Part shown: in pieces, positions 1 through 64,000 of the stretch
How positions within the stretch are numbered: position 1 is the first letter of the stretch
Layout: the number at the start of each line of letters is the position of its first letter
Assembly: GCA_026396115.1 (NCBI GenBank)
Contig: JAPLXL010000005.1
Coordinates: 66,967-130,966, forward strand
Direction of reading: 5' to 3'
DNA length: 64,000 bases
Source: Candidatus Nealsonbacteria bacterium
GTDB lineage: Bacteria; Patescibacteriota; Minisyncoccia; Minisyncoccales; RBG-13-42-11
The notes under the pieces: model-generated
The model's database searches: none
Told to the model about the DNA's origin: nothing
What the model saw: only the letters and a program-made list of their open reading frames with translations
Translations under genes and position numbers: made by a program

Positions 1-1122
1 TTCTAAAACATTTCCATAGACAATCTCTGACTGATTACAAAGTCTCACATCACCACGAGGGTTGACGGCGGCGAAAGTAAAACCAACTCCACAATCAGCA
101 AACATATTCTCAGTTATCAATCTTTCATCTAGACAAAAAGGGATGGCAGTGCCAAAACCAACAGGAATCCCGAAGTCTCTCTGCCCAGCTATCATTTGGC
201 TTAGAGCGATCCGGAATTGCTCAATTGTCGGCGCTATTTCTTTAGAACGCTTACTACCAATTCCTCCATCTTCAAACCGATCAACGAATACACTCTCCAT
301 CCCTAGTTGTTTGGCTAAACGGATTACCTCGTACATCTGATCAAAATTCCAAGCAGTTAGCACCGGGATACAACGAACATCAAAGCCATTCTCGATATAA
401 TATCTTGTACTAGCTACTGTTTTTTTGAATCCGCCTTTGATTTCGGTGTGCCATTCATGAATCTCTTTTATTCCATGGAATGGAATGCCAATACAAGCCA
501 ACCGTTTAGACAATCCTTTTAGACAAATCAATCCATTGGTAACAATAGTCACTGAGGATCTTTCTGCTAAAAGATTAATATAAGCGTTAAGTTGATTAAC
601 ACCAAGCAGAGATGGTTCGCCTCCGATTAAATAGACGTGGGGAATCCAGGATTCATAAATTGATTGAACAATCCGGTCAATTTTCTCTCTGTTAAAACCT
701 TCACCTCGTTTAGGGTTATAACAGAAAATACATCGGCTATTACAAGCATAAGTAGTCTCAATATGAACGAGGTGAGGAATGCTGGGAATGGTTAATTTGG
801 TCTTCATATTTTCCCTTCCCCTCTGACTCTTTTTTACCAAATCCAAAATAGTTTCGAAGGAGTCATTAGATGCAGAACGATTTCGTTTAATTGTTCCGCA
901 TTTCAGGCATCGGTGAGTAAGAATATATTCGCCTTGTTCTACCTCTACTCCTATTGGCTCCATCAATCCAAAACATTTGTTTTGTCTATCACCGGGGTTA
1001 ATATCAACATGCTTGCCGTATAAACAGGAAGGGCAGTGATTAGTATAGCCATTTCCGATTACCTTTTTTCCGCAATTCTCGCAGATAAAATTCTCTCGAC
1101 AACGACTGAATCTCTTTGCCAT
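1..1122 (-). CDS. RNHCP-domain / radical SAM (SPASM-like C-terminus) fusion ORF, C-terminus beyond window edge
   Basis: Absent from the ORF track because it runs off the window. My reverse translation starts at ATG 1122-1120, with AGGAGG upstream. It reads MAKRFSRCRENFICENCGKKVIGNGYTNHCPSCLYGKHVD (RNHCP motif). It continues in frame with no stop into MKTKLTIPSIPHLVHIETTYACNSRCIFCYNP (CxxxCxxC) and later NPRGDVRLCN. Confidence 0.7.
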   Translation of the reverse strand, partial: MAKRFSRCRENFICENCGKKVIGNGYTNHCPSCLYGKHVDINPGDRQNKCFGLMEPIGVEVEQGEYILTHRCLKCGTIKRNRSASNDSFETILDLVKKSQRGRENMKTKLTIPSIPHLVHIETTYACNSRCIFCYNPKRGEGFNREKIDRIVQSIYESWIPHVYLIGGEPSLLGVNQLNAYINLLAERSSVTIVTNGLICLKGLSKRLACIGIPFHGIKEIHEWHTEIKGGFKKTVASTRYYIENGFDVRCIPVLTAWNFDQMYEVIRLAKQLGMESVFVDRFEDGGIGSKRSKEIAPTIEQFRIALSQMIAGQRDFGIPVGFGTAIPFCLDERLITENMFADCGVGFTFAAVNPRGDVRLCNQSEIVYGNVLE

Positions 1123-1445
1123 TTGAGAGGCCTCCTTTCTTAAATTTTTAATGTACTTCTTTACCTAAATTTATTATCAGTAAATTTTAAGATTTTGTCA
1201 ACTTTTTGTAAAATATTTTCCAACAAAATTTTCCGGTGGAAAGTGGATTTTAGGCGGGCGGGGTGAAGCCCCACCTGCCCTCATCTCTTTTTTAGATTTC
1301 TTTTCTTGAATCTATATATTAAATTTGGTAAAATAATAGTGAAGGTTTGAGAAGATTTAATTCGTACAGCCACCAATATTTTTTTATCAGATCTTTAAAA
1401 AGGAATGTTCAAATTTCCAAGATTAACATAAGGAGGTGAAAGGAT

Positions 1446-1565
1446 ATGACTTTTAGTGGAATGATATGGAAAGCTGTTGCTTGGCTATTGATAGTAATAG
1501 TTGTATGTGGACTTGTTTTATATTTTACAAAAAACAAGAAGGAGGTAGGAAAGGAGAAGAAGTAG
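1446..1565 (+). CDS. small hydrophobic peptide (39 aa), hypothetical
   Basis: ATG lies after AAGGAGGTGA. MTFSGMIWKAVAWLLIVIVVCGLVLYFTKNKKEVGKEKK is one TM helix plus a Lys-rich tail. Below the ORF-track size cutoff. Confidence 0.35.
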   Translation: MTFSGMIWKAVAWLLIVIVVCGLVLYFTKNKKEVGKEKK

Positions 1566-1600
1566 TATGAAAAATATTGGAGTTATTGTCGGAAATATAA

Positions 1601-1637
1601 AAATAGGTCGGGGAAAATCTCGACCTATTTATTTTGG
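1601..1637. terminator. bidirectional rho-independent terminator
   Basis: AAATAGGTCG-gggaaaatct-CGACCTATTT forms a 10-bp stem. It is flanked by an A-run upstream and a T-run downstream. It lies downstream of the minus-strand sigma gene and the plus-strand mini-ORF. Confidence 0.5.
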
Positions 1638-1712
1638 TTTATATTATTCAGTAAAAGAGAACCACATCCAGAAAAAAAGAAGGCACTATTATTGTTTATT
1701 AAATAACAGCGC

Positions 1713-2576
1713 CTATTCTAATAATTCTCTTAGTTGCTGATTCTGGTTCAATTTTGTTAATGCCTTTTTTTGAATCTGGCGAGTTCTTTCCCTGGTTATA
1801 GAAAAAACTTTTCCTGCCTCTTGCAAAGTATGGCAGATTCCATCCTCCAATCCAAACCTCATGACCAAAATCTTATTTTCTCTCGGACTTAAACAAGATG
1901 ATAAAATTTCTTTTAGTTTTTCCTTTAAGTTTTCTTCTTCTGCTCTTAATAAAGGAGAATCCGCCTTTTCATCCTCTATAAAATAAATTAAAGTATCTTT
2001 TTCTTCATCTCCCGAAAGCGGGCTATCTAAAGAAATGGCATCATTCTTAATTTCTTTCAGCAGATTAACTTTTGTTATCTCAATTTTCAGCTCCTCTGCA
2101 ATTTCTTGAAGTGAGGGAGGACGTCTTAATTCTTGATAAAGTTTTGCTTCTGCTTTTTTGTATCTGACAACCATTCTTACTTTAGAAGCAGGAATGCGAA
2201 TAATTCTTGACTCATTTTCAAGGGTTCTCATTATGGCTTGGTTTATCCACCAAAGAGCATAAGTGGAAAATTTATATCCTTTTCTCAACTTAAATCTATT
2301 CACCGCTTTCATTAACCCGATGCTTCCTATTTGGCAAAGGTCGTTAAATTCTAAACCAAAGATCGAATGTGATTTTTTTATTTTCAGAGCCCAAAAACGC
2401 ACCAATCTTGTGTTTTTCTCTATAATTTTTCCCCATACTTCTTTATTTTCAGGATTTTTTTCCAATTCCTGGAATAATTCCTTCTCTTCTCGAGGAGAAA
2501 GGGCATAGGGCAAATAATCACTGTTCCAAAATCCAGAACTTACTTTTTGTAAAAGATCATTTAACATTTGATTCAC
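1713..2576 (-). CDS. RNA polymerase sigma factor, sigma-70 family (regions 2-4)
   Basis: 287 aa. Motifs: FSTYALWWINQAIMR (region 2), RIIRIPASKV (region 3), LSPRENKILVMRFGL...TLQEAGKVFSITRERTRQIQKKAL (region 4 HTH). GGAGGTG RBS. Confidence 0.85.
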   Translation of the reverse strand: MNQMLNDLLQKVSSGFWNSDYLPYALSPREEKELFQELEKNPENKEVWGKIIEKNTRLVRFWALKIKKSHSIFGLEFNDLCQIGSIGLMKAVNRFKLRKGYKFSTYALWWINQAIMRTLENESRIIRIPASKVRMVVRYKKAEAKLYQELRRPPSLQEIAEELKIEITKVNLLKEIKNDAISLDSPLSGDEEKDTLIYFIEDEKADSPLLRAEEENLKEKLKEILSSCLSPRENKILVMRFGLEDGICHTLQEAGKVFSITRERTRQIQKKALTKLNQNQQLRELLE

Positions 2577-2720
2577 CTCCTTTTTTAATTTAAATCAAAC
2601 GTCTTAAATTCCTTAAGATATAACATTGTTGTAGAAAATTGTAAAGTCCTTACTATTCCGCTATTATAATATTATAAAAAGGTTGAATTAATTAAATTTA
2701 TTTAAGAGGATTATTTAAAA

Positions 2721-2759
2721 AATCGCCAAGAAGGCGATTTTTTGTCTACGTGGTAGAAT
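2721..2759 (+). promoter_or_regulatory. junction repeat type A: hairpin + T-run + TGGTAGAAT (extended -10-like)
   Basis: aaTCGCCaagaaGGCGAttttttg...TGGTAGAAT. TAGAAT ends 6 nt before ATG 2766. Confidence 0.55.
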
Positions 2760-2765
2760 GGAGAT

Positions 2766-3494
2766 ATGCAAAATCCTATTTGTATTTCAACTGGCTGCGT
2801 ATATGAATTATCCGATGATAGGAACGATTTGATTGAAAAAATACGACAGTTTTCTCCGATAGGGATTATGGGAATTGAACTTTCTTTTGCTTATCCAGAA
2901 TACTTATTAAATTTTGACATAGATAATAACAATTTAGAGTACCTACAAGGATTAGAGTTTAATTCTATCCATGCTCCTAGGGAAAATATAACTTACGGCG
3001 AAAACAAAACAAGCAAAGAGGTTTTACAGAAAGTATCAGAATTATATAAACAAATAAATGCCAGAAATGTTGTCTTTCATGAAGAACAGATTGAGGACTA
3101 TAATTCAATAATAAGCAACAACTTTGTTTCATCAATAGAAAACGACGATTGGAGAAAACCAAGACACAATGTAGAGGATATTAAAAGTATTCTTGATAAA
3201 AATAAAAAATTAAAGTTCACCCTTGATTTTGCTCACGCTCTTTCAGTTTCCTCTTCAGACATAGCTGAATATATTAATTATTTTAAAGATAAGCTAATTG
3301 AAATTCATCTTTCTGTAATTGATAAAGATTTGGAAAAACACGATTTTTTACATAAATACGACAGCTCAGAGATAAGAAATTTACTTCAACCATTAAAGAC
3401 TGCTTTTGTTCCTGTAATTTTAGAAGCTGCCGTTTCTAACTTGGAAGAAATGAAATTTATTAAAAAGGAAATAGAGTATATAAAAAATTTGTAA
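2766..3494 (+). CDS. xylose isomerase-like TIM-barrel (sugar phosphate isomerase/epimerase family) protein
   Basis: 242 aa. Spaced IHAP / VVFHEE / LDFAHA / EIHLS strand-end motifs are typical of AP-endonuclease-2/xylose isomerase-like barrels. Weak call. Confidence 0.45.
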   Translation: MQNPICISTGCVYELSDDRNDLIEKIRQFSPIGIMGIELSFAYPEYLLNFDIDNNNLEYLQGLEFNSIHAPRENITYGENKTSKEVLQKVSELYKQINARNVVFHEEQIEDYNSIISNNFVSSIENDDWRKPRHNVEDIKSILDKNKKLKFTLDFAHALSVSSSDIAEYINYFKDKLIEIHLSVIDKDLEKHDFLHKYDSSEIRNLLQPLKTAFVPVILEAAVSNLEEMKFIKKEIEYIKNL

Positions 3495-3497
3495 AAT

Positions 3498-4094
3498 ATG
3501 AAAAAGACAAAAATAATTTTAGCTACAACATCTCCTTATCGTAAAGAAACATTTGGATATTTAGGTATCCCTTTTGAGGTAGAAGGAAGCAATACAGATG
3601 AATCTCAGGCAGAAAGAAATGACCCCGAAGAGTTAGTGAAGAACCTTTCTAAATTAAAGGCTGAGGCGGTTGCTAAAAACCATTCCGATGCTATCGTAAT
3701 CGGAATGGATTCTGTTACTTATTTTAACGATAAAATTCTTGAGAAACCAAAATCAAGAGAAGAAGATTTCCAAAGATTAAAAGAGCTTTCTGGAAATAAC
3801 CATCAATTCTACACAGGAGTTTATATAGTGAATACAGCTACAAATAAAGCGATTTCAAGAGTGGTTAAAACAGAGGTCTTTATGAGGAATCTTTCAGAAA
3901 AAGAGATTAACAAATATCTTGATGAAGACCCTCATTTTAACACCTATGCTTTAGGTTATGACCCCGTAAGGCACATTAGCTCGTCATTTGTCCAAAGAAT
4001 AGAAGGAAGTTATTATAATCTTTTAGGAGGTATTCCTTTGGAAACAATAGTTGAAATGTTAGGAGAAATAGGATATAAAGAAGAACAATTTTAA
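3498..4094 (+). CDS. maf: Maf-like nucleoside triphosphate pyrophosphatase
   Basis: 198 aa. Motifs: ILATTSPYRKETFGYLGIPF, VIGMDSV, YTGVYIV, GSYYNLLGGIPLE. Confidence 0.8.
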   Translation: MKKTKIILATTSPYRKETFGYLGIPFEVEGSNTDESQAERNDPEELVKNLSKLKAEAVAKNHSDAIVIGMDSVTYFNDKILEKPKSREEDFQRLKELSGNNHQFYTGVYIVNTATNKAISRVVKTEVFMRNLSEKEINKYLDEDPHFNTYALGYDPVRHISSSFVQRIEGSYYNLLGGIPLETIVEMLGEIGYKEEQF

Positions 4095-4106
4095 ATTAAC
4101 TCAATT

Positions 4107-4553
4107 ATGAAAATAACTATTTGTGGAAGTATCGCATTCCAAGATGAAGTGCTTTCTGTAAAAGAAAAATTAGAAAAATTAGGGCATGAGGTAAAGGTGT
4201 GGCCCCTTAAATTAGAAGATGGAAAAGGGCAATTGATTTCGGCCAAAGAATACTACAAGATACGGAAGATAGCAGCCGATGATGAGAAATGGGTTTGGGA
4301 TAGGAAAGCCGAAGCCGTCCTTAAGCATTTCGATAAAGTTTCCTGGTCGGATGCTATTTTAGTTGCGAATTACGATAAAAATAATGTTAATGGTTATATT
4401 GGGGGCAACACTTTAATGGAGATAGGTCTCGCTTTTTTCTTAAAAAAGAAAATCTATCTTTTAAATGAGATTCCAGAACTACCATATAAAGAAGAAATTT
4501 TAGGAGTAAGGCCTATTGTTCTTGGAGGTGATTTAAGTAAAATTACCAACTAA
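4107..4553 (+). CDS. nucleoside 2-deoxyribosyltransferase-like protein
   Basis: 148 aa. The MKITICGSIAF N-terminus and the GYIGGNTLMEIGLAF segment resemble the NDT/Rcl flavodoxin-like fold. Confidence 0.4.
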   Translation: MKITICGSIAFQDEVLSVKEKLEKLGHEVKVWPLKLEDGKGQLISAKEYYKIRKIAADDEKWVWDRKAEAVLKHFDKVSWSDAILVANYDKNNVNGYIGGNTLMEIGLAFFLKKKIYLLNEIPELPYKEEILGVRPIVLGGDLSKITN

Positions 4554-4623
4554 ACAGATTCTGACGTCGTTCACCATACGGAGCTAACGAAATATCGCCA
4601 AGAAGGCGGTTTTTTGGTAGAAT
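4553..4623 (+). repeat. junction repeat B+A (GATTCTGAC...GGAGCTAACG + hairpin + TGGTAGAAT)
   Basis: aacaGATTCTGACgtcgttcaccataCGGAGCTAacgaaataTCGCCaagaaGGCGGttttttGGTAGAAT. Starts at the stop codon of the upstream gene. Confidence 0.6.
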
Positions 4624-4680
4624 GAATCAACAAGGTTGAATAATATATTAAAAGTTTATTTGAATAAAAAATGAAGTAAT

Positions 4681-4935
4681 ATGGAAAAAGAAAAAATCAA
4701 AAAAGAAGAATTTAAAGTTTCTGGTGAAGACGTCGTTAAAAAAGTAAAGGAATTGATAAAAGAAGGAAATATCAGAAGAATTATCATCAAAAATGAGGAA
4801 AATAAGACTTTAGTTGAATTTCCCCTTACGATAGGTTTGGTTGGCGCTGCCCTATTGCCAGTCTGGGCGGCGATTGGTGCTATCGCAGCTTTAGTAGCTA
4901 ATTGTACAATCGTGGTCGAAAAAAGAGAAGGTTAA
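4681..4935 (+). CDS. DUF4342-like small protein with C-terminal hydrophobic helix
   Basis: 84 aa. FKVSGEDVVKKVKELIKEGNIRRIIIKNEENKTLVEFPLT followed by GLVGAALLPVWAAIGAIAALV. Confidence 0.5.
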   Translation: MEKEKIKKEEFKVSGEDVVKKVKELIKEGNIRRIIIKNEENKTLVEFPLTIGLVGAALLPVWAAIGAIAALVANCTIVVEKREG

Positions 4936-4940
4936 TTTCC

Positions 4941-4985
4941 AAAACAGGTTCTGACGTCGTCTGTTTCCCGGACATTTCACGTTCA
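4941..4985 (+). repeat. junction repeat type B
   Basis: aaaacaGGTTCTGACgtcgtctgtttcccgg, immediately after the stop of 4681..4935. Confidence 0.5.
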
Positions 4986-4988
4986 CTA

Positions 4989-5016
4989 TTGACTTTTTCT
5001 TTTCGAATAGTATACT
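4989..5016 (+). promoter_or_regulatory. sigma-70-type promoter for mgsA
   Basis: TTGACT, 16-nt spacer, TATACT. Confidence 0.5.
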
Positions 5017-5086
5017 CTTTATAGCTCTTTAAAATACTTAATTTTAGAGCGTGAGGTTTTTCTCAAAATTTAACAAAGGAGAATAA

Positions 5087-5467
5087 ATGATGCAAAAGAA
5101 AATTACAATAGCCTTGGTTTCTCATGATAAAAGAAAACTGAATTTGGTCGAATGGGTGAACAAAAATCGGAAAGAATTACAACAATTCGAACTTATTGGG
5201 ACTAGTGGTACGGCTAAAAAAATTAGCAAAATTACAGGATTAAAGGTGGAAGAGTTGGGACACGGACCAACTGGCGGGGATATAACGATTGCCTACAATA
5301 TTTTAGTTGGAAAGATAAATGTTCTGATCTTTTTTGTTGACACAGAGACAGCACATGGGCATGAACATTACATTCAATCCCTGATAAGAATAAGCATCAC
5401 TCAAAAAATACCCATTGCTTTGAACGATATCACCGCAGATTGCGTACTCCAATATTTATTGAAATAA
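5087..5467 (+). CDS. mgsA: methylglyoxal synthase
   Basis: 126 aa. Motifs: IALVSHDKRK, LIGTSGTAK, GPTGGDITIA, LIFFVDTETAHGHEH, IPIALN. AAGGAG RBS. Confidence 0.8.
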   Translation: MMQKKITIALVSHDKRKLNLVEWVNKNRKELQQFELIGTSGTAKKISKITGLKVEELGHGPTGGDITIAYNILVGKINVLIFFVDTETAHGHEHYIQSLIRISITQKIPIALNDITADCVLQYLLK

Positions 5468-5479
5468 TCATCACACATA

Positions 5480-5511
5480 TCAGGCCTGATATAGCTCAGG
5501 CCTGATTTTTA
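5480..5511 (+). terminator. rho-independent terminator
   Basis: TCAGGCCTGA-tatagc-TCAGGCCTGA followed by TTTTT. Confidence 0.6.
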
Positions 5512-5536
5512 AACTTTATAGAAGCATTAAATTTGA

Positions 5537-5565
5537 TTGACAAATTTAAAATAGAAGTATATAAT
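5537..5565 (+). promoter_or_regulatory. sigma-70-type promoter (repeated unit, copy 1)
   Basis: TTGACA-aatttaaaatagaagta-TATAAT. Nearly identical 30-nt block at 8394-8422. Confidence 0.6.
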
Positions 5566-5603
5566 AAATAATCTTAAAAATAAAAGAAAGGAGAGGAGTA
5601 AAA

Positions 5604-6128
5604 ATGAGTAAGTTCTTTAACATTTTCTTCAAGATGTTTCTTATAGCTGTGATAATATATTGTTTATACTCAATAATTATCGTCGTTGCCTCTTGGAATT
5701 ACAAGCCAGAAGATCAAATAATTAATAATCCTATTTTATCAGGGATAGAAACAGTTATCCTGGGTTCTGAAAAAGAATTACCATCCGAAAGTTCATTTGG
5801 AAAAGCTAAGGTATTTATAACTTTTAGGGAAGATGTATTGAAAGTATGGTTGTTTAATCCAAAAGTTTCAAAATGCTTTCTTTGCCAAGAGATAGAAGTC
5901 AGACCGAGTGGATATTTATCACGTGAAAAATCATGGCTATTATTTGTCGCACCACTTGATTTTTACATCAAAAGTGTTTCTTTAAAAGAAAATCTTTTAG
6001 AGATTAAATTAGGTATTTCAAAGGGCTTTGACAAATTTCAATTGGTACTTCTTGTATGCATGGCAGGGCTAATGGCTGTTTTATTAAAATCTTTAACTAA
6101 GAAACAAAATAAAAAGGTGCTGAGCTAA
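5604..6128 (+). CDS. hypothetical membrane protein
   Basis: 174 aa. N- and C-terminal hydrophobic helices. AGGAGAGGAG RBS. Confidence 0.5.
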   Translation: MSKFFNIFFKMFLIAVIIYCLYSIIIVVASWNYKPEDQIINNPILSGIETVILGSEKELPSESSFGKAKVFITFREDVLKVWLFNPKVSKCFLCQEIEVRPSGYLSREKSWLLFVAPLDFYIKSVSLKENLLEIKLGISKGFDKFQLVLLVCMAGLMAVLLKSLTKKQNKKVLS

Positions 6129-6170
6129 CGGCGCCTTTTTGATTAGTTAAAAAATGATAAATTGGTAAAA

Positions 6171-6201
6171 AATAGCCAAGCAGGCGGTTTTATGGTAGAA
6201 T
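6171..6201 (+). promoter_or_regulatory. junction repeat type A
   Basis: aatAGCCaagcaGGCGGttttaTGGTAGAAT. TAGAAT ends 7 nt before ATG 6209. Confidence 0.5.
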
Positions 6202-6208
6202 GAACTAT

Positions 6209-7336
6209 ATGATAAAAGAATTTAAAAAAGGAATATCTCTTCCTATAATAATCGTTATTTTAGCTCTCGTATTAATAGGCGGGGTGCTTATTTATTATTT
6301 TTTAATCAAAAATCCTGAATCCCCATCCTCGGGAGAAGAAACACTTATCAAAGTCGCCAGCCCGCAATCCAATCAGGAAATACAGAGCCCTTTTATAGTA
6401 AAAGGCGAAGCCAGAGGATATTGGTTTTTTGAGGCTACTTTTCCCACAAAACTGCTTGATGAAAATGGAAATATTATTAAGCAGACTATCGCCCAAGCCC
6501 AGGGAGAATGGATGACAGAGGATTTTGTCCCGTTTGAAGCCTTATTAACTTTTTCGGTTCCCAAAAATCAGAAAGGAACTCTCATTTTGGAAAAAGATAA
6601 TCCCTCGGGACTCCCCGAAAACGACGACGAAGTTAAAATTCCCATTCGTTTAAGCGCGACAGAAATACAAACTAATTTTTCCGAAACAGGAAATCTTGTA
6701 AAAGATAATCCCGGATTAAATCCCGGCGTTTGGTATTTGGTTTATGAAAAACCTGGGACTCCTGCTTTGAATGCCGAAATTAAATTTAACGAAGACAGTC
6801 TTTGTCAAATTGTCGCAGTTTCTCAATCTTGCCAGCAAACAGTACTTGAAGGAGGGGATAGAGTTGAGGTTACGGGTTGGGAAATAAACGGCATCTTGAT
6901 TGTTAAAAATATGGTGATACAAAAGACTTCCGAACAACTAAGGACGGTAAAATTGTATTACTATAATCCTAATTTGGATAAAGACAGCACTGGAAATATT
7001 CTTTGCAGCAGAAACGGCTTGGTAGCGGTGGAACGTGAAATTCCAATAACAAATACCCCTATCCAGGAAACAATAAGACTTCTTATTTCAGGAAATCTTA
7101 CCAGCGCAGAAAAGGCACAGGGCATTACTACCGAATATCCTTTACAAGAACTTAATCTAACGGCTGCATCATTAAATAGCGGCGTTTTGACGCTTACATT
7201 TGACGATTCCTACAACAAAACCGGCGGTGGTTCATGCCGGGTTGGTATTCTCTGGTTTCAGATTGAGGCTACTGCTAAGCAATTTCCCGAGGTTTCATCA
7301 GTACGCTTTATGCCCGAGGAATTATTCCAGCCATAA
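6209..7336 (+). CDS. secreted Gmad2 Ig-like + GerMN domain protein
   Basis: The track ORF starts at 6200, inside the TAGAAT box, so I prefer ATG 6209. Signal anchor. IKVASPQSNQEIQSPFIVKGEARGYWFFEATF (Gmad2-like). C-terminal KLYYYNPNLD...ETIRLLISG (GerMN-like). Confidence 0.6.
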   Translation: MIKEFKKGISLPIIIVILALVLIGGVLIYYFLIKNPESPSSGEETLIKVASPQSNQEIQSPFIVKGEARGYWFFEATFPTKLLDENGNIIKQTIAQAQGEWMTEDFVPFEALLTFSVPKNQKGTLILEKDNPSGLPENDDEVKIPIRLSATEIQTNFSETGNLVKDNPGLNPGVWYLVYEKPGTPALNAEIKFNEDSLCQIVAVSQSCQQTVLEGGDRVEVTGWEINGILIVKNMVIQKTSEQLRTVKLYYYNPNLDKDSTGNILCSRNGLVAVEREIPITNTPIQETIRLLISGNLTSAEKAQGITTEYPLQELNLTAASLNSGVLTLTFDDSYNKTGGGSCRVGILWFQIEATAKQFPEVSSVRFMPEELFQP

Positions 7337-7384
7337 ATCTACTGATTTTTTAGCAGCATAAAAGTAAATGTGTAGTTTTGACAA

Positions 7385-7416
7385 AAATCGCCAAGAAGGC
7401 GGTTTTTTGATAGAAT
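7385..7416 (+). promoter_or_regulatory. junction repeat type A
   Basis: aaaaTCGCCaagaaGGCGGttttttGATAGAAT. Confidence 0.5.
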
Positions 7417-7446
7417 AATATAAGAATTAAAATTAAACAAAATCAT

Positions 7447-7824
7447 ATGACAAAAATAACATTGTTTTGGTATATATTTTTAATTTTAAGTTTCATAGGT
7501 TTTTATTTAGCATACCTCTACGGGAAAAAAACTACAGAATTTAGGTGGAGTGAATATATAGCAATTATTATTATTCCGATTCTTTTTATTGTCTTCCTTA
7601 TTCTCTACTACGATTTTGCAATTCTAAAGCTGTTTATAGTAAGTGCCAGCATAGGTTTTGCAGCAGAAGGACTTATTGGTTTTGTATATGATAAGGTTCT
7701 CAATAGAAGATTGTGGACATATAATCGTCTAAGTATAAAAGGGTATACAAGTTATCTTAGTATTCCTCTTTGGGGAATTGCCGGGGTAATATTCTGGTTT
7801 ATCACTAAACTTGTTGGATTGTAA
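7447..7824 (+). CDS. multi-pass membrane protein (PF06541-like, putative ABC-transporter type IV family)
   Basis: 125 aa, 4 predicted TM helices. The AEGLIGFVYDKVLNRRLWTY segment resembles that family. Weak call. Confidence 0.45.
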   Translation: MTKITLFWYIFLILSFIGFYLAYLYGKKTTEFRWSEYIAIIIIPILFIVFLILYYDFAILKLFIVSASIGFAAEGLIGFVYDKVLNRRLWTYNRLSIKGYTSYLSIPLWGIAGVIFWFITKLVGL

Positions 7825-7908
7825 AATAGGTTCTAACAGTGTCCGGGAGCCAGGGTAGTAAGAGAATCGCCAATCAGCCTTCCAGCAAAGGCGATTTTTT
7901 GATAGAAT
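7823..7908 (+). repeat. junction repeat B+A
   Basis: aaaataGGTTCTAACagtgtccgggagcc...aaTCGCCaatcagccttccagcaaaGGCGAttttttGATAGAAT. TAGAAT ends 8 nt before ATG 7917. Confidence 0.6.
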
Positions 7909-7916
7909 AAAAATGT

Positions 7917-8393
7917 ATGAAAATTTATTTTGCGGGGTCAATTCGTGCTGGAAGAGTAGACCAAGAATCATATTTTAAAATAATTGAATATCTTAAAAAA
8001 TACGGACAGGTTTTGACCGAGCATGTTGGAGATAAGGATTTAACTGATTCAGGCGAGAAAAATATATCTGAAGGGGAAATTTATGAAAGAGATATGTCTT
8101 GGCTTAAAGAGACCGATGTTTTTATTGCTGAAATTTCAATCCCTTCTCTTGGCGTTGGTTATGAAATAGCAAAAGCTGAAGAATGGGGAAAAAGGATTCT
8201 ATGTCTTTGTAGGAAGCCAGAGGATGGAAAGAAAATATCTGCTATAATTAAAGGAAATAAGAACATAATCTTAAAAGAATACAATGATTTAGATGAGGCG
8301 TTTCAATATATTGATGATTTTTTAAACAAAACAGATTCTAACACCGTCCGTCCCTCGAAGCTAATAGCCCGAGCCTTTGGCTTGGGTTTTTGA
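7917..8393 (+). CDS. 2'-deoxynucleoside 5'-phosphate N-hydrolase (DNPH1/Rcl-like)
   Basis: MKIYFAGSIRAGRVDQESYFKIIEYLKKYGQVLTEHV and SIPSLGVGYEIAKAEEWGKRILCL closely follow the DNPH1 pattern (FCGSIRGGR...GKVLTEHV...PSLGVGYE). The last ~21 codons are encoded by a type B repeat. Confidence 0.75.
   Translation: MKIYFAGSIRAGRVDQESYFKIIEYLKKYGQVLTEHVGDKDLTDSGEKNISEGEIYERDMSWLKETDVFIAEISIPSLGVGYEIAKAEEWGKRILCLCRKPEDGKKISAIIKGNKNIILKEYNDLDEAFQYIDDFLNKTDSNTVRPSKLIARAFGLGF
8326..8392 (+). repeat. junction repeat type B, overlapping the 3' end of the DNPH1-like CDS
   Basis: aaaacaGATTCTAACaccgtccgtccCTCGAAGCTAatagcc... supplies the C-terminal tail KTDSNTVRPSKLIARAFGLGF and the stop. Confidence 0.55.
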
Positions 8394-8422
8394 TTGACAA
8401 ATTTAAAATAGAGGTATATAAC
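8394..8422 (+). promoter_or_regulatory. sigma-70-type promoter (repeated unit, copy 2)
   Basis: TTGACA-aatttaaaatagaggta-TATAAC. Confidence 0.55.
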
Positions 8423-8462
8423 ATAAACATCTCTAAAAAATAAAATAAAGGAGGTAAGTACA

Positions 8463-8873
8463 TTGACAAAGTTTAATAATGATTCAGGTTACTGCTACAT
8501 AATTCTCAGAGTGAAGCCGAATATCATAGAACTCAATGATGACAAAGGAATTTTCGGTATAGTAGAGGAGATTACATCGAGAGCTGTCGGTGCAGAACGA
8601 GCGAACATAGCTAAAATAATTTTGTGGGGTCCAGATATCCTTCATGCTCATAAAGAAACAGAGGAAACTTATATCTGTGTCAAGGGGGAAGGAGAGATTT
8701 TCCTTATTGACCAGATATTTGAATTCATTCCAGGTGTCAGGGTAATAGTCAGACCTGGAATTTTACACGCTGCTAGACCAAAAAACTGTGGAAAGTTGGT
8801 TTTCTTATGTGTATCTTCACCAGCTTTCAATCCTAAGGATGTGTATAATGATCCACGCGGTCGGGCATGGTAA
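8463..8873 (+). CDS. cupin domain protein
   Basis: 136 aa. TTG start 8 nt after AGGAGG. HAHKETEETYICVKGEGEIF...ILHAARP is the two-motif cupin pattern. Confidence 0.55.
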   Translation: MTKFNNDSGYCYIILRVKPNIIELNDDKGIFGIVEEITSRAVGAERANIAKIILWGPDILHAHKETEETYICVKGEGEIFLIDQIFEFIPGVRVIVRPGILHAARPKNCGKLVFLCVSSPAFNPKDVYNDPRGRAW

Positions 8874-8923
8874 GCATGGTAAATCGAAAAGATAGGAAAT
8901 GGAAGCAAAAAAACAATAAAAAA

Positions 8924-8957
8924 GCCGTCTTGAGTTTTGTACTCTTGACGGTTTTTT
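8924..8957 (+). terminator. rho-independent terminator
   Basis: GCCGTCttGAGT-tttgt-ACTCttGACGG followed by TTTTTT. Confidence 0.6.
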
Positions 8958-8972
8958 ATTTAAGGTTTCGTT

Positions 8973-9015
8973 AAATAGGTTCTAACATCGTTCCATAAAC
9001 ACAGCTACGATTTTT
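8973..9015 (+). repeat. junction repeat type B
   Basis: aaataGGTTCTAACatcgttccataaacacAGCTAcgatttttt. Confidence 0.5.
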
Positions 9016-9018
9016 TGG

Positions 9019-9047
9019 TTGACATTTTGCTTATTTTCTGGTAAAAA
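9019..9047 (+). promoter_or_regulatory. sigma-70-type promoter
   Basis: TTGACA, 17-nt spacer ending in TGg, TAAAAA. Confidence 0.4.
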
Positions 9048-9089
9048 ATAGATATGGCTTTTTAAAAATAAAATAGGAGGTGAGGGGCT

Positions 9090-9380
9090 ATGAAAGAAAA
9101 GAGTTTCATGAAAGAATATCCTTTCAGTCTTTGCGAAGATATTTGTTCTTTGTTTCTGGTTATTTTAGTATTTGGAGTTTCGTTGATATCAGTTTGGGCA
9201 CAGAAAACTTCCCTTTTATCAGGAGAAATGAGAGGTGGAGTAATAGCTATAAGTTGGTCTATATTTTTTGGTTTTTTGGTTTATTCCCAATCTAAACTAT
9301 TTAAAAAGGAGGAAAAAAATGAAAGAAAAGATAGAAGAATCAATAAACGAGAAAAAGAAAGAAAAAACCTATACTGCTGA
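9090..9380 (+). CDS. small membrane protein, hypothetical
   Basis: AGGAGGTGAGG RBS. Two hydrophobic helices followed by a Lys/Arg/Glu-rich tail. Confidence 0.4.
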   Translation: MKEKSFMKEYPFSLCEDICSLFLVILVFGVSLISVWAQKTSLLSGEMRGGVIAISWSIFFGFLVYSQSKLFKKEEKNERKDRRINKREKERKNLYC

Positions 9381-9585
9381 TGTGGTTAAAGCCCATATTG
9401 GTATGTATAGTGACATGGTTCATCTGACAGATAATTGGCATATTATAATGTCTTCTGATATTATGAAACGTTTTGAAGATACGATAAAAAGGGTTCGAAA
9501 AGAATTTCTGGACGAATTTAAGGATGAGGGATTTTACCACTATCTAAATAAAATGGAAAATACACTCAAATTTTCCCGAAGATAG
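9319..9585 (+). CDS. hypothetical protein
   Basis: ATG 9319 follows AAGGAGG; the track start 9268 has no RBS. 88 aa. Stop TAG 9583-9585 overlaps the tRNA-like fragment. Confidence 0.45.
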   Translation: MKEKIEESINEKKKEKTYTADVVKAHIGMYSDMVHLTDNWHIIMSSDIMKRFEDTIKRVRKEFLDEFKDEGFYHYLNKMENTLKFSRR

Positions 9586-9649
9586 TAATAGGGGACTACT
9601 TGTTCTCTAAATCCGAGAGACGCTGGTTCAAATCCGGCCGGAGGTGCCA
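9583..9649 (+). pseudogene. 5'-truncated tRNA-like fragment: D arm, anticodon arm (CUA in anticodon position), T arm, 3' acceptor + CCA
   Basis: TAGT-aatagggg-ACTA c TTGTT-cuCUAaa-TCCGA gagac GCTGG-ttcaaat-CCGGC CGGAGGT g CCA. Standard tRNA numbering fits from position 10 to 76. No complementary 5' acceptor strand exists upstream. The anticodon stem has only 3 canonical pairs. Confidence 0.5.
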
Positions 9650-9664
9650 ATTCTATATATAAAT

Positions 9665-9688
9665 AGCGGGCAATTGCTCGCTTTTTTA
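9665..9688 (+). terminator. terminator hairpin (repeated unit)
   Basis: AGCGGGCAATTGCTCGCT + TTTTTT. The same unit occurs at 12016-12039; a related TTGCTCGCTTTTTT occurs at 11465-11478. Confidence 0.55.
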
Positions 9689-9834
9689 TTTGCCAAAAAT
9701 CGATAATTAAAAAATTGATAAAACCCCAAAAAAGAGTTAAATTTAAAGAAGATCAAATGTTAAAAGAAAATCCAAAAAATAGAATAAAGGATTTACCGAA
9801 AATTGAACGACCGCGCGAAAAACTCATCGCATAG
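9688..9834 (+). pseudogene. duplicated radC upstream region + truncated radC 5' end (25 codons)
   Basis: ATG 9757: MLKENPKNRIKDLPKIERPREKLIA*, versus intact RadC MLRENQRKNRIKDLPKIERPRERLIS at 21782. The upstream 70 nt match 18868-18935. Confidence 0.7.
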
Positions 9835-9871
9835 ATTGGCTGGAGAAAAAAAATAAGGTTATAATTTGAAT

Positions 9872-10519
9872 ATGAAATTATTTTTAACATCAGCGGGATT
9901 GCCGCCAGAAACAACCGAAGAGTTTCTAAAATTACTCAACAAAAAACCCGAAGAAACTAAAATCTGTTTTATTACCACCGCCTCCCATCCAGAAGAGAAT
10001 AAGTGGTATGTAGAAAAAGACAGGGAGAGGCTATCGGAGTTAGGTTTTAAAATAACCGAATTTGATTTAAAGAAAGAAAATGAGAACTCTCTAAGAGACA
10101 AATTAAAAAATTTCGATGTCATTTTTGTCGAAGGGGGTAATACTTTCTATCTTTTAAAATATGTTCGAGAGAGCGGTTTTGATGAAGCTTTAAAGTTATT
10201 TTTAGAAAGAGGGGGAATTTATCTTGGGGTAAGCGCAGGCACCATAGTTACTGGGTTGAATATCGAATCCGCTAATTGGAAATATGCAGATAAAAATATA
10301 GTAAATTTAGAAGATTTAACTGGTCTAAAATTAGTTCCGTATGTGTTTTCTGTCCATATCGATGAGTCTAATTTAGATGTTGTTAAAAATATCGCAAATA
10401 AAGTTGATTATCCTGTGATTGCTTTAACCGATAAGCAGGCGCTTTTAATAGATAATGGAATAAAAAAAATCGTTGGAGGAGGAAAAAAATATGTATTTAA
10501 TACGGATACTAAACTATGA
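9872..10519 (+). CDS. peptidase E-like (S51 family) protein
   Basis: MKLFLTSAG, ICFITTAS, VIFVEGGNTFYLL, LGVSAGTIV (nucleophile-Ser context). Confidence 0.7.
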   Translation: MKLFLTSAGLPPETTEEFLKLLNKKPEETKICFITTASHPEENKWYVEKDRERLSELGFKITEFDLKKENENSLRDKLKNFDVIFVEGGNTFYLLKYVRESGFDEALKLFLERGGIYLGVSAGTIVTGLNIESANWKYADKNIVNLEDLTGLKLVPYVFSVHIDESNLDVVKNIANKVDYPVIALTDKQALLIDNGIKKIVGGGKKYVFNTDTKL

Positions 10520-11058
10520 AAAATAATGCAAAATTAATAATAAGCATATTAATCTGCGAGCTTGTTGGAGTTTTGGGCTCAATTTTCACAACGCCGGCGA
10601 TTAAAAGCTGGTATTTTTTTCTAGAAAAGCCCTTCTTTAGTCCGCCAAACTGGGTTTTTGCTCCGGTTTGGACAGTTTTATTTTTATTGATGGGTATCTC
10701 TTTATATCTGGTATGGGCAAAGAATTGGGTCAGCAAAGTTCCGGTCGGTAAGCCGGAATGGAAATCGTGGAATCCCATTTCGGCCAAATTGTGGACCGGT
10801 TCTTGGAAAGAAGAAAATGCAGTTGCGATTTTTGTCCTCCAGTTGGTTTTGAATATTTTGTGGTCGGTAATATTTTTCGGCTTGAAATTGCCAGGGCTGG
10901 CCTTTTTCGAAATTTTAATGCTCTGGTTCGCGATATTATATACAATTATAAATTTTTACCGGATATCCAAATCCGCGAGTTTCTTGCTTTTACCTTATAT
11001 TCTCTGGGTCACCTTCGCCGCAATTTTGAATTTCGCCGTATGGAGATTAAATTTGTAA
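10516..11058 (+). CDS. tspO: TspO/MBR tryptophan-rich sensory protein
   Basis: 180 aa, 5 TM. FFSPPNWVFAPVWTVLFLLMGISLYLVW, LNILWSVIFFG. ATGA overlap with the upstream gene. Confidence 0.85.
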   Translation: MKNNAKLIISILICELVGVLGSIFTTPAIKSWYFFLEKPFFSPPNWVFAPVWTVLFLLMGISLYLVWAKNWVSKVPVGKPEWKSWNPISAKLWTGSWKEENAVAIFVLQLVLNILWSVIFFGLKLPGLAFFEILMLWFAILYTIINFYRISKSASFLLLPYILWVTFAAILNFAVWRLNL

Positions 11059-11222
11059 ATTCTTTGCACGATTATTATTCCACACCAGACCTGCCCTCGT
11101 GTTGTAAAAATTGAGATAAGATTTAACATATCTCAAATAAATCGATAAAGTTGAGATATAATATTCTATATTTCAATATATGCCTAAGAATAACTTAAAC
11201 GAAAGGTTTCGCTTTCTTGCTC

Positions 11223-11251
11223 TTGACAAGCTCTCTTGATTACAGTAATAT
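11223..11251 (+). promoter_or_regulatory. sigma-70-type promoter in an ORF-free region
   Basis: TTGACA, 17-nt spacer, TAATAT. About 25 nt upstream of the tRNA-like element. Confidence 0.4.
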
Positions 11252-11275
11252 GATAACATTGCCCTTTTAAAAATT

Positions 11276-11414
11276 GACCCCTGTGTTGATGAACGTATCG
11301 GATATTAACCTATCACAGCACTGTTTTAATTTGACTGCGAGTTTAAAACAACAAAGATCGCGGTATACCCATATTATACTGCTCCGATAGTCGGTTTGAC
11401 TCCGACCAGGGGTC
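11276..11414 (+). ncRNA. tRNA-like structured RNA candidate (unclassified)
   Basis: An 8-bp terminal helix GACCCCTG/CAGGGGTC closes a ~139-nt segment. Its 3' side carries a T-arm-like GTCGG-tttgact-CCGAC directly abutting the helix. An internal GTATA-cccatat-TATAC hairpin is present. No ORF. Promoter upstream, and AGCGAGCAA...TTGCTCGCTTTTTT downstream. Confidence 0.3.
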
Positions 11415-11579
11415 TCGTCTTATAGATAGCGAGCAAATACAAATATAATCAAAATATAAAGATACCAATTGCTCGCTTTTTTCTTTGCCAAATATTGACA
11501 ATTCTTAGCTATTTGTTATTCTTAATTAGACGCAAGTATGTACTTGCTGAGTTATTTAAAATTTAAGGGGGTGAATATA

Positions 11580-11771
11580 ATGAGAGACATTAAAAAATGT
11601 GTGTTGTTATGTCCTAATACGTTTGAAGTTTTGCAATATGAATTGAAACCTTTACCTTGTAGTTATCCTGAAGAAGAAAAGTGTGGGAGTTATGTAAAAA
11701 TAATCCGAAGAAAAGAAAGAAAAACAGCTATAACTTTTTGTAAATATCAGGAAAAAAATCGGGAGGTATAA
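11580..11771 (+). CDS. small Cys-rich hypothetical protein
   Basis: ATG 11580 follows AAGGGGG. 63 aa with 6 Cys. Confidence 0.35.
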   Translation: MRDIKKCVLLCPNTFEVLQYELKPLPCSYPEEEKCGSYVKIIRRKERKTAITFCKYQEKNREV

Positions 11772-11858
11772 ATATTCCCCTCTTTTTTCTTAACAAGTTT
11801 TTTTGAAAATAGTAATATATAGCATTAATCGTCATTTATTGTTCTTTTTAAAAATTGG

Positions 11859-11995
11859 GCCCCCGTAGCTTAGTTGACTAGAGCACACGTCTTTCAAACG
11901 TCAGTAGGACTAGAAAACTATCCGTCGGTTTAAATCAAGGGGGACTACTCGTTTTCTAAATCCGAGAGACCACTGGTTCAAATCAGTGCGGGGGT
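11859..11995 (+). tRNA. aberrant ~137-nt tRNA-like gene (chimera of two tRNA-like modules)
   Basis: A canonical 5' part reads GCCCCCG ta GCTT-agttgacta-GAGC a cACGT-cuUUCaa-ACGTc plus a GGAcTAG-aaaa-CTATCC arm. A second module is homologous to 9591-9632, with CUA in the anticodon position. This is followed by T arm CACTG-gttcaaat-CAGTG and CGGGGGT, which pairs with the 5' GCCCCCG. Confidence 0.4.
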
Positions 11996-12015
11996 TCAAT
12001 AACTTTTATATAAAT

Positions 12016-12039
12016 AGCGGGCAATTGCTCGCTTTTTTC
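12016..12039 (+). terminator. terminator hairpin (repeated unit)
   Basis: AGCGGGCAATTGCTCGCT + TTTTTT, identical to 9665-9688. Confidence 0.55.
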
Positions 12040-12072
12040 TTTGCCAAAATTGGAATAGAGTAGGGGTTTTAG

Positions 12073-12108
12073 AAAATCGCTAATAAGGTGGTTTTTTACA
12101 TGGATAAT
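12073..12108 (+). promoter_or_regulatory. junction repeat type A variant
   Basis: aaaaTCGCtaataaGGTGGttttttacaTGGATAAT. Confidence 0.4.
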
Positions 12109-12160
12109 GCAACCTTCCTTATTTTTTTGCGTTGTGATAATAATAAATTGTGCAATTTTT

Positions 12161-12718
12161 ATGGATATTTCGGAAGAAAAAAGAAAAATAGGAGAGGCCA
12201 AAAAAAATCCCCAGGCTTTCGGTCAGCTTTATGATGAATTCTATAGGCCGATTTTAAAATACATTCTAAGGAGGACTTCCGATATTGAATTGGCCCAGGA
12301 TTTGACCTCGCAAACATTCTTCAAGGCGTTAAAGGGACTGAAAAAATTCCGCTGGCAGAACATTTCCTTTTCGGCGTGGCTTTATAGGATAGCGACAAAC
12401 GAAGTCAATGATTTTTACCGTAGGAAAAATAGGATTATTCAAATAAGTCTGGAAAAGCTTCCCGAAATTCCGTCTCAGGATTCTGCAGACAGCGATTTAA
12501 AGCTGGCAGAGGCAGAATTGGAAAGCAAAAAAGAATTCAAAATACTCAGTCAGAAAATCCGAAAACTGTCGCTTATTTACCAGACGGTCATAACCCTTCG
12601 TTTTTTTGAGAAGAAAAAAATATCCGAAATATCGCAAATAGTCGGAAAATCCGAAGGAACGATAAAATCCCAGCTCCATCGCGCCCTTGAAACGCTGAAA
12701 AAGGAAATGGAAGGGTAA
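12161..12718 (+). CDS. ECF-type RNA polymerase sigma factor
   Basis: I prefer ATG 12161; the track start 12107 lies inside the promoter-like repeat. FGQLYDEFYRPILKYILRR, AQDLTSQTFFKAL, WLYRIATNEVNDFYR (region 2), ISEISQIVGKSEGTIKSQLHRALETLK (region 4). Confidence 0.8.
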   Translation: MDISEEKRKIGEAKKNPQAFGQLYDEFYRPILKYILRRTSDIELAQDLTSQTFFKALKGLKKFRWQNISFSAWLYRIATNEVNDFYRRKNRIIQISLEKLPEIPSQDSADSDLKLAEAELESKKEFKILSQKIRKLSLIYQTVITLRFFEKKKISEISQIVGKSEGTIKSQLHRALETLKKEMEG

Positions 12719-12768
12719 ATGCAACCTTTTTTAAAATCAGCCGTTGTAGTTGTAATAGGTATAACAAA

Positions 12769-13548
12769 ATGAAAACAGAAGAATTGATTAAAAAATTAGA
12801 AAATACAGATCTTCCCGAAATTGAAATCCAAAGTCACAAGACTTCTTTAAAGATGGCTCTTTTGGACTCGGATTATTTCAAAAAAACGGGCTCTTTTGAA
12901 ATTTTCCGCAGATATTTAGCTTTAACCGTCCCGGCCCTAGCAGTATTGGTAATCCTGGGAGTCGTCGTAATCAGCCCGAAACTGACCGAGGCAAAAGCCT
13001 TGAAGATTGCGAGAAATAATCCGGAAATAAATAGATTAATCGAAGAGAAAAAAATGGTTTTGAGCGACGTCAAGGTAAAGGACGGTAAAGCGTATATTCT
13101 GCTCAATTCGTCAAAAACCGAAAGCACAACTGGAATCAATGTCCAAAAAAATAACAATGCCTCTGAAGATATGGAAGGCGCGATAGTCGAGGTGGATCTT
13201 GATAAAAAAGAGGTTTCGCAGATAAATTCCATCAACAGCGAAGAGGTTGCGCCCTTGAATGATAAAGAAAAAGAATCGGCAGGAGAAATAGCAAATAGCG
13301 AGGAAGTTGTCGGCCAGATAGTGCCCAAGGAAGCGACAATTGAAAAAATTCAGTCGTCTCTGCCGAAAAAAATCCGATTGATAGAAAGAAACAATGTTAT
13401 TGAAGTAACTTCAGAAACAAACGGCGAACAAAAAGCCGAAGTTCATTATATATTGGATGAAAAAAAATGGGTCGTGAAGGTCAACTTAAATGAAAGAAAA
13501 GTGGAAGAAATCGAATACTCTTCCGATAATAACAAAGGTCGAGATTAA
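12769..13548 (+). CDS. single-pass membrane protein, possible anti-sigma factor
   Basis: 259 aa. One TM helix (LALTVPALAVLVILGVVVI) after a ~45-aa cytoplasmic N-terminus. Position directly after the ECF sigma gene. Confidence 0.35.
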   Translation: MKTEELIKKLENTDLPEIEIQSHKTSLKMALLDSDYFKKTGSFEIFRRYLALTVPALAVLVILGVVVISPKLTEAKALKIARNNPEINRLIEEKKMVLSDVKVKDGKAYILLNSSKTESTTGINVQKNNNASEDMEGAIVEVDLDKKEVSQINSINSEEVAPLNDKEKESAGEIANSEEVVGQIVPKEATIEKIQSSLPKKIRLIERNNVIEVTSETNGEQKAEVHYILDEKKWVVKVNLNERKVEEIEYSSDNNKGRD

Positions 13549-13583
13549 ACAAATTTTAAAATAATGAATCAATGAAAATAAAC

Positions 13584-14267
13584 ATGAAAAAATTTTTACT
13601 GGGCTTGGCAATTTTTACGACTTTGGTATCGGTCGTAGTGGTACAAGCCAAAAATAATAACAGCGATGATGAAGATATAAAACCCAATACAGCCAACGTC
13701 TTGAAATCCGACTTGAAGCAGAGGATTCAAATCAACGAAACATCAGCCGGGAACATGGTCTGGCTCACGGGGGCGAAAATAACCGAGATTTCCGGGACAA
13801 CGACTACCAACCTTATAAAAGTAAAGGTATTCGGCCAGGACTATAAGGTTCAGATTGCCACGAGCACCAACGTGGTCAGACAATACTGGGGGAAATCGGC
13901 AATTGATTTATCGGAGTTTTCGGTGGGGGATATTATAAACGTCTACGGGACTCTCGATACGGCCGATTATTTCCTGGTTCACGCGAAAACCGTCCGCAAC
14001 GTTTCGATTCAAAAGCTTCACGCGGTTTTCACTGGAAAAATTCTGAGTATTGCTTCGTCTACGGGTTCCTTTACTATGGAAGCGAAAAGAAACGGAACAA
14101 GCTCGCTTTTGGTTAACACCGATTCGAATACAAAAATCTATCAGGGAAAAAACCTGAAAAGTTTTTCCGATTTGCAGGTCGGTATGAAAGTGATGGTTCG
14201 CGGAATCTGGGATAAAACAATATCAAAGATTCAGGCGCTACTTGTAAGAATGCAGCCAGCCCACTAA
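13584..14267 (+). CDS. secreted hypothetical protein
   Basis: MKKFLLGLAIFTTLVSVVVVQA signal peptide. Two similar beta-rich halves. Confidence 0.45.
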   Translation: MKKFLLGLAIFTTLVSVVVVQAKNNNSDDEDIKPNTANVLKSDLKQRIQINETSAGNMVWLTGAKITEISGTTTTNLIKVKVFGQDYKVQIATSTNVVRQYWGKSAIDLSEFSVGDIINVYGTLDTADYFLVHAKTVRNVSIQKLHAVFTGKILSIASSTGSFTMEAKRNGTSSLLVNTDSNTKIYQGKNLKSFSDLQVGMKVMVRGIWDKTISKIQALLVRMQPAH

Positions 14268-14307
14268 AGTGGAGAATTCCGAGGACTAAACGAAAATTGA
14301 TAGGGAA

Positions 14308-14338
14308 AATCCGTCCCTCTTTACGGGGCGGATTTTTT
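14308..14338 (+). terminator. rho-independent terminator
   Basis: AATCCGTCCC-tctttac-GGGGCGGATT + TTTTT. Confidence 0.65.
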
Positions 14339-14440
14339 GTATAGTGCTGGAAAATAAAAGATTTTTAAATTTTTATTTGAATTTAGGCAAAGATGGAGGC
14401 GTCTCACAATCTATGAATAAGAAGCCAATGTCGCATAATC

Positions 14441-14513
14441 CGTATTGGTTCGAATCCTACCCACCGAGCCAAACAAAAACCACCTTTTTATTGAGGCGGT
14501 TTTTTGGTAGAAT
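14441..14513 (+). repeat. junction repeat B+A (T-loop-like variant)
   Basis: cgtattGGTTCGAATCCtacccaCCGAGCCAaacaaaaACCACCtttttattgaGGCGGTtttttGGTAGAAT. TAGAAT ends 8 nt before ATG 14522. Confidence 0.55.
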
Positions 14514-14521
14514 AAAGAAAG

Positions 14522-15604
14522 ATGTTAATTACGCAAGGTAAAACTAATTGGAAATTTATACTAATTGTAGTTATTCTAGCCGCTATTGTTGGCGGGGGAG
14601 CTTTATGGTTTTCAGCAAAAAAAGAGTTACCTTATCAGCCGCCTGAAATCAAGAAAGTAGACGAAATCGCAAATTGGAAAACTTATAGAAATGAAGAGTA
14701 TGGATTTGAAATAAAATATCCGGAAAGTTGGGAAGTATTAAATAATAATCCTTATGGTGAGATACTGGATTTTTCTTTTCGCGATAAAAAGTATGAGGGA
14801 TCATTTGAATGGCCAGGATTGCGTATTACAGACAAGGACTTAGTAGGCGAGTTTAGTGATACTAAAATTCCCTTAAGGGTTTTTAAGAAAGAAGAGACAG
14901 AAAATGAAGTGATAAAAATCTACTTTGATGAAAGGGAAAGAAGATTATATGCAACTTGTGCTCTTTATCTTGAACCAGCCATAATTGAAACCTGCAATCA
15001 GATGCTTTCTACTTTTAGGTTTTTAGAAGAAGACACAGAGGATGAAACTGCTGACTGGAAGACATACAGGAATGAAGAATATGGGTTTGAAGTGAGATAC
15101 CCAATAGATTGGGAAATGCAAGAGAGAGGGGATGGTGTTAACTATGCTGAGCTTTTTTATCTTGAAAAAGAAGTAGGAGATTCGCAGTTTCAATTCATAG
15201 ACTTAGGAGTAGACGGTGACTGGTATCAGGTAACACGGATGCATTCAGAAATCATAATAGATCCTACAGATGCAAATGATCCAGATTCATGTCTTTCTAA
15301 TTTTGTAAATGTCCAAAGGGGAGAAATTGATTTTGCCGGACGAAAAGCCATTTCTTGGAAGCTTTTAACCGAAGAGGGTAATGTTTGGAGATCACATATT
15401 AAAATTTTAAATCCTCCCAGAGATTGGAAGGAAAATAATTGGATTCTAATCAACTATCTTATTTATGACACAGGGGAAAATTGTAAGATTCCAGTCAGCT
15501 ATTGTTCAAGGTTTGAGGGAAGAGTAAAGGTTTTCTGTAACACAGATAAAAAAGATAGCGAAATCGTTAACCAAATGCTTTCTACTTTTAGGTTTTTAGA
15601 CTAA
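14522..15604 (+). CDS. membrane-anchored protein with internally duplicated domain
   Basis: 360 aa, N-terminal TM. ANWKTYRNEEYGFEIKYPESWEV...CNQMLSTFRFLE is repeated as ADWKTYRNEEYGFEVRYPIDWEM...VNQMLSTFRFLD. Confidence 0.6.
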   Translation: MLITQGKTNWKFILIVVILAAIVGGGALWFSAKKELPYQPPEIKKVDEIANWKTYRNEEYGFEIKYPESWEVLNNNPYGEILDFSFRDKKYEGSFEWPGLRITDKDLVGEFSDTKIPLRVFKKEETENEVIKIYFDERERRLYATCALYLEPAIIETCNQMLSTFRFLEEDTEDETADWKTYRNEEYGFEVRYPIDWEMQERGDGVNYAELFYLEKEVGDSQFQFIDLGVDGDWYQVTRMHSEIIIDPTDANDPDSCLSNFVNVQRGEIDFAGRKAISWKLLTEEGNVWRSHIKILNPPRDWKENNWILINYLIYDTGENCKIPVSYCSRFEGRVKVFCNTDKKDSEIVNQMLSTFRFLD

Positions 15605-15680
15605 AAATAGGCTCTAAATCTACTAATCTTTCCCTAATTCTTCTCCAATCTAAGGTTCTGAATGCGTCCAATAGGGGAAG
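15604..15680 (+). repeat. junction repeat type B (subfamily shared with 16661-16712)
   Basis: ttctccaatctaaGGTTCTGAAtgcgtccaataggggaag, versus ctcttccaatcaatGGTTCTAAAtgagtcctgtagggggag. Confidence 0.5.
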
Positions 15681-15686
15681 CTACTC

Positions 15687-15715
15687 TTGACTTTTAATTT
15701 AAAGGGTGTTATTAT
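15687..15715 (+). promoter_or_regulatory. sigma-70-type promoter
   Basis: TTGACT, 17-nt spacer, TATTAT. Confidence 0.45.
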
Positions 15716-15770
15716 ATAAACAAGCCTGAAATAGGGTTGTTATTTAAAAATGAAATGAGGTGTTTTAAAA

Positions 15771-16127
15771 ATGTCTGAATTAAAGAAGAAAGCTTGGCAA
15801 GAACTCTTGAAGAAAGAACCAACCGATAAAGAATTGATTTATATTATCAAGTATGTGGAATCCCTAAGAGAGGAAGCTGGGCAAAAACTCTTAGAGAGAG
15901 ATCCAAGCAATGAAGGATTGATTTGTATCATGGGGCATGTATGGTCTCTAGCGGAAGAAGCTTGGAAAAAATTCTTAGAGCAAAATCCAACTAATGATGA
16001 TCTGCGTGATATTATTTTGCGTGTATCATCTTTATCATCTTTAAGAGATAGAGCTGGGAAAAAACTCTTGGAACAAAATCCAAGTAATGATGATCTATGT
16101 TTTATTATGCAACATTGTGACTTTTAA
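15771..16127 (+). CDS. alpha-helical repeat protein (four ~29-aa repeats)
   Basis: Repeating LLxxxPxNxxLxxIxxxVxSLxEEAxxK units (HEAT/PBS-lyase-like). Confidence 0.5.
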   Translation: MSELKKKAWQELLKKEPTDKELIYIIKYVESLREEAGQKLLERDPSNEGLICIMGHVWSLAEEAWKKFLEQNPTNDDLRDIILRVSSLSSLRDRAGKKLLEQNPSNDDLCFIMQHCDF

Positions 16128-16195
16128 AGAAGGTGAATGAAAGAGATGAATATTAAAAGGTAATAAAATGAATGAATTTTGGAAAGGAGTTAATA

Positions 16196-16546
16196 ATGAT
16201 AGTAATTAAAGTTTGGTGTCTTCCATCTGATCAGAGCGAAGATGATTTGAATCGTCTTCATCAGGCGATTGTGAAAGCTGCAGTATCTTTTCCCGAACTT
16301 TGTCTTCAAGACGAAAACGATATGACTTGTCTTTTTCCAGCCGATCTTATGAAGTATGGATTGGGAGAAGAAATTATCGTTGAAATTGATGGCTTGCCTG
16401 ATATGCTTTGGAAAAACCGAACAGTTCGTGAGCAACTTGCTCGGTGTGTTGGGGAAAGTGTTTCAGCTCTTTATCCCAGGGCAAAAGTTGAATGCTCTGT
16501 TAGAGAATTCAACCCTTCACAAGGAGTTTGGACTCAGAATAAGTAG
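16196..16546 (+). CDS. hypothetical protein
   Basis: ATG 16196 follows GGAAAGGAG. 116 aa. Confidence 0.45.
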   Translation: MIVIKVWCLPSDQSEDDLNRLHQAIVKAAVSFPELCLQDENDMTCLFPADLMKYGLGEEIIVEIDGLPDMLWKNRTVREQLARCVGESVSALYPRAKVECSVREFNPSQGVWTQNK

Positions 16547-16554
16547 TGAAGAAT

Positions 16555-16595
16555 AAATTCCTCGTAGAGAAGTATTTCTACGAGGAATTTTTATT
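16555..16595 (+). terminator. rho-independent terminator
   Basis: AAATTCCTCGTAGA-gaagtatt-TCTACGAGGAATTT + TTT. Confidence 0.7.
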
Positions 16596-16660
16596 TAATT
16601 TTATATTATAACTACTTTTTTTTGACTAATAAACATTAAATTACTTATTTCTTCCTTTAT

Positions 16661-16745
16661 TCTCTTCCAATCAATGGTTCTAAATGAGTCCTGTAGGGGG
16701 AGTTTGCTTCAAAGAATTGCCAATCAGGCGGTTTTTTGGTAGAAT
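16661..16745 (+). repeat. junction repeat B+A
   Basis: ...caatGGTTCTAAAtgagtcc...gaaTTGCCaatcaGGCGGttttttGGTAGAAT. Confidence 0.55.
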
Positions 16746-16787
16746 GATAATGTACGGATTAAAATAAAAGGTAATTATTTTATCAAC

Positions 16788-17672
16788 ATGAAAGGTTACG
16801 TAACAAATATTGAAAAAAAGACATTGGAAAACGATAATTTCCGCGAGGTTCTCTATACTTCAAAACATAGTCAATTAGTGCTCATGACCCTTAGGCCAAA
16901 AGAAGAAATCGGAATGGAGGTTCATCCAGATAATGACCAATTTTTCCGTTTTGAAAAAGGTCAGGGTAAGTGCATAATTGATGGTAACGAGTATGAGTTA
17001 AGAGATGGAGTGGCAGTAGTTGTTCCAGCAGGCGCTCAGCATAATATAATCAATACCTCTAACACAGATGAGCTAAAGTTATATACTATTTATTCACCAG
17101 CTCATCATAAAGATGGTATTGTCCGACCAACCAAGAAAGAAGCCGAAACAAATGAAGCAGAATTTGATGGTGCTACTAGTGAATATGCTATTACTAGAGA
17201 ATATACTAGTGAATTTAAGTATTGTCCAAGTTGCGGCAGTAAGATCGTCACCGACAATTCTTTTTTCTGCTCGCATTGCGGGCGTAAACTCCCAAAAATG
17301 GAGAATACGGGCGACTTTAATATAGAACAAGCAAGTTTTGATACTAATGAATCATTCCAACCAAAGGGTGGTGGTCAAGTCCAATCTATTCGTGGAAGGC
17401 CGGTTAAAGGGCAAAATTCTCTAGTAGGAGCAATACGAGCCCTACTGTTTATAGCATTTATTATAGGTATAATATTTTTTGTAAGACAATTTTTGGGCGG
17501 AGGCAAAGTCAGAAATTGTATAGCTTCCGTTTTAGGAAATCCTCCAGAATGCAGCGATTGTGATAATGTGTCTAGAAATACCACTATGAATGGTAGATCT
17601 ATAGGCAAGTGTATTCCTACCCATGTAGAAGGGGATATGTGTAATCTTGATTGCGGAGGGACGAAATATTAG
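16788..17672 (+). CDS. cupin - zinc ribbon - TM - Cys-rich C-terminal fusion protein
   Basis: N-terminal cupin (GMEVHPDNDQFFRFEKGQG...VPAGAQHNIIN), then YCPSCGSKIVTDNSFFCSHCGRKL, then TM (ALLFIAFIIGIIFFV), then a Cys-rich tail. Confidence 0.6.
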   Translation: MKGYVTNIEKKTLENDNFREVLYTSKHSQLVLMTLRPKEEIGMEVHPDNDQFFRFEKGQGKCIIDGNEYELRDGVAVVVPAGAQHNIINTSNTDELKLYTIYSPAHHKDGIVRPTKKEAETNEAEFDGATSEYAITREYTSEFKYCPSCGSKIVTDNSFFCSHCGRKLPKMENTGDFNIEQASFDTNESFQPKGGGQVQSIRGRPVKGQNSLVGAIRALLFIAFIIGIIFFVRQFLGGGKVRNCIASVLGNPPECSDCDNVSRNTTMNGRSIGKCIPTHVEGDMCNLDCGGTKY

Positions 17673-17705
17673 GTTTGTATTGCTTGAATTGGAAAATTCT
17701 CAATA

Positions 17706-17782
17706 AACTAAGTTCTAATATTGTACCATCCTCGGAGCCAAACAAAAACCGCCTTTTTATTGAGGCGGTTTTTTGGTAGAAT
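17706..17782 (+). repeat. junction repeat B+A
   Basis: aactaAGTTCTAATattgtaccatCCTCGGAGCCAaacaaaaACCGCCtttttattgaGGCGGTtttttGGTAGAAT. Confidence 0.6.
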
Positions 17783-17793
17783 GAGGTAATAAT

Positions 17794-18192
17794 ATGGAAA
17801 AAAAGATTAACAGATTTGTATATTGGACACCAAGAATTTTGTCAATCATCTTTATACTATTTTTAGCTATGTTCTCTTTAGATGTTTTTGATATGAAATT
17901 AGGTTTCTGGGAAACAGCATTGGGGTTATTTATGCATAATATCCCGGTATTTGTTTTGTCGATTGTTCTGTTAATATCTTGGAAACGCGAGATTGTCGGA
18001 GGAATTGCTTTTAATTTAGCCGGAGTATTATATGTTGTAATAATATTGATGAATATGTTGAGGAATTCATTCGAATGGTATATGGTATCTTGGATCCCAA
18101 TAGTTTCTGGACCAGCATTTCTTATAGGTGTTTTATTTATTATCAATTGGCGCAAAAAACAAAATAATCAAAAGGATGCGTCTACAAAATAG
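17794..18192 (+). CDS. multi-pass membrane protein, hypothetical
   Basis: 132 aa, 4 hydrophobic helices. Confidence 0.5.
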   Translation: MEKKINRFVYWTPRILSIIFILFLAMFSLDVFDMKLGFWETALGLFMHNIPVFVLSIVLLISWKREIVGGIAFNLAGVLYVVIILMNMLRNSFEWYMVSWIPIVSGPAFLIGVLFIINWRKKQNNQKDASTK

Positions 18193-18256
18193 GTTCTAAC
18201 GTCTTCCGTTCCTCGGAGCTACGAAAATCGCCAATCAGGCGGTTTTTTGGTAGAAT
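18187..18256 (+). repeat. junction repeat B+A (best-preserved copy)
   Basis: aaataGGTTCTAACgtcttccgttCCTCGGAGCTAcgaaaaTCGCCaatcaGGCGGttttttGGTAGAAT. Confidence 0.6.
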
Positions 18257-18295
18257 AATAGATAGATGAGTTTATAAATAGTATCTAATTAATTT

Positions 18296-18775
18296 ATGCC
18301 ACGAGTTCTTACCCAAACATTCGGAGTAGTCGGAGCAATATTAGAAAGAAACGGAAAAATACTTTTGGTTAAAGAAGCAAAAGAAATAGCCAAGGGAATG
18401 TGGAGTCATCCTGCTGGTTGGATTGATGTAGGGGAAAATCCCATTGAAGCAGTAAAAAGAGAAGTAAAAGAAGAAACAGGTTTTGATTTTAAACCAACAC
18501 ACATTCTTGGGGTTTACTCTTTGTTTAAGAAAAACCTAAAACAAAAATTTGGTATTACACCGCACCCCATTAAAATTATTTTTATTGGTAAAATATCCGA
18601 CAATAAAACAGGGAAGCTTCATAATGATGTTTCCGAAACTAAATTGTTTACACCGGAAGAAATATATCAGATGGATATAAGTACATTAAGAGACATGGAT
18701 ATAAAAAAGATGGTTAAAGATTATTTTGCGGGTAAATCTTATCCTTTAGATCTTTTAACTCATACAGAAGAATAA
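18296..18775 (+). CDS. NUDIX hydrolase
   Basis: Nudix box: PAGWIDVGENPIEAVKREVKEETG. Confidence 0.8.
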   Translation: MPRVLTQTFGVVGAILERNGKILLVKEAKEIAKGMWSHPAGWIDVGENPIEAVKREVKEETGFDFKPTHILGVYSLFKKNLKQKFGITPHPIKIIFIGKISDNKTGKLHNDVSETKLFTPEEIYQMDISTLRDMDIKKMVKDYFAGKSYPLDLLTHTEE

Positions 18776-18867
18776 ATGGGTGCAGGTATTCCAAAGTTAA
18801 AAACATAGGATACCAAGCCCTATAGCTATCCTTCATTAAAACGAAACCGTCAGGTTTTGCTTTTTAA

Positions 18868-18979
18868 TTTGGCAAAAATCGCCAATTGACAGTTTGATAA
18901 AAACCTAAAAAAGAGTTAAATTGGAAGAAGATCAAATGTCAAAAGAAAATCAAAGAAAAAATAGAATAAAGGATTTACC
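18868..18979 (+). pseudogene. second duplicated radC upstream region + radC 5' stub (~14 codons)
   Basis: tttggcaaaaatcg...ttgataaaaacctaaaaaagagttaaattggaagaagatcaaATGtcaaaagaaaatcaaagaaaaaatagaataaaggatttacc matches 9688-9800 and the first codons of radC at 21782. Confidence 0.65.
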
Positions 18980-19004
18980 CCAAAAGTTTTCCACCTTTTC
19001 GCCC

Positions 19005-19032
19005 TTGACATAGATACTTGATTTGGTATAAA
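19005..19032 (+). promoter_or_regulatory. sigma-70-type promoter with extended -10 for the AbiE operon
   Basis: TTGACA, 16-nt spacer ending in TGg, TATAAA. ATG 19045 is 12 nt downstream. Confidence 0.5.
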
Positions 19033-19044
19033 ATGATACTAAAT

Positions 19045-19638
19045 ATGGAAACTATATCGAAAGACAAAGCGATTAAAATTTTGCATAAAAAGAAAATTTC
19101 TTTTTTTGATATTATCGATGCTAAAAAGATTTTCGGTATTAAAAAAGAAAATACGCTTTATAAACTCTTACAAAGGTTAGAAAAAAGCGATGTTGTGCAA
19201 AGAATCGTCAAGGGTAAATATCTTTTTTCATTTAACGAAGCTAACGATTTTGAATTAGCCAATTTTTTAGTTAACCCCTCTTATATCTCTTTAGAATCCG
19301 CTCTTTCTTTCTATGGAATTTTGCCTCAATTTCCTTACACTATTACTTCTGTTACTCCCTTAAAATCAAAAAAGATAATTTATCAAGACAAAGAATACGA
19401 ATTCAGTCATTTGGAAAGTAAATATTTTTTTGGCTTTGTGAAAAGAGAGAGGTTTTTAATTGCTACACCTGAAAAAGCGCTTTTGGACGAATTCTATTTT
19501 ATGGCGAAAAAATTGAGAAAAATTCATTTTGAAGATTTAGATTTAAAATCAGTCGATAAGAAAAAACTCCAAACTTTAATTAAAAAATATCATTTCCTTC
19601 CTCTCCAAAATTTAATTAAAAAACTGAAATTAATTTAA
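19045..19638 (+). CDS. AbiEi-family type IV antitoxin / transcriptional regulator
   Basis: The track ORF 19018 starts upstream of the -10, so I prefer ATG 19045. N-terminal wHTH-like FFDIIDAKKIFGIKKENTLYKLLQRLEKSDVVQRIVKGKYLF. Paired with AbiEii. Confidence 0.7.
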   Translation: METISKDKAIKILHKKKISFFDIIDAKKIFGIKKENTLYKLLQRLEKSDVVQRIVKGKYLFSFNEANDFELANFLVNPSYISLESALSFYGILPQFPYTITSVTPLKSKKIIYQDKEYEFSHLESKYFFGFVKRERFLIATPEKALLDEFYFMAKKLRKIHFEDLDLKSVDKKKLQTLIKKYHFLPLQNLIKKLKLI

Positions 19639-19654
19639 TTTTTAAATATTAAAT

Positions 19655-20416
19655 ATGTTAGACAAGGAAACAGCCCAAGATTTATCCAAAAAATTAAATA
19701 TCGATTTATTTACAATCTATCGCGAGTATCTTCAACTTTTATTTTTAAAATATTTCTATAATCAAAAAGAAACAGACAAGGTTTATTTTAAAGGCGGAAC
19801 AGCTTTAAGGTTTTTATTCGGGTCCTTTAGATTTTCTGAAGATCTAGATTTTACTACTCTCTTATCAAAAGCAAAAACAAAAACCTTAATAGATAAAACC
19901 CTTCAAGATTTAAGTAAAGAAACGGAGGGCGTAGAGTTTAGAGAAACCGAATCAATTGCTAATTCTTTCTCGGGTAGAATTTTTCAAGAAAATCCAGAAT
20001 TCAATTTTCCTTTAACAATTAGATTAGACTTTTCTTTCAGAGAAAAACCCCTTCTTCCTGACACCTCTTTTATTGAGGCAATTTTTCCTATCGGACCTTA
20101 TCCTCAAGTTTCTCATTTTAAAATAGAGGAGTTGATGGCAGAAAAAGTAAGAGCAATCTTAACGAGAACCAGAGGTAGGGATTTTTTTGACCTTTATTTT
20201 ATGCTTTCGAAAAAAATCCTCATCGATTGGGAATTAGTAAATAAAAAAATGGCTTTGTATAAAAAGAAAGCAAATCTTAAGCAGCTAATTGAGATTATTG
20301 AAAAATTTCCCCAATCGGAAATAAAAGAAGATTTAACAAAATTTCTCCCAACTACTCATCGAAATTTAGTGACAAAAATAAAAGATTTAACCTTAGAAAA
20401 ATTAAAAAATTTATGA
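19655..20416 (+). CDS. AbiEii/AbiGii-family nucleotidyltransferase toxin
   Basis: YFKGGTALRFLFGSFRFSEDLDF (NTase G-x-S...D-x-D region), KVRAILTRTRGRDFFDL. Confidence 0.8.
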   Translation: MLDKETAQDLSKKLNIDLFTIYREYLQLLFLKYFYNQKETDKVYFKGGTALRFLFGSFRFSEDLDFTTLLSKAKTKTLIDKTLQDLSKETEGVEFRETESIANSFSGRIFQENPEFNFPLTIRLDFSFREKPLLPDTSFIEAIFPIGPYPQVSHFKIEELMAEKVRAILTRTRGRDFFDLYFMLSKKILIDWELVNKKMALYKKKANLKQLIEIIEKFPQSEIKEDLTKFLPTTHRNLVTKIKDLTLEKLKNL

Positions 20417-20460
20417 AACTCAAAAATCTACCGACTAATAATTAACTATTCAACGAGTAT

Positions 20461-21744
20461 ATGACCCAAAAAACTTTAATAATAATAGTAATAGCAACAA
20501 TTGTTGTAATTGGAGGGGTGTTTCTGTTTACACTCGTCCCAGAAACAACACCAGAGCCAACATCAAAACCAACCCCGGAACCGGTAACAAAACCCGAAGC
20601 TATAGAAGGAGTTACAACTGCCAATAACCAGTTTGCCCTGGATTTCTACACAAAAGCCAAAGACGAAGAAGGAAACAAAGAAGAGAATATTTTCTTTTCC
20701 CCTTATAGTTTATCAATCGCCCTGGCCATGACTTATGAGGGAGCTAAAGGGAAAACAGCAGAAGAAATGGAAGATGTTTTTTACTTTCCAAAAGACAATG
20801 ATTTTCGCCGGAAGGCGTTTTTAAGCCTTCATAGCTGGCTTACAAGGGAAGATACAGAACACGAACTTAATATTGCCAATGCTCTCTGGGCACAAAAAGA
20901 TTTTACTTTCTTGCAGGAATATTTTGATGTTATTACCACCTATTATCGGGGTTTAATTGAAAACCTTGATTTTACAGGAGATCCCGAAGGTTCAAGAATA
21001 ACAATCAACCAATGGGTAGAAGAACAAACCAAAGAAAAGATAAAGGATTTAATTCCTTCAGGAGTGATAAATGCTCTAACCCGATTAATTCTCACCAATG
21101 CCATTTACTTTAAAGGAGAGTGGGTACAGGAATTTAATCAAGAAGAAACAAAAGAAGAGAATTTTTATATTACCTCTGAAGAAACAGTAAAGGTTAATAT
21201 GATGCGGCGCTTAGATGAAGAAGCGGAATTCCCTTATTATGAAACAGAAGACCTTCAAATCCTTGAAATGCCTTATTCGGGTGAAGAAACCTCAATGCTT
21301 GTTTTACTTCCTAAAGAAGACAACTTAGAAAAAGCAGAAAAGCAGTTAACCGGAGAAAATCTTGTTATTTGGCAAGAAAATCTAAAAAAACAACGAGTTA
21401 AAGTGTATTTTCCCAAATTCAAATTAGAAACTAAATACTTTTTAAAACCGATCCTCGGTCAAATGGGAATGCCCACTGCTTTTACCGAAGCAGCTGATTT
21501 TTCCGGCATGACAGGTAAAAAAGATTTAATGATTGCTGAAGTAATCCATCAGGCTTTTGTTGAAGTGGATGAGAAAGGAACTGAAGCAGCAGCTGCAACA
21601 GCTGTGGAAATGGAACTGACTGCTATGCCAGCCGAGCCGGTTATTCCTGTTTTCCGCGCTGACAGACCGTTTATCTTTCTAATTCAAGAAAAAGAAACAG
21701 GCAGTATTCTCTTTATGGGGAGAGTAGTCAATCCTGCTTTGTAA
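20461..21744 (+). CDS. serpin family protease inhibitor, membrane-anchored/secreted
   Basis: 427 aa. NIFFSPYSLSIALAMTYEGAKGKTAEEM, hinge/RCL EVDEKGTEAAAATAVEM, FRADRPFIFLIQE. Confidence 0.9.
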   Translation: MTQKTLIIIVIATIVVIGGVFLFTLVPETTPEPTSKPTPEPVTKPEAIEGVTTANNQFALDFYTKAKDEEGNKEENIFFSPYSLSIALAMTYEGAKGKTAEEMEDVFYFPKDNDFRRKAFLSLHSWLTREDTEHELNIANALWAQKDFTFLQEYFDVITTYYRGLIENLDFTGDPEGSRITINQWVEEQTKEKIKDLIPSGVINALTRLILTNAIYFKGEWVQEFNQEETKEENFYITSEETVKVNMMRRLDEEAEFPYYETEDLQILEMPYSGEETSMLVLLPKEDNLEKAEKQLTGENLVIWQENLKKQRVKVYFPKFKLETKYFLKPILGQMGMPTAFTEAADFSGMTGKKDLMIAEVIHQAFVEVDEKGTEAAAATAVEMELTAMPAEPVIPVFRADRPFIFLIQEKETGSILFMGRVVNPAL

Positions 21745-21747
21745 ATC

Positions 21748-21769
21748 TGATGACGAAGTCCTCTTCGCC
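21748..21769 (+). repeat. half copy of the E element, the only one seen in the accessory zone
   Basis: GATGACGAAGTCCTCTTCGCC, between the serpin stop and the radC ATG. Confidence 0.4.
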
Positions 21770-21781
21770 TTACAAACTCAA

Positions 21782-22477
21782 ATGTTAAGAGAAAATCAAA
21801 GAAAAAATAGAATAAAGGACTTACCTAAAATTGAACGGCCAAGAGAGAGATTGATTTCAAAAGGAGCGGAGAACTTAAAAGACGAAGAGCTTTTGGCTAT
21901 TCTTCTAAGAACTGGTAGAGAAGGCAAAAATGTAATTGAGTTAGCAAAGCAAATTTTGAGAAAATACTCCAAAAAGCGACTTTTTAAAATGAAGTATGAG
22001 GATTTAATAAAAATCAAAGGAATAAATTCCGCTAAAACCTGCACAATTTTAGCTGCTGCTGAATTAGTAAAAAGAGCGCTGAAAGTACAAGATGAAACCT
22101 TGCCAATTATTAAATCAGTTAAAGATGTTGTAGCCCAAGCTGTTTATTTAAGAGATAAAACTCGCGAACATTTAATGACTATTTATCTTAATGCCAGAAA
22201 CGAGATGGTCTGGAAAAAACAATCAACATTTATCGGCACATTAAACGCCAATTTAGTTCACCCGCGAGAAATTTTTGAAGAAGCCCTTAAACATAATGCC
22301 GCCTCTGTAATTTTGGTTCATAACCACCCGTCAGGGGATAGCGAGCCATCAGAAGACGACTTAGAAATCACTAAACGTATTATTGAAGCCGGCAAAATAA
22401 TGGGAATTGACGTTTTAGACCACATCATCATTACCAAAACCAAAGTTTTTAGTTTCAAGGAGAACAAATTGATTTGA
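21782..22477 (+). CDS. radC: RadC-like JAB domain protein
   Basis: 231 aa. LSDEELLAILLRTG-like ELLAILLRTGREGKNV, and JAMM motif VHNHPSGDSEPSEDD. Confidence 0.9.
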   Translation: MLRENQRKNRIKDLPKIERPRERLISKGAENLKDEELLAILLRTGREGKNVIELAKQILRKYSKKRLFKMKYEDLIKIKGINSAKTCTILAAAELVKRALKVQDETLPIIKSVKDVVAQAVYLRDKTREHLMTIYLNARNEMVWKKQSTFIGTLNANLVHPREIFEEALKHNAASVILVHNHPSGDSEPSEDDLEITKRIIEAGKIMGIDVLDHIIITKTKVFSFKENKLI

Positions 22478-22511
22478 AAAAATCTTTAAAATATACTATA
22501 ATATCAATAAT

Positions 22512-23537
22512 ATGGATAAAAAATCTCTTATACAACAAATAGAACAATTAAGGAAATCCCGAGTAATTACTTATTTAACCAGCGATAGACAGGGTCCTGT
22601 TAATGCGAGGGTGGCAATTGATATCATCCCTGTAATAAGTAAACAATTACGGGAGATGGGAAGAGTAGAAAATATTGATTTGTTCTTATATAGTACGGGC
22701 GGGGATACTATGGTGCCGTGGAGGTTGGTTTCTATGGTTCGCGAATATTGCGACAAGTTTTCAGTTCTTGTTCCTTACAAAGCACACAGCGCTGCTACTA
22801 TGATAGCGCTTGGAGCCGACGAAATTGTGATGAGCGACCTTTCAGAACTTTCGCCGATTGACCCTTCAACTGCTAATGTTTTCAATCCGCAGGATCCGCA
22901 AAACCCGCAAAACCGCATTCCGATTTCAGTTGAAGACGTGATGGCTTATTTTGATTTGGCAAAAAATAAATTTGGTATTAAAAATGACGAGGAGCTTGCA
23001 AAAATATTCAATAAATTCGTAGAATCAAATCCACAAATTCATCCGTTGGCGCTGGGCAACGTTAATCGTACTTATAATTTAATTCGAATTCTTGCCAAGC
23101 GACTCCTAAAAAGCCACAAAACCACCATTAAAGAAGAAGAAATTGAAAAGATTGTTGATTACTTCACGGAAAAATTATATTCGCACCAGTACTTCATCGG
23201 ACGAAAAGAGGCAAAAGAAGATTTGGGGTTGGTGACTGTCATAAATGCCAACGAAACTTTATCAAAAGCAATAACAGATTTATACGAGGAATACGCGAAA
23301 GAAATGGAACTTGGTAAAATATGGAATCCGGAAAATGAATTAAGCAAAGAACAGGAGTTAATAAAAAATTACAAAATAGCCTTTATGGATAGTAGTGTTT
23401 TAAATAATTATTTTGAATTAGGAATAGAATTTAAAAGGCAAATGCAGCCGAATATTGTGTTTCCCGGACAACCGCAACAGGTTCAAATTTCTACACTACC
23501 AATAATTTTTAGAGTAATTAATCAGGGTTGGAAATAA
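22512..23537 (+). CDS. SDH-family Clp-fold serine protease
   Basis: 341 aa. IDLFLYSTGGDTMVPWRLVSMVREY, AHSAATMIALGADEIVMSDLSELSPIDP (ClpP/SppA-like Ser context). Confidence 0.65.
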   Translation: MDKKSLIQQIEQLRKSRVITYLTSDRQGPVNARVAIDIIPVISKQLREMGRVENIDLFLYSTGGDTMVPWRLVSMVREYCDKFSVLVPYKAHSAATMIALGADEIVMSDLSELSPIDPSTANVFNPQDPQNPQNRIPISVEDVMAYFDLAKNKFGIKNDEELAKIFNKFVESNPQIHPLALGNVNRTYNLIRILAKRLLKSHKTTIKEEEIEKIVDYFTEKLYSHQYFIGRKEAKEDLGLVTVINANETLSKAITDLYEEYAKEMELGKIWNPENELSKEQELIKNYKIAFMDSSVLNNYFELGIEFKRQMQPNIVFPGQPQQVQISTLPIIFRVINQGWK

Positions 23538-23557
23538 GATTAAATTTTTTAAAAACT

Positions 23558-23929
23558 ATGATTAAACTATTATTTGTGCATATTTGTGAGAATGCTTTTA
23601 TAAGCGAGGGGAGCAAAAATCTTAATATAATTGGAATTTTTGAGAATATAGGTGCTAGAAATTTCCCGGCTGTTCATCCTAAATTTTCAGTAGTTACTGG
23701 AATCCAAGGTGATGCCGGAAGCTACGATCAAACTTTGGTAATTATAAATCAACAGACCGGACAAGAGATTAGTCGTGTTGTTGGGAAGTCAAATATTCTA
23801 ACGCCCAATGCTAAAGCCATTTTTATTGGTAATTTTTTAATGATTGCTTTTCCGATGGCAGGTAAATATGTAGTAAATATTTTAATTAATAATAATAAAA
23901 TTGGCGATATAGAATTTAATGTTGGATAA
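23558..23929 (+). CDS. small beta-rich hypothetical protein
   Basis: 123 aa from ATG 23558. No motif I can name. Confidence 0.5.
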   Translation: MIKLLFVHICENAFISEGSKNLNIIGIFENIGARNFPAVHPKFSVVTGIQGDAGSYDQTLVIINQQTGQEISRVVGKSNILTPNAKAIFIGNFLMIAFPMAGKYVVNILINNNKIGDIEFNVG

Positions 23930-24386
23930 TATGGAGAAAACTAACATTATGAGTCAGACACTCGCCGATATTCCCTCAATGCACTCTACGTCGTCACCCC
24001 CTACACCAATCCCGTCACCCTCGCCCTCAACAGGATCGGAATCGAAAGGGCGAAGCTATACCATCCCACCAGGAGCATTTAGTTCTCTAACCGAAAAGGT
24101 AGGTTATCTCCAGTGGTTTATGTTTGGCGTAGTAATCATTGTTGGTTTAGGATTTGTTATAAATTTATTTGATATCTATAATTATAGATATAGTTATTTT
24201 AAGGATAAGGTTGATGATTTAGAGAAACAAAATGTGGTTTTAGAGAATAAAATAAAAAACGATATGACGACGAAGTCAGAAAAAGAAAGTCTAGAAAGAA
24301 TGATAAATAATCAACAGATTATGATAGAGGATTTAAAAAATTGTCTAAAAAACAAAAAATATTGGCAATACGAACAGTGTTTTTAA
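23919..24386 (+). CDS. single-pass membrane protein with Pro/Ser-rich N-terminus and coiled coil
   Basis: SSPPTPIPSPSPSTGSES, then TM WFMFGVVIIVGLGFVINLF, then heptad-like C-terminus. Overlaps the upstream stop. Confidence 0.5.
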   Translation: MLDNMEKTNIMSQTLADIPSMHSTSSPPTPIPSPSPSTGSESKGRSYTIPPGAFSSLTEKVGYLQWFMFGVVIIVGLGFVINLFDIYNYRYSYFKDKVDDLEKQNVVLENKIKNDMTTKSEKESLERMINNQQIMIEDLKNCLKNKKYWQYEQCF

Positions 24387-24395
24387 ATAATATCC

Positions 24396-26045
24396 ATGCC
24401 CATACTTAATTGGATTGGGAAAGAGAAAATTGTAAATCACGATAAAGAAGTGCCGTTTCGGCTCCTGAGGAAGAATAAAAAATACTCGCTCGGGAAGAGC
24501 GAGAATTTAATTATTGAAGGAGATAATTTGGAGGCATTAAAAGCATTAATGCCTTTTTATTATGGAAAAATTAAATGCATATATATTGATCCTCCATATA
24601 ATACCGGCAAAGAGAAGTGGGTTTACAATGATAAAGTTAATGCGCCAAAAATAAAAGAATGGCTTGATAGAGTAGTTGGACCAGAAGGAGAAGATTTATG
24701 TCGTCATGATAAATGGCTCTGTATGATGTATCCAAGATTAAAATTATTAAAAGATTTATTGAGCAATGATGGAGTAATTTTTGTAAGTATTGATGATAAT
24801 GAATTAACCAATCTAAAAACAGTCATGGATGATATTTTTGGAGTTAAGAATATAGTAGCCAATATTATTGTGCAAAGTAATCCAAGGGGAAAGCAACAGA
24901 TGAAAATCGCGGTGACACACGAATATCTATTAGTATATGCGAAAGATATAACCAAAGTAAAATTAAAAGACGCTGAATTGACGGAAAAGCAAATAAAAGA
25001 ATATAACAAAGTAGATGATAATGGAAGAAGATACAGAGAAATCGGCTTAAGAAAAAGGGGTGCGGCGGCTAGAAGGGTTGATGTCCCAAATTTATTTTAT
25101 CCAATTTATATTAATCCAAAAACAGACGCTGTCTCTTTAACACAAAGTAAATATTTTACTAAAAAATCCATACCCTTGTTAAGTAATAATGAAGAGGGTA
25201 GGTGGCGGTGGAGTAAAAAGAAATTTGGAAATAATAAAGATAAGTTAATTGGTAGAATAGTAAATGGTAACAAATGGGACGTTTTTGAAATGGATTATTT
25301 GTTAAAAGAAGATGAACAAAAATTAACAAAATATAAATCTGTATGGGTAGATAAAGAATTAAATTATGAAAAAGCCAAGGATCTTCTTAAACAGATATTT
25401 AATGGCAGGTCACCATTTGATTATCCTAAAACAACCTTTTTATTAAAAAGAATTATACAATTAATTACTAATCAAGAAGATTTAATTCTTGATTCTTTCG
25501 CTGGATCAGGAACTACTGGCCATGCTGTTTTAGATTTTAATAAAGAAGATGGCGGAAATAGGAAATTTATTTTAGTGGAGTTAGAAAAAAATATTGCAAA
25601 AAAAATTACTGCAGAACGAATAAAGAGAGTTATTCGAGGATATTTCTATAAAAAAAATAGGGGAGAAAAGATAAGAGTTAAAGGACTTGGTGGCGGGTTT
25701 GAATATGTAGAACTTGGTGAGCCACTTTTTAATGAAAACGGAATGATAAACGAAAAGGTTAGTTATGGCGATATGGCAAGATATATATTTTTTACAGAAA
25801 CCCATACAAACTTAGAAAGTAGAAACATTAAAGAAAATTATTTAGGAAGATACGGAGATTATCATTATTTCCTTCTTTTCGATGGAATTAAAAACAATAT
25901 ACTAAACAGGAAATTTCTAAAAGAAATTAAAAAGAAAGACGGCAAGAAGATTGTTTACGCAGATAAATGTTTATTAGACGAAGATATACTAGAGAAACAC
26001 CAAATTATTTTTAAACAGATACCGTACGAAGTGAAAATTTATTAA
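24396..26045 (+). CDS. mod: Type III restriction-modification methyltransferase (Mod)
   Basis: LNWIGKE N-terminus, IEGDNLEALKAL, IYIDPPYNTG (motif IV) before FAGSGTTGHAV (motif I), which is the beta-class order. Confidence 0.9.
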   Translation: MPILNWIGKEKIVNHDKEVPFRLLRKNKKYSLGKSENLIIEGDNLEALKALMPFYYGKIKCIYIDPPYNTGKEKWVYNDKVNAPKIKEWLDRVVGPEGEDLCRHDKWLCMMYPRLKLLKDLLSNDGVIFVSIDDNELTNLKTVMDDIFGVKNIVANIIVQSNPRGKQQMKIAVTHEYLLVYAKDITKVKLKDAELTEKQIKEYNKVDDNGRRYREIGLRKRGAAARRVDVPNLFYPIYINPKTDAVSLTQSKYFTKKSIPLLSNNEEGRWRWSKKKFGNNKDKLIGRIVNGNKWDVFEMDYLLKEDEQKLTKYKSVWVDKELNYEKAKDLLKQIFNGRSPFDYPKTTFLLKRIIQLITNQEDLILDSFAGSGTTGHAVLDFNKEDGGNRKFILVELEKNIAKKITAERIKRVIRGYFYKKNRGEKIRVKGLGGGFEYVELGEPLFNENGMINEKVSYGDMARYIFFTETHTNLESRNIKENYLGRYGDYHYFLLFDGIKNNILNRKFLKEIKKKDGKKIVYADKCLLDEDILEKHQIIFKQIPYEVKIY

Positions 26046-26047
26046 AC

Positions 26048-26464
26048 ATGGAATCAGCAAGAGAAAAGTTAATAAAGTTAATAGTAGCAGGCCAAAAGTC
26101 TGAGGAAAATAAGAAGTTCGGTGAATTTATTGTACAGACAAATAAAGTACAATTTTATTTATCCATACTTGTAGTACTGCAATCCTTTTTTCCCGATAAA
26201 AAGTATCGTGAATATGTTGAAGGAGCAGAATTCGGTTCCGTAATTAATTTATTTTGTGCTTGTGGAAAAAATGAAGAAGGTACAGTTAAATTTATTAAAA
26301 GACTGAGAAAATATAAAAAACAGAGAAACAGGTTGGCTCATAAGATGTTTTCTGCTGAAAAATTAACCAAAAAGGAATGTGAGCAAGCAATCATTGAGGG
26401 AGAGAAAATATTAAAAGACCTTTCTGTTTTTATTAAAGAAAAATTACCAGGAATTGAGATTTAA
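26048..26464 (+). CDS. small alpha-helical HEPN-like protein embedded between mod and res
   Basis: 138 aa. KKQRNRLAHKMF contains an Rx4H motif near the C-terminal third, as in minimal HEPN domains. 2-nt and 14-nt gaps to its neighbours. Confidence 0.45.
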   Translation: MESAREKLIKLIVAGQKSEENKKFGEFIVQTNKVQFYLSILVVLQSFFPDKKYREYVEGAEFGSVINLFCACGKNEEGTVKFIKRLRKYKKQRNRLAHKMFSAEKLTKKECEQAIIEGEKILKDLSVFIKEKLPGIEI

Positions 26465-26478
26465 AATTGTTGTAATAT

Positions 26479-28770
26479 ATGGAGCTTAAAAAATATCAGC
26501 AAAAAACACTAGATGAATTGCAGGAATATATTTTAGAGATGAGAAAATACGACACCGAAAAGGCGGCGGGTTTTGCGTTTATGATAAAAACAGATAAGCC
26601 ATATAATTGGTTGCCGGAGATTGGAAATAGCCCTTTTGTCTGTATCAAAGTTCCAACTGCGGGCGGCAAAACACTGATTGCCGTTTATGCGGTTGGATTA
26701 ATCTTGAAAGAATTTCTTTCGGAAAAAAATGATAGGGGATTGGTGATGTGGTTCGTGCCTTCGGATGCGATAAAAACACAAACCATTAATAACTTACGCA
26801 ATAAAAATCATCCATATAGGGAAGTCTTAGATAAAAGATTTAATAACGCAGTAAAAGTTTTTGACTTATCAGAAGCAAAATCTATTAAAAAGGATGACCT
26901 AATAGATAACCTTTGTATTATTATTTCTACTTTAAGCGCTTTCAGGCGGACCAATAAAGAATGGTTAAAAGTTTATCAAGATAATGGCAGTTTAATGGAG
27001 CATTTTGAGGGATTAAATAGTGATGATTTTGAATTTTTAGATAAAGACAAATCGGGAGAAATTAAATATTCTCTTTCAAATGTTATTAAATTGCATAACC
27101 CGTTAGTTATTGCTGATGAGGGTCATAGGGTTCAAACGCCTCTTTCATACGAGATGCTAAAAGATATTAACCCATCTTTTGTTTTAGAGTTTACTGCAAC
27201 ACCGAAAGGACAGAGTAACGTACTTGTGAATATTTTGGCCCGCGAATTAAAGAATGAAAAAATGATAAAAATGCCAATCTATTTGGCTAATAAAATGCCG
27301 TGGCAAGAAACGATTTATGAGGGAATTGAAAAAAGAAATAACTTGGAAAAAATTACTAAGAAAAACAAAGAAGTTTATATAAGACCGATTATGCTGATAC
27401 AAGCAGAGCAAGAAAAGGAAAATCGTAATAAAATTTATGTGGAAAAGATTCGCCAGTTTTTAATTAGTGAGGTAAAAATTCCAACAGAAGAGATCGCAGT
27501 TCAAACTAGCAAAACAAAAGAACTCCCAGTCTTAGAGATTCTTTCGAACAAAAGTTGTCCAATTAGGTATATTATTACTGTAAATGCTCTTCGCGAAGGA
27601 TGGGATTGCCCTTTTGCTTATATTTTAGTATCTGTTTCTAATTTAGGAGCTAGAATTGCAGTTGAACAGACAATAGGTAGAATTATGAGACTTCCATATG
27701 CGAAAGAACAAAATAATGCAGCTTTAAATTCTGCATATATTTTTGCCTCTACAAGAAACTTTAGCCAGACCTCAGAGATGGTGATTAAGGGATTACAAGA
27801 GAACGGTTACGAAGATGTCGTGCCCATAAAAAGTGGGGTTTCTATTATTAAGAATGAATTTCAAAAGAAGGTAAGCGATAAGAATATTATTGTCCCATAT
27901 ACCAATATTAAAGAAGGTTCTATTTTTAGGAAATTAGATTATGCGGGGGATTTAATAGGAAACGAATCTGTTTTAGAAACTAAGAATGTAGATATTGATT
28001 TTCAGATAATTGATGATAGCCAAATTATAAAAATTGATATTGGACAAGATGATCAACTTATGCGGGAAACCGTAGGAAAATTAGGCTTAATATATCATTA
28101 CAAAGATTTTACTAAAGATGATTTATTGTTATGGTTCCAAAGGAAAATACAGAGGAGTTTCATTTCAATGGAAGAAATGAAAAATTATTTAGAGAAAATT
28201 ATAGAAAGTTTGCTTGGAAAATATAAATTAAACCAATTAAGTGTTCATCGGTACAAAATCAAAGAAGTTATAGAAAAACAAATTAACCAAATCATTGATA
28301 GTGTAACTACCCAAAAGTTTAACAAATTAGCAGAGAAAGGATTAATTATTACTAAAGGAGAAGGTTTTGTGTTTTCCGATAAAATTGAATTATTAAGTCT
28401 CTGCTCTGACAATTTTAAAAAACATTTATATGAAAAAGCTGGGAAAATGAATAAAGAAGAATTAGATTTAGCTTATAGAATTGATGGTCTTTCAAATATA
28501 TTTTGGTGGTTTCGAAATCCTGAAAATAATGGGTTTCATATTCAAGGATGGTTAAAGAACAAATTTTATCCTGATTTTATTGTAAAAACAAAAAAATCAA
28601 ATTATTTCATATTAGAGTATAAAGGAGAACATTTAATGGGTTCAGAAGAGACCGATTACAAGAAAGCCATTGGTAAAAATTGGGAAAGATTGAGTAATGG
28701 TAAATATTGTTTTGAGTTAGTTGATAAAAAGAATATAGATAAGATTATAGATAAAATTTCTAAATTATAG
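26479..28770 (+). CDS. res: Type III restriction endonuclease (Res), helicase + PD-(D/E)xK
   Basis: Walker A KVPTAGGKTLIA, DEAH-like VIADEGHR, motif VI TIGRIMRL, C-terminal YPDFIV...ILEYKG. Confidence 0.9.
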   Translation: MELKKYQQKTLDELQEYILEMRKYDTEKAAGFAFMIKTDKPYNWLPEIGNSPFVCIKVPTAGGKTLIAVYAVGLILKEFLSEKNDRGLVMWFVPSDAIKTQTINNLRNKNHPYREVLDKRFNNAVKVFDLSEAKSIKKDDLIDNLCIIISTLSAFRRTNKEWLKVYQDNGSLMEHFEGLNSDDFEFLDKDKSGEIKYSLSNVIKLHNPLVIADEGHRVQTPLSYEMLKDINPSFVLEFTATPKGQSNVLVNILARELKNEKMIKMPIYLANKMPWQETIYEGIEKRNNLEKITKKNKEVYIRPIMLIQAEQEKENRNKIYVEKIRQFLISEVKIPTEEIAVQTSKTKELPVLEILSNKSCPIRYIITVNALREGWDCPFAYILVSVSNLGARIAVEQTIGRIMRLPYAKEQNNAALNSAYIFASTRNFSQTSEMVIKGLQENGYEDVVPIKSGVSIIKNEFQKKVSDKNIIVPYTNIKEGSIFRKLDYAGDLIGNESVLETKNVDIDFQIIDDSQIIKIDIGQDDQLMRETVGKLGLIYHYKDFTKDDLLLWFQRKIQRSFISMEEMKNYLEKIIESLLGKYKLNQLSVHRYKIKEVIEKQINQIIDSVTTQKFNKLAEKGLIITKGEGFVFSDKIELLSLCSDNFKKHLYEKAGKMNKEELDLAYRIDGLSNIFWWFRNPENNGFHIQGWLKNKFYPDFIVKTKKSNYFILEYKGEHLMGSEETDYKKAIGKNWERLSNGKYCFELVDKKNIDKIIDKISKL

Positions 28771-28772
28771 TT

Positions 28773-28806
28773 AAAAAGTCGAAAAATTAATTAAGAAATA
28801 AAAAAG
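28773..28806 (+). repeat. junction repeat type D (variant)
   Basis: aaaaagtcgaaaAATTAATTAAGAAATAAAAAA. Confidence 0.4.
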
Positions 28807-28838
28807 GTTGCTAAAATTTAAATTATATTTTAAAAATT

Positions 28839-29159
28839 ATGGCATTAATTAAATGTCCAGAATGTGGACACGAAGTCTCTGATGAGGCTTTATCTTGTCC
28901 AAACTGTGGTCATCCTCTAAAATCAATAAATCAGATTACACAACAATCACCTGTTACAATTGAGCAAACTGCGAAAAAATGGAAAGTGGTCAAGCTTGTA
29001 TCAGCTATATTTATGATTATCGGGCTCTTCCTTTTTCTTAGGGGCTTGTCAGCGGGAGGATTCGAAAATGCTAAAACCGGTCTAGGCTTTTTTATTGCTT
29101 TTGTGTCATTTATAGGTCTTTTAGTTGGTAAATTCGGGGCGTGGTGGACTAATAGATAA
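28839..29159 (+). CDS. zinc-ribbon membrane protein
   Basis: CPECGHEVSDEALSCPNCGH followed by two TM helices. Confidence 0.6.
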   Translation: MALIKCPECGHEVSDEALSCPNCGHPLKSINQITQQSPVTIEQTAKKWKVVKLVSAIFMIIGLFLFLRGLSAGGFENAKTGLGFFIAFVSFIGLLVGKFGAWWTNR

Positions 29160-29192
29160 TTTTTTACTTGATCAAATATTAACTGTTGCTGA

Positions 29193-29297
29193 TCTTTGGA
29201 GATCAGACCTCGTAATAAATACGAAAAACAAATCGACCAAATGGTTTATAAACTCTACGGCCTCACTCCGGAGGAGATAAAGATTATTGAAGAATAG
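29193..29297 (+). pseudogene. C-terminal remnant of a Type IIG/Eco57I-like R-M (or PglX-like) methyltransferase
   Basis: The open frame after stop 29190-29192 reads SLEIRPRNKYEKQIDQMVYKLYGLTPEEIKIIEE*. This is the characteristic LVYxLYGLTxEEIxIIE tail of that family. No upstream body is present. Confidence 0.55.
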
Positions 29298-29301
29298 AAT
29301 A

Positions 29302-30066
29302 ATGATGATTATAAAATGGGAGAAAATTAAATCTTTGCTTTTATTAAAATCGAATTGGTTTTTTATTATTTTTTTATTAACTTCTGCGGTTTTTATATTA
29401 TGGTTATTTTATATTTTTGGACACCAAATTTTTATAGAGACAATAAATGAATTCTTTCCTTGGGACGGCTGGAATACCGTATCTGCAATCGCTCTAATTA
29501 TTACAGCTATTGCGATTGGATGTCAGGCTTATTATACAAGAAAATATATGGAATTTGCGGTGACACCAAAGGTTTTTTTTACTATTCGGTCTATTGCGAG
29601 ATTAGAGTTAGAAGAAAAGTTTAAAGAGATCATCAATTTCTCCGAAAGAGAAAAATTAATTAAAGAAGAGTTAAATAAAAAATCTATAGATGAAAAACTG
29701 CAAGCTTATTTTTTTGTTAAAAATAACTCAAAATTTCCAGTTCTGTTTAGAGTGAAAATAGATTATAAAGACGAAGGACGAATAATAAAACACGTTAATC
29801 ATTATTGGGGAAACCCATTACATATTTATCCTGGTCTTATGCGGTATCCAGGTGTTATTGTTTTAAAAGACGTAATAGGCCCTGATAAAGATTATAAAGG
29901 AAAAACAATTATTGCTCATATTATGTATACTTATAGTCCAAGATTTGCACCAAGAATAAACTATGGAACATTTTCGGAACCATGGTGTTTTGATTTAGAA
30001 GAATTTAGATGGAGTGGACCAGAGGGTATTAAAGAAGAAAATCTAAACATCTTTAAAAGAGAGTAG
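29302..30066 (+). CDS. membrane protein (2 TM) with C-terminal soluble domain, hypothetical
   Basis: The track start is TTG 29287; I prefer ATG 29302. No recognisable motif. Confidence 0.5.
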   Translation: MMIIKWEKIKSLLLLKSNWFFIIFLLTSAVFILWLFYIFGHQIFIETINEFFPWDGWNTVSAIALIITAIAIGCQAYYTRKYMEFAVTPKVFFTIRSIARLELEEKFKEIINFSEREKLIKEELNKKSIDEKLQAYFFVKNNSKFPVLFRVKIDYKDEGRIIKHVNHYWGNPLHIYPGLMRYPGVIVLKDVIGPDKDYKGKTIIAHIMYTYSPRFAPRINYGTFSEPWCFDLEEFRWSGPEGIKEENLNIFKRE

Positions 30067-30107
30067 CTATATCTTGATTTTTTATTCATTACTAAAACAA
30101 GCCAAAC

Positions 30108-30140
30108 AAAAAGTCGAAGAATTAATTGAGAAATAAAATT
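30108..30140 (+). repeat. junction repeat type D
   Basis: aaaaagtcgaagAATTAATTGAGAAATAAAATT, immediately followed by ATG 30141 (15-codon uORF). Confidence 0.55.
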
Positions 30141-30180
30141 ATGGAAGAAGAAAGAAAACAAATCTGTAAAAATATGCCCT

Positions 30181-31260
30181 ATGTCTGATCCAGAAATACC
30201 TAAAATTGTATATTTATTTGGTGCAGGGGCAACTCATGCTGAAAAATTGCTTGAATGCAAAATAAAAGGAACTGGATTCAATGAACTCGGAGAATTAGAA
30301 AGGGGTGGTCTACTTGCCAGTGATATATCCAAGAGAGTGATTGATAAATTATTCCACGATAAGCCAGAAATTGCTAACGATTATGGCATTACCAAATTAT
30401 CCATTGATGATCCTAGACTAATCGAAAATGCAGATATCGAATTATTAATTTCGTTAGTTGAGACCTTAAAAACTGATAAATCTGAAAATGATGTTAAATT
30501 CTTAAAAGATTTTTTTAAAAAGGAGATTTCCGAAAACCTTTTAGTGGATGGAAATAATATTATTCCGAGATTATATAGTTCACTGCTTGAACTTCATGGG
30601 TTAATAGGGCACGAAGAACAGCTTATTGGATTTTTAACTTTGAACTACGATTCACTTTTTGAAAAATCATTTGAATTAATTAATAAAATACGATTTAATT
30701 ATGGATTGGCTATTGGAAATCCACCGATAAGTTGTAAACCAGAAGATTCTTATTTACTGAAATTGCATGGATCTTTCGATTGGTATCTCGATCTAGATAA
30801 TAATAAAATTATCATATCGACAAAGCAATCCGAGGAGCCACTATGGATTCCCCCGAGATTAAATAAAGAATATCTTGATTACCCATACAATTTAATTCAT
30901 GGAAAAGCATACGAATTATTAGGTCAATGTGATATTCTAAGGGTAGTAGGGTGTTCGTTAAATCAAAATGATATTAGATTGATTTCGTTATTATTCAAGA
31001 CCCAGAGGTTGAAACGATTAAAACCATATTTGATAGAAATTATTTCTCCTCCGGAAGCATGCCTTGATATTATTAAGAGATTAGGTCTTATTTTATCTTT
31101 TGACGAATCTTTCTATGATAAAGGATGGAATAAGTTTGGGATCGATGCTGATAATTCTTTTTTAGACTGGCTTTATTATAGGGCTATGAATATACGAGAA
31201 AAAATATCATTAGAAGAAACAATATATTTAAAAGATGTAGAAAAATGGATAAACTTATAA
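30181..31260 (+). CDS. SIR2-like (SIR2_2 family) protein, putative NAD+ hydrolase effector
   Basis: KIVYLFGAGATHAE, FLTLNYDSLFE, LLKLHGSFDW, LRVVGCSLNQND. These match the Gly loop plus the N/D and H catalytic positions of defence SIR2 proteins. Confidence 0.7.
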   Translation: MSDPEIPKIVYLFGAGATHAEKLLECKIKGTGFNELGELERGGLLASDISKRVIDKLFHDKPEIANDYGITKLSIDDPRLIENADIELLISLVETLKTDKSENDVKFLKDFFKKEISENLLVDGNNIIPRLYSSLLELHGLIGHEEQLIGFLTLNYDSLFEKSFELINKIRFNYGLAIGNPPISCKPEDSYLLKLHGSFDWYLDLDNNKIIISTKQSEEPLWIPPRLNKEYLDYPYNLIHGKAYELLGQCDILRVVGCSLNQNDIRLISLLFKTQRLKRLKPYLIEIISPPEACLDIIKRLGLILSFDESFYDKGWNKFGIDADNSFLDWLYYRAMNIREKISLEETIYLKDVEKWINL

Positions 31261-32303
31261 AATTTAGCAAAAAAAGAGAAGTCGAATCTTGGAAAGTTGT
31301 AGATTTGATATCAAAAATAGAATCCGGAGAGCTTGATTTAGATACCGAATACCAAAGAGACATAATATGGTCAAAGTCTAAAAAAGCATTGCTGATAGAT
31401 TCAATATTAAAGGATATTGATATACCAAAAATTTATTTAGCATATTTTTTAAAAGAAAAAAAATATGAATGTATCGATGGAAAACAAAGAATCGCGTCAG
31501 TTTTAGATTTTTATAATAATGTTTTACAAACAACATCAGGAGAACGTTTTAAGGAGTTGCCAGATAAAAATATTTTTTTAAATTATCAGTTTTCTGTAAG
31601 TATTATTCGAGAACCTACACCTCAAGATATTTCTGAATTATTCTATAGATTAAACATAGGAGTCCCATTAAATGGGGGGGAATTAATTCATGCGATGAGA
31701 GGAGACATGATAGATTTTATATTTACTACAATCGGGGAAAAGGGACCGTTTATTGGTAAAGTAGGCATGAAACAATATAGGTTTTCAAGAGAAATTGCCC
31801 TAGCACAAATCATTATAAACTCAATTTTTTTTAGAGGAACGGGTGATTTTGTTAGAGCTAGATATGAAGACCTTTATAAATTTTTGAGCAAAGAAGAAAA
31901 TATAAAATTTGATTCAGTCGTTATAAAAAAAGTTAAAAAAATTGAATCAATCTTGCTTGAACTTGAAAGAATTTTTGGAAAAGACATTACTAGACTTAAC
32001 AGAAAATCAGCCATAGTATCTGCATATTTATTTTGCGAAGAAATGATAGAAAAAAAGAGCATAAAAGATTTAGAAAAATTCCCACAATTCTATTTACAAT
32101 TATTGGATGAGATAAAACAACAGGCGAATTTAATAAAAAAATATCGTACGCCTACAAAAAAAATACTCCTTGAAAGATTTCAAAAAAATCTTCAACAGGC
32201 TTCTGTTGAAGGATATTCAATAAAACGAAGACAAGAATTTTTAGAGGAAGCGTTTACCTATTATCTAAAAAACGGTAAAATAATAGGAGATAATATTACT
32301 TAA
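31245..32303 (+). CDS. DUF262 (ParB-like NTPase, GmrSD N-terminal type) protein
   Basis: LDTEYQRDIIWSKSKKALLIDSILKDIDIPKIYL, YECIDGKQRIASVLDF, LFYRLNIGVPLNGGELI. No HNH/DUF1524 half. 16-nt overlap with the SIR2 gene. Confidence 0.75.
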   Translation: MDKLIKFSKKREVESWKVVDLISKIESGELDLDTEYQRDIIWSKSKKALLIDSILKDIDIPKIYLAYFLKEKKYECIDGKQRIASVLDFYNNVLQTTSGERFKELPDKNIFLNYQFSVSIIREPTPQDISELFYRLNIGVPLNGGELIHAMRGDMIDFIFTTIGEKGPFIGKVGMKQYRFSREIALAQIIINSIFFRGTGDFVRARYEDLYKFLSKEENIKFDSVVIKKVKKIESILLELERIFGKDITRLNRKSAIVSAYLFCEEMIEKKSIKDLEKFPQFYLQLLDEIKQQANLIKKYRTPTKKILLERFQKNLQQASVEGYSIKRRQEFLEEAFTYYLKNGKIIGDNIT

Positions 32304-33538
32304 TTATTCCGCCATATTAAAACACTTTCTCTCGAAGGATTTCTTTTAAACCGTTGCATTTGCTGGGCGCTATTTCCCCTATATCTTGCAGTGAATATGG
32401 CATCGGTTGATAAACCCACTTGCTCTCCTATATCTGCTAATATTTTATCAACTGGGACATTGATACCTCCAAACCTGACATTACTTACAACAAGGGCGAT
32501 TTTCCCATTCTTCTTTAGGCAGTTTTTCATTCGAAGCAACGAAAGATACATATCTTCGAAATATCCTTCAATCATCTTTGGAACTTGTGAATTATTTAGT
32601 CCAGCCTTTCTAATTTTATTAATTAACGCATCAATAATTCTTGGCTTTTTATAGCCGTTTGCTTCAAATTGCTTTTTTGCCTCAACGTGAGATCTAAGAG
32701 TGTTATATCTAATCTTTTTTAGTTCATCATGATTTTTAATAAAGCCCACAATTAATTCGAGCCCGTATATTCTTGTATAGTCATGTCTATTTGGATATGG
32801 CGGAGAAGTAATGATCGCATCGAATTTTCTTTTTGTCTTCAATACTCTCGAGTCTGATATTTTAGCACCTACCTTTACGTCTGGAAATTTGAAATCATTT
32901 ATAAATTTCCCAACGTCATTAATCATCGCCTCAATCTTTAATAAAAATTGCCTAGTTACCTCACCATTAATAATTGTTTTTTTCTTAATCCGGAGAAAGC
33001 CGCCCGATTTTGAAGTGTTACTTACCGATTCTAAGATACTTAGCAATCCTAACATATAAAAATCTCTTACCTTAGGATTCCTAATTGTATCAATCTTGGA
33101 TTTTAGGCAAAGTAATTCTTTTTTTGTATTAGGACTAAAAGCTTCCCGTATGATTTTGATATCAGGTAAATCAATGTTTTTTCGTGATAAAAATCCCTTT
33201 TTGTAAAATCTTCCAAGATATCGCCTTAAAATTATAGGTTGATAGTTTCTTGTTTTGACATTAGATAAGAAAACAGAAAAAGGAAGTATGTCAAAACCTT
33301 CGGAATAAATGCCCATCTCCTTACATGCAAGAAGGGTCGTGCCGCCGCCACAGAAGGGATCCAAAACCCATGAATTTCTGCCAAGATTAAATTCGTCAAT
33401 CAACTTTTTTACCAATTCTCCGGAGTAGCTATGTTTAAAAGCATACCAGTTGTATCTTGGTTTATTACGGTCACTAAAAGGGGATATAAGTGGACCATAT
33501 TCATTTGTTTTTACAACAAGAGGAACGGTAGTAGGCAT
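32300..33538 (-). CDS. DNA methyltransferase (N6-adenine / N4-cytosine type)
   Basis: VLDPFCGGGTTLLA (motif I) precedes AIITSPPYPNRHDY (motif IV). I prefer ATG 33538 over the track TTG 33613. 4-nt tail-to-tail overlap with the DUF262 gene. Confidence 0.75.
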   Translation of the reverse strand: MPTTVPLVVKTNEYGPLISPFSDRNKPRYNWYAFKHSYSGELVKKLIDEFNLGRNSWVLDPFCGGGTTLLACKEMGIYSEGFDILPFSVFLSNVKTRNYQPIILRRYLGRFYKKGFLSRKNIDLPDIKIIREAFSPNTKKELLCLKSKIDTIRNPKVRDFYMLGLLSILESVSNTSKSGGFLRIKKKTIINGEVTRQFLLKIEAMINDVGKFINDFKFPDVKVGAKISDSRVLKTKRKFDAIITSPPYPNRHDYTRIYGLELIVGFIKNHDELKKIRYNTLRSHVEAKKQFEANGYKKPRIIDALINKIRKAGLNNSQVPKMIEGYFEDMYLSLLRMKNCLKKNGKIALVVSNVRFGGINVPVDKILADIGEQVGLSTDAIFTARYRGNSAQQMQRFKRNPSRESVLIWRNN

Positions 33539-33684
33539 ATTGCTTTCGTAGCGAGAAAATCTTATTATATTATAACAAATTGTGCAGTTTATGGTAAGAT
33601 AAACGTCGGACAAGGTATATTGTACAACTTTCTATAAATAGATACAAAATAAAAAAGTTGAGTTTATGAGAATGAGGCAAAAAA

Positions 33685-33708
33685 TACCAAATTTAGCCAG
33701 AAGTTGAG
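33685..33708 (+). repeat. junction repeat type C
   Basis: taccAAATTTAGCCAGAAGTTGAG. Confidence 0.45.
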
Positions 33709-33734
33709 AAAATTCACTGAAATTTTTATTAAAA

Positions 33735-34484
33735 ATGATCTTTTTAAAAAATCTACAAAGATATAAAAATGTAATTCATGGAGTATTGGAGAGAAAAGAC
33801 GGTTCAGTCAATCCATTTTCTAATCCTAGGACCGAGGAGAATATTTTAAGGGCTTTAAAGAAGTTGGGATATAAAAATGCTGAGGTTGATAATTTAATTT
33901 TTGCCGATCAAGTTCACGGCAAGAATATTTATTTTTGTCCTCCGGGTGTTGGAGGTTATATCAAACTGCAAACTGACGGATTGATAACCAAGACCTCGGG
34001 TCAAATTTTGGTAATTAAGAGTGCTGATTGTTTACCAATTTTAATTTATGATCCGAAACAAGGGAAAGTGGGAGCAATTCATGCCGGGAGAGAAGGTATC
34101 ACGAAGGGAATTATTGAAATGACTATCAAGGCCTTTGATTCTCAACCATCCTCTTTGATTGTAGGAATTGATCCTCATATTAGAAAGTGCTGTTATTACT
34201 TAAAAAAGGAAAATGAAAATTTAACCCAGGAGTCTGAGCTGAAAAAGTATATTCAAAAGAGGAATGGGAAGTTCTATGTTGATTTAACTCAGGTTGTGAT
34301 TGATAAACTTTCAAAATTTGGGGTTAAAAAAGAGAATATTGAGGATTGCGGTATTTGTACTTTTTGCCAGACCGAGAGATTTTATTCGGCCCGCAAAAGA
34401 GAAAAGCAGCCAGAGATTTATCAAAAAGAAGAAGAACGATTTCCTTGTTTTGGAAGTTTTATTGGATTATTGCCAGAGAATTAA
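33735..34484 (+). CDS. pgeF: YfiH/PgeF (DUF152, laccase-domain) purine nucleoside enzyme / peptidoglycan editing factor
   Basis: FADQVHGKN, VIKSADCLPILIYDP, GAIHAGREG, and C-terminal CGICTFC. Confidence 0.8.
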   Translation: MIFLKNLQRYKNVIHGVLERKDGSVNPFSNPRTEENILRALKKLGYKNAEVDNLIFADQVHGKNIYFCPPGVGGYIKLQTDGLITKTSGQILVIKSADCLPILIYDPKQGKVGAIHAGREGITKGIIEMTIKAFDSQPSSLIVGIDPHIRKCCYYLKKENENLTQESELKKYIQKRNGKFYVDLTQVVIDKLSKFGVKKENIEDCGICTFCQTERFYSARKREKQPEIYQKEEERFPCFGSFIGLLPEN

Positions 34485-34520
34485 AGCAGATGCACAGAAC
34501 AAAATTAAAGAACGGTAAAT

Positions 34521-34546
34521 AATCAAAATTTAGGCCGAAGTTGAGG
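34521..34546 (+). repeat. junction repeat type C
   Basis: AATCAAAATTTAGGCCGAAGTTGAGG. Confidence 0.55.
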
Positions 34547-34610
34547 AAATTTACTAAAATTATGGGAAATTTGCCAAATTTTAACACAAATAAATCACAG
34601 ACAAGAAGGC

Positions 34611-34695
34611 TTGACAAGGGTTTTGGATTTGGTATACTTAAAATAGTTAATCCCACCGCTTTCTCGGTTCGCCGGGACAGCGGTTTTTATTTTTA
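34611..34695 (+). ncRNA. orphan promoter-terminator unit (possible ~50-nt sRNA)
   Basis: TTGACA, 16 nt ending in TGg, TATACT. About 15 nt later comes ACCGCT-tt-CTCGG-ttcg-CCGGG-aca-AGCGGT + TTTTTATTTTT. No ORF. Confidence 0.3.
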
Positions 34696-34823
34696 TGAAA
34701 AAAACATTATGTAGGGATTCCTAAGGGCCAATCGTACGGTCTTTCAAGTGTTGCCGACGATGTTAGATTATTAAGGTCGAAAGAAATAGAACAATTTTTA
34801 CCCGCATCGCTTATATAAAATTG

Positions 34824-34910
34824 AGAGAAAATGGGGTCAACTCTATTTTTAACAAAAAGTCGGAGAATTAATTGAGCCCATCCGACAAGCTCAAGGTAAA
34901 AAATAAAATT
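34824..34910 (+). repeat. junction repeat type D (long form with mini-ORF, plus a 24-nt insertion)
   Basis: aaaATGGGGTCAACTCTATTTTTAACAAAAAGTCGGAGAATTAATTGAg encodes MGSTLFLTKSRRIN*. The same block occurs at 37426-37487. Confidence 0.55.
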
Positions 34911-35315
34911 ATGGAAAGAGAACAAGTCGGTATTATATTTAGGAATAGTAAAGGAGAAATCCTTCTGCAACACAGAGATGAAAAGGCTCCAAGATACCCA
35001 AATTGTTGGGGATTTTTTGGAGGAAGAATAGAAGAAGGAGAAAATCAAGAATTAGCATTAAAAAGAGAGGTAGAGGAAGAATTAAAAATAAAAATAGAAT
35101 CTTATTATTTTTTTAAAAAGTATGACCTGAGGGATGGACAAGGCGATATTCGGGAATATTTTTATATTGCTCCTTTAAATACGGTTATCGAAGATTTAAA
35201 AAAGAATTTAAGTGAGGGAAACGACTTAAAATATTTTTCACTGGGGAAAATAAAGGAATTAAATACCCCAGATTACGAAAAACCTGTTTTTGATGATTTA
35301 TCTAATATCGCTTAA
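34911..35315 (+). CDS. NUDIX hydrolase
   Basis: ATG 34911 follows the type D repeat. Nudix box GFFGGRIEEGENQELALKREVEEELKI. Confidence 0.8.
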   Translation: MEREQVGIIFRNSKGEILLQHRDEKAPRYPNCWGFFGGRIEEGENQELALKREVEEELKIKIESYYFFKKYDLRDGQGDIREYFYIAPLNTVIEDLKKNLSEGNDLKYFSLGKIKELNTPDYEKPVFDDLSNIA

Positions 35316-35341
35316 TTCAAAATTTAGCCCGAAGTTGAAGG
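35314..35341 (+). repeat. junction repeat type C
   Basis: AATTCAAAATTTAGCCCGAAGTTGAAGG, starting at the stop codon. Confidence 0.55.
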
Positions 35342-35412
35342 AAAATTATGAAAAATTTTTAAAAGAAAATAAAATATTTGAAATCAAGGAAATCAAAAAG
35401 TAAAATAAAAAA

Positions 35413-35685
35413 ATGAAAAATCAATTTGAAAAAATTAAAAAAGAGGCGGAAGAGATTAAAAGAGAAGCTAAACAGAGGATAATCGGATATATTGTGGCGG
35501 CTTTTGGTTTGGTGGCCGGTTTGGCTTGGAACGAGGCAATTAAGTCCTTAATAGAATATCTTTTCCCCTTAAGCCGCAATACTCTTTTGTTAAAATTCGT
35601 TTATGCCGCCTTAATAACCTTGGTCTTGGTCTTTATCTCAATTTATTTGGTGAAATTATTTAAAGATTATGAAAAAGAAAAATAA
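35413..35685 (+). CDS. small membrane protein (DUF5654-like)
   Basis: 90 aa. IVAAFGLVAGLAWNEAIKSLIEYLFP plus a second TM. Confidence 0.5.
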   Translation: MKNQFEKIKKEAEEIKREAKQRIIGYIVAAFGLVAGLAWNEAIKSLIEYLFPLSRNTLLLKFVYAALITLVLVFISIYLVKLFKDYEKEK

Positions 35686-35908
35686 ACTAACCTGTAAAAC
35701 GGGGTCAAAGAAAAATATCATCAATAAAGAAGTTTTCGATAGAGAAATTGCTCTTTGTGAAATGTTGGCGAAAAAACACAAAGGAAAATGCGGCTGGGGC
35801 AAATGTAAGGATTGTGGGGTTATTCCATTTTTATATAAATTACACAATGGAGAATTATTAGAAGACCCCATTAAAATAAAGAAAATTAAAAATAAGATTT
35901 TAAAATAA
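35669..35908 (+). CDS. hypothetical Cys-containing small protein
   Basis: 79 aa. KGKCGWGKCKDCGVIPFLYK. Overlaps the upstream gene by 17 nt. Confidence 0.45.
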   Translation: MKKKNKLTCKTGSKKNIINKEVFDREIALCEMLAKKHKGKCGWGKCKDCGVIPFLYKLHNGELLEDPIKIKKIKNKILK

Positions 35909-35912
35909 ATAA

Positions 35913-36485
35913 ATGGAGGAGATTGAGGTTAAATTTTTGAATATTGACCCCGTTTTAATAGAAAAGAAACTGTTTGAATTGGGAGCCAAGAAAATTTTTG
36001 AAAAATTATACAGAAGAAGGGTTTTTGATTACCCCGATTACAGATTGGATAAATCTGGAGCTTGGTTAAGGCTTCGTGACGAAGGAGAAGAAATAACCCT
36101 TACCTTCAAACAAAGACTGGGCATGAAAAAAGGCGGAAATGGCAACGATATAAGCACGGAGGAAACCGGCATTCGGGTTAATGATTTTGATGCTACCGTC
36201 AATCTGCTATTAAAATTGGGCTTTGTGGAAAAGCATTATGTAGAGAACAAAAGAATAAGATATATGCTGGACGATATCGAATTTGATATAGATTTTTATC
36301 CAAAACTCGAACCGTTTATTGAAATCGAAGCTCCTTCATGGAAGAAAATTGATGAGGCGATTAAATTGCTGAACTTTGACCCAAAAGATAAAAAAATATT
36401 TTCCGCAACCCAAATTTATGCTCAAATGGGCATAATCGTCGACGATTACAAAGAAATAACTTTCGAAAGAATAATAAAGAAGTAA
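35913..36485 (+). CDS. CYTH-domain protein (class IV adenylate cyclase / triphosphate tunnel metalloenzyme)
   Basis: EIEVKFL N-terminal ExExK motif, LRLRDEGEEITLTFKQ. Confidence 0.75.
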   Translation: MEEIEVKFLNIDPVLIEKKLFELGAKKIFEKLYRRRVFDYPDYRLDKSGAWLRLRDEGEEITLTFKQRLGMKKGGNGNDISTEETGIRVNDFDATVNLLLKLGFVEKHYVENKRIRYMLDDIEFDIDFYPKLEPFIEIEAPSWKKIDEAIKLLNFDPKDKKIFSATQIYAQMGIIVDDYKEITFERIIKK

Positions 36486-36540
36486 TCAAAATTTAGGTCG
36501 AAGTTGAAAAGTCGCCAAGAAGGCAGTTTTTTGGTAGAAT
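36484..36540 (+). repeat. composite junction repeat C+A
   Basis: AATCAAAATTTAGGTCGAAGTTGAAAAGTCGCCaagaaGGCAGttttttGGTAGAAT. TAGAAT ends 6 nt before ATG 36547. Confidence 0.6.
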
Positions 36541-36546
36541 AAAAAC

Positions 36547-37386
36547 ATGAAAGAAAAAATTAAGCTAGTTTTTAAGACTATCTTTTTAATCGCCATAGTT
36601 TCGACGATAGCGATGTATTGGTATGACCAGTATAATTATTATTTTGGCGAATATTACGAATATACACTTGATTGTCCCTTAGGGAGCAATGTCGCCCTCA
36701 TAAAAATACAGGGAGAAATAGTTACTTACGGGACAGAATTAGTTGATTCAGAAAGCTCAGAGACAGTATCTGAAGATATAACATCGTCGGAAACAGTAGT
36801 TGAATATATAAATCAGATAGAAGGAGACGACTACATGGAGGCAATAATTGTAGAAATAGATTCGTATGGAGGCTCACCAGTAGCCTCTGAGGAGATAATG
36901 AATGCTTTAAAAAGAACTACAAAGCCAACTGTTGCGGTAATAAGAGAAGGTGGGGTTTCCGGGGCTTATCTTATAGCTTCGGGGGCTGATATAATATTTG
37001 CCAGTGAAATGTCAGACATAGGGGGAATCGGAATCACAATGTCTTATCTAGATTACTCTCAACAAAACAAACAAGAGGGCATAATCTATCAACAATTATC
37101 CTTGGGTAAGTTTAAGGATACGGGAGATCCGGATAAAAATTTAACGACTGAAGAAAAAGAGCTTCTTATGAGAGATATAAAGATACTACACGAAGCTTTT
37201 GTAAGAAGAGTGGCTGAAAACAGGGGATTAGATATTGAAAAAGTTGAAAAGTTAGCAGATGGCTCCACGATGTTGGGAATAGCCGCCAAGGAAAACGGGC
37301 TTATTGATGAAATAGGGGATATAAACGACGCAAAAAATTGGCTAAGAGAACAGTTTACGATAGAGCCGGAAATCTGTGTTTATTAA
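36547..37386 (+). CDS. sppA: signal peptide peptidase SppA (36K type, S49)
   Basis: N-terminal TM. IVEIDSYGGSPVASEEI, GVSGAYLIASGADIIFA, LSLGKFKDTGDP. Confidence 0.8.
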   Translation: MKEKIKLVFKTIFLIAIVSTIAMYWYDQYNYYFGEYYEYTLDCPLGSNVALIKIQGEIVTYGTELVDSESSETVSEDITSSETVVEYINQIEGDDYMEAIIVEIDSYGGSPVASEEIMNALKRTTKPTVAVIREGGVSGAYLIASGADIIFASEMSDIGGIGITMSYLDYSQQNKQEGIIYQQLSLGKFKDTGDPDKNLTTEEKELLMRDIKILHEAFVRRVAENRGLDIEKVEKLADGSTMLGIAAKENGLIDEIGDINDAKNWLREQFTIEPEICVY

Positions 37387-37425
37387 AATATAAAACAAAC
37401 TAAGCCGATGAAAGAAAAACAGGCA

Positions 37426-37487
37426 TAAAAAATGGGGTCAACTCTATTTTTAGTAAAAAGTCGGAGAATTAATTGAGAAATAAAAAT
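37426..37487 (+). repeat. junction repeat type D (long form with mini-ORF)
   Basis: aaaaATGGGGTCAACTCTATTTTTAGTAAAAAGTCGGAGAATTAATTGAGAAATAAAAAT encodes MGSTLFLVKSRRIN*. Confidence 0.55.
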
Positions 37488-37841
37488 ATGTCTAAAATGA
37501 CTATAAAAGAAGCTCAAGAAATTGTTGATAAGTGGATTAACACAACCGGGGTGCGATATTTTTCTGAACTCACAAATTTAGCTCAATTGGTTGAGGAAGT
37601 AGGTGAGGTTGCTCGAGTTATATCCAGAACTTATGGTGATCAGAGTTTTAAGAAATCAGAAGAGGGCAAAAAATTAGCTGATGAATTGGCGGATGTGCTT
37701 TTTGTACTTATATGTCTTGCCAACCAAACAGGTGTTGATTTAACAGAAGCACTTCAGAGGAATATTGAGAAAAAGACAAAAAGAGACAAGAATCGGCATC
37801 AAAATAATCCAAAATTAAAAAATCAAAACGTCAAAAATTAA
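37488..37841 (+). CDS. MazG-like nucleotide pyrophosphohydrolase
   Basis: LVEEVGEVARVI, ELADVLFVLICLANQTGVDL. The stop TAA lies inside the next type D repeat. Confidence 0.8.
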   Translation: MSKMTIKEAQEIVDKWINTTGVRYFSELTNLAQLVEEVGEVARVISRTYGDQSFKKSEEGKKLADELADVLFVLICLANQTGVDLTEALQRNIEKKTKRDKNRHQNNPKLKNQNVKN

Positions 37842-37859
37842 TTGAGAAATAATAAAAAT
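37826..37859 (+). repeat. junction repeat type D
   Basis: aaaacgtcaaaAATTAATTGAGAAATAATAAAAAT. Confidence 0.5.
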
Positions 37860-38447
37860 ATGGCAGAAGTTAAAGTTTTAATTGAAGGTTATACAACAGC
37901 CGATTCAGTATCCTCAAGCGGAGAAGAAAAAACATGCCCAACAATTACATTGGTGAGAGACGGAGATATTATTATGGTTGTTGACCCAGGAGTATTAGAA
38001 AATCAAAAAATGTTGGTTGATAAATTAAAAAAAGAAGGCCTAACAATAGATGATGTGAATGTTGTTTGTATAACCCATTCTCACATTGATCATTATAGGA
38101 ATATAGGCATGTTCCCTGAAGCAAAGACATTAGAATATTTTGGTTTATGGGACAGAAACACAGTGGAGGACTGGAAAGAACAATTTACAGAAAACATCCG
38201 GATTATAAAAACGCCGGGTCATAATTATGATTCAATAACTCTTCTTGTTAAAACAGATAATGGTATTGTCGCTATATGTGGAGATGTTTTTTGGAAAGAA
38301 GATTTCCCCAAAGACGATCCTTATGCTTCGGATAAAGAAAAGTTAGAAGAGAGCCGTAAGAAAGTTTTAGAAATGGCAGATTATATAATTCCTGGTCACG
38401 GAAAGATGTTTAAAGTTAAAAATAATCAAAATTTAGACCGAAGCTAA
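37860..38447 (+). CDS. MBL-fold metallo-hydrolase
   Basis: ATG 37860; the track TTG 37842 lies in the repeat. ITHSHIDHYRN, PGHNYDS, GDVFW, PGHG. The last 8 codons are encoded by a type C repeat. Confidence 0.8.
   Translation: MAEVKVLIEGYTTADSVSSSGEEKTCPTITLVRDGDIIMVVDPGVLENQKMLVDKLKKEGLTIDDVNVVCITHSHIDHYRNIGMFPEAKTLEYFGLWDRNTVEDWKEQFTENIRIIKTPGHNYDSITLLVKTDNGIVAICGDVFWKEDFPKDDPYASDKEKLEESRKKVLEMADYIIPGHGKMFKVKNNQNLDRS
38424..38445 (+). repeat. junction repeat type C overlapping a CDS 3' end
   Basis: AATCAAAATTTAGACCGAAGCT encodes NQNLDRS*. Confidence 0.5.
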
Positions 38448-38451
38448 ATTT

Positions 38452-38470
38452 GTTTAGGCTGAGCCTAAAC
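38452..38470 (+). other. 8-bp perfect hairpin
   Basis: GTTTAGGC-tga-GCCTAAAC. No T-run follows. Confidence 0.4.
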
Positions 38471-38520
38471 TTGGAGCCCATTTCAAAGGATAGTCGATTG
38501 AGAGGATTAGTTTCTTTAGA

Positions 38521-38571
38521 TTTGCATAGTTTTGCATACTATTTGCATAGTTTTGATTTTTTTGGTATGAT
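38521..38571 (+). promoter_or_regulatory. three TTTGCATA(G/C) direct repeats overlapping a promoter (candidate operator)
   Basis: Repeats at 38521, 38531 and 38542 (10- and 11-nt spacing). The third provides TTGCAT as the -35. 17-nt spacer ending in TGg, then TATGAT. ATG 38578 is 6 nt downstream. Confidence 0.5.
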
Positions 38572-38577
38572 TATTTT

Positions 38578-39297
38578 ATGGATAAGGAACTTTTAACCAT
38601 TGGCGAAGCCGCTGAATTTCTAGGTGTTTCTATCGATACATTGAGACGCTGGGATAAAAGCGGTAAGTTAGTTGCGACTCGAAAAGAGGGAGGAACGCAC
38701 CGGTATTATTTGAAAGGGGATCTGGCGCTTTTTTCTAGCGACTTATTGAAATTGGCAAAGGATTGGGCTTTTTCCGGAGGAGATATACCTCCAGAGTTTT
38801 ATTGCTCAAATAGCGCGATTTTCCAGGCAAGATTGTTGAGAATGCAGGATGTGCTTATAGCTTCTAAGAAAGCTGATAAGATTTTTTCTCTTATTGTCGC
38901 AGTGACCGGTGAGATCGGTAATAATTCTTATGATCATAATCTTGGTAATTGGCCTGACATGGCTGGAGTATTTTTTGGTTATGATATTAATAAAGGCACC
39001 ATTGTCTTAGCGGATCGGGGATTGGGTATTCTTGGAACATTAAGAAGGGTAAGACCTTCGCTTGCTAATCATCAAGACGCTCTTTTAGTTGCCTTCACAG
39101 AAATGATTTCTGGCCGAGCGCCTGAGAATCGTGGAAATGGTTTAAAGTTTGTTCGTAAGATTATTTCGGAGAACCCCATTGATCTGTTCTTCCAGAGCGG
39201 CGATGCTGAATTAAAAATGAAAGGCAATAATCCAAAGTTGGATATAGGGAAATCCAAGACCAATATTATAGGATGCTTTGCAATTATTAACTTTTAA
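38578..39297 (+). CDS. MerR/excisionase-type HTH fused to GHKL (HATPase_c-like) ATPase domain
   Basis: LLTIGEAAEFLGVSIDTLRRWDKSGKL, then GEIGNNSYDHN (N box-like), DRGLGI and NRGNGLKFV (G boxes). Confidence 0.6.
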   Translation: MDKELLTIGEAAEFLGVSIDTLRRWDKSGKLVATRKEGGTHRYYLKGDLALFSSDLLKLAKDWAFSGGDIPPEFYCSNSAIFQARLLRMQDVLIASKKADKIFSLIVAVTGEIGNNSYDHNLGNWPDMAGVFFGYDINKGTIVLADRGLGILGTLRRVRPSLANHQDALLVAFTEMISGRAPENRGNGLKFVRKIISENPIDLFFQSGDAELKMKGNNPKLDIGKSKTNIIGCFAIINF

Positions 39298-39307
39298 TCT
39301 CAAAAGT

Positions 39308-39577
39308 ATGATTATTGAACTAAAAAAATTTGGGAATACTCTCATATCAAGGCAGGCCGGACGAGAAGCATTTGCCGCATTTCAGCCGACCTTGCGCGAT
39401 GTTAATCCGGCAGAAAAGCTTGAGATAGATTTTGAAGGTGTTTTAACGTTTTCTCCCTCATGGGCGGATGAGTTTCTTACCCCGCTTATAAAAGAATTTG
39501 GCGATCGAGTTATTCTGCGTACTACCGATAATCCTTCTGTAAAGGCAACGTTGGAGATCTTGGAAAAAAGGAATTAA
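39308..39577 (+). CDS. DUF4325 (STAS-like) protein
   Basis: 89 aa. SRQAGREAF...LEIDFEGVLTFSPSWADEFL is typical of the STAS-like DUF4325 partner of GHKL ATPases. The stop lies inside a type D repeat. Confidence 0.6.
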   Translation: MIIELKKFGNTLISRQAGREAFAAFQPTLRDVNPAEKLEIDFEGVLTFSPSWADEFLTPLIKEFGDRVILRTTDNPSVKATLEILEKRN

Positions 39578-39615
39578 TTGAGAAATAAAATTAACTAATC
39601 AATTTTAGCCAAAGC
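39564..39615 (+). repeat. junction repeats D then C (degenerate)
   Basis: aaaaaaggAATTAATTGAGAAATAAAATTaactAATCAATTTTAGCCAAAGC. Confidence 0.45.
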
Positions 39616-39642
39616 ATTTAAAGGAGAAATATAAAACAAGCT

Positions 39643-40395
39643 ATGTTTAAAGCTAAAACAGATAAAATTTTCAAATTATCACAAGAGCATGCCGAAGTTG
39701 TAAAAGAATTAGAAGGAACTTTCGGCAAAAGAACGAATATCTATATTGATTTTGCAAATGTTATCCGTTGGCAGGAAAAACTCAATTGGCATATTGATTT
39801 AAAAAGATTAAAACAATTTTTCGATTCTTTTGATACAATAAATTTAGTTAAATTTTATAGCGGTACATTAGTTGGAAATATAGCATCTGAGAAATTTATA
39901 GAAGAGATAAGAAGTATGAAATACGATGTTCACACAAAACCAGTAAAAATAATGAAATTATCAATTGATGTTTCCAGTATTCCTGCAAATTCACCCGCAC
40001 TGCTTGAAAATTTTATAAGAAAACCGTTATTAAAAGAATTTAATCTTGAGACAATAGAATATTTGAATAAAAAACTTAAAGAATTAAACGATAAAGGCAT
40101 CAAATTTATTCAAGATAAAAAGTGCAATTTTGATGTAGAAATCGGGAGAGATATGCTTATTGACTATGAGAGAAACGACATTGATAATTTTATTTTATGG
40201 AGTGGTGATAGTGATTTTGCGGATCCAGTAAGTCAGCTTTTAAAAGACGGAAAGAAGGTTGTCATTTTCGGCACTGCAAGGAGAATTTCGCCAGAACTTT
40301 CAAATACTGGCGCTCAAATATTTGAAATTAAAAAGATAAAAGAATTTATTTGTTGGCCCAGAGAAAGCCAAAAGGACCCATTGCTGGGCCCTTAA
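39643..40395 (+). CDS. NYN-domain (LabA/PIN-like) putative ribonuclease
   Basis: IYIDFANV, ILWSGDSDFADPVSQLLKDGKKVVIFG. Confidence 0.7.
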   Translation: MFKAKTDKIFKLSQEHAEVVKELEGTFGKRTNIYIDFANVIRWQEKLNWHIDLKRLKQFFDSFDTINLVKFYSGTLVGNIASEKFIEEIRSMKYDVHTKPVKIMKLSIDVSSIPANSPALLENFIRKPLLKEFNLETIEYLNKKLKELNDKGIKFIQDKKCNFDVEIGRDMLIDYERNDIDNFILWSGDSDFADPVSQLLKDGKKVVIFGTARRISPELSNTGAQIFEIKKIKEFICWPRESQKDPLLGP

Positions 40396-40495
40396 GCTTT
40401 AGATTTTTGGTTAATTTTCGTTAACCAATTTTAATATATCAAAATGAATAATGTCTGTCAATAGTGACACATTGTGGATAATTTTCAATTTAAAT

Positions 40496-40511
40496 AATCA
40501 AAATTTAGCCC
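40496..40511 (+). repeat. junction repeat type C (truncated)
   Basis: AATCAAAATTTAGCCC. Confidence 0.4.
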
Positions 40512-40627
40512 ATATTAAAGAAAAAAATTAAGAACGCAAACCGCCCATCGCTGGGCAATTTTTATTTTCGCCCGAGAGTTTTTCCCGGGTTTTTGTTTTG
40601 CGGGCGATAAAGCTATAATAAAATAAT

Positions 40628-42073
40628 ATGAATTCTCTCAAAGATCATCGTACCAATTGGATACACATTTTAATTTGGGTGGTTTTAGTCTCGATCGTTG
40701 GCGGAGGAATTTTAGTTTATACGATGAAGGGACCAGAAAAAGAAGTTAAAGAAAAAAAACCGCCAAGCATTGGTGAATTAGAAAAAGAAGTTTTAGCTAC
40801 CAGCTACAAAAAAGAATATACATATGTGGGTAAACCGGAAGGAATGGTAAAGTTAGTGATAAAGAACAATTTAAATAAAAGCATTTGTTTTGAATCTTGT
40901 AATACTTATTATCCTCTCCAGAAAAAAGATACACGCTGGAAAAATGTTTATGAAAAAGCTTGTGAGATAAACCCTGTTAAAGAATGTATCAGCCCAAATG
41001 AAACTAAAATATTCGAATACGTTACTATTTGGAAAGAAAAGGGAATTTTCAAGTTCGCAGTTCCTGTTTGTGTTGATTGCGAGAACTTGATGAATTCGAG
41101 TTTCCGAGAAGATGGAATAATCTACTCCAACGAATTCACGGTTACAAAATTAAATGTTACAGAAGAAACGAATCTATCGTTAAAGGTTGAAATAGACCAG
41201 AATGACATCTCTTCCTACAGAGATTTTATCGAAAACAACAAGCAATATCAGAAACCAATATCAATGACTGAATTGCGGCGTCAAATTGAGAATGCCAGGG
41301 CCTATCTCGAAACTAATCCTTCGGGCAAGATTACTGATGATTTGAGAGAAAAAATTATTGAGGAATTAAACATAGGCTTTCTATTAGACGGACTTACCGA
41401 GAGAGAATTAGCAGTAACTACCGTTGCTTCGCAAGAGTATGAAGAATATATTGAAAAAGAATTGTTATTTGAAGACCCGCAAGTTGGAACTTTTTCTGCT
41501 CTACTTTTGATTCCTAAAGAGAATAAATCATATCCGGCAATTGTGGGCTTACATGGTCATGGCGATAATAACTATATTTTCAGAGACAAGTATCTTGGTA
41601 AAGAATTGGCAAAAGAAGGATTTGTAGTAATCATGCTTTCATTCAGGGCTATGTTTTGCGATGAAATAGAAAACAATATCAGCGAAGAATTGCTTTCGAA
41701 TAACTTTAGTTTAATGGGGCTGAGAGTTTATGAGACACTACTTCTGATAAAATATCTGAAATACAATGATTTTGTTGATGAGTCCAGGATAGGTATTATG
41801 GGCCATTCCGGCGGCAGTGATACGGCAAATTTAGTTTCAAGAATAAGCCCTGATATCAAGGCAGGAATTTATGATTTTGACACAGATATGCTTAATGTTT
41901 GTGGTGAGAGAGGAATTCATTGCGAAACAAACCCGGGTCTGGGCTATTATAATCCTCAAATAAATGACCGTTCTACATTAGGGTTTCCCTTTCGCATGTT
42001 TGAGTATGGTTATCCTGGCGAAAATGATAAACAGGAAGTAATAGAATTCTTTAAAGAAAAACTAGGGGAATGA
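40628..42073 (+). CDS. membrane-anchored alpha/beta hydrolase (dienelactone hydrolase/esterase-like C-terminus)
   Basis: N-terminal TM. C-terminal HGHGDN and nucleophile elbow GIMGHSGGSD. Confidence 0.55.
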   Translation: MNSLKDHRTNWIHILIWVVLVSIVGGGILVYTMKGPEKEVKEKKPPSIGELEKEVLATSYKKEYTYVGKPEGMVKLVIKNNLNKSICFESCNTYYPLQKKDTRWKNVYEKACEINPVKECISPNETKIFEYVTIWKEKGIFKFAVPVCVDCENLMNSSFREDGIIYSNEFTVTKLNVTEETNLSLKVEIDQNDISSYRDFIENNKQYQKPISMTELRRQIENARAYLETNPSGKITDDLREKIIEELNIGFLLDGLTERELAVTTVASQEYEEYIEKELLFEDPQVGTFSALLLIPKENKSYPAIVGLHGHGDNNYIFRDKYLGKELAKEGFVVIMLSFRAMFCDEIENNISEELLSNNFSLMGLRVYETLLLIKYLKYNDFVDESRIGIMGHSGGSDTANLVSRISPDIKAGIYDFDTDMLNVCGERGIHCETNPGLGYYNPQINDRSTLGFPFRMFEYGYPGENDKQEVIEFFKEKLGE

Positions 42074-42077
42074 AAAT

Positions 42078-42620
42078 ATGAAAACTAAAATTTTTGGAGG
42101 TAAGAAAATTACAATAAAGAAACTTTCAAAAAAAGATTTAAGAAATGCTAAAGAGTTTCAGGATTTTATTAATTCTTTGATTGAAGAAAAAGCTCAGATT
42201 TTACTTAATAAAAAATTATCGTTAAAAGAAGAAAAAGAATGGTTAAAAAGACGATTAGGACAAATTAAAAACCAAAAAACAGTTTTTCTATTGGCAGAAT
42301 GCGACAATAAGATCATTGGAACTACCGGCATTGATTTGGGCAGGGGGCGAGAAAACCACGTGGGAAACTTTGGAATCACCATCAGAAACGGTTATCGAGG
42401 AATTGGCTTGGGAAAGCATTTAATGAAAGAAATACTTAAATTGGCCAAAAAAGAATTACAGCCCAAACCAAAAATCATTAGATTAAGCGTTTTCTCCACT
42501 AATAAGCCGGCTATCGGGCTTTACAAAAAATACGGCTTCAAAAAAGCAGCCAGAATCCCAAAGCAACTCCAAGATAAAGGAAAACTATTAGATGAAATAA
42601 TAATGCTTTTAGAATTATGA
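42078..42620 (+). CDS. GNAT family N-acetyltransferase
   Basis: IRNGYRGIGLGKHLM (motif A), YKKYGFK. Confidence 0.8.
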   Translation: MKTKIFGGKKITIKKLSKKDLRNAKEFQDFINSLIEEKAQILLNKKLSLKEEKEWLKRRLGQIKNQKTVFLLAECDNKIIGTTGIDLGRGRENHVGNFGITIRNGYRGIGLGKHLMKEILKLAKKELQPKPKIIRLSVFSTNKPAIGLYKKYGFKKAARIPKQLQDKGKLLDEIIMLLEL

Positions 42621-42672
42621 AAAGAGAAATTGATGTATTAGTAAGGGCAATTATTGAAATAATCTGAAAACA

Positions 42673-43638
42673 ATGAAAACTAAAGAAATAAAAACCCGCG
42701 AATTAAACGCTGGAAAATTTATAAAAGAAAAAATAGAAGAAATATCAAAAACAGTAGGAAGTAATTCTGCCATTACTGCTTTGTCTGGCGGCGTAGACTC
42801 TTCGACCGCTACTCTGTTGGGGCACAAAGCATTGGGCGAGAAGCTCAAAGTAGTTTTCATTGACAATGGTTTAATGCGAGAGAATGAACCGCAAAAAGTG
42901 GCTTCAATGTTCGAAGAATTAGGGATTCTTGTTGAGATAATCGATGCCAAAAAACAATTCTTCAATGCCTTGAAAGGCGTTACTGATCCGGAACAAAAAC
43001 GAGAAGTTGTTACCCGAACTTTTTATAAAAAGATTTTTGCTAAATTAGTTAGAGAAAGTGGAGCAAAATGTCTTTTACAAGGAACCATTTTAACCGATAT
43101 AGAGGAAACCATTGCTGGCATCAAAAGACAGCATAATGTCTTTGAACAATTGGGTATTGATCCTGAAAAAGCATTTGGATACAAAATTATAGAACCGTTA
43201 AGACAGCTTCGCAAAGATGGTGTAAGAAAGATTGCCAAGGTTTTGGGTCTGCCAAAATCAATATATGAGAGAATGCCTTTCCCCGGGCCAGCTCTGGCCG
43301 CCAGAATAATTGGAGAAGTGACCCCCGAGAGAATAAAAATAATAAGAAAGGCAACTGCCATCGTGGAAGAAGAATTAAAAGAAACTGGTGCCTTCCAATA
43401 CTTGGCAATTTTACACCATGACCGAGTCACCGGAATAAGAAATAGGAAAAGAGATTTTGGACTCCAAATTGAAATCAGATGTTGGGAAAGTGTTGACGCG
43501 AGAACGGCAGCGCCAACCAGGTTGCCCTACGATATCTTAGAAACGTTGGCAAAAAGAATGACAAATGAAGTCCCCGGTGTGGTAAGTGTAACTTATAATA
43601 TAACATCAAAACCGCCTTCAACCATGGAAGCTATTTAA
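42673..43638 (+). CDS. guaA: GMP synthase ATP-pyrophosphatase subunit (subunit B, stand-alone)
   Basis: PP-loop ALSGGVDSS. C-terminal dimerisation region FPGPALAARIIGEV, ITSKPPSTMEA. No GATase domain in the ORF. Confidence 0.85.
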   Translation: MKTKEIKTRELNAGKFIKEKIEEISKTVGSNSAITALSGGVDSSTATLLGHKALGEKLKVVFIDNGLMRENEPQKVASMFEELGILVEIIDAKKQFFNALKGVTDPEQKREVVTRTFYKKIFAKLVRESGAKCLLQGTILTDIEETIAGIKRQHNVFEQLGIDPEKAFGYKIIEPLRQLRKDGVRKIAKVLGLPKSIYERMPFPGPALAARIIGEVTPERIKIIRKATAIVEEELKETGAFQYLAILHHDRVTGIRNRKRDFGLQIEIRCWESVDARTAAPTRLPYDILETLAKRMTNEVPGVVSVTYNITSKPPSTMEAI

Positions 43639-43642
43639 CCTT

Positions 43643-43670
43643 AAATCGAAGAATTAATTGAGAAAAAATT
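43643..43670 (+). repeat. junction repeat type D
   Basis: aaatcgaagAATTAATTGAGAAAAAATT followed by ATG 43671. Confidence 0.5.
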
Positions 43671-44183
43671 ATGGATATAAAAGAAGTTATTCAAAAAAGA
43701 TATAGTTGCCGGAGCTATAAAGATACTCCGGTGTCGGAGGAGAAATTAAAAAGTATTCTTGAGGCAGCCCAGCTTGCTCCTTCAGCTTCAAATCGTCAGC
43801 CATATAAATTTATTATTGTCAAAGATAAAGGAAAAAGAGAAAAATTAGCTGAAGCAGCTGGTCAAAGTTTTATTGCTGAAGCGCCAATTGTCATTGCCGG
43901 TGTTTCTTTAGAACCAGAAAGAATAATGAGTTGCGAAGTTCCAACTTATGCAGTTGATATAGCAATTGCAATGGAACATATAGCTCTTCAAGCTTGCGCA
44001 GAGGGTCTTGGAAGCTGTTGGATAGGAGCTTTTTCACAACAAGAAGCAAAAAAGATTCTCGGAGTTCCGGAAGAATATAAAGTAGTTGCTTTAATGCCTA
44101 TTGGTTATTCTGCAGATTTTCAAGGGTTAAAAGAGAAAAAGGATTTAGAAGAGCTCGCCGATTATGAAAAGTTTAAAATTTGA
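43671..44183 (+). CDS. nitroreductase family protein
   Basis: RYSCRSY, LAPSASNRQPYKFIIV, SCWIGAF. Confidence 0.8.
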   Translation: MDIKEVIQKRYSCRSYKDTPVSEEKLKSILEAAQLAPSASNRQPYKFIIVKDKGKREKLAEAAGQSFIAEAPIVIAGVSLEPERIMSCEVPTYAVDIAIAMEHIALQACAEGLGSCWIGAFSQQEAKKILGVPEEYKVVALMPIGYSADFQGLKEKKDLEELADYEKFKI

Positions 44184-44713
44184 CACTGGATAAGGAAATG
44201 AAACCGTTTTCCAAAAACATTATATTTTTAGACACAGAATTCTCAAGCTTAGACCCTTATAGAGGAGAAATACTTTCTATAGGTTTAGTGAAATTAGATG
44301 GTAAGGAATTGTATATAGAATTAAAGCATAACGGTGAAGTTGATGAGTGGGTAGAAAAAAATATTATTCCTAGTCTTAAAAAGCCCAAAGTGAGCAGAGA
44401 AGAAGCTGTAGAGAGAATTAAAGAATTCATTGGTGATACAGAGCCATATATGGTTGGATACGTTAATCAGTTTGATGCAATTTATTGGCATAAATTATTC
44501 GGTATTGAAAACAATCCTTGCCATTGGATACCCATTGATTTTGCCTCTATATTGTTCGCTTCAGGAATAAATCCTGAAAGGTATAATTGTGAAAATAAAA
44601 ATAATTTTTACAAAGAAATAGGCATTGACCATAGCAAATACAGAAAACACCATGCCTTAGATGATGCTAAACTTTTAAGAGAAGTTTATTTGAGATTTGT
44701 TGAGGATAAATAA
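44180..44713 (+). CDS. DEDDh 3'-5' exonuclease (DnaQ/RNase T-like)
   Basis: IIFLDTEFSS (Exo I), GYVNQFDAIYW (Exo II), HHALDDAKLL (Exo III). Confidence 0.7.
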   Translation: MTLDKEMKPFSKNIIFLDTEFSSLDPYRGEILSIGLVKLDGKELYIELKHNGEVDEWVEKNIIPSLKKPKVSREEAVERIKEFIGDTEPYMVGYVNQFDAIYWHKLFGIENNPCHWIPIDFASILFASGINPERYNCENKNNFYKEIGIDHSKYRKHHALDDAKLLREVYLRFVEDK

Positions 44714-44743
44714 TCTGGGGACTGTCCCAGGGAAAAAAAGTAA

Positions 44744-44898
44744 TATCGCTAGGAAATTTTTATTTGATTTTTCATAGACAGGTGACATAGTATAGATAGC
44801 TCTTTTAAAAATTTTAAATTTAGTAGAGAAGGGAGAGGAAAGAACTATGAAGAAAATTGCTGATTATTGTGAATTGTTAAAGCCTAAAGAAAAGGAGG
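44744..44898 (+). repeat. duplicated promoter/leader block, copy 1
   Basis: atcgctaggaaattttt...tagctcttttaaaaattttaaatttagtagagaagggagaggaaagaactATGaagaaaattgctgattattgtgaattgttaaagcctaaagaaaaggagg. The last ~100 nt are near-identical to 46322-46422. Confidence 0.6.
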
Positions 44899-44906
44899 GA
44901 GTCCCA

Positions 44907-45095
44907 ATGACTAAAAAAGAAATTCCTTTGACGCTCTTTACAAAGGAACAAAAAATGAGAATTTGGCAGGTAATTCACGCTAATACGCAAGAAGGTGACC
45001 GTCGTCCTTCTGAAGTTGTTGCTGATGCGCCATATAATGGTAACGAAGAAAAATATTTGCGCGAAATGGCGCAATGGCACAAAGTAGCTCTTTAG
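44907..45095 (+). CDS. hypothetical small protein
   Basis: ATG 44907 follows AAAGGAGGG. The track start 44847 lies in the duplicated leader, whose ATG is ATA in copy 2. Confidence 0.45.
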   Translation: MTKKEIPLTLFTKEQKMRIWQVIHANTQEGDRRPSEVVADAPYNGNEEKYLREMAQWHKVAL

Positions 45096-45184
45096 TACAA
45101 TTTTGGTCCCGGCGAGATTTCTAGCTAAAAGTTTCCAGCTAAAAGTCTTGTCGGGCTTTTTATTTTATGAGCGGGATATCAGAT

Positions 45185-45212
45185 GGGCAATCGGACGGTT
45201 TTTTGATAGAAT
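45185..45212 (+). promoter_or_regulatory. junction repeat type A (degenerate)
   Basis: gggcaaTCGGacGGttttttGATAGAAT. TAGAAT ends 8 nt before ATG 45221. Confidence 0.4.
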
Positions 45213-45220
45213 AAATAATT

Positions 45221-46021
45221 ATGACAAAAAATAAAAATATAACTTGGTCGTATAATAACTATGCAGAAAAATGGGCGAAGAGAATGCGCGAAGGAGGAGA
45301 TAGCGCTCATAGATATTTAGAGAAACCCGCTATGTACGGCAAACTCCCCAATTTAAAAAATAAATCAGTCCTTTGCATAGGATGCGGCACAGGGGAAGAA
45401 TGTAATTATATTAAATCTTTAGGAGTTAAAAAAATAGCAGGGATTGATATTTCAAAGAGATTAATTGGTTATGCCAAAAAGAATTATCCTGATATAGAAT
45501 TTCACACTATGGACATGGAAAAGCTTAATTTTCCAAAATCAAGTTTTGATTTTGTTTATTCCAGCTTAGGGCTCCATTATCTTAAGAATTGGACAAAGGT
45601 GTTAAGAAATGTATCTAAAGTATTGAAGAAAAATGGAACCTTTTTATTTTCTACTCATCATCCAATGAGGTGGGGAGCAGAAAAAAAGAGAGCCGGGATA
45701 ACAAAAAAGAGATCCAAAGATAAAAGATGGGTTTTAATGGGGTATGTTAAATATAATGATGAGAAAAAATATAAAGTTTACGGAGATTATCTTAATGCAA
45801 GAAAAGTTAAAGACATATGGTTTGATGAATTTAAAATTAGTTATTATCATAAACCATTATCGTTAATCATAAAGGAAATTCTTAACTCTGGCTTTAAAAT
45901 TGTTGATTTTATTGAACCAAAGCCTATTAATTCTGCAAAAAATAAGGATAGAAGATTTTGGGAGATTCATCGGAAAATTCCCTTGTTTATAATTTTTGAA
46001 TTGAAAAAAGATAAAAAATAA
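45221..46021 (+). CDS. class I SAM-dependent methyltransferase
   Basis: VLCIGCGTGEE (motif I), FDFVYSSLGLHY, LKKNGTFLFS. Confidence 0.8.
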   Translation: MTKNKNITWSYNNYAEKWAKRMREGGDSAHRYLEKPAMYGKLPNLKNKSVLCIGCGTGEECNYIKSLGVKKIAGIDISKRLIGYAKKNYPDIEFHTMDMEKLNFPKSSFDFVYSSLGLHYLKNWTKVLRNVSKVLKKNGTFLFSTHHPMRWGAEKKRAGITKKRSKDKRWVLMGYVKYNDEKKYKVYGDYLNARKVKDIWFDEFKISYYHKPLSLIIKEILNSGFKIVDFIEPKPINSAKNKDRRFWEIHRKIPLFIIFELKKDKK

Positions 46022-46024
46022 ACT

Positions 46025-46171
46025 ATGGCAGAATTAAAAATTCTTCCTTATTATCAAAAATTCTTAAAAGACTTTAAAAAAGAAAAGAGTAAAATCTCCA
46101 AAGTCATTAAAAATATTGAAATCCATCATATCGGAAGCACAGCTGTTCCCGGCTTAGGCGGTAAGGGATAA
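46025..46171 (+). pseudogene. truncated GrpB-family gene (48 codons)
   Basis: MAELKILPYYQKFLKDFKKEKSKISKVIKNIEIHHIGSTAVPGLGGKG*. The HIGSTAVPGL motif is present, but the protein stops ~120 aa short of normal length. Confidence 0.55.
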
Positions 46172-46237
46172 CAAAATGACAAAAGAATTGCTCAGGGAGA
46201 TTATTGTTAAACGAAGAAGATTGTTTAGTAAATAAAG

Positions 46238-46422
46238 CCTATCGTTAGGAAATTTTTTTTCAATTGACGATAAGAATTAAATATTATATACTAAAAATAC
46301 TCTAATAAAAGGTATTTTTAACTAGCTCTTTTAAAAATTTTAAATTTAGTAGAGAAAGGGGAGGAAAGAACTATAAAGAAAATTGCTGATTATTGTGAAT
46401 TGTTAGAGCCTAAAGAAAAGGA
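46238..46422 (+). repeat. duplicated promoter/leader block, copy 2
   Basis: atcgttaggaaattttt, TTGACG-17-TATACT, then the ~100-nt leader with ATG->ATA and AAA->GAG changes. Confidence 0.6.
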
Positions 46423-46489
46423 GGTCTGAAAATGAAAATAGCAAAAAATAGTTCTTTTAATTGAGAAAAATTGAAAGGAGGATTTAAAA

Positions 46490-46777
46490 ATGCTGGTAAG
46501 ATTGAATAAGGTTAAGATAGGAGACAAGTTTATGTTTTCTAGTGATGTAGAAAAAAAGCTGAGAATCCATGGGACTTTTAGAGCTTCCGTTCCGTACACC
46601 AATGACAAAATTCTGATTAGGAAAGAGTCGTCGAAAAAAGGTTATTTGCTTGAATACTTTAAAACAGGTACTTTACTGAAAGATGTCAAAACAGGACAAG
46701 TGTGGAAGTTTCCAAATGAGGTATTAGGCATTGTTAATCAAATATTGTTGTTGAATAATGAGAGACTAGTTGGTTGA
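46490..46777 (+). CDS. hypothetical protein
   Basis: 95 aa. GAAAGGAGG RBS. Confidence 0.5.
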   Translation: MLVRLNKVKIGDKFMFSSDVEKKLRIHGTFRASVPYTNDKILIRKESSKKGYLLEYFKTGTLLKDVKTGQVWKFPNEVLGIVNQILLLNNERLVG

Positions 46778-46792
46778 AAGGAGATAAAAAAA

Positions 46793-47116
46793 ATGAAAAT
46801 CCAAAAGATTTTTGCTGCCATCCGAAAGATTTTCGATACTGTTACATACATTACTGTATATCGTATTGTTTCTTTCCTGGGGATAATATTGATGCTTGGT
46901 ATAATTATCAACTCGATCTATTTTAAACACGATGCAACTAAACTTTTTGTTATTTTTTTATCGGCCTTGGACTTATTCGTCATTGTTTCTTTGCTCTTTG
47001 TTGTAAATTCGTTTACCCGAGCCGCAGTGAAGGGTGAAGAAGAGGATTTATCCTCTTTGACTAAGCAACAAGACGAAAAAATAACAGTTTCTCAAAAAGA
47101 GGGGCTCACTAAATAA
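46793..47116 (+). CDS. hypothetical membrane protein
   Basis: 107 aa, two TM helices. GAAAGGAG RBS. Confidence 0.5.
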   Translation: MKIQKIFAAIRKIFDTVTYITVYRIVSFLGIILMLGIIINSIYFKHDATKLFVIFLSALDLFVIVSLLFVVNSFTRAAVKGEEEDLSSLTKQQDEKITVSQKEGLTK

Positions 47117-47173
47117 AGCCCTCTTTTATTTTAAGCGATTGAATTTTGCCGGATTTATTGATAGATTTAAAAT

Positions 47174-48499
47174 ATGGAAAACCAAAACAAAGATCAACCT
47201 CTGGCAGACAGAATAAGACCTTATTCTCTTGATGACTTTTTTGGTCAGGAAGAAATAGTGGGAGAAAAGAAGTTGTTAAGGCAAGCCATAGAATCTGACA
47301 GATTGCCCTCAATGATTTTTTGGGGGCCCCCGGGAAGCGGAAAAACTACTTTGGCTTTTATTATTGCCAAACAAACCAAATCAGAATTTTATCAAACGAG
47401 CGCTGTTTCCTGCGGCTTGAAAGAATTAAAACAAGTAATAGACGAGGCGAAAAACAATGCCAAACTCGGCAAAAAAACAATATTTTTTTTAGACGAAATT
47501 CATCGTTGGAACAAAAGACAGCAAGATTCCCTTTTGCCGTTCGTAGAAAAAGGATTAATTCTTCTTATTGGCGCCACGACAGAAAATCCAAGTTTTGAAG
47601 TGATAAGCCCTTTGCTTTCAAGGTGCCAAGTTTTTGTTTTCAAACCACTTAACAGAAAACATATTTCGAAAATAATCAACAAAGCCCTAAAAAACAAAGA
47701 GAAGGGATTCGGCAACCTAAATATTAAGATTGAAAAAAACATTATTGATATCATAGCTCAAATGAGCAACGGAGACGCCAGAAAAGCTCTTAATGTTATA
47801 GAATACGCTGTCTTAACCTCACCCAACTTTGAATATTTTCAACTATCAAAATCCAAAAAGAACCAGGGCAAAGAGACTTCGTCTCTTCTTCCCCCTCGCT
47901 CCGCTCGGGAGGGCGGAGAAAATGAAATAAAAATCACGGCTGATATTGTAAAAGAATCCTTTCAAAAATCTTACTTGCTTTATGATAAAGGAGGGGAAGA
48001 GCATTATAATATTATTTCCGCCCTTCATAAATCAATAAGAGGATCTGACGCCGATGCTGCTCTTTATTGGTTAGCCAGGATGATTGAAGCAGGAGAAGAT
48101 CCTTTATATATTGCCAGAAGAATTATCCGTTTTGCCTCAGAAGACATAGGTCTGGCTAATTCGCGCGCCTTAGAGCAAGCAGTGGCTGTTTATCAAACAT
48201 GTCATTTTATTGGAGTGCCGGAATGCAATCTGGCATTGGCTCAAGCAGTGGTTTATATGGCAAAATGTAAAAAATCAAATGAGCTCTATGTTGCTTATGA
48301 AAAAGCTGCTCGCGATGTTAAAGAATACGGAAATTTGCCGATTCCTCTGCATCTGCGTAACGCTCCCACTCAATTAATGAAAGATTTAGGATATGGTGAA
48401 GATTACAAATACAGCCCAAATTTTAATTACAAGGAAAAACAGGAATATTTTCCCGAAAAATTAAAGAGAAGGAAATATTTCAAAAACCATAAAGATTAA
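47174..48499 (+). CDS. rarA: replication-associated recombination protein A (AAA+ ATPase)
   Basis: LADRIRPYSLDDFFGQEEI, Walker A GPPGSGKTT, FFLDEIHRWNK, GATTENPSFE, SIRGSDADAALYWLARMIEAGEDP. Confidence 0.9.
   Translation: MENQNKDQPLADRIRPYSLDDFFGQEEIVGEKKLLRQAIESDRLPSMIFWGPPGSGKTTLAFIIAKQTKSEFYQTSAVSCGLKELKQVIDEAKNNAKLGKKTIFFLDEIHRWNKRQQDSLLPFVEKGLILLIGATTENPSFEVISPLLSRCQVFVFKPLNRKHISKIINKALKNKEKGFGNLNIKIEKNIIDIIAQMSNGDARKALNVIEYAVLTSPNFEYFQLSKSKKNQGKETSSLLPPRSAREGGENEIKITADIVKESFQKSYLLYDKGGEEHYNIISALHKSIRGSDADAALYWLARMIEAGEDPLYIARRIIRFASEDIGLANSRALEQAVAVYQTCHFIGVPECNLALAQAVVYMAKCKKSNELYVAYEKAARDVKEYGNLPIPLHLRNAPTQLMKDLGYGEDYKYSPNFNYKEKQEYFPEKLKRRKYFKNHKD
47867..47918 (-). repeat. double-hairpin palindromic element (E) copy inside rarA CDS
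   Basis: GGCAAAGAGACttcGTCTCTTCTTCCCCCTCGCTCCGCTCGGGAGGGCGGAG encodes GKETSSLLPPRSAREGGE between conserved RarA blocks. Confidence 0.65.
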
Positions 48500-48527
48500 A
48501 GCGCTATCAATTGAAAAATTTGAAGAA

Positions 48528-48950
48528 TTGGTAAACGAAGGAATTAAAGCTATCCCTAAGGGGTTTTTGGAAAAATTAGATAATGTAGAGATTATTGTTG
48601 AAGAAACACCTACCCCGGAACAATTAAGAAAACTAAAAATCAGAAAAGGTTCTTTTCTTTTTGGTTTATATGAAGGCGTTCCTCAAACAAAAAGGTGGCG
48701 CTACGGACAGGTTTTACCGGACAAAATAACAATTTTTAAAAATCCAATTGAAAGAGTAGCTCGTTTTAAAGAGTCGGCAAGGGCGAAGAGAACAAGTTCT
48801 CTTCTTCACCTTCGTCCCGCTTCGCGAGACTCGGTAATCAAAGAAATTGTTAAAAATACGGTCTGGCACGAAATTGCTCATCATTTTGGCATGGATGAAA
48901 AAAGAGTAAGACAAGCCGAATCTCACCGAATTGAAAAAATTAATTTGTAA
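48528..48950 (+). CDS. zincin-like metallopeptidase family protein (DUF1025-like)
   Basis: NVEIIVEETP, FGLYEGVP, TVWHEIAHHFGMDE (HExxH). The start is uncertain: the frame stays open upstream to 48489 without an ATG. Confidence 0.65.
   Translation: MVNEGIKAIPKGFLEKLDNVEIIVEETPTPEQLRKLKIRKGSFLFGLYEGVPQTKRWRYGQVLPDKITIFKNPIERVARFKESARAKRTSSLLHLRPASRDSVIKEIVKNTVWHEIAHHFGMDEKRVRQAESHRIEKINL
48781..48834 (-). repeat. E element copy inside the metallopeptidase CDS
   Basis: GGGCGAAGAGAACaagTTCTCTTCTTCACCTTCGTCCCGCTTCGCGAGACTCGG encodes RAKRTSSLLHLRPASRDS. Confidence 0.65.
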
Positions 48951-48952
48951 AA

Positions 48953-49004
48953 GTCGAAGAGAGCTTCACTCTCTTCTTCACCTTCGCTTCCTTCGGAAAC
49001 TCGG
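48953..49004 (-). repeat. E element copy, intergenic, ending 3 nt before ATG 49008
   Basis: GTCGAAGAGAGCttcaCTCTCTTCTTCACCTTCGCTTCCttcGGAAACTCGG. Confidence 0.7.
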
Positions 49005-49007
49005 TAT

Positions 49008-49862
49008 ATGAAAAAACCTTTAATTTTGGGTTTAATTTTAATAATCCTGGCCGGAGGAATTTGGTTTTTCTGGCCCTTTTTTCAATTAGAACTTTTAGAA
49101 GTTAAAATCGCTCTACCAAAAATTGTAAAATTGGCAGAAAAAGAAATTTCTCTCCCACCGCCTCTTCAAGCAGTAGAAAAAGAAAAACCCGAGGTAATTT
49201 TAACTCAACAAGGTGTAATTGAATGGACAAATATCCAGAGAAAAAAATACGGTCTTTCCGCATTTGAAGAAAATTCAAAGTTAAACGCCATGGCTCAGGC
49301 TAAAGTTGAAGATATGTTCCAAAATCAATATTTTTCCCATTATTCTCTTTTGGGTGAAGGGGTAGGGGATTTGGCAAAAGATTTTGATTACGAATTTCTT
49401 GCTATTGGCGAAAATTTAGCTATGGGTAATTTTGAAAGCGATGAAAATTTAGTTGAGGCCTGGATGGCAAGTCCCGGTCACCGAGAAAATATTCTAAGTC
49501 AAAGCTATCGGGAAATCGGGGTAGCTATTCAAAAGGGCATATTTAACGGAAATTCAGTTTGGCTGGCAGTCCAGCACTTTGGACTTCCGCTTTCAGCCTG
49601 CCCTCAGCCAAGCGAAATAATTAGATTGGAAATTGAAAAAAATCAGCAGGAACTTGAAGAACTTCAAGGATTATTACCGGAAGCTCTGAGCGAGCTGCAA
49701 GCAATGAGACCAAAACGGACAAGTTTTTATCAGCAAAAATTAGAAGAATACAATAATTTAGTGGAGAAATATAATAATCTTTTAGCAGAAAATAAAACGC
49801 TTATTGATCAATATAATGCAGAAATTCAACAATTTAATCAGTGTATTGTTGAGTTAAGATAA
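49008..49862 (+). CDS. CAP/SCP domain protein with C-terminal coiled coil
   Basis: N-terminal TM. YFSHYS, GENLAMG, VEAWMASPGHRENIL, YREIGVA. Confidence 0.75.
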   Translation: MKKPLILGLILIILAGGIWFFWPFFQLELLEVKIALPKIVKLAEKEISLPPPLQAVEKEKPEVILTQQGVIEWTNIQRKKYGLSAFEENSKLNAMAQAKVEDMFQNQYFSHYSLLGEGVGDLAKDFDYEFLAIGENLAMGNFESDENLVEAWMASPGHRENILSQSYREIGVAIQKGIFNGNSVWLAVQHFGLPLSACPQPSEIIRLEIEKNQQELEELQGLLPEALSELQAMRPKRTSFYQQKLEEYNNLVEKYNNLLAENKTLIDQYNAEIQQFNQCIVELR

Positions 49863-49914
49863 ACCAGTTATTTACTATTTTTACTCGGCTTTTATCATCT
49901 TTTCGGCCTACTTT

Positions 49915-49947
49915 AAAACCCGAGGGAAGACATCCCGCGGGTTTTTA
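49915..49947. terminator. bidirectional terminator between convergent genes
   Basis: AACCCG-a-GGGA-agaca-TCCC-g-CGGGTT, flanked by AAAA and TTTTT. Confidence 0.6.
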
Positions 49948-49952
49948 CTCAA

Positions 49953-50000
49953 CCATCGAGCGTCAGTAAAGAGGGGAGAAGAACTAACGTTCTTCAACCC
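49953..50000 (+). repeat. E element copy overlapping the 3' end of efp
   Basis: CCATCGAGCGTCAGTAAAGAGGGGAGAAGAACtaacGTTCTTCAACCC. The efp stop and last codons (VEER*) lie in its second hairpin. Confidence 0.55.
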
Positions 50001-50553
50001 TTCTTACATATTCGCCTTTTTCGGTATTTACCTCAATAATATCTCCTTCTTTAATAAAGAGAGGAACATTGATATTGTCTCCTGTTTCCAGCTTTACTGT
50101 TTTTGTGCCGCCTTGGGCTCTGTCACCCTTAACACCCGGAGGCGCTTCAATGACTTTCAATTGAACCTTAATTGGTAGAGAAATATTAATTATCTTACTT
50201 TGAAATTGAACTCCCTCAATAATTTCATTCGGCTTTAAAAAAATAACACTCTCTCCTATGGTTTCTTTCGGTAATTCAAAACGAGCCGAAGAATTATTCT
50301 CTTTAGAAAAGAAAAACTTATCTCGGTGGAAATAGAGAAATTTTACTTTTATTTTTTCAATTTCTGCTATTTCAAACTCTTCGCCGGGATGGAAAGTTTT
50401 GGAAATAACATTGCCGGTAATTAAGTTTTTAATTTTTGTCTGAACAATAGAACTGCCCCTTCCTTTAAAAACAAAAGATGAATCTAAAACCTCGTAGGGC
50501 TGGTCGTCCAAAATAAGTCTTATCCCTTTTTTCAAATCATTGTGCGACAACAT
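49984..50553 (-). CDS. efp: elongation factor P
   Basis: 189 aa. NDLKKGIRLILDDQPYEVLDSSFVFKGRGSSIVQTKIKNLITG, PPGVKGDRAQGGTKTVKLETG. Confidence 0.9.
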   Translation of the reverse strand: MLSHNDLKKGIRLILDDQPYEVLDSSFVFKGRGSSIVQTKIKNLITGNVISKTFHPGEEFEIAEIEKIKVKFLYFHRDKFFFSKENNSSARFELPKETIGESVIFLKPNEIIEGVQFQSKIINISLPIKVQLKVIEAPPGVKGDRAQGGTKTVKLETGDNINVPLFIKEGDIIEVNTEKGEYVRRVEER

Positions 50554-50603
50554 ATTGTTAATTGTTATTATTCAACTTACGATGTTGAATATGGGATGGT
50601 AAT

Positions 50604-51650
50604 TCACTTCAGTATTGCGCCTATAAAATCCAAGTGACCTCTTATAAAATCTTCGGCTATCATTTCTTTTTTACCTTCCATTTGTAATTTTTCAATAAGC
50701 AAAAAATCTTTTTTACACTGGATGCCAATTTCATTTTGAGGAACGACTAATACCTTACCAATAGGGTATTTAATTTTATCCGGTGACTTAAAAACCCTGG
50801 CTTTTAAAACTTTAATTTTTATTAATTTGCCTTTATTTTCCCAAATTATATAACTGCCCGGCCAAGGATAAAAAGTCCTAATTTCTCTTTCTAATAGTTC
50901 TACCGGTTTTTTCCAATCTATTTTTCCGTCTTTTTTGAATAAAATTTTCGTGAAAGTTACCTGAGCATCATCTTGTTCTTTAGGTTTTATCAGCCCTTTA
51001 ACCCATTTGGGAATAGTTTCTAATAGTAGGTAAGCGCCCAATTGAGCTAATTTATTATGAAGGGTCTCTGCGGTTTCTTGTTCTTTAATTTCTAAGCTTT
51101 TTTGAGAGATGATCGGACCATGATCAATTTTTTCATCCATTAAAATTATTGTCACCCCGGATTTTTTTTCGCCATTTAAAATAGTAAATTGAATTGGTGA
51201 AGGTCCGCGATATTTTGGCAATAATGAAGGATGAATGTTCAAAAAACCAAATTTGGGAATATCTAATATATCTTTCGGGATTATCTGACCATAGGCTGCC
51301 AGAATTCCTAAATCTGGTTTTAAATTTTTAATTTTTAATTTTAAATGGGCGAAGAAGGCTTGCCTTCTTCTTCCCCCTTCGCTATCGCTCGGGAGAGCGA
51401 AGACGGCTTTGCCGTCTTCTTTCGCCTCGCTCCGCTGCCGCGGAACTCGGCTTTCAATTCTTTCTGGCTGTTCAACCGGAATACCATATTTCCGGGCAAC
51501 CACTTTGACCGGTGGGGGAGTTAAAATTTGTTTCCTGCCTACGGGTTTATCGGGCGAGCTAATAACCAAAACGGGCGGGTAGCCGCCTTTGATTAATTCT
51601 TCCAAGATAATAGCGCCAAACTCCGGCGTTCCTATAAAAATTATTTTCAT
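50604..51650 (-). CDS. fmt: methionyl-tRNA formyltransferase with ~37-aa insertion
   Basis: MKIIFIGTPEFG, NIHPSLLPKYRGPSPIQ. ATG at 51650 (ATGA overlap with the upstream gene). The ESRVPRQRSEAKEDGKAVFALPSDSEGGRRRQAFFAH segment is absent from the Fmt sequences I know. Confidence 0.9.
   Translation of the reverse strand: MKIIFIGTPEFGAIILEELIKGGYPPVLVISSPDKPVGRKQILTPPPVKVVARKYGIPVEQPERIESRVPRQRSEAKEDGKAVFALPSDSEGGRRRQAFFAHLKLKIKNLKPDLGILAAYGQIIPKDILDIPKFGFLNIHPSLLPKYRGPSPIQFTILNGEKKSGVTIILMDEKIDHGPIISQKSLEIKEQETAETLHNKLAQLGAYLLLETIPKWVKGLIKPKEQDDAQVTFTKILFKKDGKIDWKKPVELLEREIRTFYPWPGSYIIWENKGKLIKIKVLKARVFKSPDKIKYPIGKVLVVPQNEIGIQCKKDFLLIEKLQMEGKKEMIAEDFIRGHLDFIGAILK
51347..51395 (-). repeat. E element copy a inside fmt CDS
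   Basis: GGGCGAAGAAGGCttgCCTTCTTCTTCCCCCTTCGCTATCGCTCGGGAG. Confidence 0.65.
51397..51450 (-). repeat. E element copy b inside fmt CDS (tandem with copy a)
   Basis: GCGAAGACGGCtttGCCGTCTTCTTTCGCCTCGCTCCGCTGCCGCGGAACTCGG. Confidence 0.6.
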
Positions 51651-52324
51651 TTGACTATTCTCCATTCTATTTCTTCTTTCTTGCCAGCGAATTCAAGCCA
51701 ATTTCCGCCCTCATCAATAACATACCATTTTCTTTTGGTTTCTGACCAGACCATTAGATTACCCAGAAAATAAGGTTTTTTAACAATTTCTTTTGGTTTT
51801 AATTTGTCCAACTCCAGCCATTTTTTAAATACGGTTTCAATGGCATAATCCAAACCGCGGGAATTTGCCCATTCAGCCACTTTATCAATAGCTTTTTTGG
51901 CTCTTTCAACAGAACCGGCTAATTCCACCAACTCTTTTGCCGGCCGAGTGAATCTCGAATAAACTATCTTTCTTTTTTTGGCATTTCTTTTAAGTTCCGT
52001 CAAAGATACTCCTTTCGTTTCAAAATAATGCGTTATCACCTGTTGGATAGCTGTTTCTTTTTTTAATTCCTCAAAATACTTAATTTTACCTTTATCTAAA
52101 TATTCTTTAACTTTTTCTGATATACTTTTACCAATACCCGAAATTTCTTTAATGCCCGCAAGACCTTTTTCTTTATAAAGCAGAGAAACATCTTTATCTA
52201 AGTTTTCCAAAGATTGCGCCGCTTTCCGGTAGGCGGACGGCTTAAAGATTATCCCTTTTATTTCAAGAAGTTCCGCAATTTCATAAAATATCTTTGCAAT
52301 TTTTTTATTATTCATATTTTTCAA
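51647..52324 (-). CDS. helix-hairpin-helix protein (PolX N-terminal-like) with unknown C-terminal domain
   Basis: IAKIFYEIAELLEIKGIIFKPSAYRKAAQSLENL...IKEISGIGKSISEKVKEYL resembles the 8-kDa/HhH part of family X polymerases. No polymerase core. Confidence 0.5.
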   Translation of the reverse strand: MKNMNNKKIAKIFYEIAELLEIKGIIFKPSAYRKAAQSLENLDKDVSLLYKEKGLAGIKEISGIGKSISEKVKEYLDKGKIKYFEELKKETAIQQVITHYFETKGVSLTELKRNAKKRKIVYSRFTRPAKELVELAGSVERAKKAIDKVAEWANSRGLDYAIETVFKKWLELDKLKPKEIVKKPYFLGNLMVWSETKRKWYVIDEGGNWLEFAGKKEEIEWRIVK

Positions 52325-52868
52325 CTGTAAATTTATAAATTATAATTTTTTCTTTTCCGGGATTAATTCCTCCTTTCTGACAAGCAATGGAAATTTGTTG
52401 TTCTATGGTATCAACTTCTTCTAAATCCGGCAGCAAAAGCCCTGATTTAAAGGGAACTCGGTCGTCAAACACCACATCCTCATCGGGATAGGCAAAAGGG
52501 GCTGTTTTTACAATTATACCAAATTTTTTAGGATTCAAGGTTTCCATATCTTTGACTGGTTCGGGATAACTTAAAACATAAACTGTATAAGAAAGGTAGG
52601 GGAGTTCTTCTTCTTTAATTGGCGAAAAACGATAATCTTCAGTAGCGGCAGCCACTGCATTATGAATGATTTCCTCGGCTATATTTATTTTGGTCGGCAA
52701 ATAAGTCCCAATACAGCCCTTCAACTTACCATCTTTTTCAATAGTAACAAAGGTTCCGGATTTTCTCCCGAGAAACTCTTCCGGTAAATCTTTTGGTACT
52801 TCAATAATTTTTCCATCTTTTATGTAATTTTCCACCGCCTTTTTGGCAAGTAAAACGTAAGGGTTCAT
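52308..52868 (-). CDS. AMMECR1 domain protein (AmmeMemoRadiSam system protein A-like)
   Basis: 186 aa. SGTFVTIEKDGKLKGCIGT, DYRFSPI. Confidence 0.8.
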   Translation of the reverse strand: MNPYVLLAKKAVENYIKDGKIIEVPKDLPEEFLGRKSGTFVTIEKDGKLKGCIGTYLPTKINIAEEIIHNAVAAATEDYRFSPIKEEELPYLSYTVYVLSYPEPVKDMETLNPKKFGIIVKTAPFAYPDEDVVFDDRVPFKSGLLLPDLEEVDTIEQQISIACQKGGINPGKEKIIIYKFTVEKYE

Positions 52869-52874
52869 AAAATT

Positions 52875-53249
52875 TTACAATCTATTTTTTTTCAAGTCTT
52901 CGTTAATTTGTATTATCTGTTGTTTAATTCTTTCGGCTTCGTTTTCTACTGTTTCGCCTTCATATTCGCCGGCGTGAGCCGGAGCGCCTTTGTAAATTGG
53001 CCGTTTTTGATCCAAGTGCAAATTAAAAATTAAATTTTCATTTTCCCGAGCGTCAGCGAAGGGGGAAGAAGAAAGTTTACTTTCTTCGCCCTCAATTTTC
53101 AAATAAATATGAAATCTCGGATAACCTTTTGGAGGCCGAGTAAAGATGAACTCTTTCTTTTCTTTATCTTCTTTCTGGAAATGATATCCAATTTTTCTCA
53201 TCAAGCTATAAAGATTTTCGTTAAAAGGCCCCTTTAAGCCAAATTTCAT
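52875..53249 (-). CDS. hypothetical protein carrying an E element
   Basis: 124 aa. No recognisable motif. The EGEESKLSSSPFADARE segment is encoded by the repeat. Confidence 0.45.
   Translation of the reverse strand: MKFGLKGPFNENLYSLMRKIGYHFQKEDKEKKEFIFTRPPKGYPRFHIYLKIEGEESKLSSSPFADARENENLIFNLHLDQKRPIYKGAPAHAGEYEGETVENEAERIKQQIIQINEDLKKNRL
53045..53091 (+). repeat. E element copy inside hypothetical CDS
   Basis: CCCGAGCGTCAGCGAAGGGGGAAGAAGAAAGtttaCTTTCTTCGCCC. Confidence 0.6.
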
Positions 53250-53290
53250 ATTATTTTAATTTCTACTAATTTTGGTTCTCTGTCCATTAA

Positions 53291-54655
53291 TTAAAGAACT
53301 GGTAAATATTCTTTTATTTCATAGGGGCTGACTTCCTTTTCATATCTTTTGCCAACTGATTTTTTATATCTTTGCCATTCAATTTCTTTATTTTGAATTA
53401 TTTTTTGAAATATATGAGGAGTCAATGTCTCTTTTATCAATTTGCTCTTTTTAAAAAGATTTAGTGCTTCATTTAAATTTTTTGATAGGGTTTTAATTTT
53501 CTTTTTTTTCATTTCAGTTTTTGTCATTTCATAAATATCTTTTTCCTCGGGTGGAGAAATTTTTAAATTTTCCTTTATTCCTTGAATTCCAGCTGCTTGA
53601 ATTGTGGCCAAAACCAAATAAATATTGCAGGCGGGATCAGACGATCTAAATTCAATTCTGGTGGCAACTTCGGCTTTGGCTAAATGGGCTTCCGGAACTC
53701 TAATGTAAGCTGATCTATTTTTTCTTCCCCAGGCCAAATAAACTGGAGCTTCATAGCCTGGAATCAATCTTTTATAAGAATTTATCCATTGGTTTGGAAT
53801 TAATTGAATTTCTTTCCCGTATTTAATCAAACCCATTAAATATTTTTTTGCTAAATCAGAAAGGGAATCTTTTTTATTTCTAAAAAATAAATTTTTATTC
53901 CCATACCATAATGACAAATGCAAATGCATACCAGAACCATTAACATAAGTAACTGGTTTTGGCATAAAAGAGGCAAAAAGCCCCAATTTTTGGGAAACTC
54001 TTTTTATGACATATTTTGCCAAAATTATTGAATCAGCAATGGTCAGGGCATCCCCATATTGAAGATCAATTTCATGTTGACTAGGAGCAACCTCGTGGTG
54101 ATCACATTCACAGAAAATACCCATTTCTTTTAAATAAAATTGGCTTACCTTTCTAATTTCTCCCCATTTTCCACCATAAAAATAACCACCGTGATCTAAC
54201 AAAATGGGCTCTTTTTCACTTCCAAAAATAAAAAATTCTAATTCTGGACCGGTAAGAAGTCTCCCAAATTTTTTATTTTTCTCTAAAGTTTTCTTTAGAA
54301 TATAGCGAGAATCTCCGGCAAAGTGTTCTCCTTTGGGATTAAAGATGTCGCCAAATACTACTGCCTCTTTCCAAATCACTCCTTGAACATCATAATCCCA
54401 GGGCAAAACTCTAAAAGTCTCTGGATCAGGAACAATAATTAAATCCGATTCCTCAATTCTGGCAAATCCCTCGACTGAACTCCCATCAAAGCCTTTTCCT
54501 ATTCCAAAAGCTGATTTCATTTCTTCCGAAGGAATGGTAAAACTCATTCCTCTCCCCAAAACATCGGAGAAAATTATCCTGACAAATCTAACCAATTTAT
54601 TTTTCTTTAAAAAATCCAAAACCTCTTTTTCACTTTTAAAATTAAAATTTTTCAT
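53291..54655 (-). CDS. glnA: glutamine synthetase (type I)
   Basis: 454 aa. FDGSSVEGFARIEESDLIIVPD, GPELEFFIF, HHEVAPSQHEIDL, NGSGMHLHLSL, RIEFRSSDPACN. Confidence 0.9.
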   Translation of the reverse strand: MKNFNFKSEKEVLDFLKKNKLVRFVRIIFSDVLGRGMSFTIPSEEMKSAFGIGKGFDGSSVEGFARIEESDLIIVPDPETFRVLPWDYDVQGVIWKEAVVFGDIFNPKGEHFAGDSRYILKKTLEKNKKFGRLLTGPELEFFIFGSEKEPILLDHGGYFYGGKWGEIRKVSQFYLKEMGIFCECDHHEVAPSQHEIDLQYGDALTIADSIILAKYVIKRVSQKLGLFASFMPKPVTYVNGSGMHLHLSLWYGNKNLFFRNKKDSLSDLAKKYLMGLIKYGKEIQLIPNQWINSYKRLIPGYEAPVYLAWGRKNRSAYIRVPEAHLAKAEVATRIEFRSSDPACNIYLVLATIQAAGIQGIKENLKISPPEEKDIYEMTKTEMKKKKIKTLSKNLNEALNLFKKSKLIKETLTPHIFQKIIQNKEIEWQRYKKSVGKRYEKEVSPYEIKEYLPVL

Positions 54656-54659
54656 ATTT

Positions 54660-55280
54660 TTACTTTAGTTTAAAGTTTACCACTAAATAGCCGACGCCAA
54701 AGGGACCTTCATAAGATAAAATTTCGGGTTTATAATTTATTCCCGATTCTTCAAGAATCCCTAAAAGAAAACAAAAAGATCGCAAACCGCATTCGCCGGC
54801 CTCAAGATATTTATTATCTAATTTCAAAATGTTTTCGACGTCTTTATTTTTTAAAGATTCGATTAATTCTTTATCAAATTTTGGACCCTCAAGATGAAAG
54901 CCATAGGGACCGTCTTCTTTTAAACAATGCGACAGATCGCCGGAAGCAATAACAGCAATTTTGGATTTTTGATTTTGGATTTTGGATTTATAAACTTTTT
55001 TCCCATCTTCAAAATAAAATTTTGGCTCTTCTAGCCCCATTAAATAAGTTTTTATTTCTCCCTTAAATCCTTGTGCAAGAAAGTGCAAGGGAACGTTAAA
55101 ACCCCAATCGGGATGAGGAGCAGAAATGATGATTGAATCCGGATTTGATTCTTTTAATTTATTACCCAAACTATTTAAACTTTCAATAGTTTTCTTTACT
55201 TGTTTTCTGTCTTTTTCAGAACCAACTGAAGGTAAAATTATTGGCGGGTGTGGGGATATACAAGCAAAAATAATTGGCAT
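54660..55280 (-). CDS. class III extradiol dioxygenase subunit B-like (LigB/Memo superfamily) protein
   Basis: 206 aa. ACISPHPPIILP, IIISAPH, ASGDLSH. Sits next to the radical SAM partner, so it may be the Memo-like member of the triad. Confidence 0.5.
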   Translation of the reverse strand: MPIIFACISPHPPIILPSVGSEKDRKQVKKTIESLNSLGNKLKESNPDSIIISAPHPDWGFNVPLHFLAQGFKGEIKTYLMGLEEPKFYFEDGKKVYKSKIQNQKSKIAVIASGDLSHCLKEDGPYGFHLEGPKFDKELIESLKNKDVENILKLDNKYLEAGECGLRSFCFLLGILEESGINYKPEILSYEGPFGVGYLVVNFKLK

Positions 55281-55299
55281 ATTATTTTAAGGCGATGAG

Positions 55300-56343
55300 C
55301 TAAAGCTCATCTTGACGCTTCGCTAATGCTTGCGTTATTAAATTTAAATTTTCTCCGCATTTTGAGCATTTGCCTTGTTTATCATAGCGGGAAATAACAT
55401 AACCCGTTCTATCAATTACCAAGGCATTACATTTCGGGCAGAAAGTGTCTTCTGAAGGAAGACCGGGAACGTTCCCAGTATAGACGTATTTTAAACCTGT
55501 TTCTTTTCCAATTCTATAAGCCATTTCCAGAGTCTCAACCGAGGTCTCCGGTAAGTGCTGTAATTTCCAAGAAATGGCTCCGGAAAACTGGCTGATATGC
55601 CAGGGAGTTTCAGTCCCCAATTCTTCCTTAATAAATTTAGCAATATCTCTAAACATTTCTTTCGAATCTGAAAGAGTAGGAATTACTAAAGTTGTTATTT
55701 CCGTCCAAACTCCGTATTTTTTCATTAATTTGGCGGTATCTAAAACCGGTCTAAGCCGCGCTCCGCAAACCTTTTTATAAAATTCTTCGGAAAAACTTTT
55801 TATATCGATATTAATGGCATCGAGATAGGGGATTACTAATTTGGCTGATTCTTTTGACATAAATCCATTGGAAACAAAATTATTCTTTAAACCTGCTTTT
55901 TTGGCTAACTTCATTGTGTCCAGGGCATACTCCAAAAAGATAACTGGTTCCGTGTAAGTGTAAGAAATGCTCGGTAATTTATTTTTTAAAGCAATTTTAA
56001 CAATCTCTTTTGGCGATAAATCCTCGCCCGGAATTTCTTTTGTCACTTTGAAACCTTGAGAAATGTCACTGTTTTGGCAGTTAGCGCATTTCAAATTGCA
56101 ACCAACCGTAGCAATTGATAATGAATAAGTTCCCGGTAAAAAATGGAAAAACGGCTTTTTTTCGATTGGGTCAATATGTATAGCAACAGTTTTGCCATAA
56201 ACTAATGAATAAAGTTTACCATCAATGTTTTCTCTCACGCCACAAATTCCACGTTTACCCGGCGAAATAACGCAGTAATGAGCACAATTTAAACACTGAA
56301 TTTTCTTATCTTTTAATTTTTTGTATAAATAAGCCTCTTTCAT
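55300..56343 (-). CDS. AmmeMemoRadiSam-system radical SAM enzyme (PflA-like)
   Basis: N-terminal CLNCAHYC, core GCNLKCANCQN, C-terminal CPKC...CSKCG. Confidence 0.8.
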   Translation of the reverse strand: MKEAYLYKKLKDKKIQCLNCAHYCVISPGKRGICGVRENIDGKLYSLVYGKTVAIHIDPIEKKPFFHFLPGTYSLSIATVGCNLKCANCQNSDISQGFKVTKEIPGEDLSPKEIVKIALKNKLPSISYTYTEPVIFLEYALDTMKLAKKAGLKNNFVSNGFMSKESAKLVIPYLDAINIDIKSFSEEFYKKVCGARLRPVLDTAKLMKKYGVWTEITTLVIPTLSDSKEMFRDIAKFIKEELGTETPWHISQFSGAISWKLQHLPETSVETLEMAYRIGKETGLKYVYTGNVPGLPSEDTFCPKCNALVIDRTGYVISRYDKQGKCSKCGENLNLITQALAKRQDEL

Positions 56344-56384
56344 GATTCTTTAATTGTAGACCTTTTTATGATAAAATTCAATCG

Positions 56385-56954
56385 ATGAGACACAGAGTAT
56401 TTGTTGCCATAAATTTACCAGAAAATATAAAAAATAAGCTGGCTGAATACCAAGAAAAAATGCCCGATCTGCCGGTTAGATGGACAAAAAAGGAGAATTT
56501 ACATATCACCTTGATGTTTTTAGGCTATTTAATTGATGAAGAACTTTTTGAAGTCTGTAATATTACAAAAGAAATAGCTTCAAAAAATCAATCTTTTTCT
56601 ATAAATTTAAAAAAGATTATTTATGGCCCCCCCAAGAAAATTCCGCCCCGGCTGGTCTGGGTAGAAGGCGAAAAGTCAGAAGAATTGGGAAAATTACAAA
56701 AAGATTTAGAAAATTCTTTTTTGACTTCGCCGGTTAAAGGGTTGGAATCGGAGAGCCGACCTTATACTTCTCATATTAGCTTAGGAAGAATTAAAACCTG
56801 GGAGTTCAAACAGATTGAGCCCGAAGAAAGACCGGAAATTAACGAAGACATTAATTCAAGTTTTGAAGTGAATTCGATTGAAGTAATGGAAAGTCAATTA
56901 AAAAGAACTGGTCCCTATTATACAATTTTAGAATCATGCCCGCTCAAAAGTTAA
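56385..56954 (+). CDS. thpR: RNA 2',3'-cyclic phosphodiesterase (2H family, LigT/ThpR)
   Basis: Two HxT/S motifs: LHITLMFLG and SHISLGR. Confidence 0.8.
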   Translation: MRHRVFVAINLPENIKNKLAEYQEKMPDLPVRWTKKENLHITLMFLGYLIDEELFEVCNITKEIASKNQSFSINLKKIIYGPPKKIPPRLVWVEGEKSEELGKLQKDLENSFLTSPVKGLESESRPYTSHISLGRIKTWEFKQIEPEERPEINEDINSSFEVNSIEVMESQLKRTGPYYTILESCPLKS

Positions 56955-58294
56955 AAATACACTTTATTGGTATTGGCGGAATTGGGGTTTCCGCCTTAGC
57001 TCAGTATTATCTATCCAAAGGCCATAAAGTCAGCGGCTCGGATTTAGTTTCTTCCGAAATCACCGAAGCCCTAAAAGAAAAAGGAGTTAAGCTCTTTATT
57101 GGCAGGCATAAAGCTGAAAATTTACCAAAAAGAGTAGATATGGTAATTTACAGTCCGGCCGTATCAACAGATAACCCCGAATTAAAAGAAGCTAAAAAAA
57201 AAGAAACTAAATATTTAAGTTATCCTGAAGCTCTTGGAGAATTAACCAAGAAATATTTTACAATTGCGGTTTCCGGCACTCATGGAAAAAGTACGACCAC
57301 GGCGATGATTGGACTTTTATTGGTTAAGGCCGGTTTGGATCCAACGGTAATTATTGGAACAAAACTAAAAGAATTCGGTGACACTAACTGCCGGGTAGGG
57401 AAGTCAAGGTATTTAGTCATTGAAGCTGATGAATATATGGCTTCTTTTTTAAACTATTGGCCTAAAATTATCGTTTTGCCTTCAATTGAAAAAGACCATC
57501 TTGATTATTATAAAAATCTAAATAATATTCTTAAATCATTCAAAGAATATATTTTCCATCTGCCGAAAGACGGGACTTTGGTCAAAAATAATGACGACAA
57601 AAATATCAGAAAAATAATATACACAGGTAACACCTGTGTCTATTCGCTGAAACAGCCAGAAGCTAAAAAATTAAAGAAAATTTTAAAAATACCGGGAGAA
57701 CATAACATTTCTAATGCTTTGGCAGCTTTAACTGTTGCCAGAATTTTAAAAATTCCGGATAGAATTTCTTTCAAAGCCCTGTCGGAATATAAGGGTTCCT
57801 GGCGGCGTTTCGAAGAAAAAAAGATAAAAATAAGGCGCAACGAGAACAGTTCTCGTTGCGTTAATTTAATATCGGATTACGGACATCATCCTACTGAAAT
57901 AAAGGTAACCCTTAAAGCGGCGCGGGAAAAATATCCAGAAAAGAAAATCTGGTGCGTTTACCAGCCCCACCAATATCAAAGAACATATTATTTATTTGCT
58001 GATTTTGTAAAAGCTTTCAAACAAGCCCTTAGACCAACTCAAGGCAAACCCCAGATGGACAAAATAATAATCACAGATATTTATGACGTGGCTGGCAGGG
58101 AAGAGAAAAATATAAAAAAGAAGGTTAGTTCACAAAAATTGGTAAAAGCGGTTAAAAAAAACAAGGTAATTTATCTGCCGAAAGAGAAAATATTAGATTA
58201 TCTTAAAAAAAACCTGTCTAATTTTGATATTTTAATAATTATGGGGGCCGGAGACATTTATACCATTGCTAACTACTTGACAGAAAAACACTAA
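56936..58294 (+). CDS. murC: UDP-N-acetylmuramate--L-alanine ligase
   Basis: IHFIGIGGIGVSALA, VSGTHGKSTTTAM, DYGHHPTEI. Confidence 0.9.
   Translation: MPAQKLKIHFIGIGGIGVSALAQYYLSKGHKVSGSDLVSSEITEALKEKGVKLFIGRHKAENLPKRVDMVIYSPAVSTDNPELKEAKKKETKYLSYPEALGELTKKYFTIAVSGTHGKSTTTAMIGLLLVKAGLDPTVIIGTKLKEFGDTNCRVGKSRYLVIEADEYMASFLNYWPKIIVLPSIEKDHLDYYKNLNNILKSFKEYIFHLPKDGTLVKNNDDKNIRKIIYTGNTCVYSLKQPEAKKLKKILKIPGEHNISNALAALTVARILKIPDRISFKALSEYKGSWRRFEEKKIKIRRNENSSRCVNLISDYGHHPTEIKVTLKAAREKYPEKKIWCVYQPHQYQRTYYLFADFVKAFKQALRPTQGKPQMDKIIITDIYDVAGREEKNIKKKVSSQKLVKAVKKNKVIYLPKEKILDYLKKNLSNFDILIIMGAGDIYTIANYLTEKH
57836..57860. repeat. 12-bp perfect inverted repeat inside murC
   Basis: CGCAACGAGAAC-a-GTTCTCGTTGCG encodes RNENSSRC. 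It resembles the second hairpin of the E element. Confidence 0.5.
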
Positions 58295-58338
58295 TAAAAG
58301 AAAATGGAAGTAGAACTCCGATCAAGGTCGAATCATTT

Positions 58339-58391
58339 ACCGAGCTTCCGAAGGAAGCGAAGGTGAAGAAGAGGATGAAGTCCTCTTCGAC
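58339..58391 (+). repeat. E element copy, intergenic (near-consensus)
   Basis: ACCGAGCTTCCgaaGGAAGCGAAGGTGAAGAAGAGGAtgaagTCCTCTTCGAC. Confidence 0.7.
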
Positions 58392-58425
58392 TTAAATTTT
58401 TCATTTTTAACTTTTAATTTTTAAT

Positions 58426-58566
58426 ATGACGACATTATTTTGGATAATTGTGGCAATTCTGGCGATTGGAATTATCTGGTATGCAACGACAAAAAATAAA
58501 AAGGGAAAATCGTTGCCAAAAAAACCAGAAGGACCAACACCACCACCCGAAACACCGACAATGTAA
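58426..58566 (+). CDS. small hydrophobic peptide (46 aa), hypothetical
   Basis: MTTLFWIIVAILAIGIIWYATTKNKKGKSLPKKPEGPTPPPETPTM. Below the track cutoff. No clear RBS. Confidence 0.3.
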   Translation: MTTLFWIIVAILAIGIIWYATTKNKKGKSLPKKPEGPTPPPETPTM

Positions 58567-58672
58567 ACTAAGACCCGGGTGACAATGAAGGGAAAATAAA
58601 AGAAAATAAAATTAGAAAAACAAAGGTCGGAAAGAAGATTGAAAAAAGATTGTTAATCAATAAACTTTGCTT

Positions 58673-58747
58673 ATGACGTGGCTTTATATAATTTTGGCCG
58701 TGGTGGTTATCGGAGTAGTAATTTATCTGGTAACCAAAAAAAAGTAG
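58673..58747 (+). CDS. small hydrophobic peptide (24 aa), hypothetical
   Basis: MTWLYIILAVVVIGVVIYLVTKKK, followed by a terminator. Confidence 0.25.
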   Translation: MTWLYIILAVVVIGVVIYLVTKKK

Positions 58748-58772
58748 GAAACAGGAATGTAGTACCAAAAAT

Positions 58773-58802
58773 CCCGCTGCGTTTGGCACGGCGGGTTTTT
58801 TG
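58773..58802 (+). terminator. rho-independent terminator
   Basis: CCCGCTG-cgtttggca-CGGCGGG + TTTTTT. Confidence 0.6.
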
Positions 58803-58896
58803 GGAATCAATTAATAATCTCTTAACTAAAAAACCATCTCTTCAGGGCATGGTTTTTTATTGGAGAATATAGTATAATAAAAAATAACCTCGCACA

Positions 58897-58941
58897 CCCG
58901 AATCGCAATGAAGGGCGAAGAAGAGATTTATCTCTTCGACC
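58897..58941 (+). repeat. E element copy (partial) just upstream of aspS
   Basis: CCCGAATCGCAATGAAGGGCGAAGAAGAGAtttaTCTCTTCGACC. It creates the spurious N-terminal extension MKGEEEIYLFDHW in the track ORF. Confidence 0.55.
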
Positions 58942-58964
58942 ACTGGGACACAAGCAATAAAATT

Positions 58965-60344
58965 ATGCAAAGAGTATTAAATATAGAAACGATCAAATAT
59001 ATTAATAAAAATGTTAAAGTTTGCGGTTGGGTTAATTCACGTCGGGACCACGGCGGAATAGTTTTTTTAGATTTAAGAGACAGGTCGGGAATTCTACAGA
59101 TAGTCGTCACTCCCACCGCCGAGTTGGCAAAAGATATAAAAAATGAATATGTTTTAGAAATTGAAGGAAAAATCCAGAAAAGACCGATTAAAATGTTCAA
59201 TCCCGAACTGGAAACAGGAGAGATAGAATTGAAAGCCGAAAATATCAATATCTTAGCTAAGGCTGAAACGCTTCCTTTTGATTTAAAAGATTTAAATGTG
59301 AGCTTGCCCGTTCTTTTAGATTACAGGCCAATAACCTTACGGAATAAAAAAATTCAAGCAATTTTCAAAATTGAAGAAGAGGCGATTAATAGTTTCAGGA
59401 AAACAATGAAAGATTTGGGATTTGCCGAATTCCAAGCGCCGACAATCGTGCCGGTTGCCACCGAAGGCGGAGCAGAAGTTTTCCATATTGATTACTTTAA
59501 TGGAGATGCTTATTTAGCCCAAAGCCCCCAATTATATAAGCAAATCTTAGTTGGCGTTTTTGAAAGAATTTTTACTATAACGCGCGCTTATCGGGCCGAA
59601 CCCAGCGTGACCACCCGCCATCTGACAGAATATATCAGTTTGGATGCAGAAATGGGCTTTATCAATTCTTGGCAAGATTTAATGGATTTTTGCGAAACCG
59701 TAATCAGAAACATCTTTTTGGATTTAGGAAAAAGCTGCCAAAAAGAGTTAAAATTATTTTCAGCCACTCTTCCCAAATTAGGCGAGAAAATTCCAAGATT
59801 AAAAATGAAAGAAGCTCAAGAAATTATTTTCAAAAGAACCCAAAGGGATAATAGGGAATCTCCGGATTTGGAACCGGAAGACGAAAAAGAAATCTATGAA
59901 TTTGCCAAAGAAAAATACGGCTCAGAATTAATCTTCATCTCTCACTATCCAACTAAAAAAAGGCCTTTTTACACTTTCCCTGACCCAAAAGATCCCGAAT
60001 ACACTTTAAGCTTTGATCTTTTGTGCCGTGGATTGGAAATAGTCACCGGCGGCCAGAGAATTAATGATTATGAAAAATTGGTGAAAAATATAAAAAAACG
60101 GAAAATGAAGATTAAAGATTTTAAGTTTTATTTGCAGGCATTTAAATACGGCATGCCGCCTGAGGGTGGTTTTTGTTTGGGAGCCGAAAGAATAGTTAAG
60201 CAAATTCTGGATTTGGAAAATGTTCGGGAAGCCAGTTTATTCCCGCGGGATATGGCGAGAATCGACCAAAGATTATCTGTTTCTAAAAAAAGAAACCCCC
60301 GAAGAAAAACAAGTTCTCTATCGGGTAATAAGTTGAAAAAATGA
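58965..60344 (+). CDS. aspS: aspartate--tRNA ligase (short, no GAD insertion; possibly non-discriminating)
   Basis: VCGWVNSRRDHGGIVFLDLRDRSGILQIV, FRAEPSVTTRHLTEY (motif 2), GMPPEGGFCLGAERIV (motif 3). I prefer ATG 58965. Confidence 0.75.
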   Translation: MQRVLNIETIKYINKNVKVCGWVNSRRDHGGIVFLDLRDRSGILQIVVTPTAELAKDIKNEYVLEIEGKIQKRPIKMFNPELETGEIELKAENINILAKAETLPFDLKDLNVSLPVLLDYRPITLRNKKIQAIFKIEEEAINSFRKTMKDLGFAEFQAPTIVPVATEGGAEVFHIDYFNGDAYLAQSPQLYKQILVGVFERIFTITRAYRAEPSVTTRHLTEYISLDAEMGFINSWQDLMDFCETVIRNIFLDLGKSCQKELKLFSATLPKLGEKIPRLKMKEAQEIIFKRTQRDNRESPDLEPEDEKEIYEFAKEKYGSELIFISHYPTKKRPFYTFPDPKDPEYTLSFDLLCRGLEIVTGGQRINDYEKLVKNIKKRKMKIKDFKFYLQAFKYGMPPEGGFCLGAERIVKQILDLENVREASLFPRDMARIDQRLSVSKKRNPRRKTSSLSGNKLKK

Positions 60345-61408
60345 ATTCAAGAAGCGAGTTTCCATTAAAGTCCTCTTCGCCCACCGAGCTTCCGCAGGAA
60401 GCGAAGGTGAAGAAGAGAGCGAAGCTCTCTTCGCCCATAAAAATTTTTCTTATTGTTTTTATATTAAGCTTGCCTATTTTCTGGGAGATTAATATTTTGG
60501 AAGGAAAGTTGAAAAGTTTTTTTTATTGGCGAGAAATTGCGGAAAATCCTCAATTTTTGGCTGCTCAGGCAAATCAATTAATTCTTGAACAAAAATTAAG
60601 AAATTTAGAGCCCTTCAGGAATAAAAATATTCCTGATTTGGAAATTGAAGCCAAATCAGCAATTTCGGTTCTGAACGATAATAAAGTTAAAGAAAAAGTG
60701 CTTTTTGAAAAAGAAAATAATCAAAAACTGCCAATAGCCAGTTTAACCAAACTGATGACCGCCTGGGTTGTCTTGGAATATTATGATCTTTCAAAAGAAA
60801 TCACAATTTCTAAATTGGCAGCTAATCAATATGGGGATATTAGAGGGCTGGAAGATGGAAGAACTTTTCCGGTAAAATATTTTCTTTATCCTTTATTGAT
60901 GGAATCAAGCAATGGGGCTGCTTTCGCTTTGGCTAATGATTATGAAGAAATGTCAGAAAGAAATTTTGTGGAATTAATGAACCAAGAAGCAAAAAAAATT
61001 GGGCTTGACGATACTTTTTTTAACAATCCCAGCGGCCTTGACCCGGAAGATTCAAAAACAGAAATGAATTATTCAACGGCCAATGATTTGGTAAAGCTTG
61101 CTAAAAAATTATTAGAAAAACAATTAATTTGGGATATACTTTCCATCCCCAGATATTCTGAGTACGGACCGGAATTAATTAACACCAACAGGTTTTTAAT
61201 TGACGATCCTGCAGATTGGCAAGAAAAAATAATTGGCGGAAAAACGGGTTATACGGACAAAGCCGGAGGATGCTTGCTTTTGGTTATAAAAGCGCCAAGA
61301 TCCCAGGGTTTTTTAATTAGTATAATTTTGGGGGCAGACGGAAAAGAAAACAGATTTGAAGAAATGAGAAAGCTAATTGACTGGCTTAACCAAGCCTATA
61401 AATGGTAA
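60341..61408 (+). CDS. D-alanyl-D-alanine carboxypeptidase (S11)
   Basis: IASLTKLMT (SxxK), ESSNGAA (SxN), GKTGYT (KTG). The N-terminus before the TM is repeat-encoded. Confidence 0.8.
   Translation: MNSRSEFPLKSSSPTELPQEAKVKKRAKLSSPIKIFLIVFILSLPIFWEINILEGKLKSFFYWREIAENPQFLAAQANQLILEQKLRNLEPFRNKNIPDLEIEAKSAISVLNDNKVKEKVLFEKENNQKLPIASLTKLMTAWVVLEYYDLSKEITISKLAANQYGDIRGLEDGRTFPVKYFLYPLLMESSNGAAFALANDYEEMSERNFVELMNQEAKKIGLDDTFFNNPSGLDPEDSKTEMNYSTANDLVKLAKKLLEKQLIWDILSIPRYSEYGPELINTNRFLIDDPADWQEKIIGGKTGYTDKAGGCLLLVIKAPRSQGFLISIILGADGKENRFEEMRKLIDWLNQAYKW
60383..60436 (+). repeat. E element copy inside the dac CDS N-terminus (preceded by a half copy at 60351-60382)
   Basis: ACCGAGCTTCCgcaGGAAGCGAAGGTGAAGAAGAGAGcgaaGCTCTCTTCGCCC encodes TELPQEAKVKKRAKLSSP. 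Confidence 0.7.
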
Positions 61409-61412
61409 TATT

Positions 61413-62558
61413 ATGTACTTGCCTGAAGCAGCCATAGATGTTATTAAAATTTTTACTTTGGGAACAGTTAGTTTTATTATTGCTTTTTTGCTAACGCCCT
61501 TTTTAACTTATTTTTCGTATAAATATAAACTCTGGCGCAAAGAAGTAAGGCAAAAAGCAATTGACGGCGGAGAGGTAACCGTTTTTCAAAAATTTCACAA
61601 AGAAGGAGAAATAAATGTTCCAAGAATGGGCGGAATTTTAATTTGGGGAACGATCTTGATAACAATTTTTTTGTTTTGGGGAATTTCGCAAATAACTGAT
61701 ATTTGGTGGTTGGATAAGTTGAATTTTTTAAGCAGAAGTCAAACATGGCTTCCTCTTTTTGCTTTAATCGCAGCTTCTTTATTAGGCCTAACCGACGATG
61801 TCTTGCAGGTTTTTGGCTCGCCTTCATACCATAACGAAAAAAAAGTGCCAAAGGCTTTAAAATTAATAAAATCATTTTTCGTTTGGTGTGGGGGTAAAGG
61901 AAAATATATTGGCGGCGGATTAAGCTTAAAACGGAGAATTCTTTTGATGGGTTTAATAGGTCTTATTGGAGGTTGGTGGTTTTTTGCCAAACTTGGCTGG
62001 TCTACCTTGCATGTGCCCGGGGCGGGAGATTTTGAAATTGGCACTTGGTATATTCCTTTATTTGTTGTTGTTATGATAGCCACCTATTCAGGCGGGGTAA
62101 TTGACGGTTTGGATGGGTTAGCAGGCGGTTCTTTTGCTGCTATTTTTGCCGCTTTCGCCGGAATTGCTTTGTTTTTGGGCCAAATTGATATTGCCGCTTT
62201 CTGCACAGCAATCTTAGGAGCATTGCTGGCCTTTTTATGGTTTAATATTCCGCCTGCCAGATTCTATATGGGAGAGAGTGGAATAATGGGACTCTGTGCC
62301 GCTTTAACCGTGATTGCTTTTTTAACTGATTCTGTTTTAGTTTTGCCAATTATTGGATTTTTATTAGTAATTGAGTCGGGCTCCGTAATCCTGCAGCTTC
62401 TTTCAAAAAAGTTTAGACATAAAAAAATCTTTTTATCTGCTCCAATTCACCAGCACTTTGAAGCCAGTGGCTGGCCCCATTATAAAGTAACAATGCGATT
62501 TTGGATTATCGGGGCAGTGATGGCAATTGTTGGAATTACCATTAGATTATTCGGCTAA
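61413..62558 (+). CDS. mraY: phospho-N-acetylmuramoyl-pentapeptide transferase
   Basis: GLTDDVLQV, DGLDGLAGG, GESGIMGLC, multi-pass membrane protein. I prefer ATG 61413. Confidence 0.85.
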   Translation: MYLPEAAIDVIKIFTLGTVSFIIAFLLTPFLTYFSYKYKLWRKEVRQKAIDGGEVTVFQKFHKEGEINVPRMGGILIWGTILITIFLFWGISQITDIWWLDKLNFLSRSQTWLPLFALIAASLLGLTDDVLQVFGSPSYHNEKKVPKALKLIKSFFVWCGGKGKYIGGGLSLKRRILLMGLIGLIGGWWFFAKLGWSTLHVPGAGDFEIGTWYIPLFVVVMIATYSGGVIDGLDGLAGGSFAAIFAAFAGIALFLGQIDIAAFCTAILGALLAFLWFNIPPARFYMGESGIMGLCAALTVIAFLTDSVLVLPIIGFLLVIESGSVILQLLSKKFRHKKIFLSAPIHQHFEASGWPHYKVTMRFWIIGAVMAIVGITIRLFG

Positions 62559-62580
62559 AAAATCCTCTAAAAATATCTCA

Positions 62581-62647
62581 GTCGAAAGAGAATTTCATTC
62601 GTCGAGTCAAAGACGAGACGAAAGAAGAAAAACTTTTCTTCGCACTC
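62581..62647. repeat. degenerate E-related repeat, intergenic
   Basis: GTCGAAAGAGaatttcattCGTCgagtcaaaGACGagaCGAAAGAAGAAAAacTTTTCTTCGCAC. Confidence 0.4.
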
Positions 62648-62705
62648 TTTTTTATCCCATTAGAAATATTTATTTATAATGGGGTTTGTGCTATTCTGAA
62701 AGCAG

Positions 62706-62761
62706 GTCGAAGATAGCTTCGCACTCTTCTTTATCTTCGCTTTCGCTGTGCGAAAGCTCGG
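62706..62761 (-). repeat. E element copy ending 3 nt before the murD ATG
   Basis: GTCGAAGATAGCttcgcaCTCTTCTTTATCTTCGCTTTCGCtgtGCGAAAGCTCGG. Confidence 0.6.
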
Positions 62762-62764
62762 AGA

Positions 62765-64000
62765 ATGAAATTAAAAGAATTAAAGAGCAAAAGAATCCTG
62801 ATTTTGGGTTTTGGCCGGGAGGGAAGGAATACTTTTAGGTTTTTAAGGAAACTCTTTCCAAAAAAAGTTTTAGGAATAGCGGATAAAAATGAAAAAGTTG
62901 ACCAAAGTTGCTTAGCTACCGAGCTTCCATTTATGGAAGCGAAGGTGGAGAAGAAGGAATCTTCTTCGACTAAGCTAAGCAACCGAAAGATCAAGTTTTA
63001 TAAGCTTCATTTGGGAGAAAATTACCTTAAGGTTCTGAATGATTACGATGTGATAATCAAATCACCGGGCATCCCTTTCAAAATTATTCCGAGATCGGAA
63101 CTACGAAAATTGACTTCACAGACAGAGATTTTTTTTGATAATTACCAAGGCCAAATTATTGGAATTACGGGAACTAAAGGGAAAGGCACTACAGCTGCAA
63201 TGATTTATGAAATTTTGAAAGTAGAAGGCATCAAAGCACATTTAATCGGCAATATTGGTAAACCCGTATTAAATCTTTTACCGAGACCCACGAAGTGGGG
63301 CGAAGGGGGAGATGAAGCAAGGCTTCAGCGACCATTTTCGGCGAGACCAGATGTTTATGTTTATGAATTGTCCAGTCATCAACTTTACGATCTTAAAAAA
63401 TCTCCCCACATCGCCGTTTTTTTAAACCTTTTTGCGGACCATTTAGATTATTATCGAAATTTTAAAGAATACGCAGACGCCAAAGCCAATATTACCATTC
63501 ATCAAAAAAAAGATGATTATTTGGTCTATAATGCTCAAGATAAAATTGTTAAAGAAATTGCTAAAAAATCAAAAGCTAAAAAAGTTCCAATCAAAGGAGA
63601 GTATTACGAATTGAATAAAGTTGCAGCCAGGGCCGTCGGCAGACTTTTCAAAATTTCTTCAAAAATTATTGAAAAAGCTATTAAAGAATTTAAACATCTT
63701 CCTCATAGATTGGAATTGGTAGGAACATTTGAAAGAATTACTTTTTATAATGACGCCTCGGCAACCATACCCGAAGCAACTATGGCAGCTATGGAAACTT
63801 TAGGAAATAAAGTAGAAACAATTATCCTGGGTGGTTCTGACAAGAATATTGATTTTAAGAATTTAGCCAAAAAAGTTTTAGAAAGTAAAATAAAAACTGT
63901 AATTTTATTTCCTATAACTGGAAAACGAATCTGGAAAGATATTGTGCGACAAAAAAGAAAGGAAACGAACAGAAAGGGTAGGGTACTGAATCATTTTTTT
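62765..64000 (+). CDS. murD: UDP-N-acetylmuramoylalanine--D-glutamate ligase, 3' end beyond window
   Basis: Not in the track (no stop in window). My translation: MKLKELKSKRILILGFGREGRN, IIKSPGIP, GITGTKGKGTTAAM, YELSSHQL, HRLELVG. Two repeat-encoded insertions. Confidence 0.85.
   Translation, partial: MKLKELKSKRILILGFGREGRNTFRFLRKLFPKKVLGIADKNEKVDQSCLATELPFMEAKVEKKESSSTKLSNRKIKFYKLHLGENYLKVLNDYDVIIKSPGIPFKIIPRSELRKLTSQTEIFFDNYQGQIIGITGTKGKGTTAAMIYEILKVEGIKAHLIGNIGKPVLNLLPRPTKWGEGGDEARLQRPFSARPDVYVYELSSHQLYDLKKSPHIAVFLNLFADHLDYYRNFKEYADAKANITIHQKKDDYLVYNAQDKIVKEIAKKSKAKKVPIKGEYYELNKVAARAVGRLFKISSKIIEKAIKEFKHLPHRLELVGTFERITFYNDASATIPEATMAAMETLGNKVETIILGGSDKNIDFKNLAKKVLESKIKTVILFPITGKRIWKDIVRQKRKETNRKGRVLNHFF
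62918..62970 (+). repeat. E element copy inside murD CDS (with extra 8-bp outer stem at 62910-62980)
   Basis: GCTTAGCT-ACCGAGCTTCCatttatGGAAGCGAAGGTGGAGAAGAAGGAatCTTCTTCGAC-t-AAGCTAAGC encodes LATELPFMEAKVEKKESSSTKLS. Confidence 0.7.
63280..63333 (+). repeat. E element copy inside murD CDS
   Basis: ACCGAGACCCACgaaGTGGGGCGAAGGGGGAGATGAAGCaaGGCTTCAGCGACC encodes PRPTKWGEGGDEARLQRP, between GNIGKPVLNLL and DVYVYELSSHQL. Confidence 0.65.

Follow-up and report, generated by a model that had tools for sequence, protein, structure and literature searches.

The 64,000-nucleotide stretch of Candidatus Nealsonbacteria DNA analysed here, hereafter the window, carries on its forward strand a gene for a helix-turn-helix (HTH) protein fused to a GHKL-type ATPase-like domain (38578-39297; ORF of 239 aa), followed by a gene for a small DUF4325 (STAS-like) partner (39308-39577; 89 aa) and by an NYN-domain gene (39643-40395; 250 aa), and raises the question of which of these elements belong together and what the resulting unit does. 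A preliminary description had read the three genes as one autoregulated system resembling a conflict system and placed behind a triple-repeat operator. Direct reading of the sequence recovers the features on which that proposal was built; their grouping and interpretation can be judged from related loci, folds and profiles.

The association of the first two genes is constant. In all 88 related loci a DUF4325 homologue lies directly 3' of the HTH-GHKL gene, as expected of a fixed small partner of the ATPase-like protein, and both a wHTH variant (L220) and an HTH-less variant (L213) are likewise paired with DUF4325. Homologues of the HTH-GHKL protein form 5495 clusters, nearly all of about 239 aa, the best 120 being 64-97% identical, and relatives of the gene occur in at least 561 species-representative genomes whose titles are nearly all those of Patescibacteria/CPR lineages. 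Protein identity across the loci listed is 53-71%, and in a neighbour-joining (NJ) tree of the C-terminal domain the tips cluster by named lineage (Staskawicz-, Yanofsky-, Berkel- and Peribacteraceae), a grouping that points to vertical inheritance of the cassette. At the DNA level, close relatives resemble the window only across 38486/38510-39567, with 94-97% identity and unrelated flanks, and other genes common to the window and these relatives are 43-66% identical as proteins. By sequence comparison, the unit is a 1.06-kb cassette at window positions ~38510-39577, made up of an operator/promoter region and two genes. An Rfam search over 38300-40700 returned nothing credible.

If the NYN gene belonged to this unit, the HTH-GHKL sensor and its STAS partner would control an NYN/PIN-like RNase effector in a three-gene conflict system. 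The three genes do share a strand and stand close together, separated by short gaps; a simple scan finds no terminator ahead of the NYN gene, for which reason it may be co-transcribed with the pair in this genome. The expected NYN profile is present (Pfam NYN, E 5e-17), the protein matches the PADLOC models 'NYN' and HEC-09, an orphan DUF4325 gene in one related locus (L190) is followed, 1.5 kb further downstream, by an NYN-like ORF of 25% identity, and transcriptional coupling to DUF4325 genes has been reported for one class of PIN-domain genes (PMC5499597). Comparison across genomes nevertheless speaks against the trio: tblastn found an NYN homologue within ~5 kb in none of the 88 related loci, the next gene 3' of the pair differs in essentially all of 73 species (67 of the 73 are singletons upon clustering), and NYN or PIN families are absent among the Pfam families listed for these 73 downstream genes. 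Close relatives with HTH-GHKL proteins 96-97% identical carry, where the region is available, an HD_4 gene (L209) or a 70-aa ORF (L217) after DUF4325, and two others (L215 and L216) have a distant NYN paralogue upstream. Furthermore, DNA similarity to relatives halts at 39567, short of the NYN gene, whose product belongs to its own Patescibacterial family (~248 aa, 1986 matches); its closest homologues, 81% and 72% identical, neighbour RadC and a type I R-M system or are embedded in mreBCD-PBP2. With NYN absent from the 88 loci and its homologues lodged elsewhere, the trio and the nuclease-effector idea fail, the lack of co-conservation being what the preliminary description itself had held to count against them, and a three-gene system is regarded as highly improbable. 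Judging from these neighbourhoods, the NYN gene is an unrelated, chance neighbour of the two-gene unit. The degenerate 24-nt direct repeat described earlier at the junction (39567-39634) exists, with copies at 39567-39590 and 39611-39634 on the forward strand that are 79% identical; its first copy begins where similarity to the relatives' cassettes stops, and it may represent either a rearrangement breakpoint or chance in AT-rich DNA.

Equally conserved is the region upstream of the pair. Two exact forward-strand 15-mers, ATTTGCATAGTTTTG, at 38520-38534 and 38541-38555, lie 21 nt apart and form the conserved operator, the second overlapping the -35 hexamer. The triple operator with 10-11-nt spacing proposed earlier therefore stands only in part: the three short repeats exist, two copies of TTTGCATAG (38521-38529 and 38542-38550) enclosing a middle TTTGCATAC (38531-38539) at start-to-start spacings of 10 and 11 nt, all read directly from the forward strand, but the middle one is an extra, degenerate copy (TGCATAC) that departs from the TGNNTAG core, and the conserved form is the pair of 15-mers. 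Downstream, the -35 hexamer TTGCAT (38543-38548, forward strand) is separated by a 17-nt spacer from an extended -10 element, TGgTATGAT (38563-38571, forward strand), and the ATG at 38578 comes 6 nt later, a distance suggestive of a leaderless mRNA.

The same layout recurs across the family, in keeping with the repeat operator overlapping the -35 of a largely leaderless promoter that had been envisaged from this one locus. All 79 loci have direct repeats of the form (A/T)TG(C/T)ATAG(A/T)TTT 5' of the gene, 75 of them with at least two copies, and the core TGNNTAG is present at 2.49 per 130 nt upstream of the gene against 0.055 elsewhere in these 79 loci, a 45-fold enrichment that, in this comparison, greatly exceeds chance. 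Of 118 spacings, 89 are 20-21 nt, and 10-11 nt is rare outside the window. In most loci the last repeat coincides with the -35. A -10-like hexamer follows the last repeat by 16-19 nt in 52 of the 79 loci (by 17 nt in 44 of the 52), is preceded by the extended TG in 47 of these, and lies 6-9 nt from the ATG in 30.

The operator is, in addition, nearly exclusive to the cassette. In 693 kb of related loci, 99 repeat pairs have the correct spacing and 97 of these are followed by a copy of the gene; the 64-kb window holds one such pair only, the cassette's own; no wider regulon, in the form of paired repeats beyond the gene copies, emerged from these two sets. A second site considered at 10511-10531 on the reverse strand of the window falls at the junction of two genes and looks like chance. 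When metagenomes were scanned with the exact paired motif, the gene followed in 70 of 120 sites. Of the other 50, 6 lay at contig ends, 11 belonged to unrelated tandem arrays of period 21, 4 were promoter-like and 29 lacked the promoter geometry; together they revealed no consistent second target. Orphan operators and orphan DUF4325 genes also occur. Among the variants, the wHTH form has an inverted repeat at the equivalent promoter position, and the HTH-less form shows no TGCATAG repeats upstream; across these loci the type of operator follows the type of DNA-binding domain. The GHKL and DUF4325 pair is best explained as the core, with the DNA-binding domain as an exchangeable autoregulatory add-on, since other lineages have a wHTH, no HTH or a cytidylyltransferase-like domain.

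The domain expected to read these repeats occupies residues 5-50 (38590-38727, forward strand) and, as anticipated, is a MerR/excisionase-type HTH by profile (Pfam MerR, E 1e-12, and HTH_17), more specifically a BldC/excisionase-like winged HTH of the MerR type. Classical MerR regulators combine their HTH with a coiled-coil dimerisation helix and an effector domain, and bind a palindromic operator inside a 19-20-bp promoter spacer; the present protein was rejected as a member of that class, having a GHKL domain instead of a long coiled coil and a direct-repeat operator over and upstream of the -35 of a promoter with a 17-nt spacer. Its nearest HTH kin are lambda Xis-type excisionases and BldC of Streptomyces, the founding member of the BldC family, with which it shares a winged HTH of like kind by sequence and fold matches (6ama/6amk; TM 0.73, ~40% identity). 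R24, W25 and L31, the equivalents of BldC Arg30, Trp31 and Leu43, are invariant or nearly so in the HTH-GHKL family. The protein is, however, neither small nor stand-alone, unlike the small MerR-like regulators of the BldC family, and its score with the NCBIfam HTH_BldC model, 27.6 bits, falls below the cutoff of 77. BldC binds its direct repeats head-to-tail (PMC5859096), and in the operator here the direct repeats likewise vary in number, from 1 to 4, and lie on one helix face. The two differ in build and reach: BldC is a 68-residue stand-alone protein that oligomerises on repeats ~9-10 bp apart and controls a developmental regulon (PMC5859096), whereas here an HTH joined to a 180-residue GHKL module meets repeats 20-21 bp apart, and self-regulation alone is evident.

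That the HTH reads the repeats, as the autoregulated unit of the preliminary description implied, is supported by covariation within the recognition helix. Residue 20 (Asp20 in the window, codon 38635-38637, forward strand) covaries with base 3 of the repeat, which is C in all 47 cases of Asp and T in all 26 cases of Met or Gln, and the mutual information of this pair is 1.17 bits, the next-best column reaching 0.73. Mapped onto an NJ tree of only the C-terminal domain, the residue, the base and their combined state each require 8 changes. These ~8 co-changes argue for direct autoregulation, although errors in the tree could inflate the covariation. Conserved repeats and covariation together thus support BldC-like direct-repeat binding by this HTH.

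The C-terminal domain (residues ~99-239; 38872-39294, forward strand) is, from its predicted structure, a GHKL (Bergerat-fold) ATPase-like domain with intact N, G1 and G2 motifs. On the forward strand, the N box GEIGNNSYDHN spans 38908-38940 (E112 codon 38911-38913), G1 DRGLG, itself invariant, spans 39013-39027, and G2 RGNGLK spans 39130-39147, with R185 and G186 invariant and N187 and G188 nearly so. Alignment of 57 relatives, down to 31% identity, shows E112, N116, H120, N121, D146, G148, G150, R185 and G186 to be invariant, so that the ATPase motifs recognised earlier (NNSYDHN, DRGLGI, RGNGLKFV) are upheld; the overall pattern is E-x3-N-x3-H, DxGxG and RGNG, with a G2 shorter than the classical GxxGxG. 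An AF2 model of residues 55-239, made with a deeper alignment, reached pLDDT 95.2 and pTM 0.90, the full-length model being mediocre (pLDDT 73). Profile searches gave a more divided outcome: the HATPase_c identity suggested previously is backed by fold and motifs from structure and alignment, but a Pfam search with the window protein matched no model over this domain. Among the 57 relatives, 7 match HATPase_c and 5 HATPase_c_2, with a best E of ~5e-4, below or near the cutoffs, and a plasmid relative, linked to the family by hhalign (probability 96.7%), scores 25.6 bits for HATPase_c_2 against a cutoff of 27.4. A PDB sequence profile search with the GHKL domain matched the HTH alone, so a fold search was needed to identify it; Foldseek against the PDB returned 120 matches at E<=1e-3, with probability up to 1.00 and TM ~0.4, and those listed are all ATPase domains of Hsp90/TRAP1, GyrB or topoisomerase II, not kinases.

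These structural matches bring forward a reading in which the GHKL domain is an ATP-driven dimerisation clamp in the style of MORC, GyrB, MutL or Hsp90 rather than a kinase, with ATP joining two HTHs on repeats 21 bp apart, the whole serving as a DNA-organising or ATP-gated repressor and DUF4325 as its modulator. The matched ATPase domains dimerise on ATP, the N-box glutamate, the catalytic base in such ATPases, is invariant in the 57 divergent relatives, the two operator sites lie on one helix face, and RacA, which anchors the chromosome, is a further protein that the HTH resembles. Set against this are the E-x3-N-x3-H spacing and the relatives' Pfam matches, which point to the kinase-like HATPase_c_2 branch, the lack of a transducer or second domain as in MORC, GyrB and MutL, the direct rather than inverted arrangement of the repeats, which misfits a symmetric clamp, and the presence of few or no other sites in 757 kb. 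A clamp accordingly appears quite unlikely.

The second gene, whose start at ATG 39308 is fixed by alignment of homologues, encodes a protein that exceeds the gathering cutoff of DUF4325 (PF14213; 29.0 bits against 23, E 8.6e-7), as predicted, and many homologues have a precomputed match to the same family. Its TFSPSW motif (39446-39463, forward strand) contains T47 and S49, both invariant, and S51, nearly so. The relationship to STAS domains is Pfam's label; hhalign of the DUF4325 alignment against B. subtilis SpoIIAA, with an approximate SpoIIAA sequence, gave a probability of 0.08%, and a DUF4325 profile search of the PDB matched no solved structure. SpoIIAA-type anti-anti-sigma factors have their phosphorylatable Ser where helix 3 begins.

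A small, tightly bounded two-gene cassette could also be a module of toxin-antitoxin or abortive-infection type, whether mobile, selfish or defensive, in which the GHKL protein would be toxic or sensing, DUF4325 its antagonist, and the HTH devoted to autoregulation only. The confinement of 94-97% DNA identity to 38486/38510-39567, between unrelated flanks and beside other shared genes of 43-66% protein identity, would fit such a module, as would the near-restriction of the operator to the cassette's own promoter and the existence of orphan operators and orphan DUF4325 genes. Neighbours vary by species and sometimes include AbiEii, AbiTii, R-M, nSTAND3 or Fic genes; in one locus (L027) two cassette copies flank genes judged AbiE-like by size and order only, and a distant relative with a STAS-like gene lies on an Aminobacter plasmid, adjoining an Hma defence system. 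Many neighbourhoods are nevertheless plainly housekeeping, and there is no recognisable toxin, recombinase or terminal repeat. The spread over at least 561 species representatives, nearly all titled as Patescibacteria/CPR, with a tree that follows named lineages, likewise speaks against such a module, and the very high protein conservation (53-71% in the loci listed) is unlike typical defence genes. Phage or plasmid carriage was rejected as well: of 2.9 million viral contigs 1 carries the cassette, nothing in the phage database matches it, and its relatives on plasmids are all distant.

The earlier conflict-system reading is weakly and indirectly backed. Searches for known anti-phage defence systems with PADLOC 2.0 gave hits only to Mad1, for the HTH alone, and to generic NYN/HEC-09 models, for the unlinked neighbour, with no match for DUF4325. 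The HTH matches the MADS protein Mad1 (PDLC04133) at E 2e-12, but Mad1 is the generic small HTH regulator of an eight-gene system of which none of Mad2-8 is present here; the MADS finder model requires Mad6-8 and counts Mad1, for its likeness to widespread regulators, as accessory, so MADS membership was rejected. Taken with these results, a mobile or defensive role is considered unlikely.

The reading favoured here, and considered somewhat more likely than not, is that a BldC-like autorepressor and an anti-sigma-kinase-like ATPase are joined in one protein, which would work with a STAS-like partner. The N-terminal winged HTH would bind direct repeats two helical turns apart and most likely repress, rather than activate, the cassette's own largely leaderless promoter, since the promoter-proximal repeat covers the -35 hexamer. 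The C-terminal domain, presumably ATP-binding and of the RsbW/SpoIIAB (HATPase_c_2) kind, would act, probably by physical interaction, with the DUF4325 protein made in step with it; ATP-dependent binding of this partner, possibly with phosphorylation on the invariant serines of TFSPSW, would set the state of the switch, and nucleotide or energy status may thereby feed back on DNA binding. What comparison establishes is the pair, the operator, the promoter geometry, HTH-operator co-evolution, as read from covariation, and the GHKL fold with its motifs. Counted against the switch itself are the missing Pfam HATPase matches in the window protein, best structural matches that are not kinases, the non-significant likeness of DUF4325 to SpoIIAA, the empty PDB profile search, and a regulator whose only clear target would be itself, with no evident output.

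Known systems place these features in context. SpoIIAB/SpoIIAA and RsbW/RsbV, partner-switching modules that pair a GHKL anti-sigma kinase with a STAS anti-anti-sigma factor, have in common with the cassette a small GHKL domain with an E-x3-N-x3-H N box and G boxes, and a tight operon with a small STAS-like protein bearing invariant serines. The earlier comparison with RsbW/RsbV holds for the kinase-like and STAS-like proteins but not for the remainder of the circuit: no conserved third gene, sigma factor or PP2C phosphatase is co-conserved with the pair in 73 species, which leaves the classical partner switch incomplete. Unlike SpoIIAB and RsbW, the kinase-like domain, whose kinase activity is putative, is fused directly to its output, the HTH; unlike SpoIIAA/RsbV modules, the cassette is without a PP2C phosphatase, and its partner is a DUF4325 protein with no significant similarity to the approximate SpoIIAA sequence compared. 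BirA and NadR carry an N-terminal HTH on an enzyme or nucleotide-binding domain and repress their own operon according to ligand state; the likeness lies in domain layout with an HTH, folds and ligands being unrelated and the enzymatic outputs of BirA and NadR known. WhiJ/BldB/AbaA-like clusters combine an Xre HTH, a small DUF397 protein and a HATPase_c_2 anti-sigma-like protein. As here, an RsbW-like GHKL protein is combined with an HTH regulator and a small partner in a repeated regulatory module, but there the three are separate proteins, with a DUF397 partner and an Xre-type HTH, in actinobacterial paralogue families that nothing ties by descent to the HTH-GHKL family; their membership has been described for Streptomyces (PMC10294661). 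In the literature searched, no description was found of a BldC-like HTH fused to a GHKL domain.

A broader interpretation, tentatively entertained as a possibility, is that GHKL and DUF4325 form a switch that senses nucleotides or energy, ancestral in Patescibacteria and shared throughout the phylum. It would be a partner switch condensed into one polypeptide, its true output being to phosphorylate or sequester a target. An anti-sigma-like kinase may here be wired to DNA through exchangeable domains, or to an enzyme, as in the cytidylyltransferase fusion.

Patescibacteria/CPR, most of them uncultured, account for a large part of bacterial diversity, and to our knowledge very little is known of their gene regulation. 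The cassette offers a very widespread and highly conserved regulator pair together with its operator and promoter layout, and DUF4325, a domain with almost no literature, gains in the GHKL domain a fixed partner. For annotation, the neighbouring NYN gene should not be read into a defence trio. The apparent specificity code, Asp20 with C and Met/Gln20 with T, amounts to a one-residue, one-base recognition rule that is testable in vitro with synthetic protein and DNA and requires no culturing. If the ancestral-switch interpretation were true, the cassette would be among the few regulatory circuits of these ultra-small symbionts for which protein, operator and specificity code are all defined.

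Direct reading of the sequence places in this region an ORF for a 239-aa HTH-GHKL protein (38578-39297), an ORF for an 89-aa DUF4325 protein (39308-39577) and an NYN ORF of 250 aa (39643-40395). Upstream lie three copies of TTTGCATA(G/C), starting at 38521, 38531 and 38542, followed by a TTGCAT (38543-38548), a 17-nt spacer and the -10 element TGgTATGAT (38563-38571), with the ATG at 38578, 6 nt further on. All of these features are present where the preliminary description had located them, and its HTH, DUF4325 and NYN calls agree with Pfam, which assigns MerR/HTH_17 to residues 5-50, scores DUF4325 above its cutoff and returns an NYN match. Its account of the repeats holds in part: the 9-mer copies exist, but the true unit is longer, comprising two exact 15-mers, ATTTGCATAGTTTTG, that a repeat search finds at 38520 and 38541, 21 nt apart, with a degenerate middle copy. 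A perfect 9-bp hairpin at 38452-38470 (GTTTAGGCT / AGCCTAAAC), immediately past the end of the metallo-beta-lactamase-fold reading frame upstream, may act as the terminator of that gene, though it lacks a T tract after it. Approximately 5 kb upstream of the cassette, an ORF on the minus strand (32300-33613) encodes a protein with an N6_N4 DNA methylase domain (E 7e-12).

The arrangement of repeats and promoter recurs well beyond the window. At least one TGNNTAG core occurs within 130 nt upstream of the gene in 79/79 usable loci, with two to four cores in 75 of them, at a density of 2.49 per 130 nt versus 0.055 elsewhere in the same 79 loci. The repeat consensus is (A/T)TG(C/T)ATAG(A/T)TTT, with a spacing of 20-21 nt in 89 of 118 cases, and of the 99 correctly spaced pairs on both strands of 693 kb, 97 precede a gene copy; within the 64-kb window, the sole such pair is the cassette's own. 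Furthermore, a -10-like hexamer lies 16-19 nt past the last repeat in 52/79 loci (17 nt in 44), is preceded by an extended TG in 47 of these 52, and is followed by an ATG after 6-9 nt in 30 of the 52, a distance indicative of a leaderless transcript. In some other lineages, a leader of approximately 20 nt containing the Shine-Dalgarno sequence AAGAGG is present.

Base 3 of the repeat covaries with residue 20, which lies at the beginning of the recognition helix (S-I-D-T-L-R-R-W). Asp is paired with C in 47/47 loci and Met or Gln with T in 26/26, while Asn accompanies A or G in three loci and Thr accompanies A or T in two; the mutual information of residue and base is 1.17 bits, versus 0.73 for the next-best column. 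On a neighbour-joining tree built from the C-terminal domain only, the residue requires 8 changes, the base 8 and their combined state also 8, so that residue 20 and base 3 change on the same branches. This covariation is the strongest evidence for operator readout by the HTH and, together with the core present in all 79 loci, supports at the level of sequence comparison the earlier proposal that the repeats form the operator of this domain. In L220, a locus whose variant carries a winged HTH (wHTH), an inverted repeat (GTTGACAGTTGAC/TGTCAACTGTCAAC, 1395-1440) lies over the -35 at the same promoter position, followed by the same -10 as in the HTH cassettes (TGCTATAAT) and an ATG 6 nt later; operator symmetry thus appears to follow the type of DNA-binding domain, with the promoter layout retained. 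TGCATAG repeats were not found upstream of the HTH-less variant (L213). Taken together, the covariation and these two variants indicate that the HTH-bearing cassettes examined probably have self-regulation built in, by way of an operator over the -35.

The best sequence and fold matches of the HTH itself are BldC structures (6ama, 6amk; approximately 40% identity, TM 0.73), followed by RacA and MerR-protein N-terminal domains. Among MerR-like regulators, BldC alone is known for head-to-tail binding to direct repeats, and its structure resembles Xis (PMC5859096). The likeness extends to R24, W25 and L31, the equivalents of BldC Arg30, Trp31 and Leu43, which are invariant or nearly so, whereas the cassette differs from BldC in the spacing of its repeats, two helical turns apart, and in the fusion of the HTH to a large second domain.

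The C-terminal 180 residues that make up this second domain have no Pfam, NCBIfam or PADLOC match, and its assignment as GHKL rests on relatives and fold, as no sequence model recognises the window protein itself. Across 57 aligned relatives, down to 31% identity, the N box (E112, N116, H120, N121), whose E-x3-N-x3-H spacing is that seen in histidine kinases and anti-sigma kinases, and the G1 motif (D146, G148, G150) are invariant, as are R185 and G186 of G2, with N187 and G188 nearly so. An AlphaFold model computed from this alignment (pLDDT 95.2) gives 120 Foldseek matches against the PDB at E<=1e-3, and among the matches listed all are GHKL ATPase domains, Hsp90/TRAP1, GyrB or topoisomerase II. 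In addition, some relatives have weak Pfam HATPase_c or HATPase_c_2 matches, and a distant relative on an Aminobacter plasmid matches HATPase_c_2 at 25.6 bits and aligns to the family by hhalign with a probability of 96.7%. Invariant motifs, predicted fold and HATPase links jointly argue that the GHKL motifs had been read correctly from the sequence. The structural neighbours of the model, which include Hsp90/TRAP1, GyrB and topoisomerase II, suggest a further possibility, an ATP-driven dimerisation clamp in the style of MORC or GyrB. Two cysteines, Cys76 (38803-38805, YC motif) and Cys233 (39274-39276, GC motif), do not vary among close homologues and represent the consensus at their positions in the wider family; a redox or metal site made up of the two is conceivable.

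Engagement of a partner by the GHKL domain, as proposed here, draws on gene order: as the preliminary description had anticipated for DUF4325, a homologue lies directly downstream of the HTH-GHKL gene, on the same strand, in 88/88 loci. Homologues of the 239-aa protein fall into 5495 clusters, of which the best 120 are almost all of that same length, 64-97% identical and named after CPR lineages throughout; the DUF4325 protein, with more than 2100 clusters, is similarly conserved. Scanning a single genome for each GTDB species located relatives of the 239-aa protein in at least 561 species, spanning Nealson-, Staskawicz-, Yanofsky-, Portnoy-, Giovannoni-, Doudna-, Berkel-, Magasanik- and Peregrini-/Peribacteria, among other lineages. 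By this record the two genes form a fixed pair across Patescibacteria. As a lone query, the C-terminal domain recovers 326 clusters at the 50% identity level; N-terminal parts among the 57 relatives are a MerR-like HTH, a wHTH (HTH_24/MarR/HTH_11), an Xre HTH once and a cytidylyltransferase-like domain once, and other clusters, by a rough count about one third of those listed, are approximately 190-200 aa long and have no N-terminal domain. The cytidylyltransferase-like case is P0270, a 320-aa relative in which this domain (Pfam CTP_transf_like, E 2.6e-12) replaces the HTH on GHKL. Since DUF4325 comes next in all three architectures looked up (MerR-like HTH, the HTH-less L213 and the wHTH-bearing L220), GHKL plus DUF4325 probably constitutes the core, and the DNA-binding domain an exchangeable add-on.

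The DUF4325 alignment contains an invariant T-F-S-P-S-W-x-D-E-F-L-T-P-L block that resembles, by eye, the DLSxVxFxDSSG region of SpoIIAA, the site of its phosphoserine. Neither an hhalign comparison with SpoIIAA nor a PDB profile search was significant, and the STAS relationship therefore rests on Pfam curation. Within the searchable literature, DUF4325 receives three passing mentions.

The NYN gene, which had been counted as the third member of the unit, is instead a neighbour outside it. Co-conservation of the trio had been set beforehand as the test of that claim, and a homologue of the window NYN gene was found within about 5 kb of the pair in 0 of 88 loci, an outcome that refutes the trio by that standard. 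Among 73 species, the next downstream genes comprise 67 singletons and three pairs, a housekeeping mix with a few defence-like genes. Even among close relatives (HTH-GHKL 96-97% identical), what comes after the pair is an HD_4 gene in L209 and a 70-aa ORF in L217; the contigs L215 and L216 stop at or within the DUF4325 gene and carry a distant NYN paralogue (27-29% identical) 2 kb upstream. The NYN protein belongs to a conserved Patescibacterial family of its own (approximately 248 aa, 1986 hits), the closest members of which adjoin RadC and a type I R-M system or sit inside mreBCD-PBP2, as in L223/L224, where the gene (4001-4750) lies between mreD and the PBP2 gene. It also matches PADLOC HEC-09 (E 4e-7).

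Some points favour a mobile toxin-antitoxin-like or defence-like module as an explanation of the cassette. The DNA of L209, L215, L216 and L217 is similar to the window (94-97% identity) up to exactly the two borders of the cassette, 38486/38510 and 39567, and no further. Flanking sequence is unrelated, and the few further genes in common, for an acetyltransferase, CAP and a nitroreductase, reach only 43-66% identity as proteins and differ in position. This confinement would mean that the cassette either is under strong selection within genomes that are fluid in other respects, or has undergone transfer or conversion. Moreover, flanks are variable everywhere and some neighbours are defence genes. 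One contig, L027, carries the cassette twice, as two protein-identical copies (952-2091 and 5949-6737), each with its own operator, 5 kb apart, flanking a 363-aa gene and genes of 205 and 427 aa judged AbiE-like from size and order only; the double copy could have arisen by duplication, belong to a composite element or reflect an assembly artefact. The relative on plasmid pMET2 of Aminobacter sp. NyZ550 (L225, 83095-86004) adjoins an Hma system: its four-gene operon, whose other products are a weak DUF4325/'STAS-like' protein, a DUF4417 protein and one hypothetical protein, immediately precedes the defence genes HmaC/DUF499 and DUF1156, with trbI nearby. Against such a module, however, the cassette is spread over named CPR lineages, which its tree also follows, protein conservation is very high, viral contigs and plasmids are nearly devoid of it, housekeeping contexts are many, and the cassette contains no toxin-like domain and no PADLOC match. 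A separate 51-nt element is present in one copy in the window (51347-51396) and in two in L215 (4282-4331 and 4435-4484), at 92% identity, and is not a tRNA according to ARAGORN.

In the regulatory mechanism proposed, the HTH would bind the repeats, a step well supported by the comparative data, and would repress its own promoter, a sign of regulation suggested by the overlap of the repeats with the -35. The GHKL domain, to judge from its invariant motifs, would bind ATP, and strict gene linkage together with the RsbW/RsbV precedent suggests that it engages the co-expressed STAS-like partner, which may, more speculatively, be phosphorylated. Nucleotide and partner state would then modulate DNA binding or some second activity. 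The output is the weak point of this scheme, as paired-repeat scans of 693 kb of loci and of metagenome contigs revealed no other consistent operator target. About 30 further paired-repeat sites have neither gene nor promoter geometry (e.g., L100/L137, L117, L152); those in L117 and L152 precede ORFs that look, by eye, methyltransferase-like and Fic-like, respectively. On two metagenome contigs, L190 (~7790-8170) and L199 (~605-975), the DUF4325 gene comes directly after operator and promoter, and neither contig contains an HTH-GHKL gene. These two loci and the gene-less sites may be orphan operators or secondary targets.

Each part of the cassette belongs to a known fold class, and its logic resembles both partner switching and enzyme-repressor fusions. 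No description of the BldC-like HTH-GHKL plus DUF4325 architecture, of its operator or of its distribution was found in the literature searched, and database names of the cassette proteins are only generic. The cassette is immediately testable, and it belongs to a phylum, Patescibacteria, that is poorly understood.

Follow-up and report, generated by a model that had tools for sequence, protein, structure and literature searches.

Does the short palindromic repeat that recurs among the core genes of this contig behave as a mobile element, and does it enter essential genes without breaking them? An earlier note on the window (the whole 64,000-nt stretch analyzed here) had listed 14 copies, and all 14 exist at the coordinates given. 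The core 21-mer, with at most 3 mismatches, has five matches in the window versus none in 100 shuffles, and a gapped core pattern has six matches versus none. A covariance model trained on eight long copies recovered every listed copy (12 with E ≤ 5e-4, and the degenerate copy at 49955 in efp with E = 0.044), showing that the family is statistically coherent. The model added copies at 47016 and 55290, both of which show the fold, for a total of 16 (Table 1). The repeat is real, and the evidence for it goes beyond what was stated. Pfam backs the gene identities given previously, and the copies are indeed richer in GC (0.42 to 0.67) than their surroundings (0.33 to 0.37).

All 16 copies lie between 47.0 and 63.4 kb, a confinement to 27% of the window with a chance probability of ~1e-9, and the model gave no match with E < 0.3 from 1 to 46.5 kb. 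The reported absence from the accessory zone holds for full copies. The half copy noted at 21748 is a real fragment at 21752 to 21770, the sole trace of the family in that zone. It begins 8 nt past the serpin stop codon, and its 19-mer recurs exactly in full copies elsewhere (L084:3670 and L046:3394); by the covariance model alone it has no significance. The mechanism proposed below does not by itself account for the complete lack of copies in the 46-kb accessory zone. A murC palindrome (57836 to 57860), suggested as a decayed relative, found no support as a family member (8 bits, E = 2 in the covariance model); relative to 1gqq, it accounts for just 4 additional residues.

Beyond the window, the family occurs widely across Parcubacteria genomes and metagenomes. 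The covariance model identified 117 copies in 41 sources, and in metagenomes 134 matches (129 nonredundant) in 49 loci. Rfam contains no matching family, and our literature search found no paper describing one.

Table 1. Copies and fragments of the element in the window, with covariance model (CM) scores and the state of the same site in related strains or loci.
Position	Strand	Feature	Evidence	Same site elsewhere
21752..21770	+	Isolated fragment: hairpin 2 loop, 3' arm and end, GACGAAGTCCTCTTCGCCT	Exact 19-mer	
47016..47062	+	Short-type copy, not listed earlier, inside hypothetical ORF 46793-47116(+)	CM 27.5 bits, E = 8e-6	Filled in L112
47866..47918	-	Short-type copy in rarA (47174-48499+), in frame	CM 34 bits	Different variant in L112; flanks 97-99% identical
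48781..48835	-	Long-type copy in zincin-like peptidase gene (48528-48950+), in frame	CM 67.6 bits	Empty in close strain L112; flanks 95-98% identical
48952..49005	-	Long-type copy filling zincin-CAP intergenic spacer	CM 74.3 bits	Filled in L112 too
49955..50000	+	Degenerate short-type copy at 3' end of efp (49984-50553, minus strand)	CM 14 bits, E = 0.044	L114, same variant; L112, different variant
51347..51393	-	Short-type copy in fmt (50604-51665-), in frame	CM 42.7 bits	Missing from L112, L114 and Fmt homologues P0001-P0010
51395..51451	-	Long-type copy in fmt, in frame	CM 64 bits	Present in L112/P0001/P0002; missing in L114/P0004-P0008
53045..53091	+	Short-type copy inside hypothetical ORF 52875-53249(-)	CM 34.6 bits	100% identical in L112 and L114 (three strains alike)
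55290..55335	-	Divergent copy, not listed earlier, at 3' end of radical-SAM ORF 55300-56343(-)	CM 15.9 bits, E = 0.014	Identical in L112 and L114
58339..58392	+	Long-type copy between genes, 45 nt past murC stop codon	CM 75.3 bits	L112, second, inverted copy adjoins; L114, variant with compensatory change in hairpin 2
58897..58941	+	Short-type copy upstream of probable true start of aspS/asnS-like gene	CM 27.8 bits	
60370..60382	+	Solo 3' half-element (GTCCTCTTCGCCC), abutting 60383 copy on its 5' side	Junction alignment	Also at empty dac site of L114
60383..60436	+	Long-type copy in D-Ala-D-Ala carboxypeptidase gene (dac, 60341-61408+), in frame	CM 76.6 bits	Precise 54-nt absence in L114; flanks 96-99% identical
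62601..62645	+	Degenerate short-type copy, intergenic after mraY	CM 21.1 bits, E = 5e-4	
62705..62762	-	Long-type copy, 2 nt before murD start codon (ATG at 62765)	CM 64.3 bits	Diverged variant in L114; also filled in L003 (5819-5875)
62918..62971	+	Long-type copy in murD N-terminal domain, in frame	CM 62.9 bits	Identical in L114; short-type copy at nearly same site in L003
63280..63333	+	Long-type copy in murD central domain, in frame	CM 61.1 bits	Precise 51-nt absence in L003

The two consecutive hairpins proposed earlier are borne out in each copy, but the single size of ~53 nt gives way to two subtypes: a long one of 51 to 58 nt and a short one of 44 to 48 nt with hairpin 1 reduced. The outer stem is 3 bp long and covaries (ACC/GGT, with variants including ATC/GAT, AGC/GCT, and CCC/GGG; ACGC/GCGT in the 55290 copy), and it holds a conserved internal loop with GA on one side and CGAA on the other. 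Hairpin 1 is hypervariable in sequence and is separated by a purine-rich linker from hairpin 2, GAAGAG..CTCTTC, after which the element ends in G-MCY. Compensatory changes occur in every stem (9 of 17 pairs covary among eight copies), and 95.7% of pair cells are Watson-Crick, only 2% being G-T. Loops of the C-GAA-G type are reportedly those of d(GCGAAGC), the highly stable DNA mini-hairpin of Hirao and colleagues, and such stability fits a hairpin at the DNA level. The near-perfect pairing could also reflect RNA-level selection on both strands or hairpin mismatch repair.

Near-identical strains differ by gain, loss, and replacement of copies. With flanks ~90 to 99% identical, filled and empty sites were found in the zincin-like peptidase gene, fmt (two sites), the N terminus and the middle of dac, and LigT, including one nested copy; a 70%-identical relative shows such differences at two sites in murD and in dac. 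In certain strains a different variant occupies the same site. Among Fmt orthologues 83 to 94% identical, some carry two copies, others one, remnants, none, or copies at other sites. The encoded segments are, as the earlier note had supposed, lineage-specific and even strain-specific insertions rather than conserved protein segments. A MITE of the classical DDE type, left over from an insertion sequence bounded by terminal inverted repeats, moved by a DDE transposase and duplicating its target, would share the small size, nonautonomy, abundance, and strain polymorphism seen here, and the two ends of the element are weakly alike (NCCGAG versus the reverse complement GNCGAAG). We regard such an origin as highly improbable, because no target-site duplication is present at any of ~10 filled/empty junctions, the conserved flank motif is one-sided, the two hairpins are different and do not form terminal inverted repeats, and at 45 to 58 nt the element falls below the typical MITE range of 70 to 300 bp (PMC3733652).

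The one-sided motif is TTCA-N3 (in looser form TT[C/G]A), which predates insertion and which copies adjoin on its 3' side. T, C, and A occupy positions -6, -5, and -4 at 68%, 56%, and 56%, and at 86%, 63%, and 67% in an independent metagenome sample (P ~1e-31 to 1e-33). The motif is already there at empty sites, and TTCA is enriched at ORF-internal copies too (13/28; P = 9e-6). Neither copy set has a motif in the 3' flank, and the flank motif showed no covariation with any position of the element. The motif is looser than the classical IS200/IS605 tetra- or pentanucleotide (TTAC for IS608, TTGAT for ISDra2) and lies 3 nt from the first base of the covariance model.

Start codons of the form ATGAA, which read TTCAT on the other strand, are natural and frequent landing sites, and insertion 3' of TTCA-N3 puts many copies precisely 2 nt ahead of such a codon. 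Between 18 and 26% of copies stop exactly 2 nt before an ATG: NN-ATG directly follows 34 of 129 copies in the metagenome set, and in the other set 21 of 117 have at that offset an ATG opening an ORF of at least 60 codons. In the window, the 48952 copy shows this NN-ATG spacing, stopping exactly 2 nt short of the CAP-domain gene (ATG at 49008). Three copies do end within ~25 nt of a start codon, as had been noted, but their placement reflects the precise 2-nt rule that comes from TTCA-N3 insertion. An ATG at 58908, within the 58897 copy, opens an ORF and is probably not the real start.

This spacing is also what lends weight to a cis-acting RNA element of benefit to the host (a structure of the 5' leader or of translation initiation, an mRNA stabilizer, or a terminator) that selection places at gene boundaries, its ORF copies being by-products. 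The copies 2 nt upstream of an ATG all have one orientation with respect to the gene, sizeable ORFs begin at 21 of these ATGs, some copies, such as those upstream of murD and aspS, share their position between genomes only 70% identical, and structure is strongly conserved through compensatory changes. We nevertheless consider this explanation unlikely. NN-ATGA also follows copies that lie inside ORFs or ahead of only 2 to 17 codons; together with TTCA at ORF-internal copies and at empty sites, this makes the spacing look like a target rule. In addition, ORF copies stand in both orientations (35 to 23), presence varies among near-identical strains even in essential genes, G-U pairs are very few, the copies are unlike terminators, and no Rfam family matches.

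Consistent with the earlier note, every genic copy leaves the host frame open, copies occur in either orientation and in each of the three phases, and no gene within the window is split by a copy. Net inserts at genic sites measure 48, 48, 48, 51, 54, 54, 57, 57, 90 (2 x 45), and ~60 nt, each insert of 45 to 60 nt being a multiple of 3. The matched length is divisible by 3 in 24 of 30 ORF-internal long copies versus 48 of 94 intergenic ones (P = 0.006), and intergenic copies represent all length classes. Genic copies are seen only where they add whole codons (15 to 19) and no stop, and they occupy loops, linkers, or termini, where they would be read through as hydrophilic peptides. The rarA copy lies in the linker from the AAA lid to the MgsA_C domain, a site with ~28 extra residues relative to E. 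coli MgsA (3pvs), and the 60383 copy encodes part of the carboxypeptidase's cytoplasmic N-terminal tail. At efp, the overlap noted previously covers the last codons and the stop. The 62918 copy in murD occupies the center of another palindrome (GTTGCTTAGCT / AGCTAAGCAAC), and the segment of ~18 to 20 residues from the 63280 copy, between GNIGKPVLNLL and the ELSSHQL strand, is missing in 3lk7 and 4buc. In Fmt, copies 51347 and 51395 jointly encode residues ~74 to 110, and this ~37-residue segment proves to be extra, as claimed, relative to the solved structures 4iqf and 1fmt. The AlphaFold model has pLDDT < 50 at residues 70 to 96 and high confidence from ~residue 101; most of the Fmt insert is modeled as a low-confidence loop.

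Stable hairpins within coding regions, and the lack of confident AlphaFold structure for most of the Fmt insert, would also suit segments that are cut out of the mRNA or passed over in translation, in the manner of the T4 gene 60 gap or of mitochondrial "byp" elements. We find this very hard to credit. Bypass or excision would lift the frame constraint, so the observed filter (every genic copy open in the host frame and of whole codons, intergenic copies of any length class) counts against it, as do the unsplit genes of the window. Fungal mitochondrial double-hairpin elements in genes are, moreover, reported to be retained in transcripts (PMC2800124). Frame conservation suggests that the segments here are likewise retained in mRNA and protein.

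Our preferred reading, to which we assign a probability of about 0.85, is that these are small, nonautonomous, selfish mobile repeats, analogous to the Rickettsia palindromic elements (RPEs), that colonize the vertically inherited core of a Parcubacteria-type (Patescibacteria/CPR) genome. They would move as single-stranded DNA folded into hairpins, through cut-and-paste that recognizes both structure and target, like that of IS200/IS605/RAYT systems ("peel-and-paste"), with a putative enzyme acting in trans. The element's own 3' end, CTTCG-NNN, resembles the target, and this mimicry would explain the tandem and nested copies seen, with fresh copies stacking behind older ones or nesting within them. 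The 51347 copy, for instance, sits directly 3' of the CTTCGCTC end of its long neighbor. Searches by tblastn with IS200 TnpA, IS608 TnpA, and E. coli RAYT, all approximate queries, gave no match in 1.7 Mb of fragmentary DNA, nor did an autonomous version, with a gene between left and right ends, come to light.

IS200/IS605 elements and the hairpin-only forms derived from them likewise carry two unlike hairpins, one toward each end; they insert on the 3' side of a short, specific one-strand motif with no target duplication and excise in an apparently clean way that leaves the target reusable, and here too the right end resembles the target. The present element differs in being far smaller than any described member, in having no TnpA match, and in its looser motif, set 3 nt apart; guide-target pairing is putative only. 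REPs and BIMEs are similarly short, GC-rich, structure-conserved palindromes, single, tandem, or inverted, with some REPs inside genes. REPs are single imperfect palindromes of 20 to 40 nt with a GTAG or CGTC tag and RAYT transposases, proposed to move as single-stranded hairpins via an HUH tyrosine transposase with no duplication (PMC3733652). They are mostly extragenic, downstream of genes, whereas our element has two hairpins, neither tag, and no RAYT match in the 1.7 Mb searched with an approximate query. Mitochondrial double-hairpin elements, repetitive hairpin-forming elements, and GC clusters (PMC2800124 and references therein) are also short and mobile, with one or two hairpins, compensatory stem changes, tandem or nested arrays, occasional presence in protein and rRNA genes, and retention in transcripts. 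They are, however, organellar, unrelated in sequence, and mostly intergenic, with no defined target motif or start-codon association reported.

RPEs are the precedent named by the earlier note. They too are selfish palindromic repeats of a reduced genome, with many in-frame ORF copies in functional, often essential proteins and with intergenic copies, and a cognate transposase is known for neither family. RPEs measure ~105 to 146 nt (Ogata et al. 2000, via PMC3184786 and PMC3733652), versus 45 to 58 nt here, and have a terminal CGTC tag (PMC3733652). Our element lacks this tag and any sequence similarity to RPEs, whose host is alphaproteobacterial rather than patescibacterial. To our knowledge, neither a layout of two hairpins, the first of them hypervariable, nor the TTCA-N3 target rule is known from RPEs. 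The claim that an RPE-like palindromic repeat has entered essential genes in frame is supported, having survived every test run against it; the element behaves as an RPE does, but by size, architecture, and end tags it falls outside the RPE and REP families. It is an RPE-resembling repeat in a new lineage, with a new and much smaller architecture, in an ultra-small (Patescibacteria/CPR) host.

The double-hairpin repeat of the core zone is a real, widespread and recently active element with a concrete, testable insertion rule. A covariance model was built from an alignment of eight long copies and run on the whole window with filters off. Each of the 14 copies claimed in the earlier note from the sequence alone is present where it was placed, and together they align as one family: the model recovers 14 of 14, twelve of them at E of 5e-4 or lower, with the degenerate copy at the 3' end of efp at E = 0.044. 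It also finds two copies that had been overlooked (see table). A 21-nt core gives 5 matches at up to 3 mismatches versus 0 in 100 shuffles, and a gapped core pattern gives 6 versus 0. The reported near-absence of the element from the accessory zone holds, with no covariance-model match better than E = 0.3 in 1-46.5 kb; the chance of finding 16 of 16 copies within 27% of the window is ~1e-9. The copies are indeed richer in G+C (42 to 67%) than the region around them (33 to 37%). Pfam confirms rarA, efp, fmt, murC and murD as well as genes for Zincin_1, CAP-domain, class II aaRS and Peptidase_S11 carboxypeptidase proteins, and mraY is identified from the Glycos_transf_4 annotation of the orthologue in L114, a locus from a close strain. 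The suggestion that a palindrome in murC is a decayed copy finds no support in the covariance model or in comparison with solved MurC; this perfect 12-bp palindrome, GCAACGAGAAC-A-GTTCTCGTTGC, lies in a loop, with 4 extra residues relative to H. influenzae MurC.

Positions of repeat copies, insertion sites and other features (window coordinates unless a locus is named)
Feature	Position	Observation
Accessory-zone repeat	8 copies in 2718-45236, e.g. 4590-4647, 7383-7440, 16712-16769, 18223-18280, 36507-36564	hairpin AAAAATCGCCAAGAAGGCGGTTTTTTGGTAGAAT
Direct repeat, accessory/core border	44797-44898 and 46323-46424	102 nt, 96% identity, 1.5 kb apart
Overlooked copy	47016-47062(+)	
Copy	47866	variant differs between strains
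Copy in zincin gene	48781	polymorphic
CAP gene	49008	copy ends 2 nt before ATG
Copy	49955	variant differs between strains
fmt copy	51347	polymorphic
fmt copy	51395	polymorphic
Overlooked copy	55290-55335(-)	divergent
Insertion site	about 56727	polymorphic
murC palindrome	57834-57862	
aspS/asnS-like ORF	58908; L003 302	start called inside repeat
dac N-terminal copy	60383	polymorphic
Insertion site	about 61197	polymorphic
mraY insertion	61818-61895(+)	78 nt, in frame
mraY-murD intergenic region	62543-62729	two sub-threshold Rfam matches
Copy	62601	overlapped by Rfam match
Copy	62705	overlapped by Rfam match; variant differs between strains
murD	62765	copy ends 2 nt before ATG
Copy	62918	at centre of unrelated palindrome
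murD copy	63280	precisely absent from L003
Streptomyces matches	L017 7021-7075; L052 2617-2671; L035 3576-3630	near-identical 55-nt segment
Streptomyces match	L063 5188-5242	
Copy in archaeal MAG	L073 1014-1058	short type

Copies are 44 to 58 nt long overall. In orientation A, the strand starting ACCGAG, the layout comprises an outer stem of 3 bp (ACC...GGT), an internal loop in which GA is conserved on the 5' side and CGAA on the 3' side, a hairpin 1 of 5 to 7 bp and nearly free sequence, a linker rich in purines (TG-AAGAAG), and a hairpin 2 that is conserved at its base (GAAGAG/CTCTTC) and variable at its tip, followed by the end G-MCY. There are two subtypes, a long one of 51 to 58 nt and a short one of 44 to 48 nt, in which hairpin 1 is down to a few bases and the outer stem is CCC/GGG. 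RNAalifold predicts 17 pairs in eight long copies, with compensatory double changes in 9 of the 17. All stems covary across 117 copies from 41 sources, the outer stem appearing as ACC/GGT, ATC/GAT, AGC/GCT or CCC/GGG and hairpin 2 as GAAGAAGAG/CTCTTC, GAAGATGAG/CTCATC, GAAGACGAG/CTCGTC or GAAAAGAG/CTCTTT. Pair cells are 95.7% Watson-Crick and 2% G-T; pairing this clean is unusual for RNA structures, and DNA palindromes typically show it. The asymmetry of G-T versus A-C (35 versus 19), a test for the RNA strand, is too weak and is biased by the orientation of the model. Many element loops carry C-GAA-G, the loop of the very stable DNA mini-hairpin d(GCGAAGC).

Rfam 15 has no family match in 46.5-64 kb; the two sub-threshold matches, to snoMe28S-Am982 and EF3314_EF3315, score far below gathering (31.6 versus 49 and 20 versus 100 bits, respectively). 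A terminator and promoter scan flagged copies as intrinsic terminators only via an internal TCTTCTTC after partial stems, and no true T tract lies behind them; we reject this assignment.

Orthologue alignments of Fmt, MurD, RarA and dac bear out the proposal that the repeat-encoded segments are lineage-specific insertions and not conserved segments. Neither 4iqf nor 1fmt has a counterpart of Fmt residues 74-110 (insert peptide SRVPRQRSEAKEDGKAVFA), the MurD segment PRPTKWGEGGDEARLQRP is missing from 3lk7 and 4buc, and RarA is ~28 residues longer than E. coli MgsA exactly at the copy position. Fmt orthologues 83 to 94% identical to the window protein form a complete series of copy states: two copies in the window, one in the homologues P0001 and P0002, remnants in P0003 and P0009, none in P0004-P0008, and partial or full copies elsewhere in the protein in P0010 and P0023. 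Across 83 Parcubacteria Fmt sequences, 8 positions carry inserts of 10 residues or more, with a hotspot after core positions 72-76. Separately, the homologues P0076, P0079, P0098, P0099, P0106 and P0117 carry inserts of 12 to 42 residues at further positions with peptides unlike the element, which suggests that other in-frame insertion families may exist in CPR. The 26-codon insertion in mraY, one long imperfect hairpin (-26 kcal/mol), also lies outside the double-hairpin family; it is precisely absent from L114 and from L003, a relative at ~70% DNA identity, and its only other copy in the collected DNA is at the same locus in L132.

We compared the window with two syntenic contigs from close strains, L112 (ENA) and L114 (GCA_030692425.1), whose flanks are mostly 90 to 99% identical to it. 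The sites of the zincin copy and the short fmt copy are empty in L112, and those of both fmt copies and the dac N-terminal copy are empty in L114. At a site in the LigT gene, the window is empty, L112 has one short copy, and in L114 a long copy is nested within this same short one; a mid-dac site is filled in L114 only. L003 carries one murD copy and two tandem dac copies that are absent from the window. At three sites, clearly different variants stand amid near-identical flanks, which indicates replacement at the same site. Divergence of element versus flank between strains was used qualitatively only, the flank estimate being inflated by nearby indels.

The genic copies (fmt, murD twice, rarA, zincin and dac) are all open in the host frame and missing from orthologues, consistent with the claim that insertion is in frame. 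Both orientations and different frames are used, as had also been noted; ORF-internal copies number 35 A versus 23 B and use all three phases, and none of the window's genes is broken up by a copy. Exact net inserts at polymorphic genic sites measure 48, 48, 48, 51, 54, 54, 57, 57, 90 (2x45) and ~60 nt. The matched length of long-type copies, a proxy, is divisible by 3 for 24 of 30 ORF-internal copies versus 48 of 94 intergenic ones (p=0.006). This is the product that would be expected from a purifying filter on translated insertions. Excision of the segments, or their bypass by the ribosome, would lift the frame constraint, and the whole-codon, open-frame pattern thus argues against both. An AlphaFold2 prediction of Fmt from 83 aligned sequences has a mean pLDDT of 86 and falls below 50 only at residues 1-3 and 70-96; the latter stretch covers most of the insert, whose last part is predicted to extend the next helix. 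Residues S, E, K, R, G and P are abundant in the peptides that the element encodes.

For an aspS/asnS-like ORF in the window and in L003, ORF callers would begin the gene within the repeat, at an internal ATG (MKGEEE...). Aligning the two orthologues points to the downstream ATG (~58964) as the likely true start. Starts called inside copies, here and elsewhere, are probably annotation artefacts of a stop-free element.

A strong motif is present in the 25 nt upstream of orientation A. Flank positions -6, -5 and -4 are T, C and A in 68%, 56% and 56% of 116 copies, respectively, and in 86%, 63% and 67% of 129 non-redundant copies from independent JGI metagenome contigs (p ~1e-31 to 1e-33). Enrichment extends to ORF-internal copies (13/28 versus a 12% background). 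This TTCA-N3 motif is degenerate and found on the 5' flank only, the 3' flank having none. It is already there in the empty alleles of filled/empty pairs (TCAAT, TTAAAA/TTGAAA, TTGAC, TCAAAA and TTGATT), and no target-site duplication is seen at ~10 filled/empty junctions. Because the reverse complement of TTCAT-WW is WW-ATGAA, many copies end 2 nt before a start codon: 21 of 117 copies in the first set end exactly 2 nt before an ATG opening an ORF of at least 60 codons, among them the leader copies 48952 and 62705, which precede the CAP gene and murD, respectively, and NN-ATG stands at that offset in 34 of 129 copies in the second. The same NN-ATGA also follows other copies without any gene behind it, so the spacing reflects a rule of landing and not a function. 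CTTCG-NNN, the end of the element itself, is similar to the target, and new copies thus come to lie directly behind old ones, as in the fmt pair, in the N-terminal dac copy, preceded by a solo half-element that the empty allele also has, and in tandem arrays in the loci L003, L096, L184 and L191. Nested copies occupy hairpin-1 loops in L051 and L068, in addition to the LigT gene of L114.

The spread of the element was followed with a 19-base gapped pattern searched against 185,579 species genomes, the matches listed then being checked with the covariance model. True copies among these matches occur in Parcubacteria-type MAGs (JAUSLA01, very dense with 12 copies in 8 kb, the complete Nealsonbacteria genome CP179888.1, MHMH01, MNWE01 and JAVHRH01), the Ca. 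Paceibacter normanii single-cell genome and several "binchicken" MAGs. Metagenome contigs matched by a 29-base-specific pattern number at least 120 and come from many JGI projects, and contigs fetched via the Fmt protein, not via the repeat, hold ~0.5-0.7 copies per kb. Pattern matches in Streptomyces were rejected as true copies: the L017 match falls in an apparent coding segment, and three matches have nearly the same sequence. These three GC-rich segments (L017, L052 and L035) have a similar fold, with one frame open in L017; the Streptomyces loci, including L063, score 25-34 bits with the covariance model, L063 and others being scored by the model only. Our reading is that the search pattern picked out chance resemblances. 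A genuine copy in L073 lies on a 3-kb contig (CAZSEK010000100.1) assigned to the MAG of a Methanosarcinales archaeon and could reflect a mis-binned episymbiont contig or a transfer; Nealsonbacteria have been described as ectosymbionts of methanogenic archaea (preprint 10.1101/2022.04.20.488981).

Genes in the accessory zone code for a serpin, two DNA methylases, one of them beside a type III restriction (Res) subunit, a SIR2-like protein and Gmad2/Germane and PsbP-like domain proteins. The half copy reported there exists as the zone's only trace of the element, in the reduced form of a 19-nt fragment after the serpin stop codon. We infer that this copy-free zone may be younger or exchanged DNA that is still uncolonised. 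Its own repeat resembles an intrinsic terminator fused to a -10 box (TAGAAT) and separates the serpin, DNA methylase plus Res, SIR2-like, Gmad2/Germane and PsbP-like cassettes. L112 has rearranged matches to the accessory/core border region, where a direct repeat is found.

The closest functional analogue is, as proposed earlier, the Rickettsia palindromic element (RPE), with in-frame genic insertions, intact ORFs, a reduced genome and no known transposase. Size and end tag place the element outside the RPE family, however: RPEs are ~105-146 nt long (PMC3184786), versus 44-58 nt, and end in a CGTC tag (PMC3733652), whereas the element ends in NCCGAG and CTTCG-MCY, and neither CGTC nor GACG is a conserved terminal tag. 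Nor is it a GTAG- or CGTC-tagged REP; members of those superfamilies are single tagged imperfect palindromes of 20-40 nt, whereas the element has two hairpins plus an outer stem and lacks the tag. A DDE-type MITE would have terminal inverted repeats of 15-30 bp and a target-site duplication, and the absence of both leads us to reject this class. The architecture recalls mitochondrial double-hairpin and repetitive hairpin-forming elements, which likewise show nesting and covariation and, when genic, are not removed from transcripts (PMC2800124). The searchable literature yielded no account of an element of this kind in CPR, and transposases are all that the Nealsonbacteria genome preprint mentions.

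The family is mobile, recently active, target-biased, duplication-free and replaced at sites, and apparently cleanly lost. We interpret it as a selfish mobile repeat that is translated when genic, with a probability of about 85%. Transposition might proceed via folded single-stranded DNA, in the manner of IS200/IS605/RAYT. IS200/IS605-type elements insert 3' of a short one-strand motif without target-site duplication, both of which the element shares; they also have subterminal structure-recognised hairpins at both ends, to which the two covarying hairpins would correspond. A single-stranded-DNA/HUH step is suggested by the two different hairpins near the two ends, the one-sided short target with no duplication, the likeness of the right end to the target, and the near-perfect Watson-Crick stems with DNA-favoured loops; we hold it to be possible, at somewhat below even odds. 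No HUH/Y1 transposase was matched by tblastn with approximate IS200, IS608 and RAYT queries in 1.7 Mb of fragmentary DNA, which is a weak negative. No autonomous element (orphan left end, gene, orphan right end) occurs in 43 loci, the apparent orphans being regular-expression misses, and a search for IS608-like guide-target pairing by mutual information between flank motif and element positions gave subtype effects only. It is conceivable, if unlikely, that the mover is an undescribed transposition system without a recognisable IS200/RAYT enzyme: structure-guided, TTCA-N3-specific and duplication-free, it would act on folded single-stranded DNA and, via ATGAA starts and permissive loops, would continuously rewire 5' leaders and seed segments of 15-19 residues in essential CPR proteins. 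Were that so, the element would be a main source of the many lineage-specific inserts in CPR proteins.

CPR/Patescibacteria genomes are among the smallest and most streamlined in bacteria, yet a selfish repeat is present at ~0.5-1 copy per kb of core DNA, even inside fmt, murD, dac and rarA. The one-sided TTCA-N3 rule, the lack of duplication and the landing at start codons offer a testable handle on mechanism, which for RPEs is still unknown. Annotation is affected, with starts called inside copies and ORFs lengthened; "lineage-specific inserts" of CPR proteins may simply be copies of the element, and assembly and binning of CPR MAGs may also be affected. The element adds an independent second example, in bacteria, of the RPE phenomenon, in which mobile DNA creates new peptide segments, and, unlike in Rickettsia, many environmental strains are at hand for tracing gain, loss and replacement.
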